Shown here: piece by piece, positions 1-49,488 of the stretch
How the letters are laid out: each line of letters begins with the position of its first letter
How positions within the stretch are numbered: position 1 is the first letter of the stretch
Source: Candidatus Stahliibacteriota bacterium
Lineage (GTDB): Bacteria > Hydrothermota > UBA3073 > JACQXS01
NCBI GenBank assembly: GCA_016208615.1
Contig: JACQXS010000002.1
Location: forward strand, 1 to 49,488
Direction of reading: 5' to 3'
Length of the DNA stretch: 49,488 nt
The notes under the pieces: generated by a model
Databases searched by the model: none
What the model was told of the DNA's origin: nothing
What the model saw: the letters and a program-made list of their open reading frames with translations, nothing else
Program-made: the position numbers and the translations under genes

Positions 1-46
1 AAAATAGGAGCATAAAAAAGATAGTTAAATGGTTAAATTAAAGTGG

Positions 47-96
47 GTAGGACAGACATTTTTGTCTGTATGGTCAGGCAGGAATGCCTGACCTAC
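47..96. repeat. Inverted pair of GTAG-type REP-like palindromes (REPIN-like)
   Basis: gtaggacagacatttttgtctgt followed by ggtcaggcaggaatgcctgacctac (reverse complement gtaggtcaggcattcctgcctgacc). Each half is an imperfect hairpin with a terminal GTAG. Confidence 0.7.
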
Positions 97-207
97 CGGG
101 AATGGGGGATTTTCAACCCCGCCTGCTGCGGGATTTTCAACGGGACACCCCTCTACTCGTTCCGATTTATCAGAGTGACTAAGGGATGAATAAATAGTCA
201 GTTTAAC

Positions 208-1764
208 TTACCGCTTTAATTGTATGATTCCAAAGTCGGTGCTAAGATAGGCATATTCCTTATCCAATACTATTGAGTAAGTGCTGCCTTTTATAGGAGA
301 ATTGTTTGCAATGTATTGCTTCCATATATCGTGTTTCTTATCCCACACTGACACTCCTGCATCTGTTCCTACATAAAGTTCACTTGAATCCCCTGCTAAT
401 GCCAATATCCGTTTACCACATAGATAAACGGGGTAGATAAAGTATTGGTAATTAGTTCTCGGTTCTCGGTTCTCGTGAACCACTAATGCTTGTGAGGTGC
501 CGAAATAAATTTGTTTCCCATCAACTAATATTCTATACACTCCATGCGGAAGGATTTTAGAAGAGTCTTCAATTTTGCTCCACTCCGAAGCCCCTGTCTT
601 CAACCCCGCCGAAGCCACCGCTGAAGCGGGGCAAGCGGGATTTTCGCTTCGCTTCAACAATACGCCTCCGGGTGTAGCAACCCATATTTCATCATTATTA
701 ACCTTTACATCATTAACCCAAATATCACTTAAAACATCAACTATTTTGTTATTTACACATTTTAATAATCCTTTATGATTACCGACCCATATTTCTCCAT
801 CTGAGGTTGAACCTCCTCCCACAGCAAGACAAGAGACTTGTTTCTGATAGATATTATCCCATCTTTCTATTTGCTTGTCAAATCTAAATAGCCCATTAGT
901 ACCGCCAAGCCATATACTTACACTATCACTAACCATTGAAATCTGTTCGTTGGGTTCGTTTAGTTCGTTGGGTTTGTTTCCAAATTGTAAATAATAATTA
1001 GCTACCCATTTTTTCTTATCCCAGCGTATTATTTCTTGTGGTGTTCCCATCCATAGATATTCTCCATCTTGCAATATAGCAGACTTTTTATTAGGAACTC
1101 CAAAGATAAAGTGCTCATCCATATTTTTAGTTGTTTTATTGTATTTATAAATCCCATCCCCATTAGTGCCTATCCATACATATTGCTCGTCTTCATAAGC
1201 ACAGGTCATCGGATATTGGTTTAAGTATTTATCCATTACAAAATAAGGGGCGAGCCAAGGATATTTGGAAGGCAATGATTTAGGGAACCATTCGAGGTTG
1301 AACCTCTCTGCATCAGAAGGCAGAGAATCCAAAGGAAGCCGCTCTCTACTTAATTTATTAAACCTTATACACTTTGAGGTCGAACCTTGTTGCTTATTCC
1401 ATAAATAGATATAATCTTTGCTTATTCCTAATGAACAGGGCATACTTGTAATATTAGCAAAAATCTCTAAATCTTCAAAAACAGGGTTATACTTACCAAG
1501 TATAGTTGTCGTGGTGAACCAGAGTTCATTTGTCCAACCATCTATTGCGATGAAGTTAATATTATCAGGAAATGGATTATGAGTAATTGGTGTTTCCCAT
1601 TGCTCGGTTAATTTATCAAATCTTCTTATCCCTTTTGACCCGGCAAAATATACATATCTTGTATCGCTACTTATAGAATTAACAACCCTAAAATCTTCTA
1701 TCCACTTCCACCGCCACGGCTCATGGATATATCCTACTACAACTAATAGCAATAAACTAATCAT
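208..1764 (-). CDS. Secreted/periplasmic beta-propeller protein, function unknown
   Basis: 518 aa with hydrophobic N-terminus. Repeated blade motifs (VWIGTNGDGIYKY, IWLGGTNGLFRFD, IWVATPGGV, LYVGTDAGVSVWD). Carries several repeat-derived inserts. Confidence 0.7.
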   Translation of the reverse strand: MISLLLLVVVGYIHEPWRWKWIEDFRVVNSISSDTRYVYFAGSKGIRRFDKLTEQWETPITHNPFPDNINFIAIDGWTNELWFTTTTILGKYNPVFEDLEIFANITSMPCSLGISKDYIYLWNKQQGSTSKCIRFNKLSRERLPLDSLPSDAERFNLEWFPKSLPSKYPWLAPYFVMDKYLNQYPMTCAYEDEQYVWIGTNGDGIYKYNKTTKNMDEHFIFGVPNKKSAILQDGEYLWMGTPQEIIRWDKKKWVANYYLQFGNKPNELNEPNEQISMVSDSVSIWLGGTNGLFRFDKQIERWDNIYQKQVSCLAVGGGSTSDGEIWVGNHKGLLKCVNNKIVDVLSDIWVNDVKVNNDEIWVATPGGVLLKRSENPACPASAVASAGLKTGASEWSKIEDSSKILPHGVYRILVDGKQIYFGTSQALVVHENREPRTNYQYFIYPVYLCGKRILALAGDSSELYVGTDAGVSVWDKKHDIWKQYIANNSPIKGSTYSIVLDKEYAYLSTDFGIIQLKR

Positions 1765-1770
1765 AAGAAT

Positions 1771-1811
1771 TTTGTCCTCTGTCTTCTGTCCTCTGTTCTC
1801 TGTCTTCTGTC
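1771..1811. repeat. Intergenic 7-nt periodic tract (tctgtcc/tctgtct)
   Basis: tttgtcctctgtcttctgtcctctgttctctgtcttctgtc. Same unit at 3346-3396, 22693-22765 and 25767-25822. Confidence 0.85.
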
Positions 1812-1817
1812 ATATCT

Positions 1818-4800
1818 CTATTGTTTCTTAAAATCACATATTACTCTACAAGGGCAGAAGTCGCAGCTCATATATTTAGGTCGTGGCTCAAAATCATAAT
1901 CCCGTATGCCTTGGGCTACTTTTTTAATTGTCTTTTTTGCTTCCTCTGTCTTTTTGCTTATATCTTTTAATTCTGCCCTTATACCTGTATCAACGAACCA
2001 AAACTCTACCCGAGTAGGCAATATCCCAAATCTCTCCATAAAGGCAAGGGCATAAATAGGAAGTTGAATGCTGTCTCTGACCCTACCTCTGGCTTTATCA
2101 AGTGTCTCTACCTCTCCCGTCTTATAGTCTATTATTACACCTTCGTTATGTTCGTTTAGTTCGTATAAGTCCTTTCTAATTTTGGATTTTGGATTTTGTC
2201 CCGCAGTATCGGGATCCCGAAAAAAGCGGGAGATTTTGGATTTGATATCTACTCTATCCCACCTACCATTAATTCTAATATCATCCACCATAAAATGAAA
2301 TGGCTCCTCAACTAATGTAGGGATAGTATCGCTTCCCTCCTCCTCTTTCACGAATCGAGCTAATACTTCCTTACCTTGTTTAAATCTCTCTTCCTCATGA
2401 GATAGCGATATAAAACCTTCGCTCTCCCACGCAGATTCAAATATTTTTATAACCTCTTCTATTGTCAGTATCCTACTATTATGTTTTGCAAATAAATACC
2501 TCTCTATAGCCGTATGAACCGCCCCCCCATAAACCAGTGTATGATGTTTAGGTGTAGGCACCTTGAGCCAATTTATGTACCAGTATTTGCGTGGACAGGT
2601 AAGCCAATTATCTATGGCAGTAGAGGATAGAGCCACAATTCCTGTCTGTTTAGCTCTCTTCATATCAGTTATTTGCGTAGCACCAAATCCTTTAATCCGC
2701 TCCATAGCCTCTTTTTTTTGGGTAGTAATCGTCTTTTTTACTATGTCCAGTGCTTCTATCACGAATTGTGATAACTTGCCTTCCCTCCCGGGGCCATAAT
2801 TTTTTGCACTGCTTAGTATAAGTTCCTCTTTGGTGCGTGTCATACCAACATAAAAAAGCCGTCGCTCCTCTTGTAGGCTAATATCAGCAATAGATAACTC
2901 AGGCAATGGCTCTTTGATTAGTTTAGTAGGTAGCTCAACAAGGGTAGGCATTTTGCGATGTGGAAAATTATTCATAGTCAAGCCAACCATAAAGACAACC
3001 CTAAACTCTAATCCCTTAGCTTTATGAACTGTAAGTACCTGCACTGCATCTATATCCGAATCCGCTTCTGCTACCGGTGGATTGTCACCAAGTTCCATCA
3101 ATCCCTCTATATGAGAGATAACGAAAGGGGCTTTATTTATACGGATTATACTACTCACTTTATCAACGATATTAAAAAATTGGGCTATATTTTTTATCTT
3201 AATCTCGTTCTCTATGGAAGGATTGCTCACCATTTGCTGTAACCATCCCGTTTTGTATAAAAATTCATATAACACCTTACCCGTTGACTCCCGTAGCGAA
3301 AGGGACATAAAATATTCAATATCACTCAAAAATGCATCTATAGAATTCTGTTCTCTGTTTTCTGTTTTCTGTTTTCTGTCCTCTGTCTTCTGTCCTTTTA
3401 TTACTTCGTATAACGACTTTTTCGTCCTATAAGCTATGCCGAACCATTTATTTATATCAAGTGGATTTAGCTTATACCCAGGTGAAGTCAGTAATACATA
3501 AAGAGATTGACTATCTTTCACATCTCTCAATACTCGCAACAAGGAGAGTAAAACTTGTATCTCTTCCCTGTCATAAAGCCCTTGATTACCCGAGAACCTC
3601 CAAGGTAAGCCACGCAAATTTAAGGCACGCAAAAATTCATCCGCCATACTATTAGTTCTAACAAGGATAGCAAAATCACTATATTTATAGTCCAATTTGG
3701 GCAGTAGCCCACTTTGTTTGGGCAGTAGCCCACTCTGTTTGGGCAGTAGCCCACTTTGTTTGGGCAGTAGCCCACTCCGTTTCACTCGCTCTTCTATCAA
3801 TTTAGCAATTGCATCCGCCTCGGTAGAGACAGTATCATACTCCATATACTCAACCTTTTTCTCAAACAAATTTAACTCCCCGTTTTGATTTTTGACTTTT
3901 GTCCCGCACATAAATTTATGTGCGGGATGGCTTTTTAGGACCTTATCGCAGCCCGCCTTCCTCTCTAATCTATTGGGGTCATTAAAGAGAATAAGACGAC
4001 GCGAAGTATCAAGAATGCGTTGGGTGCTGCGGTAGTTATCAGTCAATACTATTTGATGGGCATCAGGATACAGGTCTTGAAAAGTTAATATATTCGCAAG
4101 ACAGGCACCCCTAAACTTATAAATTGCTTGGTCATCATCGCCAACAACCGTAATATTGCGATGTGTAGAGACTAATAATTGTAGGAGTTGGAATTGGGTA
4201 TAATTAGTGTCTTGAAATTCATCTACTAAGACATACTTAAATTTAGATTGCAGTTCACTCAATACACTACTCTTAGTTCGTAAAAGTCTAAGTGTCAAAG
4301 TAATAAGCCCCGGCATATCTACATAGCCCGCCTCTGTGAGCAGGGCTTCATATTTTTGATAACAATTAGCTATTTCTAATTGCTTATTTGCCTCTTCTGT
4401 TCCTGTACAATCAATTTGGGAGTATGCATATTCAAGATATTTATCAACACCGACATCCTCATCTTTGATACGGGAAATGACTTTTAATAAGGATTTCAGA
4501 TACTTTGTAGGATAAGATAGGGGTAAAAAATACTTTAACGGTAGTTCAAATAGCCGTTCCTTCAAAAAGACAAGCAACTCTGGCTCAGTTAGAATCTTAA
4601 AATCAGGATTTATCCCTAAGTCAAACGCATACTCGCTTAATATTTGCTGACAAAAGGAGTGAAAAGTGCTAATCCAGACAGGCACCATTCCATACGGGAC
4701 AAGCATATCAACTCTCGTTTCCATTTCTGCTGCTGCTTTGTCTGTGAAAGTAAGGGCAAGTATTTCTTCGGGACGCGCACTCTTATTGGCAATAAGCCAA

Positions 4801-4934
4801 GCACAACGACAAGTAATGACATTAGTTTTGCCAGTGCCTGCCCCGGCTACTATAAGCAAAGGCCCTTTATCCCAAGTAACAGCTTCCCTTTGGCTTTCAT
4901 TAAGAGATTCTAAAATACTATTGAGTTTTAGCAT
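1818..4934 (-). CDS. UvrD/PcrA-family SF1A helicase fused to a C-terminal PD-(D/E)XK nuclease with predicted Fe-S cluster (AdnB/AddA-like)
   Basis: AGAGTGKT, LVDEFQD, VGDDDQAIY, TVHKAKGLEF and EERRLFYVGMTR motifs. C-terminal CPRKY...GRWDRVD...IIDYKTG...QLPIYA...CDFCPCRVIC. Confidence 0.9.
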   Translation of the reverse strand: MLKLNSILESLNESQREAVTWDKGPLLIVAGAGTGKTNVITCRCAWLIANKSARPEEILALTFTDKAAAEMETRVDMLVPYGMVPVWISTFHSFCQQILSEYAFDLGINPDFKILTEPELLVFLKERLFELPLKYFLPLSYPTKYLKSLLKVISRIKDEDVGVDKYLEYAYSQIDCTGTEEANKQLEIANCYQKYEALLTEAGYVDMPGLITLTLRLLRTKSSVLSELQSKFKYVLVDEFQDTNYTQFQLLQLLVSTHRNITVVGDDDQAIYKFRGACLANILTFQDLYPDAHQIVLTDNYRSTQRILDTSRRLILFNDPNRLERKAGCDKVLKSHPAHKFMCGTKVKNQNGELNLFEKKVEYMEYDTVSTEADAIAKLIEERVKRSGLLPKQSGLLPKQSGLLPKQSGLLPKLDYKYSDFAILVRTNSMADEFLRALNLRGLPWRFSGNQGLYDREEIQVLLSLLRVLRDVKDSQSLYVLLTSPGYKLNPLDINKWFGIAYRTKKSLYEVIKGQKTEDRKQKTENREQNSIDAFLSDIEYFMSLSLRESTGKVLYEFLYKTGWLQQMVSNPSIENEIKIKNIAQFFNIVDKVSSIIRINKAPFVISHIEGLMELGDNPPVAEADSDIDAVQVLTVHKAKGLEFRVVFMVGLTMNNFPHRKMPTLVELPTKLIKEPLPELSIADISLQEERRLFYVGMTRTKEELILSSAKNYGPGREGKLSQFVIEALDIVKKTITTQKKEAMERIKGFGATQITDMKRAKQTGIVALSSTAIDNWLTCPRKYWYINWLKVPTPKHHTLVYGGAVHTAIERYLFAKHNSRILTIEEVIKIFESAWESEGFISLSHEEERFKQGKEVLARFVKEEEGSDTIPTLVEEPFHFMVDDIRINGRWDRVDIKSKISRFFRDPDTAGQNPKSKIRKDLYELNEHNEGVIIDYKTGEVETLDKARGRVRDSIQLPIYALAFMERFGILPTRVEFWFVDTGIRAELKDISKKTEEAKKTIKKVAQGIRDYDFEPRPKYMSCDFCPCRVICDFKKQ
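3696..3779. repeat. 4 x 21-bp tandem hairpin repeat, in frame in the helicase (SGLLPKQ)
   Basis: tttgggcagtagcccact(t/c)(t/c)g x4. Internal stem tgggc-agta-gccca. Confidence 0.95.
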
Positions 4935-5014
4935 TTAAGCATTAGCTTATTTCATATGGAATTTATTAACTTTTTGACCTTTGTGCCTTTTAACTTTGAA
5001 TTCTTAACTTTTAA

Positions 5015-6058
5015 CTATAAATAAGCACTAAAAGTTTCGTCTTCACCCATTCTGCGAATAAGTTCCTTAATTTCTCCTATATGGTGTTTATCGCAAACAA
5101 ACACTCTTTTACCGCTATGGACTATAATAAGATTTTCTACTCCTATTGTTGCAATAACTCCGCTATCCGAGACAATTATACAATTATCAGTTGACATACC
5201 TTTGTGTAATCCAACTTTTATATTCCCGTGGTCATCAGCATGATGCACCCGCTCAAGTGCATTCCACGACCCTACATCATCCCATATGAAATGAGCTTTG
5301 ATAACCGCTACACTATGCGACTTCTCCAACACAGCATAATCAATAGAGATATTGGGAGCTTTGTTGTAAAGGTCGAGCAAATTGGCTTCCCCGCTTGCTT
5401 CGGGACTTGCAGCAAATTTACATAACTCGCCATAAAAATCAGGTAAATGGGACTGGATTTCTGATAGTATTTTATCTCGCGTCCAGACAAACATACCCGA
5501 ATTCCAAAGGAACTTGCCTTCGTGTAGGAATCGCTGTGCTTGTTTTTGATTGGGCTTTTCCTTAAAGTTTTTTACCTTATAGACACCATCAGTAAGAGTA
5601 TCGCCAACCTCTATATACCCATACCCCGTTTCTGCCCTTGTTGGCACAATCCCAAAAGTGACCAGCCACCCCTCTTGAGCAAAGGTAATAGCTTTATTTA
5701 ATGTAGTAAGAAATGATTCTTTATCAGGAATATAATGGTCAGCAGGCAGAACTACCATTATATCGTCAGATTTGAGCTGTATTGCCCCATATCCAATAGC
5801 ACAAGCAGTATTACGACCGAATGGCTCTAAAAGCAACTTGATTTCCGAGGGAAGTATTTGTTTCAAGCAATCCTCATGCTCTTGACCAGCAACTACCATA
5901 ATTTGGTTACTCGGAATAAGAGGAGCTATTCTATCTACCGTTTCTACAATCATAGGGCGATTAGATATAAGAGGAAGTAATTGTTTAGGCATTGAGCGGA
6001 TAGAACGGGGCCAAAACCTCTCACCGCGCCCACCTGCTATTATTACACCATATATCAT
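5015..6058 (-). CDS. manC: Mannose-1-phosphate guanylyltransferase (no isomerase domain)
   Basis: IAGGRGERFWP..PKQ, EPFGRNTA, LPADH, ETGYGYI, FKEKP, WNSGMF, SIDYAVLEK and WDDVGSW motifs. Confidence 0.92.
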   Translation of the reverse strand: MIYGVIIAGGRGERFWPRSIRSMPKQLLPLISNRPMIVETVDRIAPLIPSNQIMVVAGQEHEDCLKQILPSEIKLLLEPFGRNTACAIGYGAIQLKSDDIMVVLPADHYIPDKESFLTTLNKAITFAQEGWLVTFGIVPTRAETGYGYIEVGDTLTDGVYKVKNFKEKPNQKQAQRFLHEGKFLWNSGMFVWTRDKILSEIQSHLPDFYGELCKFAASPEASGEANLLDLYNKAPNISIDYAVLEKSHSVAVIKAHFIWDDVGSWNALERVHHADDHGNIKVGLHKGMSTDNCIIVSDSGVIATIGVENLIIVHSGKRVFVCDKHHIGEIKELIRRMGEDETFSAYL

Positions 6059-6059
6059 A

Positions 6060-6212
6060 TCAAAAATCTAAATTCTAAATCCGAAGCACTAAATCCTAAA
6101 CAAACGAAGTGATGTAATCATCCAATCCCAATTCTCAAAATCCAAATAAATGTCAAAGTCATAAGTCAAAAAATCTTTCCTCCTTTGACATTTGGGTTTT
6201 GGATTTGAACTT
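6060..6212. repeat. Gene-less heptamer-arm element (YAAA arm, short TTTG arm) with one 21-bp hairpin insert
   Basis: Tetramers at 6069, 6076, 6083, 6090, 6097 and 6101, then a 21-bp insert, then 6122, 6129, 6136, 6143, 6147 and 6154. Ends in tttgacatttgggttttggatttgaac. Confidence 0.8.
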
Positions 6213-6238
6213 TCTTTATGGTTATTAGTATTCAGCAT

Positions 6239-7162
6239 TTACCTATTATTAAAATAATCTCTGACAGCATTGTCAAAGTTCCACACCGGAGTATAGTCCA
6301 ATACCTCTTTTGCCTGTGTCAAGTCTGCTTGAGTATAATTCTGATACAAACCTTCATACGGGTTGTCAAAATAATCAGGAGCAAACTTTGTGCCTAATAC
6401 ATCATTTAGTACCTCTATTATGTGGTTGAAAGTGATAGCACAACCTGAGCCAACATTGACAATAGCATTTCTTTTGGCATCTAATGCCAGAATATTAGCA
6501 CGCACTACATCTTTAACATACACTTGGTCGCGTCTTTGGTCGCCCCACTTAAAAATACGCGGTCTCTTACCCTGTAGTATTTGTTGGGCAAGTTGCCAGA
6601 TCATAGAAGCCATCTTGCCCTTATACTGCTCTCGTTGCCCAAAGACATTAAAATACCGAAGCCCGATAATATGAGCCTTAAATTGCTCCATATAATCAAA
6701 AGCTATACAATCAGATTGCCACTTTGACTGTCCATACAGATTAATAGGCTCACCTGCCATAGTTTCTGAAAGCGGCGAAGGAGCATTCCCATACACGCCG
6801 GCGGATGAAGCGTAGATAAACTTTATATTATGAGTAACCGCAAAATCAAGTAGCCGTTTGAAGCCATCAACATTTACTTTTATCATTTGCTCAGTATCTT
6901 TTAATGTAGTATCTGTGATAGCGGCATTATGAAATATAGCCACTACATCCCGACCCGTTCCGTGTCGGGACGGGTCAGAAATTTTGTTCAAATCAAAAGT
7001 AAGAATACTTTCTGCTATAAGCTCGCCCTTGAAACCTACGAGATTTTGCCTATTACCGGTGCTAAAATTATCAACTACTATGACATTATGCCCCAGTCTC
7101 TCTAATTCTAATGCAAGATTAGACCCTATAAATCCACTACCACCTGTAACAAGTAATTTCAT
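6239..7162 (-). CDS. hldD: ADP-L-glycero-D-manno-heptose 6-epimerase-like extended SDR
   Basis: TGGSGFIGS, YASSAGVYG, YGQSK, GLRYFNVFGQREQYKGKMASM and RDQVYVKD motifs match the RfaD/HldD subfamily. Confidence 0.75.
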   Translation of the reverse strand: MKLLVTGGSGFIGSNLALELERLGHNVIVVDNFSTGNRQNLVGFKGELIAESILTFDLNKISDPSRHGTGRDVVAIFHNAAITDTTLKDTEQMIKVNVDGFKRLLDFAVTHNIKFIYASSAGVYGNAPSPLSETMAGEPINLYGQSKWQSDCIAFDYMEQFKAHIIGLRYFNVFGQREQYKGKMASMIWQLAQQILQGKRPRIFKWGDQRRDQVYVKDVVRANILALDAKRNAIVNVGSGCAITFNHIIEVLNDVLGTKFAPDYFDNPYEGLYQNYTQADLTQAKEVLDYTPVWNFDNAVRDYFNNR

Positions 7163-7801
7163 TTACTTCCCACGATTAAGTTTTGCCTCCAAATAGCCCC
7201 ACAAAAACTTAATCTTTAATAATACCGGTAGCTTATCCTTATTATAGTAGAGCAAAAGCCCTCCATCACCACCAAAAGCTTTAATGCCTTTGAGGTCAGG
7301 AACTAATAGAACGCATGGCTCACCATCAACAGTATCAGAGACGATAGGAGTTTTAATAGTATAGTTCTTCTCATCATAATGAAGTGGGACAATAAGTGTA
7401 TCACCGGGAACTAACTCTTGTGTCCGCAACCAATAGATAAGACTCATTATATCTTTTGCACCTTCAATGACATCAACTACATTTCCATTTTTATAAGTAG
7501 CACGACCAGCCACAATATTTACTACCTGATGGCTACTATAGTTACCTTCTTGAATTTTCTTTTCAAATCTAATAGTTGCAAAATTACTATCGCATAAAGA
7601 TTCATACCAATCGTCAATCTTAAATATCATAGAAAAGAAGCCCTTAGTCTTCTCTTCGCACCTTATGTGGTTTAAGTTATCTTGAGGTCTAACCTCACGA
7701 TGGTACATAAGTTTAATTTCACCCGCAGTCATAAGTCCAAATTTCGCAGAATATATAAGCTCCTCATTTAGAGGCAAAAAGGCAAGAATAAATAACCACA
7801 T
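7163..7801 (-). CDS. DUF3108-like exported protein
   Basis: Short signal-like N-terminus. EELIYSAKFGLMTAG, FKIDDWYES, DIMSLIYWLR and LPVLLKIKFLWG resemble DUF3108. Confidence 0.6.
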   Translation of the reverse strand: MWLFILAFLPLNEELIYSAKFGLMTAGEIKLMYHREVRPQDNLNHIRCEEKTKGFFSMIFKIDDWYESLCDSNFATIRFEKKIQEGNYSSHQVVNIVAGRATYKNGNVVDVIEGAKDIMSLIYWLRTQELVPGDTLIVPLHYDEKNYTIKTPIVSDTVDGEPCVLLVPDLKGIKAFGGDGGLLLYYNKDKLPVLLKIKFLWGYLEAKLNRGK

Positions 7802-7857
7802 TAAGTATATTTAAACACATTATTCCTATTATGCAAGTATTTTTATTATGGTTTTTG

Positions 7858-7885
7858 TTGACAAGCACATTATTTTTGATATAGT
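7858..7885 (+). promoter_or_regulatory. sigma70-type promoter for the cyclase gene
   Basis: TTGACA-16 nt-TATAGT, 32 nt before the ATG at 7918. Confidence 0.65.
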
Positions 7886-7917
7886 AAATGTAATTATTTA
7901 TCGTAAATTATAGAGCT

Positions 7918-10900
7918 ATGAAATGCCATAGATGTGGAACAGAAAATCCAGAAAGGGCGCAATTTTGCCTCAATTGTGGTGTCAAATTAGGAGCAATTGA
8001 AGTAACTGCGGAGCGAAAATTTGCTACTATACTATTTGCAGACCTTAAAGAATTTACTACTCTGTGCGAAGAAAAAGACCCGGAAGAAGTTAGAGAGATT
8101 ATTAAAGAACTATTCATAAGATTTGATAATATCTTAGAGAAATCACAAGTCGGCTATCACGAATATATTGGAGATGCAGTATTAGCGTTATTTGGCGTCC
8201 CTATTGCATATGGAGATGATGCTGAGCGAGCTATAACTGCGGGCTTATCAATGCAAGCAGAGATAAAAAAATTTGCCAAACAAATTGGAGTAAATATTGA
8301 AATGCGAATAGGTATAAATTCAGGTGAAATGATTTACGGCGAAATACCAGGCAAAACTACAGTAACAGGAGATGCAGTAAATACTACTCAGAGACTATCA
8401 GTAGAAGCGTCAGCGAGTAGAATTTTAATCTCAGAAGCAACAGCCAAGTTAGTAGAAGGCAAAGTCTATACGCATCCACTACCACCATTAAAATTAAAGG
8501 GCAAAAAAGAGGAAGTAATCGCATATGAAGTGATAAAAATGGCTAATAAAGTATATCCGGCTTTTTTGTCCCAAATAGTAGGGAGAGACAAAGAGTTTAG
8601 CCAACTTAAACAATTTTTTAGCCCAGAAACATCTGGACTTACATTTACGGTAGTTATTGGAGAGACTGGGATTGGGAAGTCAAGATTATTATTTGAACTG
8701 CGGAGATATTTAGAGAAAGAGCATCCTGCATTGAGGGTAATTACTATAAGGTGTGCACCGTACCGCACACTTATCTATCAAACGCTTGCAGATTTAATTA
8801 GAGAAGTAATTCAGGAAGAGAAATCAACCCCAATTACTACTGTGATTGAAAAAATTGAACCCAGAATAATAGCTTATGACCCACTTGCAAAGCACTTTTT
8901 AGGGCTTTTCTTTGGAATAAAATTCAACAATTCACCATTAGATTACCTAACCCCGGAGAGTGCTCGTCAGACTGCATTCGCAATACTCAAAAACCTATTA
9001 GAAGATATTGCAGGGGACAAAGAAATGGTAATTATATTTGAAGACTGTCATTATGCGGATAGCGGGACAACTGATTTTTTAGAATTCCTTACACAGACAG
9101 AAATTAATGCAAAGCTAAAAATTATGCTTGTTGGTAGAGCCGAAGGCATTGTGGAGGAAGTGAAAAAAGGAAAACTAAAAGGAAACTGGAATACTATAGA
9201 ATTGCAGCCATTAAATGAACAGGACAGCAGGACTATGATTAAAAATTTCTTCGGCCAAAAAGAGGTGTCAGAAGAGTTAATGCAAGCCCTAATCCAAAGA
9301 ACAGGAGGTAACCCATTATTTATAGAGGAATTTATCAAAGACATAAAAGAGAAAACAATTGCCTTAAAAGACCCCGATACCTCTTTGCCTAATAGTTTAT
9401 GGGCATTATTAGAGGCAAGAATAGATAGCTTCGAACCAATTGAAAGAACGCTACTGCGAACAGCTTCTGTGATAGGGAAAGTATTCTGGAAAAAAGTGTT
9501 AGAAAGGTTAATTACCCATAGTTCGTTAGGTTCATTATTGGGTCTACTTGAAGCCAAAGGCATTATTTATGAACAACAACCTTCACGGATACTAAAGACC
9601 CAAGAATTTGAGTTTAATCACGAATTGCTCAGGGAAGCCGCCTACAAGACAATCTTAAAAAAGCAAAGAAAAGAACTGCATAAAGAAGTTTTTTGCTCCC
9701 TAAAAGAACACTACGAAAAAGAAGAAATACAGATAGGGCTATATTTATATTTGGCTGCATATCACAGTGAATATGCAGAGGAATACGATGAAGCGGCTAA
9801 ATTTTATGAAGCATTAGGTGATAATGCAAAAGAAAGATATGCACACAGGGAAGCATTAAATTCATATACTAAAGCAATAGAAATTAGAAGTCAGAAAACA
9901 GAAGTCAGAAGTCAGAAGTCAGAAGTTGGACAATTGATAAATAAAAAAGCAGAATCAGAAATGTTTTTATGTGAGTATGACCGAGCAATAGAAGATTATG
10001 AAAAAATAGCTAAAAGTAGAGATAGGGAGACAAAGATTTTGGGCTTACTTGGATTAGCAAATGTGTACGATACAAAAGGTGATTTTGATACTGCGATAGA
10101 GTATTCGACAAAAGCAGAGCGGAATTCGGAAAAATATGGATTAATGGAACTATTCGCACAATCGTTACATCTTATTGGACGCAGCTATCTCGGGAAAGGA
10201 ATTTACGAGCAAGCATTAGAATATAACAAAAAAGCCATCACTTGCTACGAATCTCTTATACAAAACTCTAATCTCAAATCTCAAATCTCAAATCTCAAAA
10301 ATGGATTGGCTAAAAGTATTAAGAATATAGGAAACACTCACTGGTACAAGGGAGATTATGAATCTGCCATAGATTCCTATAAACAAAGTTTTGCTATCTG
10401 TGAAGAGATAGATGACAAGTATGGAGTCGCTCAAAGCATTAATAATATCGCATTAGTCCATAATGATAGAGAAGATTATCTAACGGCTTTGAAATTCCAC
10501 AACATAGCACTTAAAATGTATGAAGGGATGGGCGATAAAAGTGGAGTAGCTGCATGCCTAAATAATATCGGAATTGACTATGACCGAATAGGAGAGAAAG
10601 AAAAGGCACTAAACTTTTATAATCAAAGTTTGGAAATTTTCAATAGTATTGGAAAAAGGGATGAGGGGGCACTAATTTTATGTAATATTGGAAATGTACT
10701 ACACTATATCGGTAAATATGATGAAGCCATTGAAGTTCACGAGAAGGGTCTTAAAATACATAGAGAGAGTGGAGATAAACGAGGAATTGCTGTGTCGCTA
10801 AATAGTATTGGTGAGATTTATTGTGATAAGGGAGACTATGAGACTGCACTTACCTATCAAAAGGAAGCAGAGCAAATATTTCGTATCATCGGAGCCAAGT

Positions 10901-11412
10901 CTGTGCTCGTTTATTGCTTGAATTCCATAGCCAGAGTAGAGATTGAAAAAGGAGAATCCCAAAAAGCAATTGATATACTTAAAGAAGCTTACGCCTTGTG
11001 CGAAGAGATGGAATTAAAGTCCGAAACCTGTACTACCCTGACATTAATGGCACAAACTGTAAGCAATAACCAAAAACCGATATTAGATAAAGCACTACAT
11101 ATAGCTCTTGAATGCAAAAGTAAGGAGACAAAAAGCACAGTTCTCATCGGGTACACTAAATTTTATCTCCAAACCCAAGAATATAAACTATCAAAGGAGA
11201 TGGTACTAAAATTGATTACTCTACTTAAAGAGATGAAATGCCAGAACTATACTTTTGCTGAAGCCCTATACCTTGCCGGAATATGTTATAAAAATATAGA
11301 CGAAAACAAAATGGCTCAAAAATACCTCTCCCAAGCCCTATCTATGGCGGAAAAGTTAAAATTAAAACCCCTAATATCTAAAATCCGTCCCCTATTGGCT
11401 TCTGATTTTTGA
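7918..11412 (+). CDS. Zn-ribbon + class III nucleotide cyclase + AAA/STAND ATPase + TPR protein
   Basis: CHRC..CLNC. Cyclase LFADLKEFT, EYIGDAVLA, RIGINSG, GDAVNTTQR. ATPase GETGIGKS, IFEDCHYAD, GGNPLF, FNHELLREAAY. Long TPR array. Confidence 0.92.
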   Translation: MKCHRCGTENPERAQFCLNCGVKLGAIEVTAERKFATILFADLKEFTTLCEEKDPEEVREIIKELFIRFDNILEKSQVGYHEYIGDAVLALFGVPIAYGDDAERAITAGLSMQAEIKKFAKQIGVNIEMRIGINSGEMIYGEIPGKTTVTGDAVNTTQRLSVEASASRILISEATAKLVEGKVYTHPLPPLKLKGKKEEVIAYEVIKMANKVYPAFLSQIVGRDKEFSQLKQFFSPETSGLTFTVVIGETGIGKSRLLFELRRYLEKEHPALRVITIRCAPYRTLIYQTLADLIREVIQEEKSTPITTVIEKIEPRIIAYDPLAKHFLGLFFGIKFNNSPLDYLTPESARQTAFAILKNLLEDIAGDKEMVIIFEDCHYADSGTTDFLEFLTQTEINAKLKIMLVGRAEGIVEEVKKGKLKGNWNTIELQPLNEQDSRTMIKNFFGQKEVSEELMQALIQRTGGNPLFIEEFIKDIKEKTIALKDPDTSLPNSLWALLEARIDSFEPIERTLLRTASVIGKVFWKKVLERLITHSSLGSLLGLLEAKGIIYEQQPSRILKTQEFEFNHELLREAAYKTILKKQRKELHKEVFCSLKEHYEKEEIQIGLYLYLAAYHSEYAEEYDEAAKFYEALGDNAKERYAHREALNSYTKAIEIRSQKTEVRSQKSEVGQLINKKAESEMFLCEYDRAIEDYEKIAKSRDRETKILGLLGLANVYDTKGDFDTAIEYSTKAERNSEKYGLMELFAQSLHLIGRSYLGKGIYEQALEYNKKAITCYESLIQNSNLKSQISNLKNGLAKSIKNIGNTHWYKGDYESAIDSYKQSFAICEEIDDKYGVAQSINNIALVHNDREDYLTALKFHNIALKMYEGMGDKSGVAACLNNIGIDYDRIGEKEKALNFYNQSLEIFNSIGKRDEGALILCNIGNVLHYIGKYDEAIEVHEKGLKIHRESGDKRGIAVSLNSIGEIYCDKGDYETALTYQKEAEQIFRIIGAKSVLVYCLNSIARVEIEKGESQKAIDILKEAYALCEEMELKSETCTTLTLMAQTVSNNQKPILDKALHIALECKSKETKSTVLIGYTKFYLQTQEYKLSKEMVLKLITLLKEMKCQNYTFAEALYLAGICYKNIDENKMAQKYLSQALSMAEKLKLKPLISKIRPLLASDF

Positions 11413-11429
11413 CTTCGGTTCTCTGCCTG

Positions 11430-11975
11430 CTATATCCGGGCAATACACTCAATAGAACCTATCCACTCTGATAAATCTGAAAGTATAGATTTTGCTTTCC
11501 TTGAAACTACTCGAGAGGGTAGCTTGGATACTGCATCCCGCAACTCCATTGTAGTATTCCTTAGTCTTTCTGACAATATAACAGCAAGATTACGCATCAC
11601 TATACGCTCTATATTTGGATTTTTCTCGCCCAGTTTGTTAAATTTAGCCCTCTCAAGTACCAATACTTTCGCAGTAGAAAGGCATCTTACAGTAGCTGAA
11701 CGCGGGATACCGCCCAGAAAGGCAAGTTCACCAAATATCTCTTTGGGCTCTAATGTATGGACAGGAACTATATCTTTGAAACCTGGAATCTCAACCTCTG
11801 TATGAAGCGCACCATCTACCAGAATATTTATGGATGCATCCTTTTCGCCTTGCTTTATTACCATATCACCTTTCCAAAATTTCTTTTCGTGGCATATTTT
11901 GGCAATTTCCTCAAGCTCCGCATCTATTAAGTCGTCAAATATCCTAACACCCTTTATAGATTCTGACTTCTTCAT
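11430..11975 (-). CDS. Stand-alone cyclic-nucleotide-binding domain protein
   Basis: IKQGE and FGELAFLGGIPRSATV phosphate-binding cassette. No obvious Crp HTH. GGAGG ribosome-binding site upstream. Confidence 0.88.
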   Translation of the reverse strand: MKKSESIKGVRIFDDLIDAELEEIAKICHEKKFWKGDMVIKQGEKDASINILVDGALHTEVEIPGFKDIVPVHTLEPKEIFGELAFLGGIPRSATVRCLSTAKVLVLERAKFNKLGEKNPNIERIVMRNLAVILSERLRNTTMELRDAVSKLPSRVVSRKAKSILSDLSEWIGSIECIARI

Positions 11976-12043
11976 CTTTCCACCTCCTTAATCTAATTTA
12001 CACTATGATAATCTAATGTCAACTAAAATTTATTTCCTTACTA

Positions 12044-12526
12044 TTAAACTTGTGTTCTATCCAAAAGTTCATTTTCAATTTCACGAAGCTCAACTAATGT
12101 TAAACCTATTTTATCCGCCTTACAAGGTTCACTTTTATAGGCGACAAAAAAATCCTTTACCTTACTTACCTTTGCCCCTAATAATAATGCCCTATTCTGC
12201 ACTTCCTTATCATCGCTTACCACGACTATAATTTTGGGATTAGCAGATTTCTTAATTAGCTGTATAATATGGTCATCAGCACTTATATTATGGGTAAAAA
12301 TGACCTCTATCCCGATAACTTCAACCTGCGGATAATCTATTACCTCCGCATTGCCATCAAAAACAACAGTTACTTTATTCTTAAGACTACCTTGCGGATG
12401 TTTAGTTCGGATATACCGCAGAAGTCTATCTCGGCTTTGTTGGATTGACCCTATTGAGGTTAAACCTCCTTGCAAAGAGGTAACTTTATGTGTAATATTA
12501 TAGCCATCGAGAATATAATGTAACAT
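12044..12526 (-). CDS. NYN-domain (YacP/Rae1-like) ribonuclease
   Basis: ILDGYNI, VVFDG, SADDHII and VVSDDKEV motifs. Confidence 0.85.
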   Translation of the reverse strand: MLHYILDGYNITHKVTSLQGGLTSIGSIQQSRDRLLRYIRTKHPQGSLKNKVTVVFDGNAEVIDYPQVEVIGIEVIFTHNISADDHIIQLIKKSANPKIIVVVSDDKEVQNRALLLGAKVSKVKDFFVAYKSEPCKADKIGLTLVELREIENELLDRTQV

Positions 12527-12576
12527 AAAATATAAATCCCAAATCCCAATATCAAAATCCCAAACAATACCAATAA

Positions 12577-13152
12577 TTAAGAGTTCAAAATTTCAGTACA
12601 TTTTATTCCTTCTTTATGGAATTTGCGGTTGCATTTTTCACACTTCACTTCATTATTATCAAATTTAAGTTTCTCGCCGCATTCACACATCCAGCCAATA
12701 ATTTTAGCCGGAACCCCTACAACTACTGCATAATCTGGTACATTGTGTGCTACAACAGCTCCCGCCCCTATAAATGCCCATTTGCCTATAGTAGTACCGC
12801 AAACTATGGTAGTATTTGCACCTATTGATGCCCCGTGACAGATACGAGTAGCTATCCATTTACCACCCTTAGGGTATGGGGCACGAGGATTTAAGTCATT
12901 AGTAAATACAGCAGATGGACCCACGAAGACATTATCCTCAAGCGTCACAAATGTGTACACAGACACATTGTTTTCAACTTTCACCCCATTCCCCAAAACA
13001 GCATCGCGTGCCACAAAGCAATTTTGACCAATTGTGCAATTTTTACCTATCTTGGCGCCGCCCATTATATGTGAGAAGTGCCAAATCTTAGTGCCTTCAC
13101 CTATTACTACTCCCTCATCTATTATTGCGGTGGGATCAACAAAATAATTCAT
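12577..13152 (-). CDS. Left-handed beta-helix N-acetyltransferase, WbpD/WlbB-like
   Basis: Hexapeptide repeats. IWHFSHI, VFVGPSAVFTNDLNPRA, GVPAKIIGWMCECG and C-terminal CEKC. Confidence 0.85.
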   Translation of the reverse strand: MNYFVDPTAIIDEGVVIGEGTKIWHFSHIMGGAKIGKNCTIGQNCFVARDAVLGNGVKVENNVSVYTFVTLEDNVFVGPSAVFTNDLNPRAPYPKGGKWIATRICHGASIGANTTIVCGTTIGKWAFIGAGAVVAHNVPDYAVVVGVPAKIIGWMCECGEKLKFDNNEVKCEKCNRKFHKEGIKCTEILNS

Positions 13153-13976
13153 CTATAACCTCCTATCACTAAAACTCCTAATCCTATGACCATACTAAGT
13201 TTAAGCCAATTATTGGCAGCAGGAACAAAGGTTTCAGATTTTAATAGTCTATACATAATAACACACATAGGAATGTCAATACAAATTACTACACTAATAA
13301 GGTAAAATCTATTATACAAGTGCATCGCAGGTGGCAAAAGAGTAACCAGAATTAGTAGCCCCAATATTCCTATTGCCAATCTAATCGCTTTTTTGTTTCC
13401 ATATTTAATAGGCAAAGAGATACTATTAGCTGTTTTGTCTCCTACCATATCTTCTATATCTTTTAATATCTCGCGTGAAAAGTGCAACAGGAAGGCAAAT
13501 AAAAAAGGAATGATAGTAAAGATTGGCTTTCCCATTGTTATCCCACCATAGACAAACGGAAAGCCACTAAGAAATGCAACTAATAGATTACCTGAAATAC
13601 CTTTACGCTTTAAGTTAAAATTATAGATAATAATAAGCAGTGAAACTAAACAAGTGATAATAAGCATTTGCATCCCTAATAGAATACTCGCCATAATGCC
13701 TATAATAAAAAGCACTGTTGAACCAATGATTACTTCTTTTTTTGTCAATTTACCTGACGGAATTGGCTTTGTAGGTCTATTTATTTTATCTATTTCAGAG
13801 TCAACTAAATCATTCATCGCATTACCTGCACTTATTATCAGAAAACAAACAAGACAAGCTAAAAATACATTGCCACTTATATCTTCGTATGTCAATAATC
13901 CACCAACTAAAACAGAAAGTCCGGCTATAATACCATTCAATGGTCTTAATAACTTAACAAAATAGACGATTTTCAT
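13149..13976 (-). CDS. UbiA-family prenyltransferase, DGGGP-synthase-like
   Basis: Multiple TM segments. GNAMNDLVDSEIDKINRPTKPIPSG and REILKDIEDMVGD Asp-rich motifs. Confidence 0.85.
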   Translation of the reverse strand: MKIVYFVKLLRPLNGIIAGLSVLVGGLLTYEDISGNVFLACLVCFLIISAGNAMNDLVDSEIDKINRPTKPIPSGKLTKKEVIIGSTVLFIIGIMASILLGMQMLIITCLVSLLIIIYNFNLKRKGISGNLLVAFLSGFPFVYGGITMGKPIFTIIPFLFAFLLHFSREILKDIEDMVGDKTANSISLPIKYGNKKAIRLAIGILGLLILVTLLPPAMHLYNRFYLISVVICIDIPMCVIMYRLLKSETFVPAANNWLKLSMVIGLGVLVIGGYR

Positions 13977-14347
13977 AATAATTTAGCCAATATGAATCCT
14001 ATGACTACTCCGGTAATAAAAGCTACTACAAGGACACGCGATTTAAGGATATCTAACTTCGCTCCTTTATGGAGGGCTAAAAATGTAATAATATAGGCAA
14101 GGGCATTAGTTATCCAAATAGCAGGTAAAGTAACTATTTTTACTATAAAAGGACCTACGACAGGTATGAGTCCAATAGCATTGACAATAAAAGAAAAAGC
14201 CTGAGCAAAGATACTAAAAATAATAATTCCCAAAGCGATTAACTTTTTATCCAGCCCAAAATAAGTCCCAAGTATAATAGTAAGTGTAATAATCATCCAT
14301 ATCCCTATAAGTATCCAATTTCGCTTAAAAAACTGCTTTAGCATCAC
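13973..14347 (-). CDS. Small integral membrane protein, unknown function
   Basis: 124 aa, 3-4 hydrophobic segments. Stop overlaps the start of the UbiA gene. Confidence 0.7.
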   Translation of the reverse strand: MMLKQFFKRNWILIGIWMIITLTIILGTYFGLDKKLIALGIIIFSIFAQAFSFIVNAIGLIPVVGPFIVKIVTLPAIWITNALAYIITFLALHKGAKLDILKSRVLVVAFITGVVIGFILAKLL

Positions 14348-14475
14348 TTTCCTGTTATATTGGCACCGCTATCTCTTTCAGTGGCACCACTAATTCTTTC
14401 AGAGTATCAAAAACTTAGACAATGTCAATTAAAAAATAGTTGACAAGGATAAGATTTATTGTATTTTTTGACAAG

Positions 14476-14880
14476 ATGCGACTACAATTAAAAGGCAAGT
14501 TAAAGAATGAGTTTGTGAAAAAGATAGAAAAGCTTTCAGGTGAAAATCTTTCCAAATGTTATCAATGTGGCAGATGTTCTGGTGGCTGTCCCTCTGCTCC
14601 ATTTATGGATTTACTGCCTAATCAAGTAATGAGATTCGCACAAATAGGTAGCCAAAAAGAGGTGTTAGGAGCTAAAACAGTGTGGTTATGTGCGTCTTGC
14701 TTTACTTGTATGGTTCGCTGTCCTAAGGGAGTTGATTTAGCTCGCGTTATGGAAGCTATCAGACAAATATCTTTGAGACAAAATGTAGATTATATTAGTC
14801 CAAACAAACTGCCTATTGAAAAAAGGACAGAACTGCCCTTAATAGCACTTGTAAGTGCTTTTCGTAAATCTACTGCTTGA
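14476..14880 (+). CDS. hdrC: Heterodisulfide reductase subunit C-like 2x[4Fe-4S] protein
   Basis: CYQCGRCSGGCP and WLCASCFTCMVRCPKGVD. ATG 14476 preferred because the TTG at 14440 is a -35 TTGACA box. Confidence 0.88.
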   Translation: MRLQLKGKLKNEFVKKIEKLSGENLSKCYQCGRCSGGCPSAPFMDLLPNQVMRFAQIGSQKEVLGAKTVWLCASCFTCMVRCPKGVDLARVMEAIRQISLRQNVDYISPNKLPIEKRTELPLIALVSAFRKSTA

Positions 14881-14883
14881 AAT

Positions 14884-17047
14884 ATGGAGAAAAGAGTATT
14901 TTTTGGTCTGATTGTAGGGACACAATTTATTGTGTCCTCACTCGCACAGGCAGATACTACTTTTGTGAGTGGAACTATTGATACGAATACTGTATGGGAT
15001 ACAGCAGGCAGTCCATATATTGTAATTGATACTGTGCTGGTAGATAGTGGTGTAACTCTGAATATAGAGCCGGGGGTAGAAGTGAGGATTGACTCAGCAA
15101 AGTCTATAATGATAAAGGGCAATTTGTATGCGATGGGGACGGTGGCAGATTCTATTATAATCAGTGCACGATATACTACAAAAAGATGGGATAGACTATG
15201 GTTTAAGCCAGCATCTTCTTGCACTCTAAAATATTGTAGGATTGAATATGCAGGCAATTCAGCCATCTATGGCGAAAGCACTTCTTATCTCTATATAGGT
15301 TATAACACAATCTATAATAATTTGGGCTTTTATTCCAACTTGATTAGGTATGGGGGCGGTATTTATAGCGCCGGAATATGTGATATAATTAGTAATACTA
15401 TCTCTAACAACAGTGCTTCTATTTCAGGATATGGGTGTACGAGCTACGGTGGTGGTATTTATGCTTCCGGTTCGGCGAATATTATTAATAATACTTTTTC
15501 ATATAATCATGCTGATGGCGTAAATGGCGTAGCTAATGGTTATGGATATGGTGGTGCTATCTATACTTCTGGCATTTCTATAATAAAGGATAATGTCATT
15601 TCATATAATTCTTGTTACGGTAGTGGTCATTATGGTAGTGGTGGTAATGGTGGTGGAATATGTAATTTAGGTCAAGCTACGATAAGTAATAATATTATTC
15701 TAAATAACAGTGCCGGAGGTAGTTCACAACGTCCATCGGAAAGCAGTGGTGGCGGAATATACAGTTCTAATTGGGCTATAATATCAAATAACATTATTTC
15801 TAAAAATATAGCCAGCGGTAACGGTGGTCAGTGGTTTGGATATGCTGGTGGTGGCGGTATTTCTTGCCAGTGGATATGCCGAGATAGTAAATAATATTGT
15901 GGTCAACAATAAAATTAGCTCTTATGGTTGGTATGGTGCAAGTAGTAATGGAGGTGGTATATGCTCTGATTCGGGCAAAATAATCGGCAACATTATCTCA
16001 AATAATATTGTTGGCGCATATGGTTATATGAACGGATCTGCCATTGCTTCTGGTGGTGGTATTTTGGCTTTTCATCAGATTACGATAATGGATAACACAG
16101 TTTCTTATAATCTACTCAGTGCGAGTACATATACAGGTAATAGCTATGAATATGGCAGTGCTATCTATCTTGGCGAAGGGGTATCTGAGAGTAGGCATAA
16201 TACTATTGTCGATACAGGAAGATATACTATCTATATTGGAACTGGCAGTCCAGTGATTGACAGTAATAATCTATATTCCACTGGCTATATTATTTATAAT
16301 GGGAGCGTAAGTAATATAAATGCTCCATATAATTATTGGTATGCAACTGATACAAGTTCTATTAATGCGAAGATATGGGATTATTATAATAGCTCTGGTG
16401 TTGGCAAAGTTTTCTATGAGCCATTTTTAACATCAGGAGATACGATTGCTCCTGTCCCTCCACCACTTAGTCTTACTGCTACTCAAACTGGAGAGGGTAG
16501 AATTACTCTTAACTGGGATACTGTGAAAGTCTCAGACGTCGCAGGTTATAAAGTCTGGTATGACACAGACACATCGGGCTATCCTTATACGGGAACTGGT
16601 GCAAATGAAGGCAATTCACCAATTGAGGTGGGTAATATTACTACTTTTGAGCTTACTGGTTTAAGTGCACCGATTTATTATGTTGCTGTAACTGCATATG
16701 ACAATAGTGGTGATAGTTCTTGGTATAGTAATGAGGCGGTTGTTCAATTATTAGGAGTAGAGGAAGAGAGTCCAAAACCCAAATTCCAAAATGCGAAATT
16801 AGAAGTTTATCCGAACCCATCGTTTAGCAAGCCAGTAATAAAATATGAACTACCTGAAAAAGTATTTGTTAGTTTAAATCTTTATGATTTATCAGGCAGA
16901 TTGGTTAAACCCATTTATTCTGGGACTCAAGATAAAGGATATTACACAGTTGAGCTAAAAAGTAATGAACTAACTAAGGGTATTTACTTTATTAAATTTA
17001 AGGGCGATACTTTTACATCTACAAAGAAGCTCGTGATATTGAAATAG
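14884..17047 (+). pseudogene. Secreted beta-helix + FN3 + T9SS-type CTD protein split by a 1-bp frameshift near 15860 (pseudogene or sequence error)
   Basis: GGGI/NN beta-helix repeats run across both ORFs. Removing one T from ggtATTTCTTgcc joins GGGI to LASGYAEIVNN. FN3 (LNWD..GYKVWY..YYVAVTAYD) and VYPNP..LYDLSGRLV..GIYFI..KKLVILK tail. Confidence 0.8.
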
Positions 17048-17084
17048 ATGGTCAAAAGAGGTGCGACCTCAAATTAAGAGCAAA

Positions 17085-17948
17085 ATGAAACTACTATATT
17101 ATCCTGGTTGCACATTAAAAACTACAGCTAAGAATTTTGAGGACTCTGCTATTGCCTCTTTTAATGCATTAGGAGTTGAACTAAAAGAATTGCAACGCTG
17201 GAATTGTTGTGGCACAGTATGTTCGCTAACTACTGATGACCTGATGCATCACCGTGCGTCTGTGAGAAATCTTATAAGAGTAAAAGAAGAGGGAGAGAAT
17301 AAAGTAGCTACTTTTTGTAGTATGTGCTATAATACATTAAAGCAATCAAATATCAGGATTAAAAATAATATAAGCGAGAGAGAAAAGATAAATGACTTTA
17401 TGGATACTGAGAAAATTAAGTATGGGGGAGAGGTAAGTGTCTTGCATGGACTTGAAATTTTGAGAGATGAAATCGGCTTCAATAAGATAAGCGAAAAGGT
17501 GAAACGCCCGTTAAAGGGATTGAAAATTGCGCCCTATTATGGATGTTTGCTTTTGAGGCCCCTTGAAGTAGGAATTGATAATCCCGACAATCCATCGGTT
17601 TTGGAAAACTTGATTACTTCTTTGGGTGGGGAGGTGATTGACTTTCCTTATAAGAATGAGTGTTGTGGAGCGTATCAGACTGTAAATGAAGTAGAGATTG
17701 TGGTAGATAAAGCGTATGAGATGTTAAGTTATGCCCAATCTATGGGAGCAGAGCTAATACTGACCAGTTGCCCATTATGTGAGTTTAATCTTGACAGCAG
17801 GCAAAAGGAAGTGAAAAAGAGATACCCACAATTTAAGGAATTACCGGCTATGTATTTTACTCAAGTAATGGCAGTAGCATTTGACCTACCCAAAGAAACC
17901 TATAGATTTGACCTAAACTATGTAAAATGCAAATGGTTAAGTAGTTAA
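17085..17948 (+). CDS. hdrB: Heterodisulfide reductase subunit B-like (two CCG domains)
   Basis: YYPGC..WNCCG..CSMC and YYGC..ECCG..CPLC motifs. Start taken at MKLLYYPGC. Confidence 0.9.
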   Translation: MKLLYYPGCTLKTTAKNFEDSAIASFNALGVELKELQRWNCCGTVCSLTTDDLMHHRASVRNLIRVKEEGENKVATFCSMCYNTLKQSNIRIKNNISEREKINDFMDTEKIKYGGEVSVLHGLEILRDEIGFNKISEKVKRPLKGLKIAPYYGCLLLRPLEVGIDNPDNPSVLENLITSLGGEVIDFPYKNECCGAYQTVNEVEIVVDKAYEMLSYAQSMGAELILTSCPLCEFNLDSRQKEVKKRYPQFKELPAMYFTQVMAVAFDLPKETYRFDLNYVKCKWLSS

Positions 17949-18000
17949 ATAATTGAATAGTTGAATTTTAACCATTCACCATTTAACCAATTACCATTTA
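17931..18000. repeat. Inverted pair of ~8-nt periodic tracts (aaatggtt / aaccattt)
   Basis: aaatggttaagtagttaaataattgaatagttgaat then tttaaccattcaccatttaaccaattaccattta. Contains the hdrB stop codon. Confidence 0.75.
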
Positions 18001-18009
18001 AGCAATAAG

Positions 18010-18783
18010 ATGAGTGGTATTGATCTTCATATACATACGATTTTTTCTGATGGCACTTTAACGCCGGCTGAAGTAGTGAGAGTTGCGTCTGATGTGGGGC
18101 TTACGGCTATTGCTATTGCTGACCATGATGAGATTGGAGGAATAAACCCTGCTATAGAAGAAGTCAGAAGTCAGAAGTCGGAAATCAGAAGTCAGAAGTC
18201 GGAAATCAGAAGTCAGAAGTCAGAAGTTAGAAGTCAGAACCCTAAAAGTCAAACGACCGAGAACCCGATAACCGATAACCTGATAACCGTTAACCGAATA
18301 CCGATAGAAGTAGTGCCGGCGGTGGAAATTTCAAGTCAACTGGATGATAGGAGTGTGCATATTCTTGGGTATTTTATAGACCTTTTGAACCCTGAACTAA
18401 ATGACTTACTTTCTTTCATCTGCAAAGCAAGAATAGAGCGGTCGGAACAAATTGTTCTTTCGTTACAGGAGCTTGGAATTTTTGTGGATATTAAAGAGAT
18501 TGAAAAGATAGCGGGTCCCGGTGTTATTTGTCGTCCCCATATAGCGGCGGAAATGATAAATAGAGGCATAGTAGCTAACAAGGAAGAGGCATTTGGAAAA
18601 TACTTATCTTATCATAGCCCCTGTTATGTACCCAAAATTAACAAGCCAACCCCAGAAGTTATCAAAATTATAAATAATGCAGGTGGGATACCTGTTATTG
18701 CCCATCCATCCTATCTATCGGAAGAAGGGATTAAAAAAATTATAGATGATGAAGTATTACAAAAACTACGGAATTCGGCTTGA
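18010..18783 (+). CDS. PHP-domain metal-dependent phosphoesterase (TrpH/YciV-like) with ~49-aa repeat insert; apparently lacks the C-terminal SDxH segment
   Basis: DLHIHT..SDG, IADHD, VEIS, VHILGY, RPHIA and IAHP present. GIEV and GGSDFHG absent. Confidence 0.8.
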   Translation: MSGIDLHIHTIFSDGTLTPAEVVRVASDVGLTAIAIADHDEIGGINPAIEEVRSQKSEIRSQKSEIRSQKSEVRSQNPKSQTTENPITDNLITVNRIPIEVVPAVEISSQLDDRSVHILGYFIDLLNPELNDLLSFICKARIERSEQIVLSLQELGIFVDIKEIEKIAGPGVICRPHIAAEMINRGIVANKEEAFGKYLSYHSPCYVPKINKPTPEVIKIINNAGGIPVIAHPSYLSEEGIKKIIDDEVLQKLRNSA

Positions 18784-18807
18784 CAATTACATAAAGTGTG
18801 TTACTAT
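18780..18807 (+). promoter_or_regulatory. sigma70-type promoter (extended -10)
   Basis: TTGACA-16 nt-TACTAT with TG one base upstream of the -10. Confidence 0.65.
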
Positions 18808-18899
18808 AAAAAACAAGAAAATGGCAACTTTGTACTCGGATAAAGGGAATATGGACACAGATAATTGGAATATCCGAACAGATGAAAGAGTCGGATATT

Positions 18900-19067
18900 T
18901 GTACGGAAGGTTCGTACGCGTGTACGGAAGGTTCGTACGCGTGTACGGAAGGTTCGTACGCGTGTACGGAAGGTTCGTACGCGTGTACGGAAGCTCCGTA
19001 CGGTCAAACGGAAGCTCCGTACGGTCAAACGGAAGCTTCGTACGGTCAAACGGAAGCTTCGTACGCG
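18900..19067. repeat. 8 x 21-bp tandem repeat in two variants
   Basis: tgtacggaaggttcgtacgcg x4, one hybrid unit, then caaacggaagct(c/t)cgtacg.. x3. No spacers. Confidence 0.95.
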
Positions 19068-19115
19068 TGCGTGAAAGGAATATCCGATATGATTTATATT
19101 GGGTAGCACATTAAG

Positions 19116-21374
19116 ATGATATATCTCTATCTAATACTTACTTTAAGAGTAGGTTCAGAGGGTTATCCTCCATACATAAAAGGAAGCATTGCCTTAAACT
19201 CAAAACTCTCTACTAAATCTGGATTTGATGATTACATCACTGCGTTTGATGATTACATCACTGCGTTTGATGATTACATCACTGCGTTTGATGATTACAT
19301 CACTGCGTTTGACTCACTGAATGTGAATTTTGTAGGTAATTGGCCCTTTGGACCTGAGTGCTGGTCAATAGCTTATGATTCAGCAAGAGAAGTTGCTTTT
19401 TTATCCTCTGGTGGCGGCGTTATGTGTATGAATGTAGCTGACTCGTCTCGTCCGTTTAAGATATCAGATAAAATTCGTACCCGTGGCATAGTGCATGGGC
19501 TATTTTATAAGGACAATTTGCTTTATATTGCCGCAATGACTGGCGGTATAGAGATATGGGATGTGACTAACCCATACACTCCTATTAAAATATGCACCTA
19601 TTTTACGCCCGGTCAAGCGTATGATATTGTAGTCGCGGGTAATTATGCATATATTGCGGATTATAATTATGGATTATCTATACTTAATATTGCGACCCCT
19701 TCTAACCCACAAATAATTGGTAATTGCAATACCCCTGGCTATGCATATGGGGTTGCGGTACAAGGAAATTACGCATATATAGCGGATTGCGATTCAGGGA
19801 TAAGGGTAATTAGTATCGCTACCCCTTCCAATCCCGTAGAAATAGGCAGCATTATTACACAAGGAGTAGCCGAAGATATAGCGGTTGTAGGCAACTATGC
19901 ATATGTGGCTACATACGATGCGGGACTTACTATTATAGATATCTCTCTTGGCTCACAACCTCGTGAAATAGGGAGATACAACACAAATGGCTATGCATTA
20001 GGAGTGGATGTTTCCTTACCGTATGTATATGTAGCGGATTGTGATTCGGGAATATGTATCATAGATGTATCTACTCCTGCTATCCCACAACTTATTGGCA
20101 CTTGTAATACAGATGGCTTCGCTTTTGATATTGTAGCAGGTCAATCTATCTATGTAGCGGATGATGGATTTGGATTAAGAATTATAACGCTATCCTCTCC
20201 TCTCGTAGTCAGCTCCTATAAGGTGCCGAATTATGCCCTTGCTACGACTATACGCAATGGATACGCATATGTGGCTGAGTGGAATTCAGATTTACGAATA
20301 CTAAACATTGGGACCCCGGATAACATTTTTGAAACCGGCCGCTGGGAGAGCCCAGGATTAGGAAATGATGTTGCTGTCTCTGGTAAGTATGCGTATTTGG
20401 CTACTGCTTTTGGCGGAGTACGGATTGTTAATATTGAGAACCCTACATATCCATACTCAGAAGGCTATTTTTGTCCCCCAGGAATTGCACTCGGTATTGC
20501 CGTACGGGATACTTTTGCATATGTGTGTGTGCAGGATGCAGGACTATGGATTTACAATGTGGCAAATCCAGAAGAACCATATCAGGTATCCTTCTATGTA
20601 TCATCTGGTGAAGCTCAGTGCGTTACTCTAAATGGAAACTTGGCTTTTATGGGAGATGGACCATATGGAATGGGAATATTGGATATTGCCGACCCTACAC
20701 ATCCAATACTGAAGAGCGTACACTCTACACCGGGTAATGTGTTAGGGATAGCAGTACAGGGTGATTATGCGTATGTGGCGGATTGTGCAAAAGGATTAAG
20801 AATTATTAATGTCAACAACCCAGCACATCCTGTTGAAGTGGGATATTATGATACTCCTGGGTCAGCACAAGATGTAGTCATTGACGGAATTTATGCATTC
20901 GTGGCAGATTGTACAAAAGGATTAAGAATTATTAATGTTAGTGACCCACAAAATCCACAGGAAGTCGGTTTCTATGATACTCCCGGATATGCAGTGGATG
21001 TGGATATATATGGGAACTATATCTTTGTATCCGATAACCTTACGGGAATTCAGGTGTATAAATCACCACTTATGGAAGTAGATGACGAAAGTAAAGTTAT
21101 CCCAGCTGATATTTTTAAGGTAAAATTAGACCTTACAGAAGTAATCGTGGAGTATAATTTGACACAAAAATTAGATACTTATATTTTGGTCTATGATATT
21201 GCAGGCAAGGTAAAAGAGAGAATTGAACTCGGAATTAAGAATAAGGGAAATTATAAATTACGCATTGACCTGTCCAATTACCCTAACGGAGTATATTTTA
21301 TTAGATTTGTCGGTATGTATTACAATTTAAAGCAACCTATTATTCAAACACATAAACTTGTATGGATTAGATAG
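19116..21374 (+). CDS. LVIVD-repeat beta-propeller protein with T9SS-type CTD
   Basis: Many YAYVAD..GLRIINV..P..P.EVG.YDTPG.A repeats. C-terminal VYDIAGK..GVYFIRF..KLVWIR. Confidence 0.9.
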   Translation: MIYLYLILTLRVGSEGYPPYIKGSIALNSKLSTKSGFDDYITAFDDYITAFDDYITAFDDYITAFDSLNVNFVGNWPFGPECWSIAYDSAREVAFLSSGGGVMCMNVADSSRPFKISDKIRTRGIVHGLFYKDNLLYIAAMTGGIEIWDVTNPYTPIKICTYFTPGQAYDIVVAGNYAYIADYNYGLSILNIATPSNPQIIGNCNTPGYAYGVAVQGNYAYIADCDSGIRVISIATPSNPVEIGSIITQGVAEDIAVVGNYAYVATYDAGLTIIDISLGSQPREIGRYNTNGYALGVDVSLPYVYVADCDSGICIIDVSTPAIPQLIGTCNTDGFAFDIVAGQSIYVADDGFGLRIITLSSPLVVSSYKVPNYALATTIRNGYAYVAEWNSDLRILNIGTPDNIFETGRWESPGLGNDVAVSGKYAYLATAFGGVRIVNIENPTYPYSEGYFCPPGIALGIAVRDTFAYVCVQDAGLWIYNVANPEEPYQVSFYVSSGEAQCVTLNGNLAFMGDGPYGMGILDIADPTHPILKSVHSTPGNVLGIAVQGDYAYVADCAKGLRIINVNNPAHPVEVGYYDTPGSAQDVVIDGIYAFVADCTKGLRIINVSDPQNPQEVGFYDTPGYAVDVDIYGNYIFVSDNLTGIQVYKSPLMEVDDESKVIPADIFKVKLDLTEVIVEYNLTQKLDTYILVYDIAGKVKERIELGIKNKGNYKLRIDLSNYPNGVYFIRFVGMYYNLKQPIIQTHKLVWIR
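19224..19312. repeat. 4 x 21-bp tandem hairpin repeat, in frame (FDDYITA)
   Basis: tttgatgattacatcactgcg x4 plus tttga. Internal stem tgatg-atta-catca. Confidence 0.95.
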
Positions 21375-21405
21375 TTAATTGTAGTAAGAGCCCCACATTT
21401 TCTAC

Positions 21406-21433
21406 TTGACAGCCATCTTAAATCAATTAAACT
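21406..21433 (+). promoter_or_regulatory. sigma70-type promoter for tRNA-Ile
   Basis: TTGACA-16 nt-TAAACT. Confidence 0.65.
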
Positions 21434-21462
21434 ATTACTTATTAGTAAAAATTATTCCTTCC

Positions 21463-21536
21463 GGGCTTGTAGCTCAGGTGGCTAGAGCACCCGGCTGATA
21501 ACCGGGAGGTAGGTGGTTCGAGCCCACCCAAGCCCA
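21463..21536 (+). tRNA. tRNA-Ile(GAT), CCA not encoded
   Basis: Acceptor GGGCTTG/CAAGCCC. Anticodon arm CCCGG-CTGATAA-CCGGG (GAT at 21497-21499). T-arm GGTGG-TTCGAGC-CCACC. Confidence 0.97.
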
Positions 21537-21632
21537 TTGTATTTAAGCGTCCCATTTTGTCCTTTGATATGTAACTGCTTTGCGATTTGTTTTTAAACCT
21601 TTGAACTTGTAACTCTTAATTTCCCCGCTTTC

Positions 21633-23592
21633 CTATTTTTTTAATGCTATTAACAGACAAGTTATATCACTAAATCGTACCCCTGCTATCCTACTTGCCT
21701 GCCCTACGCTCAAAGGACGAAACCGATAAAGCTTCTCTAATGATTCACGCGAAAGTCCCTTAACGCCACTATAATCAAATCCGATAGGTATTTTATAATC
21801 CTCTAACTCCTTAACTCGTTTAACTAATGCCTCTTCCCGTTCTATGTAGCCATCATACTTTGCCTGTATCTCTATTTGTGTACGAACAGCCGAATCAAAA
21901 CGACCTACTATGCTCTCAAATGCTTGCAAATCCAATTCAGGCCGCTTTAATAAATGAAAAATAGTAGTCGGTTGACTTATAAGAGATGAATTATGAGACT
22001 CTAAAATAGAGTTTATATCTTCTGAATATACTTTATGGGATTTTAATTCTTTTAATCTATCTTGAACTTCGCTTTTTAGTTTCTCAACTCCCGCATAATA
22101 AGAATAGTCCACAAGTCCCAGTTCTACCCCATATTTCATCAACCGCTCACCTGCATTATCCTGACGAAGGATTAGCCGATGTTCCACTCGCGAAGTGAAC
22201 ATCCTATAAGGCTCGCTTATTTCCCTAGTCACAAGGTCATCTATCAAAACTCCTATATACCCTTCCTGACGACCCAACACAAATTGAACCCTTGAACCCT
22301 TGAACTTTGAGTTTTGAACTCGCAAACCCGCATTTATACCGGCAATGATTCCCTGAGCCGCAGCCTCCTCATATCCCGATGTCCCAAGCAATTGACCCGC
22401 AAACCATAAATTCTTGACCAACTTACTCTCAAGTGTCGGATAGACCTGATATGGATAGATAAAATCATACTCTATGCCATAACCGGGCTTTAGAATACTA
22501 ACCTCCTCAAGCCCAGAAATTGTATGAAGCATAGCTACTTGAACATCAAAAGGCAGAGAAGTGGACAACCCATTCAAGTAATACTCATCTATATCAAGGC
22601 GTCCGCTTATTCGTATGGGTTAGATAACAAGGCACAGCCGGCGGATTAAAATCTACCGTCCGATGCGAAAAATTGTAGGAACAAGTAGATACCTCTGTCT
22701 TCTGTCCTCTATCTTCTGTCCTCTGTCCTCTGTCTTCTGTTTTTTGTCCTCTATCTTCTGTCTCCTCTCCTACATCCGGCAATTGAGCCACACATTTGCT
22801 AAAATCTATAGTCCGTCCTTCTATACGAGGTGAAGTCCCTGTCTTCAGTCTCCCCATTTCAAAACCCAGTCCCCTTAAACTATCAGAAAGCCCAATCGAT
22901 GGTGGCTCATCCAACCTTCCTGCTGAATGATGCTCCATCCCTATATGGATTAAACCATTCAAAAAAGTGCCCGCTGTCACTATAATTACAGACCCTAAAT
23001 ATTCCTTACCACTCCGCGTCCTCACGCCCACTACCTTTTTAGGATTTGGGATTTCGGATTTTGGATTTTCCACTTTTGGGATTAGGTTTAGATATTGTTT
23101 TGTTTGGAGTTTGGGATTTGGGATTTGGAGCCTGAGGCTCATCAACCTCTGGCTGAGTTTGGGATTTGGGATTTCGGATTTTGGATTTTCTACTATTAGC
23201 TCCACTACCTCTTCCTCTTTTGTTGTCAGATTAGGAGTCCCAAAAATAGTCCCCTGCATCAATTCCATATATCTATTCCTATCTACTTGCGCCCTTAATG
23301 ACCAAACAGCAGGCCCCTTTTTAGTATTCAGCATCTTAAATCCTATACCGGTTCTATCAGTAGCATAACCGATCTCGCCCCCCAATGCATCTACTTCAAA
23401 AATTAACTGCGACTTTCCCAACCCGCCCATTGATGGATTGCAGGAAAGATGTCCTATTTTATCCAATTTCAGAGTCAACAGCAATGTATTTAACCCCATC
23501 CTGGCACAAACTAACGCCGCCTCACTTCCCGCATGCCCACCTCCTACTACTATACAATCAAACGCAGTGCCGGCGAAGTTGACATATTTCAT
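21633..23592 (-). pseudogene. mnmG: tRNA U34 modification enzyme MnmG/GidA, broken by an internal ~50-codon deletion with frameshift at ~22599
   Basis: N-part: VGGGHAGSEAA, SCNPSMGG, KGPAVWSLRAQ, RLKTGT. C-part: NGLSTSLP, GYEEAAAQG, YRMFTSRVEHRL. THTNKRT abuts LDIDEYYLNG in another frame, and GPRYCPSIEDK is absent. Confidence 0.88.
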
Positions 23593-23615
23593 CCCCTATC
23601 CCCCATTTCCTCTTC

Positions 23616-23683
23616 GAACCTTGAACCTTGAACTTTTATTTTTGTGTATTTTAGTGCTTTTGTGTTTTAGTGGCAATGTATTT
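23616..23683. repeat. 68-bp dispersed composite repeat, copy 1
   Basis: Matches 28298-28365 with 2 mismatches. Confidence 0.9.
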
Positions 23684-23875
23684 AAGTTTTGAACTTTGAA
23701 CCATCAGACCATTAGACTATCAAACTATCCCATCTCTGTCAAGCATAATTTAATAAATAGGCAAAAAACAAAAAATATACGAAAAAAAACTTGACAACGA
23801 TAAAAAATAACTTATATGATAGGTATGAAGAGTATCATCCTGTTCAAATGTTCCCGTATCAAAACTGGCAAGGAG

Positions 23876-24010
23876 ATTTGGACATTTGGATTTTGGGATT
23901 TAGGATTTTGAGCCTGAGGCTCATCTGCCTCTGGCTGAGTTTAGGATTTAGTGTCCCGCTTTCTCCGGGATCCCGCTATGGCGGGGCTTCGGATTTAGAA
24001 TTTGATTTTA
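23876..24010. repeat. Heptamer arm (TTTR orientation) with nested 30-bp and 33-bp palindromic inserts
   Basis: tttggattttgggatttaggattttg[23910-23939]tttaggatttagtg[23954-23986]cttcggatttagaatttg. Confidence 0.85.
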
Positions 24011-24014
24011 TATT

Positions 24015-24770
24015 ATGGGTAAAATAGTTACCTCAGGCCTTATTCAATCTATAAAAGGTTCAGCTGGTGAATTTACTTACTCAAGCTGGAAAGGGGTGCA
24101 AGTTTTTAAACAAAGAATGAAAAAAAGAAAAAAAATCCCTACGGAAAAGGAAATCAAAGCAAGAGAAATTTTTGCCTTCCTCGCCAATGAATGGAAAAAA
24201 TTGTCCCTTATAGAATATGCTTTATGGGAATATGAAGCGAAAAGAAAAGGTAAAACATTAAACCCAGCTACCCAAGGATTGATACATATAAGTAAAAATA
24301 GAATGATGGGCAAAAATGCTTTCATGGCGGTTAACCAAACACTCATAGCTTGTGGATTTAAGCACATCCTTTTACCGCCTAACTATCAAACGAAAAAACC
24401 ACCTGTCGTCAAAACAAATATCATAAATAATAATGCTTATGAAAAGAAAATTGAATTCAATTTATGGCTACCTCATCCTTATCATTCAAATTGTGTAGCA
24501 CAAATATGGGGTAAAAGAATGTCAAAAAACGGTTACTCGTACACCATAGCTATTATTCCCGTAAATACTGAAAAAACTAATGTCTGCATTGATAAAATTA
24601 GAACCCAAGAAAATAAAAATATCTGCGAAAAAAGAATCGCCGAATTAGAAAACTCTAAAATAGCAATTCAAATAAGAACCGTAGCAGAAAATGGACTACT
24701 TTCTATGCCCTCGCAAATTTATAAATTAGAAATCAAAAAAAATAATTCCGCTCCACTGCTTACTTCTTAA
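24015..24770 (+). CDS. Basic hypothetical protein with DUF6266-like N-terminus
   Basis: 251 aa, Lys-rich. SIKGSAGEFTYSSWKGVQV..AREIF..W..LS..W pattern recalled from that family. Confidence 0.55.
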   Translation: MGKIVTSGLIQSIKGSAGEFTYSSWKGVQVFKQRMKKRKKIPTEKEIKAREIFAFLANEWKKLSLIEYALWEYEAKRKGKTLNPATQGLIHISKNRMMGKNAFMAVNQTLIACGFKHILLPPNYQTKKPPVVKTNIINNNAYEKKIEFNLWLPHPYHSNCVAQIWGKRMSKNGYSYTIAIIPVNTEKTNVCIDKIRTQENKNICEKRIAELENSKIAIQIRTVAENGLLSMPSQIYKLEIKKNNSAPLLTS

Positions 24771-24779
24771 TCATTACCA

Positions 24780-25045
24780 CTTCTTTTTGAACTTTTTGAC
24801 TATTAGACTTCTTCCCTCTCCCTCTTAATCCTTATTGAAAATCCCGACTTGTTGACAAATCCCGTTTTGGCGGGAGCGGGACTACTTACCTTACTACTTC
24901 TTTTAGTGTTTTCGTGGCATTATATTTCATTTTCAGATGGAGGCTGATCCGCCTCTGGCGGAGAACTTTGACTTTTAAGTTTTTAGTGTCTCTTAGTGTC
25001 TTGGTGCCTTCGTGGCAATGTATTTAGGTTTTTGACTTTTAACCT
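24780..25045. repeat. Composite intergenic repeat cluster
   Basis: Nested tcccg..cggga palindromes at 24842-24881, ggaggctgatccgcctctggcgga at 24939-24962, and a ttagtgtc/cttcgtggca tract. Parallels 27040-27150. Confidence 0.8.
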
Positions 25046-25055
25046 TCTACATATC

Positions 25056-25652
25056 CTAAAAATGAAAACATAACCATGTGCTTAAAGACCCTTCAGATGA
25101 AAGACCAAAACTTATCTTGTTTTGGATATAAGATTCAGGTTCACTATGTGCATAGCTACTCTCCTTTACATAGCTCCGTGAAGCACTTAACAAAGAAGTC
25201 TTAAACCTTAAACTCCATTGATTACCAAAGAGACCAAAAAAATATTCAACCCCAGGAATAAGACTTATGCTGTATAAGTCTTCCTCATCAGAGCCACCAT
25301 ATGGATAATTCTTATTAAAACCAGGTACTAAACCAACGAAAGGTGAAAACGAGCTATGAGCACGAAAGTATTTATAAAACCCGATACCTGTAGATATATT
25401 CCATTGCTTACTTCTAGGACTCTTACCTTGCTCAATATAATAATAATGAGAGCCATCAGAAAAGGATACCTTGCCTGTTATCTCTATCCTAACTGTCTTC
25501 CACGGTCTATATGAAATTGAATAACTACTGGGAACATTGAGAATGTTACTCACCTTCACTCCTACCGTCCATTTGCCTCTTAAGTCCACAATACTCGTCG
25601 GCTCAAACTTCACTCCCATCACCAAAAAACCCATCAATATAAACATACCCAC
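25056..25652 (-). CDS. Small outer-membrane beta-barrel protein
   Basis: Hydrophobic N-terminus, alternating aromatic beta-strands (SPFVG, PGVEYFF), terminal Phe. Confidence 0.7.
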   Translation of the reverse strand: MGMFILMGFLVMGVKFEPTSIVDLRGKWTVGVKVSNILNVPSSYSISYRPWKTVRIEITGKVSFSDGSHYYYIEQGKSPRSKQWNISTGIGFYKYFRAHSSFSPFVGLVPGFNKNYPYGGSDEEDLYSISLIPGVEYFFGLFGNQWSLRFKTSLLSASRSYVKESSYAHSEPESYIQNKISFGLSSEGSLSTWLCFHF

Positions 25653-25822
25653 CCCCTCTTTTAGACATTAGTTTTTATATTTCTTCTATTCCCTTCTTAC
25701 TACTTCTTTTTAACATTTGAACCTTGAACTTTTAGACTTCCTTATTTTCTACCCTTTTTTTCTTATTCTGTCCTCTGTCTTCTGTTTTCTGTCTTCTGTC
25801 CTCTGTCTTCTGTCCTCTGTCG

Positions 25823-26944
25823 TTACTCCTCTATTATCTCCACATTTGCTCGCGGTAGGGTAATACGGGTGCCGTCATCAAGCTCTACTTCAAATACCCG
25901 GGCTGTTGAGCCAGTCCCTATAAGCTGGAGTTCCGAGGGCAAGGCGATTACTTTACCTATCTTACCAAAATAAGGTTCCCGGATAATACGAATTTTAGAC
26001 CCCGCTTCTACGCCACGGACTTCTATCTTCTCTTTTACCTCGGTCAATGCTTCCTCAATTGGCACTATTACTTCGGGCCTTAATACACCAGCCCGAATTT
26101 GGGTCGCCCCATTTATACTTGCCTTCTTACCTTCATTGGTACACAATAATTCGTAGGTCCGTTTCGCTATATCCATTTGACCAAAGCCCTCGGTTACCAC
26201 AAGAGTTAGCCCTTTTTGCTCTGCCCCAGTTATAGCAATCCCAATATCGTAGCCCAAAAAATCCTTCAACTCCTTATCTGCTATGCCGCCTACTATTATA
26301 CCTTTACAACCACACTCTACTGCTTTGTTCAATACAGCACAACTTACATATGACCCAGCAATTATTATTTTGCCCACTAATTCAGCAGTTATATCAGTAG
26401 GAGACAAGACATCTGATGGAGTAGCAGATACTCTTTTAATTATACCACTTGTTTCGCCCCCTATACCGAAGATACCTTGAACAAAGGTGCCTATTGTTTC
26501 TACTACGACACCTTCATCAGGCAAAACTTCTGTTACCTCTCCATCTATGTAGGCATTGATTTCTACAAGAGCGGGCGGATACCTTAATATAGCCTGCCCC
26601 GTTATCTTGGAAAAACTCTCAAATGTCCCTTCTATTGGAGACTTGATTATTGTTTTGAGAAAACCAAATATGCCACCTGTCTGTGCAATTACTTCGTCCT
26701 TCGCTAATGCATCACCAGGATGTTTTAGAAGATAATGCTCCACATCTTCAGGCGGGACCCCCAATAAACCTGCTAAATTTAGGGGTGCCACATCTCCTGA
26801 AAGACGAGTCCGCGCCACTACTGTATCCGCCTTTACCTTATCTCCCTTATGGACTACTACTTCGCCCTTCAAAGGAAGCCTCCTTTCTTTACTTATTCTT
26901 GCTCTTTGGGTTACTTTTAACCCAGGCGTATATGCATGTGCCAT
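25823..26944 (-). CDS. Conserved hypothetical cytoplasmic protein (barrel-sandwich-hybrid-like N-part, KOW/SH3-like C-end)
   Basis: 373-aa well-formed ORF. LPLKGEVVVHKGDKVKADTVVA, QGIFGIGGE, TEGFG, NGATQIRAGV.RPE and IRIIREPYFGKIGKV. Confidence 0.7.
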   Translation of the reverse strand: MAHAYTPGLKVTQRARISKERRLPLKGEVVVHKGDKVKADTVVARTRLSGDVAPLNLAGLLGVPPEDVEHYLLKHPGDALAKDEVIAQTGGIFGFLKTIIKSPIEGTFESFSKITGQAILRYPPALVEINAYIDGEVTEVLPDEGVVVETIGTFVQGIFGIGGETSGIIKRVSATPSDVLSPTDITAELVGKIIIAGSYVSCAVLNKAVECGCKGIIVGGIADKELKDFLGYDIGIAITGAEQKGLTLVVTEGFGQMDIAKRTYELLCTNEGKKASINGATQIRAGVLRPEVIVPIEEALTEVKEKIEVRGVEAGSKIRIIREPYFGKIGKVIALPSELQLIGTGSTARVFEVELDDGTRITLPRANVEIIEE

Positions 26945-26994
26945 AGTTTAAGTTAGAAAATTAAGTTTTTTTATTCCTGCCTTCTGTCATTTTA

Positions 26995-27240
26995 AACCTT
27001 TGAACTCTTGAACCTATTTTTTCTCCTTTTGACATTTGGATTTCATTTTCAGCCGGAGGATGATCCGCCTCTGGCGGAAAACTTTGAGCTTTGACATTTG
27101 AGTTTTTAGTGTCCCTTTGTGTCTTTGTGCCTTCGTGGCATTGTATTTGATTTTTCTCCTTTTGACATTTGGATTTCATTTTCAGCCGGAGGATGATCCG
27201 CCTCTGGCGGAAAACTTTGAGCTTTGACATTTGAACTTTC
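26995..27240. repeat. Composite repeat with 84-bp perfect direct duplication
   Basis: 27018-27101 equals 27151-27234 (TTTG arm plus agccggaggatgatccgcctctggcgg), separated by a tttgtgtc/cttcgtggca tract. Confidence 0.9.
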
Positions 27241-27254
27241 TTTACTTAAAGTCT

Positions 27255-28235
27255 TTACCATTTTAGTACCATCGCTCCCCAAGTGAACCCCGCACCAAAT
27301 CCAGCAAAAAGTATATTATCTCCTCGCTTTATTCTGCCCGTCCTATTTGCTTCATCAAGAGTCAAAGGAATTGAGGCCGCAGGTACATTACCATACTTAT
27401 GAATTACCACATATGTCTTATCCATCGATATGCACATTCGTTCACAAGTTGCCTCTACTATACGCAAATTTGCTTGATGGGGAATAAAAAGGGCAATATC
27501 ATCTATAGTAAGATCGGCTTCTTTTAACACTCGCTTTGCCGAATCCTCCATTGTCCGTATTGCGTGCTTGAAGATTTCTCTGCCTTGCATATGGACGGAG
27601 TGCAACTTTTTGTCTATGGTTTCTTGGGAAGCAGGCATCTGCGTGCCACCCGCCGGCTGGTAAAGAAGTTCTGCAAGGGAACCATCCGCTCCTAAATAAG
27701 ACGCAAGCATTCCACTATCCCCTTCACTTGCAGAAACAATTACGCTACCCGCTCCATCACCAAATAAGACACAAGTGTTACGGTCAGACCAATTGACAAT
27801 CTTAGACATTATTTCAGCACCACAAACAAGTACATTACGATATCTGCCTGTCTCTACTAATGAACTGGCTATCTCAAGTCCATATAAGAAGCCGGAACAT
27901 GCCGCACTTATATCAAAGACGGGTATTTTGGGGATTTTTAACTTCTTCTGAGCCCAACAAGCAGTGCTGGGATAAATAGTATCAGGCGAGGCAGTCGCTA
28001 CTATCATCGCATCAATATCTTTAAGCTCAAGCCCCGTATTCTCTAATGCCTTATATGTTGATTCCACTACTAAATCAGAAGTAGCTGTATCAGGGTCAGC
28101 AATATGACGCTCTTTAATACCGGTGCGCTCGGTTATCCATTCATCTGAAGTATCCATCAGCTTCTCTAAATCAAAATTAGTCAAAACTTTGGGCGGCAAA
28201 TAAGAACCAGTCCCGACAATCTTTATTGGACGCAT
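27255..28235 (-). CDS. fabH: Beta-ketoacyl-ACP synthase III
   Basis: GTGSYLP, DTSDEWITERTGI, AACSGF, LFGDGAG, PHQAN, GNVPAASIP and GFGAGFTWG motifs. Confidence 0.96.
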   Translation of the reverse strand: MRPIKIVGTGSYLPPKVLTNFDLEKLMDTSDEWITERTGIKERHIADPDTATSDLVVESTYKALENTGLELKDIDAMIVATASPDTIYPSTACWAQKKLKIPKIPVFDISAACSGFLYGLEIASSLVETGRYRNVLVCGAEIMSKIVNWSDRNTCVLFGDGAGSVIVSASEGDSGMLASYLGADGSLAELLYQPAGGTQMPASQETIDKKLHSVHMQGREIFKHAIRTMEDSAKRVLKEADLTIDDIALFIPHQANLRIVEATCERMCISMDKTYVVIHKYGNVPAASIPLTLDEANRTGRIKRGDNILFAGFGAGFTWGAMVLKW

Positions 28236-28297
28236 AAAATATAATCTATTAAAAAATAGTAGCTTGTCAAGTTAAAACAACAAGAGTTTTGAATTTT

Positions 28298-28365
28298 GAA
28301 CCTTGAACCTTGAACTTTCATTTTTGTGTATTTTAGTGCTTTTGTGTTTTAGTGGCAATATATTT
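28298..28365. repeat. 68-bp dispersed composite repeat, copy 2
   Basis: Matches 23616-23683 with 2 mismatches. Confidence 0.9.
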
Positions 28366-28455
28366 GGCTTTTGACTTTTGAATTATTTTTTATACTTGAC
28401 TTTGGTATTATTTACTACATTATAGTAAGAAGGCTCTAAAATAGAATACACGAGT

Positions 28456-28798
28456 GGGGGCGAAAGGGCTCGACAGGAGTAGTGAAATAAAGGTTGCATA
28501 CCGAGTAGCTTGTACCTCGTAAAAGCAAGCAAAAGCCATAATTGGCGAAGCTTATAGTGCAGTGGCTGCTTAGTGCAGTCCGTCTCCTAAATTCTGCCCA
28601 TAGGGTTTAGAAAAGACGACGATATATGGGATAGCTTCTCTGCTTTTGGCTGCTGGGACGAGAGGTTAAGCTTTAAGTAGCCTGGCTCCTTAAATCCTGT
28701 CTTGTGGAGTTAAAGAGTAAGATATAAAGTCAAGACTATGTATGTAGACACCTTTATTGAGTTACTTTTGGACGCGGGTTCAATTCCCGCCGCCTCCA
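28456..28798 (+). ncRNA. ssrA: tmRNA; predicted tag (A)GEAYSAVAA* at 28544-28573
   Basis: 5' GGGGGCG pairs with 3' CGCCTCC-A with a G3-U70 pair. CTCGAC near the 5' end, GACGCGGGTTCAATTCCCGC T-arm, and ataatt upstream of a short ORF ending AVAA-stop. Confidence 0.95.
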
Positions 28799-28896
28799 TT
28801 ACCTAACCTTCTTGGCGTTCCTTAATTGCCACGACCTTTAGGTCGTAGATAAAGATGGTTCAATTCCCGCCACCGCCTCCATTACCTAACCTTGGC
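28777..28896. repeat. ~40-bp imperfect direct duplication of the ssrA 3' end around a hairpin
   Basis: 28777-28816 vs 28857-28896. Spacer contains acgacc-ttta-ggtcgt. Confidence 0.9.
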
Positions 28897-30891
28897 AATC
28901 TTAAATGTAGCGGTGTAGGTTGGGGTTTTTAATAGACAGATATATATACCAGATGCTACTTCTTCATTAAGGGAGTTTTTACTATCCCACTCTACTTCTT
29001 TTTGTGAGCCAATAATTTGGAGCTTCTTTATCAATTTGCCTGAAAGCGTATAAATGTAGATTTCCCCATTATCCGCCTCCGGAATATCATATTTGATATA
29101 TGTATTATGAGTAAAAGGGGATGGATACCCGTATGGAATTAGTCTATCTTTCATTGATATAGGGTAAAGTTCACTCCACTGACTTTTATTTCCATTTTCA
29201 TCTTCCGCACACACCCGATACCAGTAAGTAGATTTTTCTTTCCTCTCCACATTAAAGGTAAGTTCTTCGCCCTTATATACAGTAGAGCAGGCACCAAATT
29301 TCCTCACCCTTATGTCATCAATGAACATCCAACTACCCCCCGTTGCCTCGTATTCAAGTTTTAGATACCCTGAACCAGGCAAAGAAATAGCTATCCACTT
29401 CCATATAGGTTCACCATCTGTAATAATAGAAGCTATAGTTATCCAATTAAGTGTATCTCTTGACCATTTACATTTTATATTACCCCCATTCTGCCAATAA
29501 AAGAAGTCAATCATTGCTCCTGCTTCAAATTGCACAGGACTAATAAGCTCCATACTCCCACCCGTAGAATAGAAGCTTTTTTGTCCTGTGTGTATATTAG
29601 CAGCAGAAATAGTAACTCCATTTAATTTCCAATTTATACCTCCCTCCTCTGCCCCATCATTCAAATATGCTTCAACTCCTTGCAATTCTTGCAACCCATA
29701 GCTCTTAACTGCGGTTAAATCATAACTTGCTGTCCAATTTATTTTAAGTGCATTGTTTTTCAAATATTCAATCCCTGAAATCTCACAAGGCAAAGGTGCA
29801 ACAGTATCCGGCACATTGTAAAACTTATACATAAACTTCTCCCACGCAGTATTTTTTGAAAAATCAAGTTCTATATAATCATATACCATAAGCATAAAAG
29901 TGCTATACCCTATCGGAAACCATACAGATATTCCATCCACTTCCTCTCCCAAATACTTGCAAAAACTACAATTAGTTAGAGTATTTTGTAATCTACTTGC
30001 ACTCACTTCTATTTCGCCTGACAGATTATCTGCTATGAAGCCAGCAAACTCTCCTATATCCACATACTCCATATTCCCAAACTCCCGTAATCTATCTCTG
30101 GCCGTATAGATTATAGGGTTTGTAGGGTCAGTTAGAAGAGATTGAACAAATTCCCTAACCCTTGCTGCTAATATTGGAACGCAGAACATATCTACCCTTA
30201 CAATGCTTAAAGTATCATTGCTTCCCGTATAATACTTAATATAATCACTTACTACGCTATCTGCTACTATTTGGACAGTTGTATTCTGATACTTTATTAA
30301 ATCTGTAAGTATGTAGTGGTATGGGAAGCCACTTAATGGCACCTTATCTTCAGAGGCAATAAAGTAATTGATATAGCTCGGAATTGCTGACATAACTTCT
30401 ATACCCCCCATTACACAGGCATCAAAAGCAAGTATATCAACAGTTCCTATCCCTGAAAGTGCATATGTCAATTCCCCCTCAGCTACTGATAACCAGTCTC
30501 TTGATGTTTCATCCCATCCTACACCTTTAGATTCGCCCTTTAGCCACCCATTTCCGTGGTCCCAGATAATTAAAAAGTAATGTTCTGCAGGATAATTCAG
30601 CTTTACCCACTTTCCGAACTCTATCAATGTTTTCGGGTCACCTGTATTTACCTCTCCTATATTTTCAATAAACTTAAGCGTATCGCGGGCTATAAAGTAC
30701 CGCTCAGCAGTGCTTGGTGAATGGGTATCCCAATAGTCTATTTGTGCCACTACATTTACAGATTGGGTAGAGCCAATAGTTTTTAGTTCCTCTATATCCT
30801 GTATAGCAAATTGTCCAATCCCATTATCCGCCGCAAAATAGCACGCCACCGTCCATTTACTGATATTGAGTATAAAAATTAATACCACCAT
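28882..30891 (-). CDS. Clostripain-family (C11) cysteine peptidase with FN3-like and FlgD/T9SS-type C-terminal domains
   Basis: KWTVACYFAADN, EVNTGDPKTL, YPAEHYFLIIWDHGNGW (His) and FDACVM (Cys). Tail YPSPF..IYTLSGKLI..WD.KN..VASGIY. Confidence 0.9.
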   Translation of the reverse strand: MVVLIFILNISKWTVACYFAADNGIGQFAIQDIEELKTIGSTQSVNVVAQIDYWDTHSPSTAERYFIARDTLKFIENIGEVNTGDPKTLIEFGKWVKLNYPAEHYFLIIWDHGNGWLKGESKGVGWDETSRDWLSVAEGELTYALSGIGTVDILAFDACVMGGIEVMSAIPSYINYFIASEDKVPLSGFPYHYILTDLIKYQNTTVQIVADSVVSDYIKYYTGSNDTLSIVRVDMFCVPILAARVREFVQSLLTDPTNPIIYTARDRLREFGNMEYVDIGEFAGFIADNLSGEIEVSASRLQNTLTNCSFCKYLGEEVDGISVWFPIGYSTFMLMVYDYIELDFSKNTAWEKFMYKFYNVPDTVAPLPCEISGIEYLKNNALKINWTASYDLTAVKSYGLQELQGVEAYLNDGAEEGGINWKLNGVTISAANIHTGQKSFYSTGGSMELISPVQFEAGAMIDFFYWQNGGNIKCKWSRDTLNWITIASIITDGEPIWKWIAISLPGSGYLKLEYEATGGSWMFIDDIRVRKFGACSTVYKGEELTFNVERKEKSTYWYRVCAEDENGNKSQWSELYPISMKDRLIPYGYPSPFTHNTYIKYDIPEADNGEIYIYTLSGKLIKKLQIIGSQKEVEWDSKNSLNEEVASGIYICLLKTPTYTATFKIAKVR

Positions 30892-30896
30892 ATAAT

Positions 30897-30930
30897 AAAG
30901 GGGCAGATTTTTATGCTTCCTGCCCCTTTT
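30897..30930. terminator. Hairpin with T-tracts on both strands, between the PorV-like and clostripain genes
   Basis: aaaggggcag...ctgcccctttt. Confidence 0.55.
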
Positions 30931-30972
30931 GTATTCTCCGCCAGAGGCGGATCCCGCTACTACGGGAAAATC

Positions 30973-32019
30973 TTATAATTCTAAATTTACCGCTACCCTA
31001 GGTGCGAGACCTAATTTCCTCATATCCTGTATCGCATAATCAACTGAAATAAGTCTTGTCCCCCCTATAGAATAATTTACACCTACCCCTCCACATATTC
31101 TTGCTGTTGCTTCTTCTCTATCCGTTGTACCTTCCTCTTCTTGTATATCCGGGTCATATATATATCCTATTCTTAAATTAAGCATCTTCATTATACAATT
31201 TTCCACCCCTATATGCACTTTTTCCGCACCATCATTTGGGGAGGATAAGTCAGCCGCTACTGTTAATCTATTCATAGGCACATCTATTATATCGTATGCC
31301 AACCCTAATTTGATACACAATGGTAAATCGTATGGAGTAGCTCTTTTGGCAATATCAGTTGGCGAAATTCCCGATTCAGTACCATCTTCTGTCCACTGTT
31401 CAAAAAGATGTCCTCCCCCATAACACATTTTCGGACCAAAGTTTTTAATCACAAATCCAAACCTCAATGACCCCCAATAACCGGGATAAAAATACATCCC
31501 CATATCCATTGCTATTCCTTGTGCTCTTATATCCCATATTCCCTCTTGCAAATACCTAATATTCGTCCCGAATGCAAATTTATCAGTCATCATCCTGGCG
31601 TATGAAATGCCACAAGCTATTGCCGTATAACTCCAAGTAGTATATTTATTCCCAACCTGGTCCTCCGTTGTGGTTACAGGTTCTTGTGATGATGTCAGTG
31701 CTGATAATGATAGTCCTACATTCCCCATCAATGCCCCCGGTATTATGTAAGCTATAAAATTATTCCTAATCCCTGCAAACCACTCTACATCCGATGAAGC
31801 TATTACCGGTCGCTTAATCAGTGCCAAGCCCGCCGGATTCCAATGAATAGCAAATGGGTCTTTTGTCACAGCAGTATAAGCTTCGCCCATCCCTATTCCT
31901 TTTGGGTCAATTCCAATTTTTAAGAACTCTGCCCCTATTGTGCCGACCTTTGAAAACCGTTCAGCAAATATATTTACTCCTATTAGCAAAACTATTATCA
32001 TTAATCCTACCTTTTTCAT
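30973..32019 (-). CDS. PorV/PorQ (UPF0164)-like outer-membrane barrel
   Basis: Start MKKVGL after a GGAGG RBS. KVGTIGAEFLKIG..GMGEAYTAV..HWNPAGLA, AMDMG and NFGP motifs. Confidence 0.85.
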   Translation of the reverse strand: MKKVGLMIIVLLIGVNIFAERFSKVGTIGAEFLKIGIDPKGIGMGEAYTAVTKDPFAIHWNPAGLALIKRPVIASSDVEWFAGIRNNFIAYIIPGALMGNVGLSLSALTSSQEPVTTTEDQVGNKYTTWSYTAIACGISYARMMTDKFAFGTNIRYLQEGIWDIRAQGIAMDMGMYFYPGYWGSLRFGFVIKNFGPKMCYGGGHLFEQWTEDGTESGISPTDIAKRATPYDLPLCIKLGLAYDIIDVPMNRLTVAADLSSPNDGAEKVHIGVENCIMKMLNLRIGYIYDPDIQEEEGTTDREEATARICGGVGVNYSIGGTRLISVDYAIQDMRKLGLAPRVAVNLEL

Positions 32020-32039
32020 CTCCCCTCCTCTTTTTTTAA

Positions 32040-32199
32040 CAAATCCTAAATTCCAAGCACTAAATCCTAAACTCAGCCAGAGGCTGATGAGCCTCTGGCT
32101 CAAAATCCTAAATCCCAAAATCCAAACATTTTTGTTTGGAAATTTGAATTTGAGACCTTGGAATTTGTTTAGAATTTAGGATTTCGGATTTAGAATTTC
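32040..32199. repeat. Gene-less element: YAAA arm with 30-bp palindrome insert, followed by inverted TTTR arm
   Basis: Tetramers at 32040, 32047, 32054, 32061 and 32068, insert at 32072-32101, then 32102, 32109, 32116 and 32123. Right arm contains tttgttta. Confidence 0.85.
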
Positions 32200-32216
32200 T
32201 CATTTTTGAGCCCTTT

Positions 32217-35200
32217 TTATCTAATTATTGCCAATTTACCTACTTTAGAGTTCTTGTTGGGCGTCGTAACCATATAAAGATACACTCCACTGGCAATTAT
32301 TTGGTCATTCTTAGTTAGCATATCCCATTTTTCCATCCCTCCCAGATTCCCTGGCATTCCACCTACTGAAGTTTCCTTATGGTCAATTACTCGTATAAGG
32401 TCACCTGCCAAAGTATAAATCCTAATCGTACACTCGGATGGCAAATTAGTGAACTGTATCCACCTATAATCATTACTTTTATCCCAGATTGTTCTCACTA
32501 AATAAGGATTAGGCACTACCCTTATTTTGTCCAATTGATGCAACAAACTATCGTATTTAACTTTTGTCGTCTTAATCGTAAATTCGTTTCCTTTGCAAGG
32601 TACTCTAACAGCACAAGAACTGTAAATCGTCCAGATATCGCCTTCCTTAATACTATTGAACCCATTTGTCGTCATAGGACTACCAGCATTAAAGTTATAC
32701 AACACTCCCGCTATATATAATTTACTTGCTTTCTTACTTGCGGTTATCCAATTTCTTGGTTTATTGTGTGGTGGAGATGGGGGTGTTCCCCTAAAACACC
32801 AGCCGGTATTTAAGGTAGAGTCAAATGGAATTTCTATATCATTAGTTATATCCCACACTTCCGCTCTTAATGTATCCCCTGTCTTATACCACCTAATTTC
32901 TACATTTACTCCCCCTCTATAAGCCCATTTTTTGTTTTCCAGTGTAGTATAAATACCATCGCTGCTCGAGTTAGGGACAAAGAATCCACATATTTGCAAT
33001 CCTAATGAATCTGCATATTCACCAGTAGTCACGCATATAGAATCAGGTATCTTAAAAGCACTAATATCAATTATAGTAGTATCTATTATTGTATCCGGTG
33101 GAATAGTATCAATAATGGTAGTATCTATTGTAGTATCCCTCTTTTCAGTCAGGTCTAATGTAACCTTACCCTGCAATCTTATTCCATCAAATACCGGTGT
33201 CATAAAGGTTGTTGCCCATTCTCTAATCGTATCTTTTTGCACACTAATATACTTCTCTTCTTCCAAAGTAAGTTCTATTGGCTCCGGTATAGTAGTTACA
33301 TATTCTCCCTCAGTCTGGTTATAGATTCTATACGAATAAACGGGCAACACTATAGCACCTGGCTGTTCTGTTGGTTTGGCTTCTGCCCTTTTCGTCTCGT
33401 CCCATTTCAGTATATACTCATCTCCTGTTACAGCAATAGGCGTTTCTACTAAGGATGTAAGCGTTACAGTATTTGTCGCCCCTTTAGTCAAATTCGGTAT
33501 TGCTGTGGGATGGATAATATTTTCCGGCTCCGACCTTGGCGTACAAGTTATAGCTTTATATCCTGCTTCTAATGAACCCCAAACATTAAGATTAGGGGTG
33601 TTGGGATTCCCTAAGGTATTAAAATCGTAAGGCGTTACGGCATAAAAGTAAGATACCCCGTTGATTATATCCTCATCTACATATGAGTAGGCTAACCCAC
33701 TATTCTTACTATTTTGTCCACTCATATTACCATAACCCGGAATATAAGAATCACCGGGCAATAAAGTTATATCATTCTTTACATCCCATTGTCCTATAAC
33801 CTCCCACTCGCCCGTAATTCCTGTCCTTGACCTCCATAACCTGTAGCCCTCAAAATCATATTCCTTATACAGTGAGTCATTTGCCGACCTCATCACTCCC
33901 AGCCACTCATCCGGTACATTTTCAGACGAATTATCCCAAACAATGGTCACCTTCCCATCCCCGGGGACAACAATAACATTAGGCACTGGGGGTGCTGACA
34001 ATACAGGCCATCTATACCACGAAATTATAGTATCCGCACAGGTATCAGAGACTAAAACCCTACCATTATACATAAATTGTGCTACATCGCCCTGCTCAAG
34101 TAAATACTCCTTATCCCTTGTATCTCCATTAGAGAACATAACTCCAAACATAAGTGTATCTATTTCTCCGGGGTCCATTGTAAAAGGCCCGCACCCCATA
34201 ACCATTCTTTTATCAGCAGGATTATAGTCAGCCGCACTTCCAAACGGGTCATATTTAAAGCTCTCTATATTATATCCGGCTAACATTTGATATTTTTGCT
34301 CTTCGGTCCTTGCATCATAACCTCTCGTGCATCGGGAAAATGCAGTCAACGGTATATTCTCCCCCGGATAGATAGTATCTTTAGGCCCCTCGGTCACAGT
34401 CGTCCCAAATACAAATATCGTATCATCCGCTGTCGGTCCTTGGAAGAACTTTTTACCTACATAATAGGGTGGCGTAGCACTCCATCCCGGTTCCTGCGTA
34501 GGACTCATCGTCCAGCCCAAACTCCTTCCTATATCTAATCCTAACAAGTCATCATCCGCATATCCCACATCATCATCCGCGGCATGCCCAAGGAACACAT
34601 TTTTAAGTGTATCATCGCTTATATTTTTAATATAATAAAAGAAGAATATCATATTCTTAGTTTTCTCTGTATTCCATGCCATGGTCATTTGCTCTATATG
34701 TATTCCTAAAGGATATGTTCCCGCTTCCCACCTATGCAAAGAGTCGCACAAATCATTATATTCACACCAAGTATCGTGATGCGAAATAAAAATCGGCTCC
34801 CCGCTACAATCTCTATAAGGCCATAATAAGGTATCTTGCGTACTATCTGAGAAAAGTATTCTATTTTCTGGATGCGAGTTATGATTTTCGAATTGGTCCC
34901 ATATATCTTGTGAATCTGGAGGCCCCGGTATAAAGTCACATCCATTTCCAACTGGATTGTAACCACACGATACAAGTATATCTCCTATAAGTGTATCAGG
35001 TAGCGATCCATATCCTGTGGTTCGTTGAAAAGCATACACTGTTCCACCTGCTCGCTCTATAAATGCTCCTACCCATATTCCAGCTCCAAATATATATGGT
35101 TGACCTGTTCCCTTGGGCCAATAACAACCTGCACTATGCGCTTCACTCATTCCGAATGTCCCATAATTCGTAATCGGCATATCCACTTCATTTATCTTTA

Positions 35201-35306
35201 CCCGCTGTAACTCAAATATCTTTGTCCCATCTACTGGCTTCTTCGCCTCTGCCAATGCTACTACTAATAGCATACTTATTGCTATTCCACAAATCCTTTT
35301 TCCCAT
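32217..35306 (-). CDS. Large secreted protein with FN3-like domain and T9SS/FlgD-like C-terminus
   Basis: Start MGKRICG after a GGAGG RBS, with signal peptide. TNYG..WPKG..IFGAGIWVG, FEGYRLWRS, NGVSYFYAVTPYD and IRVVPNPY..FTNLP..IYTLAGDLI..IASGVYLY. Confidence 0.85.
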   Translation of the reverse strand: MGKRICGIAISMLLVVALAEAKKPVDGTKIFELQRVKINEVDMPITNYGTFGMSEAHSAGCYWPKGTGQPYIFGAGIWVGAFIERAGGTVYAFQRTTGYGSLPDTLIGDILVSCGYNPVGNGCDFIPGPPDSQDIWDQFENHNSHPENRILFSDSTQDTLLWPYRDCSGEPIFISHHDTWCEYNDLCDSLHRWEAGTYPLGIHIEQMTMAWNTEKTKNMIFFFYYIKNISDDTLKNVFLGHAADDDVGYADDDLLGLDIGRSLGWTMSPTQEPGWSATPPYYVGKKFFQGPTADDTIFVFGTTVTEGPKDTIYPGENIPLTAFSRCTRGYDARTEEQKYQMLAGYNIESFKYDPFGSAADYNPADKRMVMGCGPFTMDPGEIDTLMFGVMFSNGDTRDKEYLLEQGDVAQFMYNGRVLVSDTCADTIISWYRWPVLSAPPVPNVIVVPGDGKVTIVWDNSSENVPDEWLGVMRSANDSLYKEYDFEGYRLWRSRTGITGEWEVIGQWDVKNDITLLPGDSYIPGYGNMSGQNSKNSGLAYSYVDEDIINGVSYFYAVTPYDFNTLGNPNTPNLNVWGSLEAGYKAITCTPRSEPENIIHPTAIPNLTKGATNTVTLTSLVETPIAVTGDEYILKWDETKRAEAKPTEQPGAIVLPVYSYRIYNQTEGEYVTTIPEPIELTLEEEKYISVQKDTIREWATTFMTPVFDGIRLQGKVTLDLTEKRDTTIDTTIIDTIPPDTIIDTTIIDISAFKIPDSICVTTGEYADSLGLQICGFFVPNSSSDGIYTTLENKKWAYRGGVNVEIRWYKTGDTLRAEVWDITNDIEIPFDSTLNTGWCFRGTPPSPPHNKPRNWITASKKASKLYIAGVLYNFNAGSPMTTNGFNSIKEGDIWTIYSSCAVRVPCKGNEFTIKTTKVKYDSLLHQLDKIRVVPNPYLVRTIWDKSNDYRWIQFTNLPSECTIRIYTLAGDLIRVIDHKETSVGGMPGNLGGMEKWDMLTKNDQIIASGVYLYMVTTPNKNSKVGKLAIIR

Positions 35307-35329
35307 TATTCCTCCCTCCTTAATCATAT

Positions 35330-35466
35330 AAAGTTCAAATGTCAAGAATCTTTTCCTTTCTTTGACATTTGGATTTGATTTGTCCCGCATTAGCGGGATC
35401 CCAAAGAAAGCGGGAAACTTTAATCTTTGGCATTTGAACTTTAACTTTAACTTTAACTTTAACTTT
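35330..35466. repeat. Heptamer-arm element with nested 33-bp double palindrome and (aacttt)n tail
   Basis: aagttcaaatgtcaag...tttgacatttggatttgatttg[35383-35415]aactttaatctttggcatttg(aacttt)x5. Confidence 0.85.
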
Positions 35467-35474
35467 TTTTATCT

Positions 35475-38400
35475 CTACCAAGTAAAAGCAATTCCGAAAG
35501 TCATTTTCCTTGAGTCAGAAAAAGCTGCACCATACCCATTTATTGCATCCTTATACGCTAATTCGTATGACCTATACCACTCATCTTTAGTTACATATCC
35601 GTCTGCATCTATATCTCTACGGGCATCAGCAGTCCAATAACCTCCATTAGGATATACTGGAACTTTCCCTACTTTGTTATATTCTGATGGAAATGTCTGG
35701 TCTATGTAAGTATCAAAATCTTGGAAGTTCCCATCATCATCCGTCTTCCCTGTTCCATCATAAATATCCAACACATTCTTCTTATTAAACAAATTCGCTA
35801 TTTCTGCAAACACATAAAACTTCTGCTTAAATATGCTAAAATCCTTCCTAAACTTCATATCCGTATTTTCATTCCACGGCAAATTACGGGCATTCCTTTC
35901 GCCAACTATATTACCTTTTGTATCTCTTTCTGTCCAGGGCAATCCGCTCCCAATTTGGGTCACAAAATTGAGATTAGAATTACCAAGTATCATTATAGAT
36001 GCAGGAATACTTATATTAGTATTGATATTTAGCACATGGCGTTGGTCAAATTCCAGTGCAAATACAGTCTTGGGAAGCATATATGGTTCGCCTGTACGAG
36101 GGTCAATAGGGGTATTGGCTATGTAATCAAGATACGCTTCGCGTTCCGAAGATGATGTTCCCTCTGCAAAAGATAATGTGTAAGTTATTCCACCTGATAA
36201 CCATTTGGCGGCCCGCTTTTCAAAAGAGACCTCCACGCCCTTCACATTCCCGTAATCAGAAGTCATATAAATACTATAACTATTTGGTAGTGCCTTCACA
36301 TATCTTAGTCCTATAAGATTATATATATCTTTATAAAAAGCCGTCAAATGAATTGCCATTTCTTCTCCAATCTGATGTCCCAGCCCTATTTCATATTGAG
36401 TTGTCCACTCTGTCCCTAAATTCGGCGACCCTATAATTGGCCACGCTCCTACTGTATTCAGATATAGTGTTTTATATGAATCATAAAGCAAACTCATTTT
36501 TGGGGTCTGGAAGAAATGTCCATATGATAAGTGAAATACAGTTCGTTCTGTAACAGGGAACGAAATTCCAAACCTTGGCGATATTTGTGATTTTGGAAGT
36601 GTCCCTGATGTGTCTGGAATACTTTTAAAGATAGTATCACCATGAACAATAATAGTATCAATCCGTTTAGTCATCTCCATATTGTTTATTTTCCATGTAT
36701 TGGCATCAAACCAATCGTATCTAAGGCCAATATTCAATACAAAGCCAGGGTACTCAATTTTATCCTGTATATATGCATACCCTTCTTTTGGTTTTTCATT
36801 ATATTCGTCAAAATACAAACAGTTTGACAATCTTTTCGTTTCTACGGAATCACCCTGAATTAGTTCTTTCTTATATATTACCCATGCCGAATCTCCCATT
36901 GGTCCATAATCACTATATCTGTACCATACTGTATCGTATATTGTGTCGTTTCCTACTGTCCGAAAAGTGCCGGGGAAATACCATCGTAGTGAATCATCTA
37001 TCCTAATTTTTTTTGCTGGTGAGGTACCAGAAAGATATTGTGCGGAATTATATTTAACAGTTAGATGATTGTTCCCCCCAATTCCGAATTTTATTTGATG
37101 ATGCGTTCCTAATTGAGATGTCATATCAAACTTTGCTCCGTAGTACTCATTTTCACGCTCATTCCACCGAGCATCACCTCTTGTGGTAAAAAGACTCGGC
37201 ACTCCATATGGGTAATAATAATTACTATCCTTATCCACTGCCTGCCATCCTGGTGATGAAAGTTCGCCTGAACCATATGCTATATCAAACCACCACGGCT
37301 TTATTTCAAAATCTTCCCACCAGTTATGCTTTTCATCCCAGTTATCTACAAAATTAATTAATAAAGTATCAAAGCTAATTAAAGTATCACCGTCGGTTAT
37401 TGTAGTATCCGAGGTATAGATAGAATCCATCGGGGTAGCTGGTCTTTCTCTTTTTCCTGTCACAGTATGTGTATGGAAATGTCCTACTCTTAATGTATAA
37501 AATAGCCAAGGTTTTACATCATGCGTCAGTGCCAATGTAAGCTGATTAGCTTTATTAATAGTACTTAGTCTATACCTCGGCATACAATACCTTTGCCCAG
37601 AACTCCCATACTGGATACGATTCATAAATCCGCCGATATCAACCTTTACTCCTGTTATTGGCTTATACCCAACTTTACCTTGTATTGAATAGTATTCGCG
37701 GTCTGTATTTGAATATCCTGTCAGGGACCATCCCTTTGCTAATCCTCTTTCCCCGTGATATGTGCTATCCCATGCTGTTTTAAATATACTTGTTGTATCC
37801 TGCCAAGTTTTTAGTGATGTATTTTTCCATCCTTCAAAATGGTCTCTTGAAAATACTTCCCCTGATAAGAAATACGATAACTTATTATACAATGGGAATG
37901 GTCCGCCAATACTCATCTCGGTTCTATTTGTTCCCTCACTAATAGGTGATGCCCTGTCTGTCTGTGTTCTGAGCAATCCCTCAAACTTTCGCCCCTCTCG
38001 GGTGACTAAATTTACCAATCCCGACATCGCCTGTCCATATTCCGCATTAAATCCACCCGTAGTAATTGTCATCTCTTTCACGGCGACCATACTAATACTT
38101 GCACCCGCACCTCCGGATATTGGGTCCTTAATAGACATTCCATCCACCATATACGCTACCTCATCTGCTCTTCCGCCGCGTATATGGACACCACCGGTTG
38201 CCCCTGATGCTCCACCCCCTGAATTTACTACTCCTGCTTGCTGTGTAAGAATATCCGTCTGACTATGCACAGCCTGGCGGTCTATTTGCTTAGTCTCTAC
38301 CACTTTTGTCGTGGCAGTAGCATCGGGAATGACCATAGGCCGTGTAGCTTTTACCGTGAAAGTTTCCATCTGAATAGCCATAGGTTCAAGGTCAAAATTT

Positions 38401-38690
38401 ATGGTCGTGGTAAGGTCAATTGATACCATTACCTCTTTCTTAACCATTACCCTATATCCCATCATTGATGCCTTGACATCATATGTACCGGGTGTGATAT
38501 TTAGGATATAATACTCTCCATTTATATTAGTTGCGGCTCCAAATCTCGTTTCCTCAATTGTTATATTTACTCCCTGCAATGCCTTGCCACTTGTCTTATC
38601 TACTACTCTACCTGCTATTTTTCCCGTTACCCCTGCCCATAGAGGCATAAAAACAACTACCCCTATAAATGTAAAAGCAAATCTTTTCAC
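35475..38690 (-). CDS. TonB-dependent receptor with N-terminal carboxypeptidase-regulatory-like domain
   Basis: Signal peptide, then GKIAGRVVDK. Plug HIRGGRADEVAYMVDG, TGGFNAEYG. Barrel GLRYD, ISPRFGISFP, SYGHFFQ, NLFNKKN. Terminal Trp. Confidence 0.93.
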   Translation of the reverse strand: MKRFAFTFIGVVVFMPLWAGVTGKIAGRVVDKTSGKALQGVNITIEETRFGAATNINGEYYILNITPGTYDVKASMMGYRVMVKKEVMVSIDLTTTINFDLEPMAIQMETFTVKATRPMVIPDATATTKVVETKQIDRQAVHSQTDILTQQAGVVNSGGGASGATGGVHIRGGRADEVAYMVDGMSIKDPISGGAGASISMVAVKEMTITTGGFNAEYGQAMSGLVNLVTREGRKFEGLLRTQTDRASPISEGTNRTEMSIGGPFPLYNKLSYFLSGEVFSRDHFEGWKNTSLKTWQDTTSIFKTAWDSTYHGERGLAKGWSLTGYSNTDREYYSIQGKVGYKPITGVKVDIGGFMNRIQYGSSGQRYCMPRYRLSTINKANQLTLALTHDVKPWLFYTLRVGHFHTHTVTGKRERPATPMDSIYTSDTTITDGDTLISFDTLLINFVDNWDEKHNWWEDFEIKPWWFDIAYGSGELSSPGWQAVDKDSNYYYPYGVPSLFTTRGDARWNERENEYYGAKFDMTSQLGTHHQIKFGIGGNNHLTVKYNSAQYLSGTSPAKKIRIDDSLRWYFPGTFRTVGNDTIYDTVWYRYSDYGPMGDSAWVIYKKELIQGDSVETKRLSNCLYFDEYNEKPKEGYAYIQDKIEYPGFVLNIGLRYDWFDANTWKINNMEMTKRIDTIIVHGDTIFKSIPDTSGTLPKSQISPRFGISFPVTERTVFHLSYGHFFQTPKMSLLYDSYKTLYLNTVGAWPIIGSPNLGTEWTTQYEIGLGHQIGEEMAIHLTAFYKDIYNLIGLRYVKALPNSYSIYMTSDYGNVKGVEVSFEKRAAKWLSGGITYTLSFAEGTSSSEREAYLDYIANTPIDPRTGEPYMLPKTVFALEFDQRHVLNINTNISIPASIMILGNSNLNFVTQIGSGLPWTERDTKGNIVGERNARNLPWNENTDMKFRKDFSIFKQKFYVFAEIANLFNKKNVLDIYDGTGKTDDDGNFQDFDTYIDQTFPSEYNKVGKVPVYPNGGYWTADARRDIDADGYVTKDEWYRSYELAYKDAINGYGAAFSDSRKMTFGIAFTW

Positions 38691-38821
38691 CTTTCCCTCC
38701 TTCTTAAAATAACTTAACTATACCTACTGCCACAAAATCACTCCCGCTTGCTTCGGGATTTTCAATAAAACACTAAAATACACAAAAAATCATACAGTAA
38801 AATATCATTATCCTCCTTGCT

Positions 38822-38853
38822 ATAAAATAAAGGGTAGGAATTTCTTCCTACCC
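38822..38853 (-). terminator. Intrinsic terminator-like hairpin
   Basis: gggtaggaa-N4-ttcctaccc followed on the minus strand by tttattttat. Confidence 0.6.
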
Positions 38854-38896
38854 GCCTCTCTCTTCTTTTTTTGTTCCCCATTATCACCGAATACTG

Positions 38897-38927
38897 TTGT
38901 GAGCCCCGCCATCGGCGGGGCTCACAA
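38897..38927. other. Perfect 14-bp GC-rich hairpin 10 nt after a stop codon
   Basis: ttgtgagccccgcc-atc-ggcggggctcacaa. Confidence 0.8.
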
Positions 38928-38937
38928 GTTCACTAAA

Positions 38938-41145
38938 TTATCTCACGAGTACGAATTTTCTTGTCTTGTTGAAGTCTCCGCTCTCCATCTTGTAATAGTA
39001 GATACCCGTCGCGACGCTCTTGCCATAATTATCCTTACCATCCCAAGTTATTGAATGAGCACCTGCCTTAACTTCTGTATTCACTAATGTCCGTATGAGA
39101 GAGCCACTAATATCATATATCTTCAGCGATACCTTTCCTGCTCTTGGCATCCCATATGTTATACGAGCTGTCTGTCCTGGATTAGGTTTAGCTTCGGATA
39201 GCAAGTAACTTGCTGGTCGAATAGGAGTTTCGTCTACTCCAACTCCAAACCATGCGCATATTCTGGCGGCTAAACTATCTTGTGCCTCAGTATTATAGAC
39301 AACAGCAGCCGTGTTTCTGCTACCACTGGTCCAGATGTATTGGAATGGCCAATACATGTTCACGAGCTTATACGCTGCTATTGTTGTATCCTGGTACCAG
39401 TATCCCTGTATATTACCATCTTGGTCTACGAAACATGTCACGCATTGTGGGTCCAATTCCATAAATATACCCGCAAAATTAAGACCAAGATTTGACCTAT
39501 ATATGTAAGGCGCAACTAAGAAGTCTGCCAGATTGGCTGCCCCTGATATTCGGTCGTCCGGAATTCCATATTGAGCAAAAGCACTATCTGCTGGATGTAT
39601 AGAAGTATCTGGGTGAAAATCATCATCTACTTGGTGGATTTTCAAGTAATCGTGAACAAAAGACCCCGGTCCAAATGTAAGTGTATCATAATCTCCTGCC
39701 CACTCTCCTGGCAAGTCTTGTGATGTAATGGCTAACTTTCCACCTGCATTCAAGAAATTCATAAAGAATGTGGAATCCCTCATAATTGGACCTGCTCCAA
39801 AGGTATGCACAAATATCGCATTCTTTCCAGGACCTTCATCATTATAGAAATTCAAGACTGACGAATCCGCATTATTATACGCCCATTCATCCCAAAAATC
39901 TACGGGACAAGGTATATGACTCCATGGGTCGGGTGACCAAGGTGGACCGTATGCATCTCCGCCCCCTTTTAGTACTAATGCGTTGCCGGGTGTTCCTGCT
40001 CCTACTGTATAGGAGTATTGGTATTCTGAAACTCCCACTGCGCCTTGGAAATCTACTGCCCCAACACAATAAGTCACTTTTGTCCAGGGTTGATGCCCAG
40101 GTATGGCTCCTGCTCCTGTTGCATCTGTCAATCCCATTGTCCCACCTGTTACTATCATAGGTATAGTATCAGCTGTCTCTATGCTATCATTTCGCCAAAA
40201 GATAATATAAGCCGCAAAAGTACCTGTTGATTCTGGTGGTATGCCGATGTCATAAAAAGTAGCATTTAAAGGTCTATCAGTCGTAATGTATGTCCCTGGC
40301 AGATTTTCCATTGTTACTTGGGGTGGAATATTGTCATAAATATCTATCACATAAAAGAATTCCCAGTCCCCAACATTATCCCCATAGCTTAGCCACTTGA
40401 AATTAAACTGAGGAAGGTTTGGCTGAACCCTATACATCCAAGTTCTGCATGGTGCATAATGAGGTGTTCCATGTCCATTCATATCTGCATACTTATCACT
40501 TAGAGGCCATGGCTTTCCCTTATATGGTGGTGCTGCCATATTAGTAGTATCGAGCATTCTCCATCCACACCAGAGAGCCTCAGTTCCAATATCCATAGGA
40601 GGTATATTAACCCATCCAATTCTCTCTTTTAGTTCTGTTGTATCATCTGACCCTATTGGAGTTGGTCCAAAAAGCGTATCCGGTGTCTTTGTCCAGCTCT
40701 TAGCAAGCGTATCAAAAGTCCATGTAGCATTGATAGTATCTGTCAATTCAATCGTTGTCGTCGGTACAACATTAGGTCCTTTCCAGACACAAAATTCTCC
40801 ATATCCTCCGGAATAAAAACTAGCCCCAAATCCTCTAAGCGAGCATGCATATGGTGAATTGAATAGCTGTAATATAAGCGTGTTAGAATCTCTATTTGGG
40901 AAATAAAATCCGGGTTGTGAAGGTGCAGCATCCTCAAACAGAATAACCGTATCAATAAAACCCTTGCCTTTTTCTCTAATAGATTGCTTAAAAGATAATG
41001 GTATTTGCTTCCCTATCGTGTACCCTTCATCCGTCTTTTTCGCCTGGAATACATCCCCTTTGTCATCAACTATAACTGGTGTTGCAAAAGCAAGATGAAT
41101 TCCTATGCCCAATCCTATCCCCACACACAATACTTTCCTTAACAT
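38938..41145 (-). CDS. Secreted protein of unknown function with FlgD/T9SS-type CTD
   Basis: GGAGG RBS and signal peptide. Tail PNP..IYDISGSLIRTL..WDGKDNYGKSVATGIYYY..RKFVLVR. Confidence 0.85.
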   Translation of the reverse strand: MLRKVLCVGIGLGIGIHLAFATPVIVDDKGDVFQAKKTDEGYTIGKQIPLSFKQSIREKGKGFIDTVILFEDAAPSQPGFYFPNRDSNTLILQLFNSPYACSLRGFGASFYSGGYGEFCVWKGPNVVPTTTIELTDTINATWTFDTLAKSWTKTPDTLFGPTPIGSDDTTELKERIGWVNIPPMDIGTEALWCGWRMLDTTNMAAPPYKGKPWPLSDKYADMNGHGTPHYAPCRTWMYRVQPNLPQFNFKWLSYGDNVGDWEFFYVIDIYDNIPPQVTMENLPGTYITTDRPLNATFYDIGIPPESTGTFAAYIIFWRNDSIETADTIPMIVTGGTMGLTDATGAGAIPGHQPWTKVTYCVGAVDFQGAVGVSEYQYSYTVGAGTPGNALVLKGGGDAYGPPWSPDPWSHIPCPVDFWDEWAYNNADSSVLNFYNDEGPGKNAIFVHTFGAGPIMRDSTFFMNFLNAGGKLAITSQDLPGEWAGDYDTLTFGPGSFVHDYLKIHQVDDDFHPDTSIHPADSAFAQYGIPDDRISGAANLADFLVAPYIYRSNLGLNFAGIFMELDPQCVTCFVDQDGNIQGYWYQDTTIAAYKLVNMYWPFQYIWTSGSRNTAAVVYNTEAQDSLAARICAWFGVGVDETPIRPASYLLSEAKPNPGQTARITYGMPRAGKVSLKIYDISGSLIRTLVNTEVKAGAHSITWDGKDNYGKSVATGIYYYKMESGDFNKTRKFVLVR

Positions 41146-41328
41146 CTCAACCTCCTTCTCTTTAATTCTTAACCTTCTATCTGCACTCTATTGTTTTGTG
41201 TTCCACCTCCTTTTTTAAGTAGTTCATTTAATTATTTCAGTTGTTAGTATAATATGAGATTACAAATTTCTTTTGTCAAGTATTTTTTTATTTTTTATTA
41301 AAATATTTTTACATAGCTTAATTTTTGC

Positions 41329-41357
41329 TTGACATTTCTATATTTTGTAAGCATAAT
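41329..41357 (+). promoter_or_regulatory. sigma70-type promoter upstream of the four-helix-bundle cassette
   Basis: TTGACA-17 nt-CATAAT. Confidence 0.6.
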
Positions 41358-41365
41358 AGATAAAG

Positions 41366-41836
41366 AAAACTCAAATACCAAAGCTCAAATGTCAAATAAA
41401 GTCCAAAATCCAAATGCCAAATGCCCAAAAATATGATTTAGAAGAAAGAACTGCTAAATTTGGAGAAGAAGTTATTGAGTTTGTAAAAGGGGTTAGAAGA
41501 GATGAAGTTAATCATCCTTTGATTAGTCAAGTAGTGAGGTCTGCCACAAGCATAGGGGCAAATTATATGGAAGCAGATGGAGCAGAATCAAAAAAAGACT
41601 TTCAACACAAAATCGCTCTTTGCAAAAAGGAAGCAAAAGAAACAAAACATTGGTTAAGAATGCTTATTAAAGCAAACCCAGACAAGTATTCGGAGTGCCG
41701 AAAATTATGGCAAGAATCTCAAGAGCTAATTCTGATATTTTCTTCCATTCTTTTATCAAAAGGTAAACGCTAAAGAGCTTTTTGATATTTGAACTTTGAC
41801 ATTTGTTTGGAATTTGGATTTTGAACTTTGGATTTT
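41366..41836. mobile_element. Putative cassette: four-helix-bundle gene between inverted phased-tetramer arms
   Basis: Left YAAA and right TTTG tetramers, both spaced 7-7-7-4-7-7-7. Mobility is inferred only from dispersed gene-less copies. Confidence 0.55.
41414..41773 (+). CDS. Four helix bundle protein (23S rRNA IVP / Avd-like fold family)
   Basis: DLEERTAKF..QVVRSATSIGANYMEA..SKKDF.HKI..CKKEAKETKHWL..ELILIFSSI signature. Confidence 0.93.
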   Translation: MPNAQKYDLEERTAKFGEEVIEFVKGVRRDEVNHPLISQVVRSATSIGANYMEADGAESKKDFQHKIALCKKEAKETKHWLRMLIKANPDKYSECRKLWQESQELILIFSSILLSKGKR

Positions 41837-41842
41837 CAGGAT

Positions 41843-44728
41843 ATGATTTTAATTTATATTTTATTGATGAGTAGTGAGCCGATAAAGGTTAAGACTTATA
41901 CTACTAATCAAGATGTTATAGTTCACTATACTGTTCCTAATTTTGAGTCTAAGGTCAAAATAGCGGGTGGTCAAGAATTTATTGAGCTTTATCTTTCGGA
42001 TGTCCCGCCGAAGCCACCTCCGAAGCGGTTCACCACGACCTTCACGGCTCGACTGAGCTCGCCGAAGTCCACGGAGCGGGACAATCGGGATTTCCGTCCT
42101 GCTTCAACCGGTGTAAGTTCTGATATAGGTAAGCCCTGTCTTCCTGTAATTCGCAAGTTTATAGAAGTTCCTGAGGATGCTGAATTATCCATAGAAACTC
42201 AAATTGGTAGGGTTCAAGAATTTACATTAGCTTATCCCGTGTATCCTACTCAGCCGCCTGTGCCCAAAATTCCTAATTATACTCCTATCTTTACTCTTGA
42301 TAATGCTTCTTATATGGTAGATAACTTTTCTCCCTCTAATACTGCTCGTATAGTTTCTATTTTTGGTCTTCGTGGTCGTCGAGTAGCAATAGTAGAAGTT
42401 TATCCTATCCAATATAATCCTGTGCAGAACAAAGTTAGATTTGTATCTGATATTAAGGTTACCATTGTATTTCATAACGCAGATTGGGGTACCACTTTGG
42501 CTAAAATATCGCATTTCTATACTCCCTATTATGAATCCCGTTATCGGTTAATAGAGAATTATGATTATTTTAATCTTTTCAGGGAAAAAACTCTGCCAAT
42601 AGGTTATTTGATAATCACTCCTGACAGTTGGTATAACTCTATTCTTCCTCTGTCTAATTGGAAAGTTCAAAAGGGCTATTCTGTAAGTATAGCTAATCTT
42701 TCTGAAATAGGTGGCGGCGATACTACTACTGTTCGTAATTATATTAAGACTGTGTACGATAGTTGTCCTGTGCCGCCCACTTTTGTTTTGCTTGTAGGAG
42801 ATGTTGATTCTATTGGCTACTTTATAGACAGTATGAATAATAATCTGCCTACTGATTTATATTATAGCACAATGACTGATAGTGATTATTTTCCAGATAT
42901 AGATGTTTCGCGTTTTTCTATCTCTACTCAATTTGAGTTAGATAGTCTTGTCTCTAAGACTATAAAATATGAACAATGTGATTGGTCTAATGGTACTGAT
43001 TGGTGTAACAAAATGTATTTTATCGCCTCTGCTGATGGTGGCTGTCATCAGATAGCCGAATCTACACACCAATATTCTATGCAAGTTGCTCGTTCTCATA
43101 ATGTATTATGTGATTCGCTTTGGCTTTTTTATCACTCGGGTACTCCGATTATTGATGCTCTAAATGAAGGCAGGGCATGGGTTATATATTCAGGTCATGG
43201 AAGTTCTACCAGTTGGTCTGAGCCTGGTTTCAGTGTCAGTAATGTTCATAGTTTAACTAATGCAGATAAGCCCGCTTTTGTAGGTACTTTTGCTTGTTAT
43301 TCGGGGCGTTATACTGTGGGTGATTGTTTTTCTGAATCTTGGGCCCGTAGTGGCTACAGGGGAGGGATAGCCAGTTTTGCCTCTTCTGTCACTTCTTATT
43401 GGGATGAAGATGATATATTGCAGCGTCGTATGTTTGATGCAGCATTTGACTATAAGATTACATCGGTAATGGGTATGCTAAACAAGGGCAAATTACTCTT
43501 ATCTGCCTATTATGGTATTACGCCTACGGTTCAGCGTTATTTTGAAATGTATAATATGATAGGAGATGGCAGTATAAATGCTTATTGGGATGGGTTTATG
43601 TATGCGGACCATAATGTAGGGAATGTTAAGTTCACCGTTACATCTCAAGGGGCTTGTGGTTTTACAAGTCCCAATGGTAGTGGTAGTGGCTTCTGTTATC
43701 CCAATCCCGGGATTAACTATTTATACATAGGTTCATTGTGGATAGGTAATTCCAAAGATTATGTAGTTGATCGTGATACTGAAAATGATAGCGACTGGAT
43801 AGTTACCACTCTTCCTGATGGCAGGCTGAAGATTGGCGATAATTATTTTTCTGACCAAGATGGCTGGGCAATGTATAGTGATGCGGGACATCCCAATCCC
43901 AAAGGCATAACTGTAAAACAGCGGTCATGGGCTTGGGCGTCCGCTCCGTATAATGATTTTGTGATATTACAATATCTTGTAAAGAATGAGGGCCCTAATA
44001 TTATTCCCGGACTTTATGTAGGTCAGTTTATGGACTTTGATATTGATAGTGGTAGTTCAAACGACAATAATGTAAGTACTGATAGTATGCGGAAATTTGT
44101 CTATCAGTGGAGCAATTCACATAATGAATATATGGGTGTAACTTTACTTGACTCTAATAGTGTAGCAAATCTTAGTGCTATTAATATACCGGCTTATATG
44201 TTTCAGGGTGATTTTATGCGTTTCAAATTCCTTAATAAGGATTTGCATTTCCCTAATTCCAGTATTGTGGGGAATTATGGAGTAATAGCTTCTGCTGGTC
44301 CATTTAATTTGTTACCTGCCCAACAAGTTATAGTTTCTTTTGCTATAATTGCGGGTGATAGTTTAAGAGATGCATTATATAATTCTGATATGGCACAAGA
44401 ATTGTATGATTCAATAACAGGAATAGAAGAGACATCAGTAATTAGTATAGGTGAAATATTTTCTGTTCGTCCTAATCCATTTATAGGGAAAACAGTTATA
44501 GAGTTTAATGTAGGGACACGCCAGGGCGTATCCTTACAAATTTATGATTTAGCAGGCAGAATGACTAAGTCTTTTTCTCTAATCCCCAATCCCCAATCCC
44601 CAATTACCAGAGTGGTGTGGGATGGTAAGGATAACTATAATAGAAGCGTTCCTTCAGGGATTTATTTTTGTAAAATATCATCATCTGCAAATGAGGCAAA
44701 GATAAAAAAACTAATCCTCATAAAGTAG
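41843..44728 (+). CDS. Gingipain-family (C25) cysteine peptidase with propeptide and FlgD/T9SS-type CTD
   Basis: GKPCLPV propeptide, YLIITP, FVLLVGDVD, TDLYY, YSGHG (His) and FACYSG (Cys). Tail PNPF..IYDLAGR..WDGKD..SGIYF. Start taken at MILIYILL. Confidence 0.9.
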   Translation: MILIYILLMSSEPIKVKTYTTNQDVIVHYTVPNFESKVKIAGGQEFIELYLSDVPPKPPPKRFTTTFTARLSSPKSTERDNRDFRPASTGVSSDIGKPCLPVIRKFIEVPEDAELSIETQIGRVQEFTLAYPVYPTQPPVPKIPNYTPIFTLDNASYMVDNFSPSNTARIVSIFGLRGRRVAIVEVYPIQYNPVQNKVRFVSDIKVTIVFHNADWGTTLAKISHFYTPYYESRYRLIENYDYFNLFREKTLPIGYLIITPDSWYNSILPLSNWKVQKGYSVSIANLSEIGGGDTTTVRNYIKTVYDSCPVPPTFVLLVGDVDSIGYFIDSMNNNLPTDLYYSTMTDSDYFPDIDVSRFSISTQFELDSLVSKTIKYEQCDWSNGTDWCNKMYFIASADGGCHQIAESTHQYSMQVARSHNVLCDSLWLFYHSGTPIIDALNEGRAWVIYSGHGSSTSWSEPGFSVSNVHSLTNADKPAFVGTFACYSGRYTVGDCFSESWARSGYRGGIASFASSVTSYWDEDDILQRRMFDAAFDYKITSVMGMLNKGKLLLSAYYGITPTVQRYFEMYNMIGDGSINAYWDGFMYADHNVGNVKFTVTSQGACGFTSPNGSGSGFCYPNPGINYLYIGSLWIGNSKDYVVDRDTENDSDWIVTTLPDGRLKIGDNYFSDQDGWAMYSDAGHPNPKGITVKQRSWAWASAPYNDFVILQYLVKNEGPNIIPGLYVGQFMDFDIDSGSSNDNNVSTDSMRKFVYQWSNSHNEYMGVTLLDSNSVANLSAINIPAYMFQGDFMRFKFLNKDLHFPNSSIVGNYGVIASAGPFNLLPAQQVIVSFAIIAGDSLRDALYNSDMAQELYDSITGIEETSVISIGEIFSVRPNPFIGKTVIEFNVGTRQGVSLQIYDLAGRMTKSFSLIPNPQSPITRVVWDGKDNYNRSVPSGIYFCKISSSANEAKIKKLILIK

Positions 44729-44813
44729 CAAAAACCTATAAGTATATCAAAAATTAAAGATACAAGCTTAAATGACAAACAAGTAAATAATAAATACTGG
44801 AACTAAACAAAAG

Positions 44814-46064
44814 ATGGATAACGAGACTAAACTAAAAGAAACGAGTCTAAAATTAAGTATCAAAGAGGGTGCCTCTTGTTCGGCAATGATAGGGTTAGCT
44901 GAATCCTATATCGCCCCATATGCTATAGCTGTTGGGGCATTACCCTTTCAAATCGCTATTCTAACCTCTATTCCTAATTTATTTGGTTCTTTGGCTCAAT
45001 TAGTATCTATTAAATTTATGCAGTCCCATAGTCGTAAAGGCATAACTACAAGATTTGTCTTCGCCAATGCTTTAATGTGGCTACCTATGATTGGGTCCCT
45101 ATATGCTTACTACAGACAAGTCATAACCTTTATCCCGTTACTTATTATTTCTATTTGGACTTTTTATCTATTACTTATAAATGTAGCCGCTCCTGCTTGG
45201 CAATCTTGGATGGGTGACCTTGTCCCTGAAGCCAGTAGGGGGAAATATTTTGGCATAAGAAATACTATATGTAACAGTGTATTACTTGTTTCAACCTTAT
45301 TGGGTGGAATGCTACTTGACCATTTTAAGAAATTAAATCTCATTTTAGTAGGATTTGGGGTATTATTTTTTGTAGGAATGCTATTTCGTCTTCTTTCTGC
45401 CTTTATATTGACTAAACAATACGAGCCGCACATTAGATTTGATAGTAGTTATTATTTCAGTTTTCCTGAATTTATTAGACGGATGCGTGGTAATAATTTT
45501 GGCAGATTTGTCATCTTTGTTATGCTTACTACTCTTTCTTGTTGTATTGCGGTACCCTTTTTTGCCCCATATATGTTGCGGGATTTGAAATTCAACTACA
45601 CCCTATTTATTCTTATTGCTATTGTGACTCCTACCATAAGTAGTATTATAACTGCGCCACTTTGGGGTAGATTTTCAGACAAATTTGGTAATATAGCAAC
45701 TTTAAGGATTTGCAGTCTGGTAATCTGTTTTATTCCGCTTTCGTGGCTCCTCTCTCGTAATCCTTATTATCTTATTTTTGTCCCTCAAACTATAGGTGGA
45801 GCGGCTTGGGCAGGTTTTGGACTGGCGACTTCCAATTTTATTTACGATGCTGTTACCAGACAGCGAAGGGGATTATGTTTTGCTTACTATAATGTCTTAA
45901 ATGGTATAGGCATATTTATTGGCGCTACTATAGGGAGCTTTATAGTTAAACTCCCTATCCATTTTATGAACATTTTTCTCTTTATTTTTCTAATCTCCAG
46001 TATTTTGCGACTTATAGTTTTTACAGTAATGCTACCTAAGATAAAAGAGGTTAAATTTAGTTAA
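44814..46064 (+). CDS. MFS transporter
   Basis: About 12 TM segments. WMGDLVPEASRGKYFG and WGRFSDKFG motifs. Confidence 0.88.
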   Translation: MDNETKLKETSLKLSIKEGASCSAMIGLAESYIAPYAIAVGALPFQIAILTSIPNLFGSLAQLVSIKFMQSHSRKGITTRFVFANALMWLPMIGSLYAYYRQVITFIPLLIISIWTFYLLLINVAAPAWQSWMGDLVPEASRGKYFGIRNTICNSVLLVSTLLGGMLLDHFKKLNLILVGFGVLFFVGMLFRLLSAFILTKQYEPHIRFDSSYYFSFPEFIRRMRGNNFGRFVIFVMLTTLSCCIAVPFFAPYMLRDLKFNYTLFILIAIVTPTISSIITAPLWGRFSDKFGNIATLRICSLVICFIPLSWLLSRNPYYLIFVPQTIGGAAWAGFGLATSNFIYDAVTRQRRGLCFAYYNVLNGIGIFIGATIGSFIVKLPIHFMNIFLFIFLISSILRLIVFTVMLPKIKEVKFS

Positions 46065-46232
46065 GATTTGAGTTTTAAGTTTTGAACTTTGACTTTTGGT
46101 AATGTATGATTTTCCACCATATAGGCCACCGAGTGAAATAGATAAAGCAATAGAAGAAATTGGTAAAAGAGAAGTTATATTAGATGCTAATACATTAGTC
46201 CAAAAAGGTATACTCTCTAACTTATAGTTCCC

Positions 46233-47156
46233 TTAAAATACAACTACTTTTTTGGCTACTCGTTTTTCTCCTGTATTCAACACTCCGAAATAAATCCCAG
46301 CAGTAGGTACTTTTATGGTCATTTCACCCTTACCTATAAGACTAAACTCACTTACTTTTTGTCCTACTATACTATACAATCTAAATTGGCCATCTATCTC
46401 ATAGAGTATTTTTACACTTCTTCTGCTTGGCAGTAATCTAAACCCTTCATCCTTATTTAACTTCTCTTCTTCTATTCCTGTGGGCTGGATATAGAACTCT
46501 ACATATGAGAGTTGTGTTCCACTAGCATAATGGCCACCATTACAATCAGGAGGAACTCCACTCTGACAAGTCAAAGTACAGCTGCAAACCAGCATTTCCG
46601 GGTCCCAACCATAATTGGAATTCGGACCGTCAGGAGAACCATCAGTCACCCAAGCATCCCCGATAGAAGAATAAATACTACTGCCATTAATCAGTTTAGG
46701 AGCCAAAAATACTCCACTGGGACTTTCCTTGGTAGTAAGGTTCCACACTATATCACATACCCCGCCGTGGCGGTCTAAAATTTGCATCCCAAAAGGTATA
46801 GTATCTTCTTCGGCTAAACCTAATACATAACTCTCTAACCGAGTAGAAGAAAAATTATACCAGCTATTTGGATTCAGTTTTTTCAAAGCCGCCAATGACT
46901 CACCGAACGGTGGTCTATTGTTCCAAGTAATCGTATGCTCGTCAAAAGGCTTTGTAGCATATACTACTATAGTGCTACATAGTGGTGGTGGTGCAGAACC
47001 ATAATACTCTACATCCTTCACATATATTTGGAGTTCAATATTTGCCTTTTCACCCCCTTTTACTATTTCTTGTGCTTCATTAACCGTTTTCTTTCCTATA
47101 CTACTCGTCGTATAAAACAGAGTGGTCGCCATCACGCATAACGCTACCTGTAACAT
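46233..47156 (-). CDS. Secreted DNRLRE/CBM96-like protein with T9SS-type CTD
   Basis: GGAGG RBS. FDEHTITWNNRP and DAWV..PNSNYG motifs, GIEEE linker, LYSIVGQKV..GIYF..KKVVVF tail. Confidence 0.65.
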   Translation of the reverse strand: MLQVALCVMATTLFYTTSSIGKKTVNEAQEIVKGGEKANIELQIYVKDVEYYGSAPPPLCSTIVVYATKPFDEHTITWNNRPPFGESLAALKKLNPNSWYNFSSTRLESYVLGLAEEDTIPFGMQILDRHGGVCDIVWNLTTKESPSGVFLAPKLINGSSIYSSIGDAWVTDGSPDGPNSNYGWDPEMLVCSCTLTCQSGVPPDCNGGHYASGTQLSYVEFYIQPTGIEEEKLNKDEGFRLLPSRRSVKILYEIDGQFRLYSIVGQKVSEFSLIGKGEMTIKVPTAGIYFGVLNTGEKRVAKKVVVF

Positions 47157-47173
47157 CTCACACCTCCCTTTTT

Positions 47174-49488
47174 TTAAAATATAACTATTTTCTTTATTGT
47201 CTTAAAATCTGTTCCTATGAACCTGATAAAGTAAATTCCTGAGCTCATATTCTTTGCATCCCATTCTACTTTTTTAACTCCCACATCTTCTTCTTTATCC
47301 AATATCTCTGCCACCTCTCGTCCTGTAATATCGTACGCCTTTAATCTCACATATGTCTTTTTCGGAATAAAGTATCTTATTTCCACTTTATTTTTAACTG
47401 TTGGAGTAACAAAAAGACTAAATGTAGGGTATAGAGTTTCTTGTTCCTCCTCTATTCCCATTTTCCCAATAAGTAGTCGTACCGGCACTCTGGTCTCATT
47501 TTTTCCCGTATTAGACACCACAACAATTGTATCCCGATACATCACATCCCGTTGTAGTCCAACAGTATCGACCACAACACTTACTTTCTTAGAATCTCCT
47601 ACGGCTATATTAAAAGTTATAGGTCCAACTTCTTTAATCCAGTTAGAACTTTGTGCAACATTAACATCTGATACTTTAAGGGTTCCGGTTCCCAAATTCT
47701 TCACCGTTATCTCGCCTGTCCCGGCTTCATATGATATAATTGCTCGAATTAAGAGGTCCGAATCGTAATATGTCATACTTTGCCATACACTACCATTGGT
47801 TGAAAAATAACTCTTTGTTCCACCACTTGCATCGCCGACTACGGCCGGTTGTGTACCCGGTGGTGGCGCTGTCCTTGCATAATAACATAGCCAAAAGCTA
47901 TCTGAATCAAAATAGTTACCAGTAAAGTTACGCTTATACCAGTTAGTTCCTGTCCCAGTAGTATACCGAATCCTATCTATTACTGGGCCTGGATGTCCAT
48001 CCACATCATCTCTGAGCATAAGGGTATCAGTCTCGCTTTGGCTTGATTTTCTTCTAATCATTCCTCCTACAACTCGGCATCTTTTGGGAGTAGTAAATTT
48101 TGCACCCCAATAATTATTGCCTACAATAAACTTTGCATCACTTCCATCATCGTATTGAATAGTATCTTGAATCGTATCTTTTTGGGTTAAAGTTTTTTGT
48201 TCAAAAATGAACGATAACGAGTCAGTTGTCCATATCAATGCTGTTCCCACAACAGTGAGGTTAAATACTGATTTCCATGCACTACTATTAGCCCGGCATA
48301 TAAGAGTACAAGCAAAAGGATGAGGTATTGGCGTTCCACTACTAATATTTAACCTGAATGGTATGCTTCCTTGTACAGTATCTCCTGCTGTTATATTGCC
48401 AAAATTTGTGCTTCCTTGCACCACTGTTATATATGGGTCAACAACTTTGAGCTCCCCTGCTACTCCATATATTGTAGTATCTTCTTTTCCTGCGGCTCTT
48501 ACCTTGACCATAATCTCTACTTGTTCGTTTGCATTTATTTCATCATTATTATTGCCTATGCTATCGTCTATTACATTGGACACATATTTTACTACGGCAA
48601 GAAACTCAGGAATTACCCATCCCGGATATCCAATAGAATTTACATACCCATATCCATTTTCTCCGTAATCCTCGCCCCAAGAATTCTTAAATATCCACCT
48701 ACCATCTGCTTTCCACCCAACACAACAAACTGCATGATTAAACTTCCCATTACTGATGTCTCTTCCCATAATAGGTTCATATACACCGCCCTTATAATAG
48801 AAGAAATCCTCTTTTATGTCCATATGTATACTTATAGGACCTTCCATTAACAATGCTTTTATCTCCTCTACGGGTTCATTCGCTCCTCCTCTTCCCCAGT
48901 CTGTAATCTTGTAATCCTTCGCCCTTTCTTGCCAATCCAGACACGGGCTACACGGCGGGTCATCGTTCAAATATGGATAGCAAGCTTCGTCCGGTATACC
49001 GTATTCCATTACCCAATCACCAAAATCACACATCCCACCACTACAATCCCAACCATTAGGATTACAGGAGACCACATATTGTTCTGACAAATTAGCATTA
49101 TATGTGGGGGATAGATTAAATATATTTATCCGTGCCTCCTGAACTGCTACCCATGCAAATGCCCAACAGCTACCACAAGTTTGTTGGTCCTTCACGGAAG
49201 TCATCCAATTATATCCATCATAATTACGCCAATCAAGTTCAGTTGGGGGGTTAACTTTTTGTGTCCTTGTACTTTTTGCTTTTATTGATTGCTTCTCCTC
49301 TGACGATATCGGTAAAATCCCACAAAGTCTTTGCTTTTCCTCCCAAGATAGATGAGATACAGAAGTCTCACCTGCAATCCATGGGTCGCCTCTCTTGGCA
49401 AGTTCTGCTTGAAGTTGCCTTAAAAACGCATCCTCACTTAAAGCACAAAAGGGATATATCACTATCCCAGCAATTAGTAAAGATACAC
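47174..49488 (-). CDS. Papain-family (C1A) cysteine peptidase with T9SS-type CTD; 5'-partial
   Basis: LDWRN, VKDQQTCGSCWAF, LSEQ, NHAV and KNSWG motifs. The frame stays open and hydrophobic (VSLLIAGIVI) to the window edge. Confidence 0.92.
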   Translation of the reverse strand, partial: VSLLIAGIVIYPFCALSEDAFLRQLQAELAKRGDPWIAGETSVSHLSWEEKQRLCGILPISSEEKQSIKAKSTRTQKVNPPTELDWRNYDGYNWMTSVKDQQTCGSCWAFAWVAVQEARINIFNLSPTYNANLSEQYVVSCNPNGWDCSGGMCDFGDWVMEYGIPDEACYPYLNDDPPCSPCLDWQERAKDYKITDWGRGGANEPVEEIKALLMEGPISIHMDIKEDFFYYKGGVYEPIMGRDISNGKFNHAVCCVGWKADGRWIFKNSWGEDYGENGYGYVNSIGYPGWVIPEFLAVVKYVSNVIDDSIGNNNDEINANEQVEIMVKVRAAGKEDTTIYGVAGELKVVDPYITVVQGSTNFGNITAGDTVQGSIPFRLNISSGTPIPHPFACTLICRANSSAWKSVFNLTVVGTALIWTTDSLSFIFEQKTLTQKDTIQDTIQYDDGSDAKFIVGNNYWGAKFTTPKRCRVVGGMIRRKSSQSETDTLMLRDDVDGHPGPVIDRIRYTTGTGTNWYKRNFTGNYFDSDSFWLCYYARTAPPPGTQPAVVGDASGGTKSYFSTNGSVWQSMTYYDSDLLIRAIISYEAGTGEITVKNLGTGTLKVSDVNVAQSSNWIKEVGPITFNIAVGDSKKVSVVVDTVGLQRDVMYRDTIVVVSNTGKNETRVPVRLLIGKMGIEEEQETLYPTFSLFVTPTVKNKVEIRYFIPKKTYVRLKAYDITGREVAEILDKEEDVGVKKVEWDAKNMSSGIYFIRFIGTDFKTIKKIVIF

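Follow-up and report, generated by a model that had tools for sequence, protein, structure and literature searches.

The window, i.e., the whole stretch of 49,488 nucleotides analysed here, carries short tandem arrays within genes and between them, and a four-helix-bundle gene with repeat arms. Arrays at the places named in a first-pass annotation were detected with Tandem Repeats Finder (TRF), which gave a row for 17 of the 17. Pfam hosts are a UvrD/PD-(D/E)XK helicase, a cyclase-AAA-TPR protein, a PHP protein, MnmG, a protein with a T9SS tail and a C25 peptidase. The features are the following (no strand is given where none was assigned):

455-475, minus strand: GTTCTCG array, 3 copies, within a PorZ-like propeller gene (208-1764)
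945-978, minus strand: 9-base array of the AACGAACNN type, peptide NKPNELNEPNE, PorZ-like gene (TRF and translation)
1773-1811: TGTCCTC/TGTCTTC array, 5.6 copies, filling the 53-base spacer from the helicase stop to the next gene start
2142-2245, minus strand: composite insert, helicase, nuclease domain (residues ~903-930)
3346-3396 (TRF 3346-3393), minus strand: TTCTGTT array, 6.9 copies, peptide GQKTEDRKQKTENREQ, helicase
3696-3776, minus strand: 21-base array, 3.9 copies, SGLLPKQ four times, helicase
4987-5016: CTTTTAA array, 4.3 copies, at the junction of NTP-transferase stop and helicase start
6064-6100: AAATCCT array, 5.4 copies, directly upstream of the NTP-transferase start
9879-9926 (TRF 9886-9926), plus strand: AGAAGTC array, 5.9 copies, peptide EIRSQKTEVRSQKSE, cyclase-AAA-TPR protein
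10261-10300 (TRF 10261-10299), plus strand: CAAATCT array, 5.6 copies, peptide QNSNLKSQISNLK, cyclase-AAA-TPR protein
12534-12564: AAATCCC array, 4.4 copies, spacer between two minus-strand genes
16771-16800 (TRF 16771-16792), plus strand: TCCAAAA array, 3.1 copies, PKPKFQNAK, linker directly preceding the C-terminal sorting domain of the T9SS type (LEVYPNP)
18159-18306, plus strand: composite 45-residue insert, PHP protein
18900-19069: 21-base array, 8.1 copies, in two subtypes that both contain a short palindrome, located between the PHP and LVIVD genes
19224-19312, plus strand: 21-base array, 4.2 copies, FDDYITA four times
22284-22322, minus strand: irregular 7/8-base array, peptide RVQNSKFKGSRVQ, 6-residue insert, MnmG
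22693-22765 (TRF 22694-22763), minus strand: TCTGTCT-type array, 10 copies, peptide ETEDRGQKTEDRGQRTEDRGQKTE, insert of ~29 residues, MnmG
23038-23190, minus strand: three AAATCC-type arrays (23038-23069, 23102-23130, 23158-23188) with unique spacers, ~50-residue insert in a variable MnmG loop
25766-25821: TTCTGTC/CTCTGTC array, 8 copies, abutting the stop of gene 25823-26944
41366-41430, plus strand: heptamer arm of a degenerate CAAAT/AAATCC type, on the upstream side of the four-helix-bundle gene
41414-41773, plus strand: four-helix-bundle gene, PF05635 (23S rRNA IVS protein family; Pfam)
41775-41842, plus strand: downstream arm of the reverse-complement type (TTTGAAC/TTTGGAT)
44581-44608 (TRF 44581-44604), plus strand: AATCCCC array, 3.4 copies, IPNPQSPIT, C25 peptidase, close to its C-terminus

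As the annotation had stated, the in-gene tracts are in frame (13 of 13), translation of the host frames gives its peptides, and identical units recur between genes at all four places it named. The ORF at 18746-19114 is probably an artefact of the 21-base array that it covers.

Comparison with orthologues demonstrates that inserts are lineage-specific, lie in frame within conserved genes and occupy indel-prone loops and linkers. The PHP insert is missing from 11 of 11 orthologues, the MnmG inserts at 22284-22322 and 22693-22765 from 8 of 8, and the composite insert and SGLLPKQ array of the helicase from 7 of 7; they are not ancient linkers, the alternative that the annotation had named. Some tracts take the place of native residues instead of adding to them. 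The helicase tract at 3346-3396, previously taken as an insertion, is an in-frame array, but it substitutes for a variable segment and the net length gain is nil. The span 2179-2245, described as repeat, is so only in part: the composite insert consists of a 9-base array (2142-2170, YELNEHNE) and 2.9 copies of ATTTTGG (NPKSK; TRF 2179-2198), and the remainder is not repeat. The tract at 22284-22322 is a real array and a real insert, but irregular, with period 8 in TRF (22284-22305, unit TTGAACCC). In the PHP insert, 11.6 copies of AGAAGTC (RSQKSEI/V; 18159-18239) are followed by a short AAATCC-like joint and 7 copies of ACCGATA (18256-18306); the first part is predicted as a long helix that spans residues 45-76 (block pLDDT 76-90). 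Sites and units vary among relatives, since the MnmG of genome G008 carries a KSEIRSQ array in the same loop but with another unit, and the helicase of G002 has RQETRDK repeats at the site matching the SGLLPKQ array. A close relative of this genome was not found.

For the genome-wide census we used the 2.1 Mb draft, a metagenome bin of 126 contigs that is 83% complete, and approximated genes by open reading frames of at least 80 codons without a gene caller. TRF yielded 660 rows of period 7, whereas simulation with an order-5 Markov model, run twice, gave 76 and 52; the values were 193 versus 15 and 13 for period 14, and 181 versus 0 and 1 for period 21. An exact-lag scan gave 121, 88, 162 and 36 segments for lags 7, 14, 21 and 28, and 0-19 for every other lag within 4-30. 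The heptamer signal is far above chance, and the peaks at 7, 14, 21 and 28 only agree with the genome-wide process that the annotation had assumed. Its 9-base tracts belong to a small genuine family (unit AACGAACNN, ~10 loci), but lag 9 shows no general excess.

Open frames contain 133 of the 151 stringent 7-base arrays, spread over 109 host frames, and array frequency there is no lower than at random positions; at least 40 open codons on both flanks were found for 105 of 151, versus 70% of random positions. This lack of depletion in coding DNA fits poorly with 7-base steps taken at random, since two in three would shift the frame. Many arrays sit at gene junctions. Arrays of period 21 (n = 116) form an additional class, the majority without 7-base substructure. 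Among the 88 lacking it, 33 lie wholly between ORFs and 6 more overlap an ORF end, so for these 33 the reading frame cannot account for the period; the family of the array at 19224-19312 has 13 loci, 7 of them wholly between ORFs and one overlapping an ORF end. Lag 21 scored best for 10 of the 30 long coding arrays, which matches the expectation from in-frame steps. Conserved motifs are absent from array flanks (information content mostly below 0.5 bit), which argues against transposon-like ends.

A selection filter on in-gene arrays is clear. Of the 96 arrays whose unit is free of stops in either orientation, 77 use the more hydrophilic orientation for coding, and the mean hydropathy of the coded heptads was −1.49, compared to −0.12 for the proteome; this supports the proposed retention of hydrophilic in-frame inserts. 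The A-rich strand is mostly the coding one, as had been noted: A exceeds T in all 13 annotated in-gene tracts and in 98 arrays genome-wide, with T exceeding A in 21 and equality in 8. In addition, the zone within ~20 residues of [YF]PNP sorting-domain starts amounts to ~0.16% of coding DNA and holds 8 of the 133 in-gene arrays.

The units are not unrelated, as had been claimed, since two superfamilies, CAGA-NNN and AAATCC-like, take in 245 of the 660 period-7 rows. The largest families are of the CAGA type; AAGACAG has 55 rows and AAATCCC 47. Within arrays and between families, units differ by single bases (AAGACAG, AGGACAG, AAGTCAG, AAAACAG; likewise AAATCCC, AAAATCC, AAATCCT). The annotation had regarded a fixed core with variable bases as unlike slippage, but point mutation and slippage within the array would give the same pattern, which is therefore no evidence against slippage. 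Local slippage alone would give locus-specific units, and the recurrence of a few units at dozens of unrelated loci argues against it. A rare variant pattern of up to 47 bases is common to three loci, and the MnmG array at 22693-22765 has a 47-base variant pattern in common with an array on another contig. Outside this genome, three exact copies of AGAAGTC occur at at least 121 loci across many phyla (~0.3 by chance), including Okeania, Moorena, Crocosphaera and other cyanobacteria, and none of 125 AGAAGTC arrays of other phyla was read on the stop-containing strand.

We therefore consider the tracts, with a probability of roughly 55%, to be simple-sequence repeats with a heptanucleotide unit, of the STRR/LSSR type, that grow by slippage, are copied to new loci and are filtered by selection. 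Array length would change in 7-base register through strand slippage or unequal exchange, and point mutation would create the neighbouring unit variants. Existing arrays may seed new loci by homology-guided or template-guided copying, the weak link of the scheme, and could have multiplied in the lineage until evenly spread across coding and non-coding DNA. Selection would then purge arrays that bring a frame shift, a stop, a hydrophobic heptad or placement in a structured protein part. Survivors would be net multiples of 3 bases, with 7-residue repeats of charged or polar character, located in loops, in linkers between domains (notably the one directly ahead of the T9SS sorting domain) and in spacers between genes. 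The active writing process proposed earlier was not borne out: at 83% completeness, the genome yielded neither a writer enzyme nor an RVT_1 reverse transcriptase, and it encodes intact MutS and MutL.

A possible but rather doubtful alternative is that a cassette system of four-helix-bundle (PF05635, S23p/Avd-like) genes makes or spreads the arrays, with selection acting afterwards. Each cassette would carry its own inverted heptamer arms, and in-gene tracts would be arms or products deposited elsewhere. The link had been suggested by the annotation, and arrays at the ends of these genes lend it support. The arms at 41366-41430 and 41775-41842 have 14 inverted 7-mers in common, which none of 493 background frames reaches, and are predicted to pair in an RNA fold. 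The genome has 10 PF05635 matches, 9 above the Pfam cut-off. Arrays of period 7, 14 or 21 lie at one end in 7 of these 9, versus 86 of 550 like-sized background frames, and at both ends in 4 of 9 (9 of 550); by inverted flank 7-mers, 6 of 9 are within the top 17 of 493, although the pairing energy of the flanks is exceptional in 2 of 9 only. Arm units match the in-gene families AAATCC, AACCGAT and AAAGATG, but the largest, CAGA-type families have no cassette within the assembled genome. On visual inspection, heptamer-type arms are present in most of the 10 additional cassettes of G001, G002, G008 and G015. Among 151 genomes, which include related and thus non-independent ones, PF05635 is present in 16 of 17 holding either probed array versus 65 of 134 others, and three of four PF05635-free genomes had no array in the 139-200 kb sampled. 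In contrast, G005 (83% complete) has 9 arrays in 102 kb without a PF05635 match, and G001 has four copies yet array levels near background. A profile derived from 8 local proteins detected no PF05635-like frame within ~600 bases of the 121 AGAAGTC loci of other phyla. Inverted orientation is seen in only 9 of 120 pairs of adjacent arrays, and that no reverse transcriptase was found in the 83%-complete genome also speaks against this system.

It is improbable that the arrays are kept as useful, be it as contingency loci switched in 7-base steps, as selected flexible or helical spacers or as regulatory sites. The modelled PHP helix and the arrays at gene junctions would suit such roles, and phase variation through heptanucleotide repeats, located in promoters or at the start of coding regions, is described for other bacteria (neuO, HMW1A; excerpts of PMC13001214, PMC8262952). 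However, sites and units vary among relatives, arrays are placed no differently from random positions with regard to open frames, and on/off switching makes little sense for housekeeping enzymes such as MnmG, the helicase and PHP.

Although the genome is a draft bin, independent contigs break inside long arrays (among them AAATCCT at 6064-6100) and the MnmG and PHP host genes are damaged, it is highly improbable, and largely refuted, that the tracts are assembly artefacts or ancient linkers common to distant orthologues: separately built contigs of 3-4 runs, from one study that is probably the source of the bin and hence not fully independent, reach into arrays with few or no differences, an assembler cannot keep 109 host frames open, and the orthologues lack the inserts. 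Owing to the breaks, the independent contigs check copy number for arrays up to the length of the 31-letter words used in their assembly.

The closest known counterparts of the arrays are the prokaryote heptanucleotide LSSRs (Mrazek, Guo and Shah 2007, via PMC4679880, PMC4692102) and "tandem heptamer DNA repeats" (PMC6344855), compared here from excerpts of the papers. Among long SSRs of bacteria, these papers rank heptamers as the most frequent class (PMC4679880, PMC4692102, PMC6344855). The kind is known from cyanobacteria, Xanthomonas, Geobacter and others. The slippage idea originates from this literature. LSSRs and the present arrays have head-to-tail 7-base units, many dispersed loci, patchy taxa and, in these excerpts, no known function in common. 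LSSRs are described as lying mainly between genes and as scarcer than expected in coding DNA (PMC4692102, PMC6344855), whereas 133 of 151 arrays here lie in open frames; unlike the LSSRs as described there, this genome is equally rich in period-21 arrays without 7-base substructure.

Many-copy tandem heptamers also make up the STRR repeats of cyanobacteria that form heterocysts (Mazel et al. 1990, via PMC4692102) and the GGGNATC repeats of Nostoc and Xanthomonas (PMC4692102). In contrast to what is described for them, the host here is a small T9SS-bearing groundwater bacterium of another phylum, the units are mostly A-rich and would not form quadruplexes, and the location is coding. We take the AATCCCC unit at 44581-44604 to be the complement of the GGGGATT type. 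In Geobacter metallireducens, elements of four GGACCGG heptamers were interpreted as regulatory RNA (PMC2700814); they have one GC-rich unit and a fixed length, whereas the arrays here have many units and variable length and are proved by orthologues to be in-frame inserts. The neuO and HMW1A repeats also have a 7-base unit, for which only every third copy number keeps the frame, but they are single loci of surface or phage genes with switching shown, as opposed to hundreds of loci in housekeeping genes here.

The excerpted account of the Coxiella burnetii 23S rRNA IVS describes a PF05635 four-helix-bundle ORF within inverted repeats, with three GACAGAT and one GACAGAA just before the S23p ORF and a GACAGAT copy number that differs between strains (PMC4990558); these heptamers correspond to the top unit family here, which favours the cassette alternative. 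The cassette at 41366-41842 shares this design but lies outside rRNA and is one of 10 PF05635 matches. Rickettsia palindromic elements are palindromic, 100-150 bases long, conserved in sequence and found in frame in genes. Like the present arrays, they are in-frame repeat DNA that conserved proteins tolerate in their surface loops, but the arrays are simple tandem repeats without conserved ends. The genome shows, in extreme form, a known kind of bacterial repeat.

The genome bin to which the window belongs (as contig C62) comprises 2.12 Mb in 126 contigs, is 83% complete and has a G+C content of 37.7%. Pfam matches to PorV, PorZ-like and Por_Secre_tail domains identify the organism as a T9SS-bearing bacterium. 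Tandem Repeats Finder (TRF) returned an array at all 17 places in the window where the first-pass annotation had named tracts, and the peptides quoted for them were recovered on translation in the host frames. The view that the A-rich strand is the coding one held for all 13 in-gene tracts (A > T in 13 of 13). As judged by Pfam, the hosts are genuine genes, encoding a UvrD/PD-(D/E)XK helicase, a cyclase-AAA-TPR protein, PHP, MnmG, a T9SS-tail protein and a C25 peptidase.

That such tracts are spread across the genome was borne out by a genome-wide TRF scan, which yielded 660 rows at period 7, 193 at period 14 and 181 at period 21. Two order-5 Markov simulations gave 76 and 52 rows at period 7, 15 and 13 at period 14, and 0 and 1 at period 21. 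In an exact-lag self-identity scan, lags 7, 14, 21 and 28 were represented by 121, 88, 162 and 36 segments, and the other lags from 4 to 30 by 0–19. Assigning each array its smallest adequate period resulted in peaks at 7 (147 arrays), 14 (76) and 21 (116); next in frequency genome-wide comes period 15 (50 arrays), followed by 8 (32), 18 (27) and 12 (22). The 9-base unit AACGAACNN, which had been set beside the heptamers, is real and present at about ten loci, but it is minor, with no excess at lag 9. Array lengths modulo 3 or 7 showed a flat distribution, which says little because array borders are fuzzy. The window also holds other short-period arrays, situated where genes meet or within a beta-helix protein, namely at 17967-18006 (15-base TTTAACCAATCACCA, 2.7 copies), 15619-15656 (15/9-base GGTAGTGG type) and 35416-35466 (6-base AACTTT, 8 copies).

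As a proxy for genes we used 1,929 non-overlapping open frames of at least 80 codons, which make up 91.4% of the DNA. Among 151 stringent lag-7 arrays, 133 are located wholly within a frame, 5 across a frame end and 13 between frames. The 133 in-frame arrays reside in 109 frames, whose median length is 438 residues; five of these frames are shorter than 150 residues, and 20 contain two or more arrays. Flanks that stay open for 40 codons or more in either direction were found for 105 of the 151 arrays, compared to 70.1% of 1,500 random positions, and thus coding DNA shows neither an excess nor a deficit of arrays. For a strand test, six in-gene arrays with a stop in the consensus unit were set aside, leaving 127. 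The opposite strand holds a stop in 31 of them, and in the other 96 the more hydrophilic strand is the coding one in 77 cases. On the coding strand A outnumbers T in 98 arrays; the reverse holds for 21, and both are equal in 8. The coded heptads have a mean hydropathy of −1.49 versus −0.12 for the proteome; hydrophobic heptads such as CLLSSVF are coded by about 19 arrays within putative frames. A [YF]PNP motif follows within about 20 residues downstream in 8 of the 133 in-gene arrays, and this motif is present near the end of just 53 of the 1,929 frames. A hot spot for arrays is the linker that directly precedes the C-terminal sorting domain of T9SS, with one locus in the window:

16771-16800, array in a sorting-domain linker, one of eight such loci genome-wide

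We consider it most probable (roughly 0.55) that the arrays lengthen and shorten in a 7-base register, through slippage or unequal exchange, and that selection filters them according to frame, lack of stops, polarity and site.

The tracts had been regarded as insertions, and comparison with relatives is in agreement with this. No genome of the same genus was found; the nearest relatives are from the same family (about 49–62% protein identity), and a metagenome scan for close relatives gave 15 loci, with full-length matches at 36–43% identity and three short N-terminal matches at 63–74%. In PHP, residues 51–95 (RSQKSEI repeats, a joint and ITDNLITVNR) are missing from 11 of 11 orthologues. At three sites MnmG is longer by about 50, 29 and 6 residues, all of which are missing from 8 of 8 orthologues. 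In the helicase, SGLLPKQ x4 (a 21-base array) and a NPKS/NELNEHNE composite are missing from 7 of 7, while the TEDRKQK tract occupies a variable segment with no net length gain. These alignments indicate that the inserts are lineage-specific. The MnmG insert sites are prone to indels. At the first of them, one relative carries 17 inserted residues that are unrelated; in mnmG of another (G008, locus L135), a KSEIRSQ-type insert of its own lies a few residues away from the second, with a further insert close to the third. In the relative G002 (locus L145), RQETRDK repeats are present exactly at the first helicase site. The heptad-type inserts of the relatives (KSEIRSQ, RQETRDK) occupy the same loops at slightly shifted positions and are built from other units. 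An AlphaFold2 model of PHP (mean pLDDT 78.7) predicts the RSQKSEI repeats as a helix (residues 45–76, block pLDDT 76–90) that would project between core elements and be followed by a low-confidence stretch; predicted helices for such repeats are to be taken with caution.

Two of the host genes show further peculiarities. The sole mnmG copy of the genome, on the minus strand, is broken at 22577-22600, between ORFs 21633-22577 and 22594-23592. Its halves do not share a reading frame, and about 57 residues are missing, including the conserved GPRYCPSIEDK (Pfam GIDA positions 216–294). This is the only break seen in the window and is not located at a repeat array; since an independent contig (run X1, record 8) stops at 22598, it possibly represents a strain variant or an assembly join. 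The C-terminal region of PHP (window 18740-18783) lacks about 54 residues, including GGSDxHG, which is conserved in 11 of 11 orthologues. This deletion is apparently in frame, and a tblastn search of the genome found no second PHP copy.

The 660 TRF rows correspond to 188 canonical units, with AAGACAG (55 rows), AAATCCC (47), ACAGAGG (25) and AAAATCC (25) at the top, followed by AAAGTTC (22), AAAAATC (21), AAGTCAG (21), AAATCCT (20) and AACCGAT (18). Most of the dominant units fall into two superfamilies, CAGA-NNN and AAATCC-like, in which they are single-base neighbours. Single inserts often join different unit families end to end, as seen in PHP and MnmG. A 47-base stretch of the MnmG array recurs in an array on contig C100, and a shorter stretch recurs in one on contig C37; both stretches include a rare variant unit. 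No conserved flank or target motif was found around arrays with a common unit; the flanks mostly carry less than 0.5 bit of information and arrays end at varying phases of the unit, and on these grounds a mobile palindromic or MITE-like element (RPE, REPIN, SDR) was rejected. Variant patterns shared between arrays, as well as the replacement of native segments by tracts and the lack of depletion in coding DNA, would be compatible with a template-guided or element-linked copying process that spreads the units, as would the 21-base arrays. We regard such a process as possible, though rather unlikely.

Arrays with a primitive period of 21 (116 by TRF) total 11.3 kb; 40 of them lie wholly between frames and 10 more across a frame end. 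Those of the window are:

18900-19069, 21-base array
19224-19312, 21-base array
3696-3776, 21-base array, in frame within the helicase gene

With a score of at least 21, the exact-lag scan gave 113 lag-21 segments, 88 of which have a lag-7 identity below 0.6 (33 between frames, 6 across a frame end, 49 within frames). The consensus units have a circular lag-7 identity of 0.215 versus 0.250 in shuffles and are therefore without 7-base substructure; many of them contain a short palindrome. The 21-base arrays form at least 67 clusters, the largest with 13 loci, among them 19224-19312 in the window, and this cluster is wholly between frames at 7 of 13 loci and across a frame end at one. Neighbouring multiples of three are far rarer than 21 (27 arrays for period 18 and 6 for period 24). 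Between genes, where the frame is of no consequence and period 21 still predominates, this period cannot be put down to coding constraint. Among 30 long coding arrays, the best lag was 21 in 10, 28 in 7, 7 in 6 and 14 in 5, with 2 ties; that 21 is the commonest is no more than suggestive of a higher-order period. ORFs 18746-19114 (plus strand, 122 residues) and 18804-19109 (minus strand, 101 residues) overlap each other on a 21-base array. They exist only because this array is without stops and are probably not genes.

Similar arrays are present in other genomes. AGAAGTC x3 (up to one mismatch) was found in 13 of 151 sampled genomes of the phylum, with 19 matches in the source genome (G000), 16 in G008 and a total of 1 for the reversed control. 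The AGACAGA pattern was found in 11 of 151, with 71 matches in the source genome and at most 7 in any other; its reversed control is void, since the pattern reads the same backwards. The exact AGAAGTC x3 21-mer occurs at no fewer than 121 loci of a species-genome collection, compared to about 0.3 expected by chance from simple arithmetic. Among the matches listed are cyanobacteria, Acidobacteriota, Nitrospirota, Verrucomicrobiota, Planctomycetota, Bacteroidota and Proteobacteria, and among the matches listed 35 of 125 AGAAGTC arrays of other phyla lie within a spanning frame by the same 40-codon test. Lag-7 density varies strongly, with a more than tenfold difference between G001 and G002, which belong to one genus.

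Lag-7 arrays per Mb in the source genome (G000) and related genomes, from unbiased lag scans of samples of 82–400 kb; the G002, G008 and G017 samples are partly from known array-bearing contigs.
G005: 88
G002: 81
G017: 73
G008: 68
G000: 57
G015: 26
G009: 15
G001: 6
G026: 0
G012: 0
G029: 0

The first-pass annotation had also tied the tracts to four-helix-bundle proteins (PF05635), and within the source genome this link is supported. PF05635 gave 10 matches, 9 above the cut-off; seven of these nine genes have a 7/14/21 array at one end at least and four at both ends, against a background of 86 and 9, respectively, among 550 frames of 90–200 residues. Ranked by inverted 7-mers common to both flanks, six of the nine are among the top 17 of 493. 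Flank-pairing energy was extreme for just two of the nine cassettes, and the k-mer test was used in its place. The PF05635 gene of the window (41414-41773; E 3e-15, 56.8 bits versus a cut-off of 33.8) is enclosed by two arms:

41366-41430 and 41775-41842, cassette arms of degenerate heptamers, inverted, pairing in predicted MFE and centroid folds

The arms have 14 inverted 7-mers in common, a number reached by 0 of 493 background frames; the whole-fold z-score of the cassette (41366-41842) is just −0.71. Ten further cassettes were found in G001, G002, G008 and G015, and by eye most have upstream heptamer arrays and the complementary type downstream. Against a simple link, the assembly contains no cassette of the CAGA-type families, and just 9 of 120 neighbouring array pairs are inverted. 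At C57:21461-21907 and C76:10330-11102 of the source genome, inverted AAATCCC- or CTAACCC-type array pairs enclose or sit within non-PF05635 frames; these may be arms with other cargo or none.

As to the proposed correlation of tract load with PF05635 across genomes, PF05635 is present in 16 of 17 genomes with AGAAGTC or AGACAGA arrays versus 65 of 134 others, but the array-bearing genomes are related to each other, and this comparison is therefore not a proper test. Two genomes speak against a simple link, namely G005, which has arrays and no PF05635 match, and G001, where four copies accompany almost no arrays. So do the AGAAGTC arrays of other phyla, beside which a PF05635-like gene was found at 0 of 121 loci among the matches listed. 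It is doubtful that, in many phyla, a dedicated machinery tied to orphan PF05635 cassettes (S23p/Avd-like) generates DNA in a 7-base register (7, 14, 21), whether by copying or by synthesis, and deposits it anywhere in the genome. If it did, it would have produced the in-frame tracts of housekeeping genes as well as the heptamer arrays between genes and the scattered 21-base arrays. It would also account for the "prime-number periodicity" that has long been noted in bacterial repeats, and would act as a source of new protein loops.

Loss of mismatch repair was rejected as a cause, as MutS (871-residue frame) and MutL (535) are present without stops; as for a reverse transcriptase as writer, the 83%-complete genome gave no RVT_1 match. 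A function of the arrays as switches or spacers appears improbable to us, and an origin as assembly artefact or ancient linker, given the orthologue comparison and the contigs described below, hardly credible. Four runs (X1–X4) of one groundwater-metagenome study hold contigs near-identical to the window. Contigs built separately from X1–X3 cover the region about 2–7x with few differences and break within arrays, e.g., at 18188, 10270 and 6093. Since these contigs run into the arrays, the arrays are not an artefact of the bin; the contigs of this one study stop inside long arrays, and the copy number of long arrays is that of the bin assembly. Summed contig depth rises 10–20 fold at array breaks, because the units are common to many other loci. 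In window bins 9303-10636, 17974-18640 and 22643-23299 (X1–X4), summed depth is 10–20 times that of the organism itself (about 5–6x), with many different loose ends, which points to units at many other loci of the community, possibly also in other organisms.

The source genome displays the heptamer phenomenon at saturation, with at least 109 open frames affected, including those for MnmG, a repair helicase and a PHP phosphoesterase, and selection has visibly sorted the arrays by strand, frame and site. They thus provide a natural experiment on loop and linker acquisition and on tolerant sites. Plain slippage hardly accounts for the strict 7/14/21 quantisation, even between genes, for identical units across phyla or for the four-helix-bundle link, and these features are concrete handles on the mechanism. 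In practical terms, the arrays break short-read assemblies and create spurious ORFs such as 18746-19114. A literature search, with most subscription journals and key older papers outside its reach, found no description of genome-wide in-frame heptamer arrays in housekeeping genes, and in the journals within reach the array-PF05635 link was not found beyond Coxiella.

Mazel reportedly described STRR in 1990 from a heterocystous cyanobacterium, with units STRR1-3. The cyanobacterial STRR class was rejected for our tracts, as the host has T9SS genes, 2.1 Mb and 38% G+C, and the units differ. The tracts belong to a known class of bacterial heptanucleotide tandem repeats (LSSR/STRR): they consist of three or more head-to-tail 7-base copies (660 period-7 TRF rows, 151 stringent arrays) and exceed both chance (660 versus 76 and 52) and other periods. 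Published work names tandem heptamers as the most frequent type of long simple repeat in bacteria (PMC4679880, PMC4692102, PMC6344855), and one survey sees "no clear clue" to their meaning (PMC6344855). Two of these papers describe heptamer repeats as mainly intergenic and under-represented in coding regions (PMC4692102, PMC6344855), whereas 133 of the 151 arrays lie in open frames here. In Coxiella burnetii the intervening sequence (IVS), according to PMC4990558, carries GACAGAT x3 and GACAGAA before a homologous ORF, in strain-variable copy number, and these heptamers represent the commonest unit family of the source genome. ORF-bearing IVS are located in 23S rRNA and excised by RNase III, while cassette 41366-41842 instead lies between protein genes; its design, a PF05635 gene enclosed by inverted heptamer arms, matches that of the Coxiella 23S rRNA intervening sequence.

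Follow-up and report, generated by a model that had tools for sequence, protein, structure and literature searches.

Results

Palindromic repeats within the window

The window, i.e. the entire stretch of 49,488 nucleotides that was analysed (contig JACQXS010000002.1, assembly GCA_016208615.1), belongs to the genome of an uncultured groundwater bacterium of the candidate division WOR-3 and contains copies of three genome-wide repeat families, namely H21, a hairpin of 21 nt, and two double hairpins, SS30 (30 nt) and CC33 (33 nt). A hairpin element of scaffold A (32030..32205), which measures about 175 nt with the insert included and has inverted heptamer tracts as its arms, harbours one SS30 copy (32073..32102, plus strand) in its left arm. 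This copy precedes what is probably the real start of a PorV-like gene and folds as DNA with −13.2 kcal/mol (z = −4.7); 13 of its 17 empty-like paralogs align without a gap. Another, intergenic SS30 (23909..23938, minus strand) sits in a scaffold-A arm at the same junction, CTAAAC|AAAT, and shares that arm with a CC33 (23954..23986, plus) 15 nt away, while a diverged SS30 (23127..23156, minus) lies inside MnmG. Variants with CAGCC/CCGCC stems form the centre of a scaffold-D element (27049..27078, plus) and, identically, of a second scaffold-D copy in tandem (27182..27211, plus). A further diverged variant (24933..24962, plus) and a hybrid S+C double hairpin of 31 nt, i.e. 15 + 16 (30937..30967, plus), are intergenic. 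The remaining CC33 copies were found in a UvrD/AddA-like helicase gene (2199..2231, minus) and, as a variant, in the intergenic centre of a scaffold-D element (35383..35415, minus).

H21 is represented by a lone unit in a scaffold-A arm, at its CAAA junction (6105..6125, minus; 12 of 22 empty-like paralogs gapless) and by four perfect tandem units near the 5' end of a gene for LVIVD repeats (19224..19307, plus), which would read FDDYITA four times if translated. The helicase gene also carries 3.9 tandem 21-nt units (3696..3776, plus) with H21 architecture and a different stem (TGGGC/GCCCA). A 24-nt hairpin element at 38742..38765 (minus) belongs to the TTGAAAATCCCG|CAGCAAGCGGGA family.

All palindromes listed in the initial annotation were recovered no more than 1 nt from where it had placed them. 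Its 30-mers are real and shift by 1 nt if their ends are defined as T...A, its three 33-mers keep their positions exactly, and its 21-mer in the scaffold skip lies directly after CAAA. Among the related units that it had named, three are CCGCC variants of SS30 and that at 30937 is the hybrid.

Hairpin families across genomes

The SS30 pattern, with up to two mismatches allowed, gave 46 matches in the genome, with copies mostly matching on both strands, and the H21 pattern gave 62, against none for the control in either case (for SS30, the reversed pattern). Doublets of the types SS, SC, CS and CC are all present, hence the hairpin modules recombine. Their lengths are 30 nt for SS (22 copies), 33 nt for CC (30 copies, with one more of 34 nt) and 33 or 31 nt for SC (six and two copies, respectively), and a 34-nt form was also detected in other WOR-3 genomes. 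The earlier claim that such inserts are multiples of 3 bp therefore applies to the main forms, SS, CC and the 33-nt SC, and fails for those of 31 nt, the hybrid at 30937 included, and 34 nt. Of 41 genomes searched, H21 was present in the source genome only and SS30 in three; the spread of H21 is thus recent, and the expansion of both families is lineage-specific.

Complementarity of the outer 2 bp was observed for 71 of 96 S hairpins, with CA/TG, GA/TC and CC/GG in use, compared to about six expected. For the 21-mer format, a full complementary 5-bp stem occurs in 57 of 133 (about one expected) and six stem variants exist. Loops and tails are conserved and stems covary, which indicates that the hairpin itself is conserved. 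Orientation relative to GC skew is biased for H21 (26:8, p = 0.003) and SS30 (16:5, p = 0.03), p-values that are overstated as the element copies are not independent; CC33 showed no such bias (13:16). An Rfam search of the window returned one tmRNA and one tRNA only, with no family matching the elements and no rRNA gene.

Exact insertion at short junctions

Empty copies were identified by joining the two flanks of each element and searching the genome with the product by BLAST. For doublets with an empty-like paralog the modal net indel at the junction was 0 in 37 of 42, without target duplication, and single alignments with net 0 numbered 301 of 376 for CC33, 163 of 211 for SS30 and 18 of 18 for SC33, part of this count being soft since 7-periodic flanks favour gapless BLAST alignments. 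Exact insertions also include non-periodic contexts, such as GTGCGGGTCAGGGGAC|CCGCAC and TAAGCTT|AATCC. H21 inserts comprise n × 21 nt with TTTG at both sides, which holds in 11 of 15 testable arrays.

The scaffold ...CTAAATCCTAAA|CAAA|TYCCAA is present in 23 copies without an insert, and every filled copy has its insert at CAAA: five 21-mers, four 30-mers and one 30/31-nt hybrid. In scaffold D, SS30 and CC33 enter at points 1 nt apart, so different elements use one junction of 1–4 nt within one scaffold. The site specificity and the fixed position in the arms that had been proposed at the outset were hence borne out. CC33 junctions have G at −1 in 25 of 31 and T at −2 in 24 of 31, and within GGGATTT tracts CC33 always enters after TTTG, beside a number of heptamers that varies among copies; SS30 junctions have T at −1 in 16 of 22 and A at +2 in 21 of 22. 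It should also be added that the elements are hosted by a non-heptamer hairpin repeat, by an AAGCTT-centred palindrome and by unique sites in genes. The recurring feature of the landing sites is thus a short T-rich|A-rich junction and not the arm, and the view of arms as dedicated landing pads was not supported in that form.

The proposal of a layered system found support in nesting: CC33 was observed within another hairpin repeat, one arm carries both SS30 and CC33, and members of the 24-nt family lie within one another in 12-nt half units. Single C-type hairpins of 16–17 nt were considered as independent inserts and rejected, with a clean empty site in 0 of 54 that had matches; they are parts of larger repeats, the 24-nt family among them. 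Pairing of left and right flanks over all 3662 hairpin regions, an insensitive method, yielded 250 pairs, mostly at 0 and multiples of 21. Filled and empty alleles of any single locus were not seen in public runs, which are accessible only as contigs that break at repeats; over 18000–36000, contigs of four groundwater runs (one study) broke in this way and showed no clean skip of 21, 30 or 33 nt.

Copies inside protein-coding genes

Of 99 elements, 31 (about 30%) are located in long ORFs, and 28 of these ORFs have Pfam domains, coding status being judged by ORF length and Pfam, not by gene calls. In-frame copies are present within Pfam-supported housekeeping genes, e.g. those for DnaE, ValRS, AspRS and RecG, in both orientations and in at least five reading frames; element lengths do preserve the frame, as had been supposed. 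Unique sites with an in-frame copy include those in DnaE, ValRS, Fmt and the helicase.

In MnmG, the SS30 is translated as LSQRLMSLRL, exactly as read initially, and belongs to an arm+SS30+arm insert of 47–48 aa missing from seven aligned orthologs. The CC33 of the helicase reads SRFFRDPDTAG in its PD-(D/E)XK domain, has heptamers on both sides and is part of a 29-aa insert missing from six of six aligned homologs; the in-frame SGLLPKQ repeats encoded by the 21-nt array of the same gene are likewise absent from homologs. A metagenome scan with the helicase for a close strain found none, returning only distant full-length relatives (36–43% identity, the best 43%) plus three short fragments, against which the absence of the in-frame inserts was established.

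Heptamer arms enclose a 23S_rRNA_IVP gene

At 41363..41836 (plus strand) the window contains a cassette resembling an rRNA intervening sequence (IVS), in which inverted scaffold-D heptamer arms surround a 23S_rRNA_IVP gene (41414-41773). The product is a PF05635 four-helix-bundle protein, with PDB entry 2rld as a relative (E = 1.6e-13), and the inverted-repeat score of the cassette is 27 against a null maximum of 21. Among IVP loci, 8 of 10 here and 24 of 28 from relatives have flanking inverted repeats that score at least 16, slightly below the value of 16.07 that marks the 99th percentile in 394 control ORFs. The arms are IVS-like in that a PF05635 gene is enclosed by inverted repeats of tandem heptamers; they form the stems, built of inverted heptamers, of cassettes with a four-helix-bundle gene of the 23S rRNA IVS type.

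Relevant passages of PMC4990558 describe the 23S rRNA IVS of Coxiella burnetii as an inverted-repeat stem around an S23p/four-helix-bundle ORF, with tandem heptamers (GACAGAT) in variable number. The arms studied here, as distinct from the palindromes, share the stem, the ORF and the heptamers, the commonest here being GACAGAA/GACAGAG. However, the present cassettes lie outside rRNA, between or inside protein genes, and have many gene-less derivatives. The link of arms to the four-helix bundle offers a testable origin for the long-unexplained heptamer repeats of bacteria and, for biochemical work on the palindromes, a defined substrate.

Search for a linked enzyme

The initial annotation saw no enzyme gene in view, and it is correct that HUH, RT and GIY-YIG genes are missing from the window; nevertheless, the arms bracket the 23S_rRNA_IVP gene and the genome has seven RAYT-like loci. 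Its suggestion to look for HUH, GIY-YIG, GxxExxY or RT genes flanked by the palindromes led to no linked gene. RVT_1 gave no match, GxxExxY/PDDEXK_3 one truncated copy, and all Y1_Tnp matches look RAYT-like and are unlinked to the elements. Three small GIY-YIG genes have tRNA or tRNA-like sequence next to them or nearby, and one of the three has an S-type doublet 40 nt upstream; these are too few for a linkage, and the candidate was dropped.

Could the palindromes then be REP/REPIN elements, moved by RAYT of the Y1 HUH family on single-stranded hairpins? Relevant parts of PMC3116915 and PMC3733652 present REP/REPIN as 20–40-nt palindromic repeats, also in doublets, with RAYT transposases. Size, imperfect palindromes, high copy number and doublets agree with this, as do RAYT matches in 31 of the 41 genomes searched in the phylum, the short motif adjoining hairpins that lack target duplication, and the strand bias of H21 and SS30. 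A single-stranded hairpin substrate is plausible here, and the SS30 at 32073 can also fold as one REPIN-like hairpin of 11 bp. On the other hand, SS30, CC33 and H21 begin with T.../TTTG and have no GTAG/CGTC head, which other repeats of this genome possess. None of the three adjoins any of the seven RAYT-like loci in the assembly (83% complete), and the repeats seen beside such loci (C24, C95) are GTAG-type. Furthermore, the elements are not confined to extragenic DNA, and RAYT presence among relatives does not track that of SS30 or H21. We consider this origin rather unlikely, though it is the strongest of the alternatives.

Discussion

The secondary palindromes are probably non-autonomous micro mobile elements, built of hairpin modules and inserted at junction motifs. 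The module would be a T-stem-loop-stem-A unit of 15–17 nt, paired to 30 or 33 nt, or a single hairpin in the 21-nt form. A machinery that reads hairpin shape, for which a Y1/HUH enzyme is a candidate, may copy the elements, presumably from single-stranded hairpins, and insert them exactly and without target duplication. Its targets would be TTT|AAA-like sites for SS30, positions after TTG for CC33, and sites next to TTTG for H21. The latter appears to regenerate TTTG at its own end, which would make tandem arrays possible. Since heptamer-tract arms are rich in such junction motifs, they would come to look like landing pads. The arms themselves are stems of the IVS-like cassettes around the 23S_rRNA_IVP gene and of gene-less derivatives, and whole filled arms are copied again as composite units, whereby layers would arise.

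Copying of composites is at the same time the basis of a rival account, namely shared descent only, where each palindrome entered each scaffold type once, the filled scaffold was amplified, and the position was simply inherited. The MnmG insert is indeed a whole arm+SS30+arm unit, four SS30-filled scaffold-A copies have flank variants in common, and the tails of H21 vary in part with the type of scaffold. The "same position" signal emphasised in the initial annotation is accordingly, to some extent, a matter of shared descent, and some same-position copies are probably one event copied along with its scaffold. As a complete explanation, shared descent is improbable, for H21, SS30 and the hybrid all occur at one CAAA, two inserts lie 1 nt apart in scaffold D, heptamer number varies beside CC33, and the elements occupy many unrelated sites, including 28 Pfam-supported genes.

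We give equally little credence to an origin without a dedicated enzyme, where template switching or slippage at hairpins, as errors of replication or repair, would produce the copies and gene conversion between similar scaffolds would spread them. Tandem 21-nt arrays do vary in copy number, from 1 to 5 for H21 and up to 12.9 for others; the 12-nt half-unit nesting of the 24-nt family and the outcome of the enzyme search also fit. Yet unrelated genes carry near-identical 30- and 33-nt sequences at sites that are unique and lack a similar flank from which conversion could proceed; junction motifs are defined, and stems covary next to conserved loops and tails. Selected cis-acting signals (terminators, protein-binding or RNA-processing sites) recurring by usefulness rather than movement are very improbable: the hairpins are stable and many copies are found where genes end or a short way before they start, but others lie inside DnaE, ValRS, AspRS, RecG and MnmG in both orientations and various frames, none matches Rfam, and the families are lineage-specific.

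Elements of this kind have partial counterparts. The small dispersed repeats (SDR) of Nostocaceae, reportedly described by Elhai et al. 2008, are said to be hairpin-forming, about 20 nt long (with a range of 21–27 nt) and both dispersed and tandem. They are presumed to be mobile and reported to insert exactly at a short site (SDR5 inside HIP1), in genomes said to be rich in heptamer repeats and with variable tandem copy number. To our knowledge, no enzyme is known for SDR. A passage citing them mentions that no SDR-like repeat was found outside Nostocaceae. The present hairpins are likewise dispersed or tandem, insert exactly at a defined short target and nest in other repeats; H21 and the 24-nt family fit the size range, whereas SS30 and CC33 are longer. 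Unlike SDR, they belong to a different phylum, with presumably different sequences, include recombining two-hairpin modules of 30 and 33 nt, and have about 30% of their copies in ORFs.

Relevant passages of PMC2800124 and PMC4478555 describe two kinds of mitochondrial repeat, the double-hairpin elements (DHE) of Allomyces and the palindromic GC clusters of yeast, as G+C-rich units in A+T-rich genomes, which merge and shuffle, no enzyme being known for them, and of which one of 48 nt lies in var1; flank duplications are missing from the Allomyces elements, and the yeast clusters have AG or ACT flank repeats. G+C-rich two-hairpin modules in an A+T-rich genome, shuffling, copies inside genes and, with Allomyces, the lack of flank duplications are shared by our elements; however, these reside on a bacterial chromosome, are strictly uniform in length (30 or 33 nt) and have a tie to heptamer arms. 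Rickettsia palindromic elements, in the part of PMC10969869 concerned with them, are about 150 bp long and lie in frame in unrelated housekeeping genes, similarly to the palindromic inserts reported here, which measure 21–33 nt and reach about 140 nt only as composites. The doublets, 30–33 nt long and without duplication, do not classify as MITEs, which measure 50–500 bp and have terminal inverted repeats and a target-site duplication; the scaffolds of about 140–175 nt have inverted arms. IS200/IS605-derived (PATE-like) elements carry subterminal hairpins, insert 3' of a fixed tetra- or pentanucleotide without duplication and have a cognate TnpA gene; in the present case hairpins, junction motifs and insertion without duplication were observed, and the Y1_Tnp matches, as noted, look RAYT-like and are unlinked. 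Taken together, the palindromes represent, in WOR-3, a variant of micro-repeats already known as SDR, DHE/GC cluster and REP.

A bolder reading, which we put forward only tentatively, would see in them a class of bacterial hairpin micro-transposons of 21–33 nt, with exchangeable modules of 15–17 nt. A structure-reading enzyme, so far not counted among transposases, would insert them without target duplication, their multiple-of-3 lengths would have evolved to colonise essential ORFs, and they would ride a second selfish layer, the IVS-like cassettes with heptamer arms and an Avd-like four-helix-bundle gene. Repeats of such small size are commonly set aside as immobile or as mere signals; with filled and empty copies, covarying stems and in-frame copies in essential genes, very small selfish DNA becomes tractable in an uncultured phylum.

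The multiple-of-3 filter would act on families rather than on copies. In a gene-dense genome, only families with such lengths could persist inside ORFs as well, so that they would come to dominate, and intergenic copies would simply have the length of their family. If the filter is real, the coding density of the host selects element length, and conserved enzymes receive a steady supply of short peptide insertions. All six frames of CC33 are open, which by a rough estimate has a chance of about a quarter and was not used as evidence. Among tandem arrays outside ORFs, the period is a multiple of 3 in 79 of 104, or in 14 of 23 once multiples of 7 are set aside.

Hairpin elements in the window and in the genome

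The assembly comprises 2.12 Mb in 126 contigs (83% complete, 37.7% G+C), and the window, one entire 49.5-kb contig, has an ordinary gene content, with T9SS-tail proteins, FabH, MnmG, a helicase and proteases; its only Rfam matches are a tmRNA gene (28456-28801) and a tRNA gene (21463-21536). All palindromes listed in the initial annotation were found in the window sequence, and their coordinates are given here with element ends set as T...A. The 30-nt double hairpin SS30 is located at 32073-32102 and 23909-23938, with a diverged copy within MnmG at 23127-23156 (translated as LSQRLMSLRL) and variants of CCGCC type at 24933-24962, 27049-27078 and 27182-27211. The 33-nt double hairpin CC33 occupies 2199-2231, 23954-23986 and 35383-35415, a 31-nt hybrid doublet 30937-30967, and the 21-nt single hairpin H21 6105-6125. 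Across the genome, the 30-mer pattern with up to two mismatches gave 46 matches, with most copies counted on both strands, and the H21 pattern gave 62; reversed-pattern controls yielded none for either in this genome, and the SS30 and H21 matches are not a product of chance.

SS30 and CC33 are each built of two hairpin units placed end to end without a spacer, every unit reading T-stem-loop-stem-A. The S unit has 15 nt (T[C/G][A/C]GCC-NNN-GGC..A) and the C unit 16-18 nt (TCCCG..CGGGA). A strict genome scan revealed 22 SS doublets, all of 30 nt, 31 CC doublets (30 of 33 nt and one of 34 nt) and eight mixed S/C doublets (six of 33 nt and two of 31 nt); since SS, CC and mixed doublets were all found, the units recombine. 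Single strands folded much more stably than shuffled sequences: SS30 at 32073 reached -13.2 kcal/mol (z -4.7) and H21 a z of -8.0, and weaker values (z -2.1 to -3.1) came from CC33 and the CCGCC variant. In S units, the two outermost base pairs were complementary in 71 of 96 matches vs about 6 expected, using CA/TG (28), GA/TC (20) and CC/GG (20). Among matches to the H21 format (TT-stem5-A.TA-stem5-C...), the 5-bp stem was fully complementary in 57 of 133 vs about 1 expected, with six different stems, one of them seen in the SGLLPKQ array that lies in frame in the helicase (3696-3776). Because the S and H21 stems covary, hairpin shape is the feature that is conserved.

Exact insertion and element length

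Both 35-nt flanks of each doublet were joined and searched against the genome, and an empty-like paralog was present for 42 of 59 doublets. In 37 of these 42 (22 CC33, 11 SS30 and 4 of the mixed 33-nt doublet SC33), the junction had a modal net indel of 0; per alignment, the net indel was 0 in 301/376 for CC33, 163/211 for SS30 and 18/18 for SC33. Therefore, the doublets insert exactly 30 or 33 nt without target duplication, in intergenic copies as well. Among the cases are non-periodic contexts, in which a register artefact is excluded: CC33 interrupts another hairpin repeat at GTGCGGGTCAGGGGAC|CCGCAC, and SS30 interrupts TAAGCTT|AATCC. H21 forms 42 arrays of one to five units (70 units in total), and in 11 of 15 testable arrays its insert measured n x 21 nt, with TTTG on both sides; 15-nt hairpins are likewise arranged in arrays. 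Outside long ORFs, the period of the stronger tandem arrays was a multiple of 3 in 79 of 104 cases (64 with period 21), and in 14 of 23 once multiples of 7 were excluded.

The proposal that palindrome lengths are multiples of 3 bp even between genes is borne out for the 30- and 33-nt inserts, intergenic ones included, and for the n x 21-nt inserts, but has exceptions: the 31-nt hybrids, one 34-nt CC doublet, single C hairpins of 16-17 nt and, in other WOR-3 genomes, a 34-nt double-hairpin form. The single C hairpins are parts of larger repeats, and the genome search never gave a clean empty site for them. The preference for multiples of 3 is best understood as acting on whole families, which are filtered in a gene-dense genome, and not on individual insertion events.

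A 24-nt family, TTGAAAATCCCG|CAGCAAGCGGGA, occurs in the window at 117-140, 24835-24880 and 38742-38765; throughout the genome, copies are nested within the centre of other copies, to a depth of up to three, which yields runs of 12-nt half units. There are also 137 period-21 tandem arrays genome-wide (e.g. window 18900-19069), many with a hairpin-forming unit of their own and up to 12.9 copies.

Junctions and the role of the arms

The arms, inverted heptamer-tract stems, had been regarded as landing pads with fixed insertion positions. In scaffold A, a hairpin-element type with such arms, the junction ...AAATTCTAAATCCGAAATCCTAAATCCTAAA|CAAA|TYCCAA... is empty at CAAA in 23 copies and filled with H21 in five, SS30 in four and a hybrid doublet in one. 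In scaffold D, another type, SS30 lies at CATTT|GAACTTT and CC33 one base further, at GATTTG|AACTTT; in GGGATTT tracts the CC33 insertion point follows TTTG every time. Over all copies, short flank motifs emerge: 25 of 31 CC33 copies have G at -1 and 24 have T at -2, and of 22 SS30 copies 16 have T at -1 and 21 have A at +2. Junctions are hence re-used in both scaffolds, but many copies lie elsewhere, which makes the arms favourable targets, not exclusive ones. Part of the fixed-position pattern is descent: the 47-48-aa insert in MnmG is a complete arm+SS30+arm unit, and H21 tail variants follow scaffold type in part.

A gene for the PF05635 (23S_rRNA_IVP) four-helix bundle lies at 41414-41773 of the window, between inverted scaffold-D arms. 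Of ten such loci in the genome, one is inside scaffold-A arms, another inside scaffold-D arms, and most of the rest lie between inverted tracts of a heptamer of their own. The flanking inverted-repeat score was at least 16 in eight of ten loci and above 21 in six, compared with a mean of 10.4, a 99th percentile of 16.1 and a maximum of 21 in 394 control ORFs. Across the phylum set, 28 of 41 genomes have the gene, and 24 of 28 loci sampled in relatives scored at least 16. Arms plus this gene have the build of an ORF-bearing 23S rRNA intervening sequence (IVS). The Coxiella IVS, as presented in PMC4990558, the only paper on an arm-gene link returned by the literature search, comprises an S23p ORF and a stem, together with GACAGAT heptamers whose number varies; the commonest heptamer here is GACAGAA/GACAGAG.

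Copies inside genes

Elements were counted as intragenic if an open frame extended at least 40 codons on either side, and 31 of 99 strict elements qualified, in both orientations and several frames. Pfam domains were detected in 28 of the 31 frames; supported hosts include RecG, QueA, lipoate ligase, PrmC, ValRS, AspRS, YbeY, GcvT, GcvP, DnaE, Mur ligase, Fmt, MreC and PurM-like proteins. The MnmG insert is absent from orthologs in seven aligned relatives, and the 29-aa CC33-bearing helicase insert, positioned between two PD-(D/E)XK motifs, from 6/6 aligned homologs.

The window MnmG (21633-23592) comes as two separate ORFs, 22594-23592 and 21633-22577, and is devoid of about 63 residues, including the GPRYCPSIEDK motif, present in all seven aligned orthologs; one public contig terminates at 22598. 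Either the gene has become a pseudogene or the split reflects an assembly join. A PHP-domain gene (18159-18306) carries in-frame 11.6 AGAAGTC heptamers and a second heptamer tract (RSQKSEIRSQKSE...), and MnmG of a same-order relative bears a similar insert, KSEIRSQ.

Search for an associated enzyme

In agreement with the remark that no enzyme gene was in view, window ORFs contained no HUH, RT or GIY-YIG domain. The genome has seven loci with genes resembling REP-associated tyrosine transposases (RAYT), two above the NCBIfam cut-off in the protein scan, and none of the seven is flanked by SS30, CC33 or H21; where repeats were seen beside them (C24 and C95), these were GTAG-headed. Of the 41 genomes, 31 have RAYT-like genes, whose presence does not track the elements. 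Membership in REP/REPIN was tested on head tetranucleotide, RAYT linkage and extragenic location, and was rejected on all three. Two RAYT-like ORFs have in-frame palindromic inserts (L004 1690-1745, a pair of inverted GTAG-headed hairpins, and L001 1380-1490), and the RAYT-like gene of L002 (G000:C24:11883-15146), surrounded by GTAG-headed nested hairpins, lies between type I restriction hsdM and hsdS.

RVT_1 had no match in the genome search, and PDDEXK_3 was found as one truncated copy. Three small GIY-YIG genes are situated directly upstream of complete tRNA genes (G000:C14:13781-14200 and C42:18006-18310) or near a tRNA-like sequence (C108:56-310), and an S-type doublet lies 40 nt upstream of one of them. 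In C14, a partial 5' tRNA-Ser copy with an S-type double hairpin is found upstream of the GIY-YIG gene. Relative to local GC skew, a strand bias was observed for H21 (26:8) and SS30 (16:5) and none for CC33 (13:16); the copies are not independent.

Proposed mobility, known systems and distribution

The best account of the palindromes is that they would be non-autonomous micro mobile elements: their hairpin shape would be recognised, and short junction motifs would be the sites of exact insertion. We propose that H21 forms tandem arrays because it regenerates its own TTTG target, and that the 24-mer nests because it targets its own centre. Mobility is deduced from three observations, namely paralogs in both filled and empty states, orthologs that lack the inserts, and an expansion that is lineage-specific, not from single-locus alleles; public runs were compared as contigs, which break at the repeats, and the metagenome scan found no close strain.

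Among bacterial systems, the small dispersed repeats (SDR) of Nostocaceae come closest; citing papers describe them as about 20 nt long, dispersed and tandem, with exact insertion of SDR5 inside HIP1, and one such paper states that none were found outside Nostocaceae. Allomyces double-hairpin elements and yeast mitochondrial GC clusters resemble ours in two-hairpin build, lack of flank duplication and unit merging, and Rickettsia palindromic elements in in-frame insertion into housekeeping genes.

Within the 41-genome phylum set, H21 was matched in this genome only, and SS30 in this genome, one of the same order (nine matches) and one other (one match), with none in three genomes of the same family; this distribution fits recent expansion. 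Several MAGs titled candidate division WOR-3 have the double-hairpin motif as well; the host therefore most likely belongs to this phylum, not to the cyanobacteria. An identical 45-nt stretch precedes the 34-nt double hairpin in three WOR-3 species genomes (L027, L029, L038, L039 and L040), which suggests a larger mobile element common to them. A MAG titled Patescibacteria group also contains four copies of the 22-nt CC33 core, three in one common context and one elsewhere, and a 1.3-kb contig titled Armatimonadota contains one (L017, L018, L023, L032 and L021).
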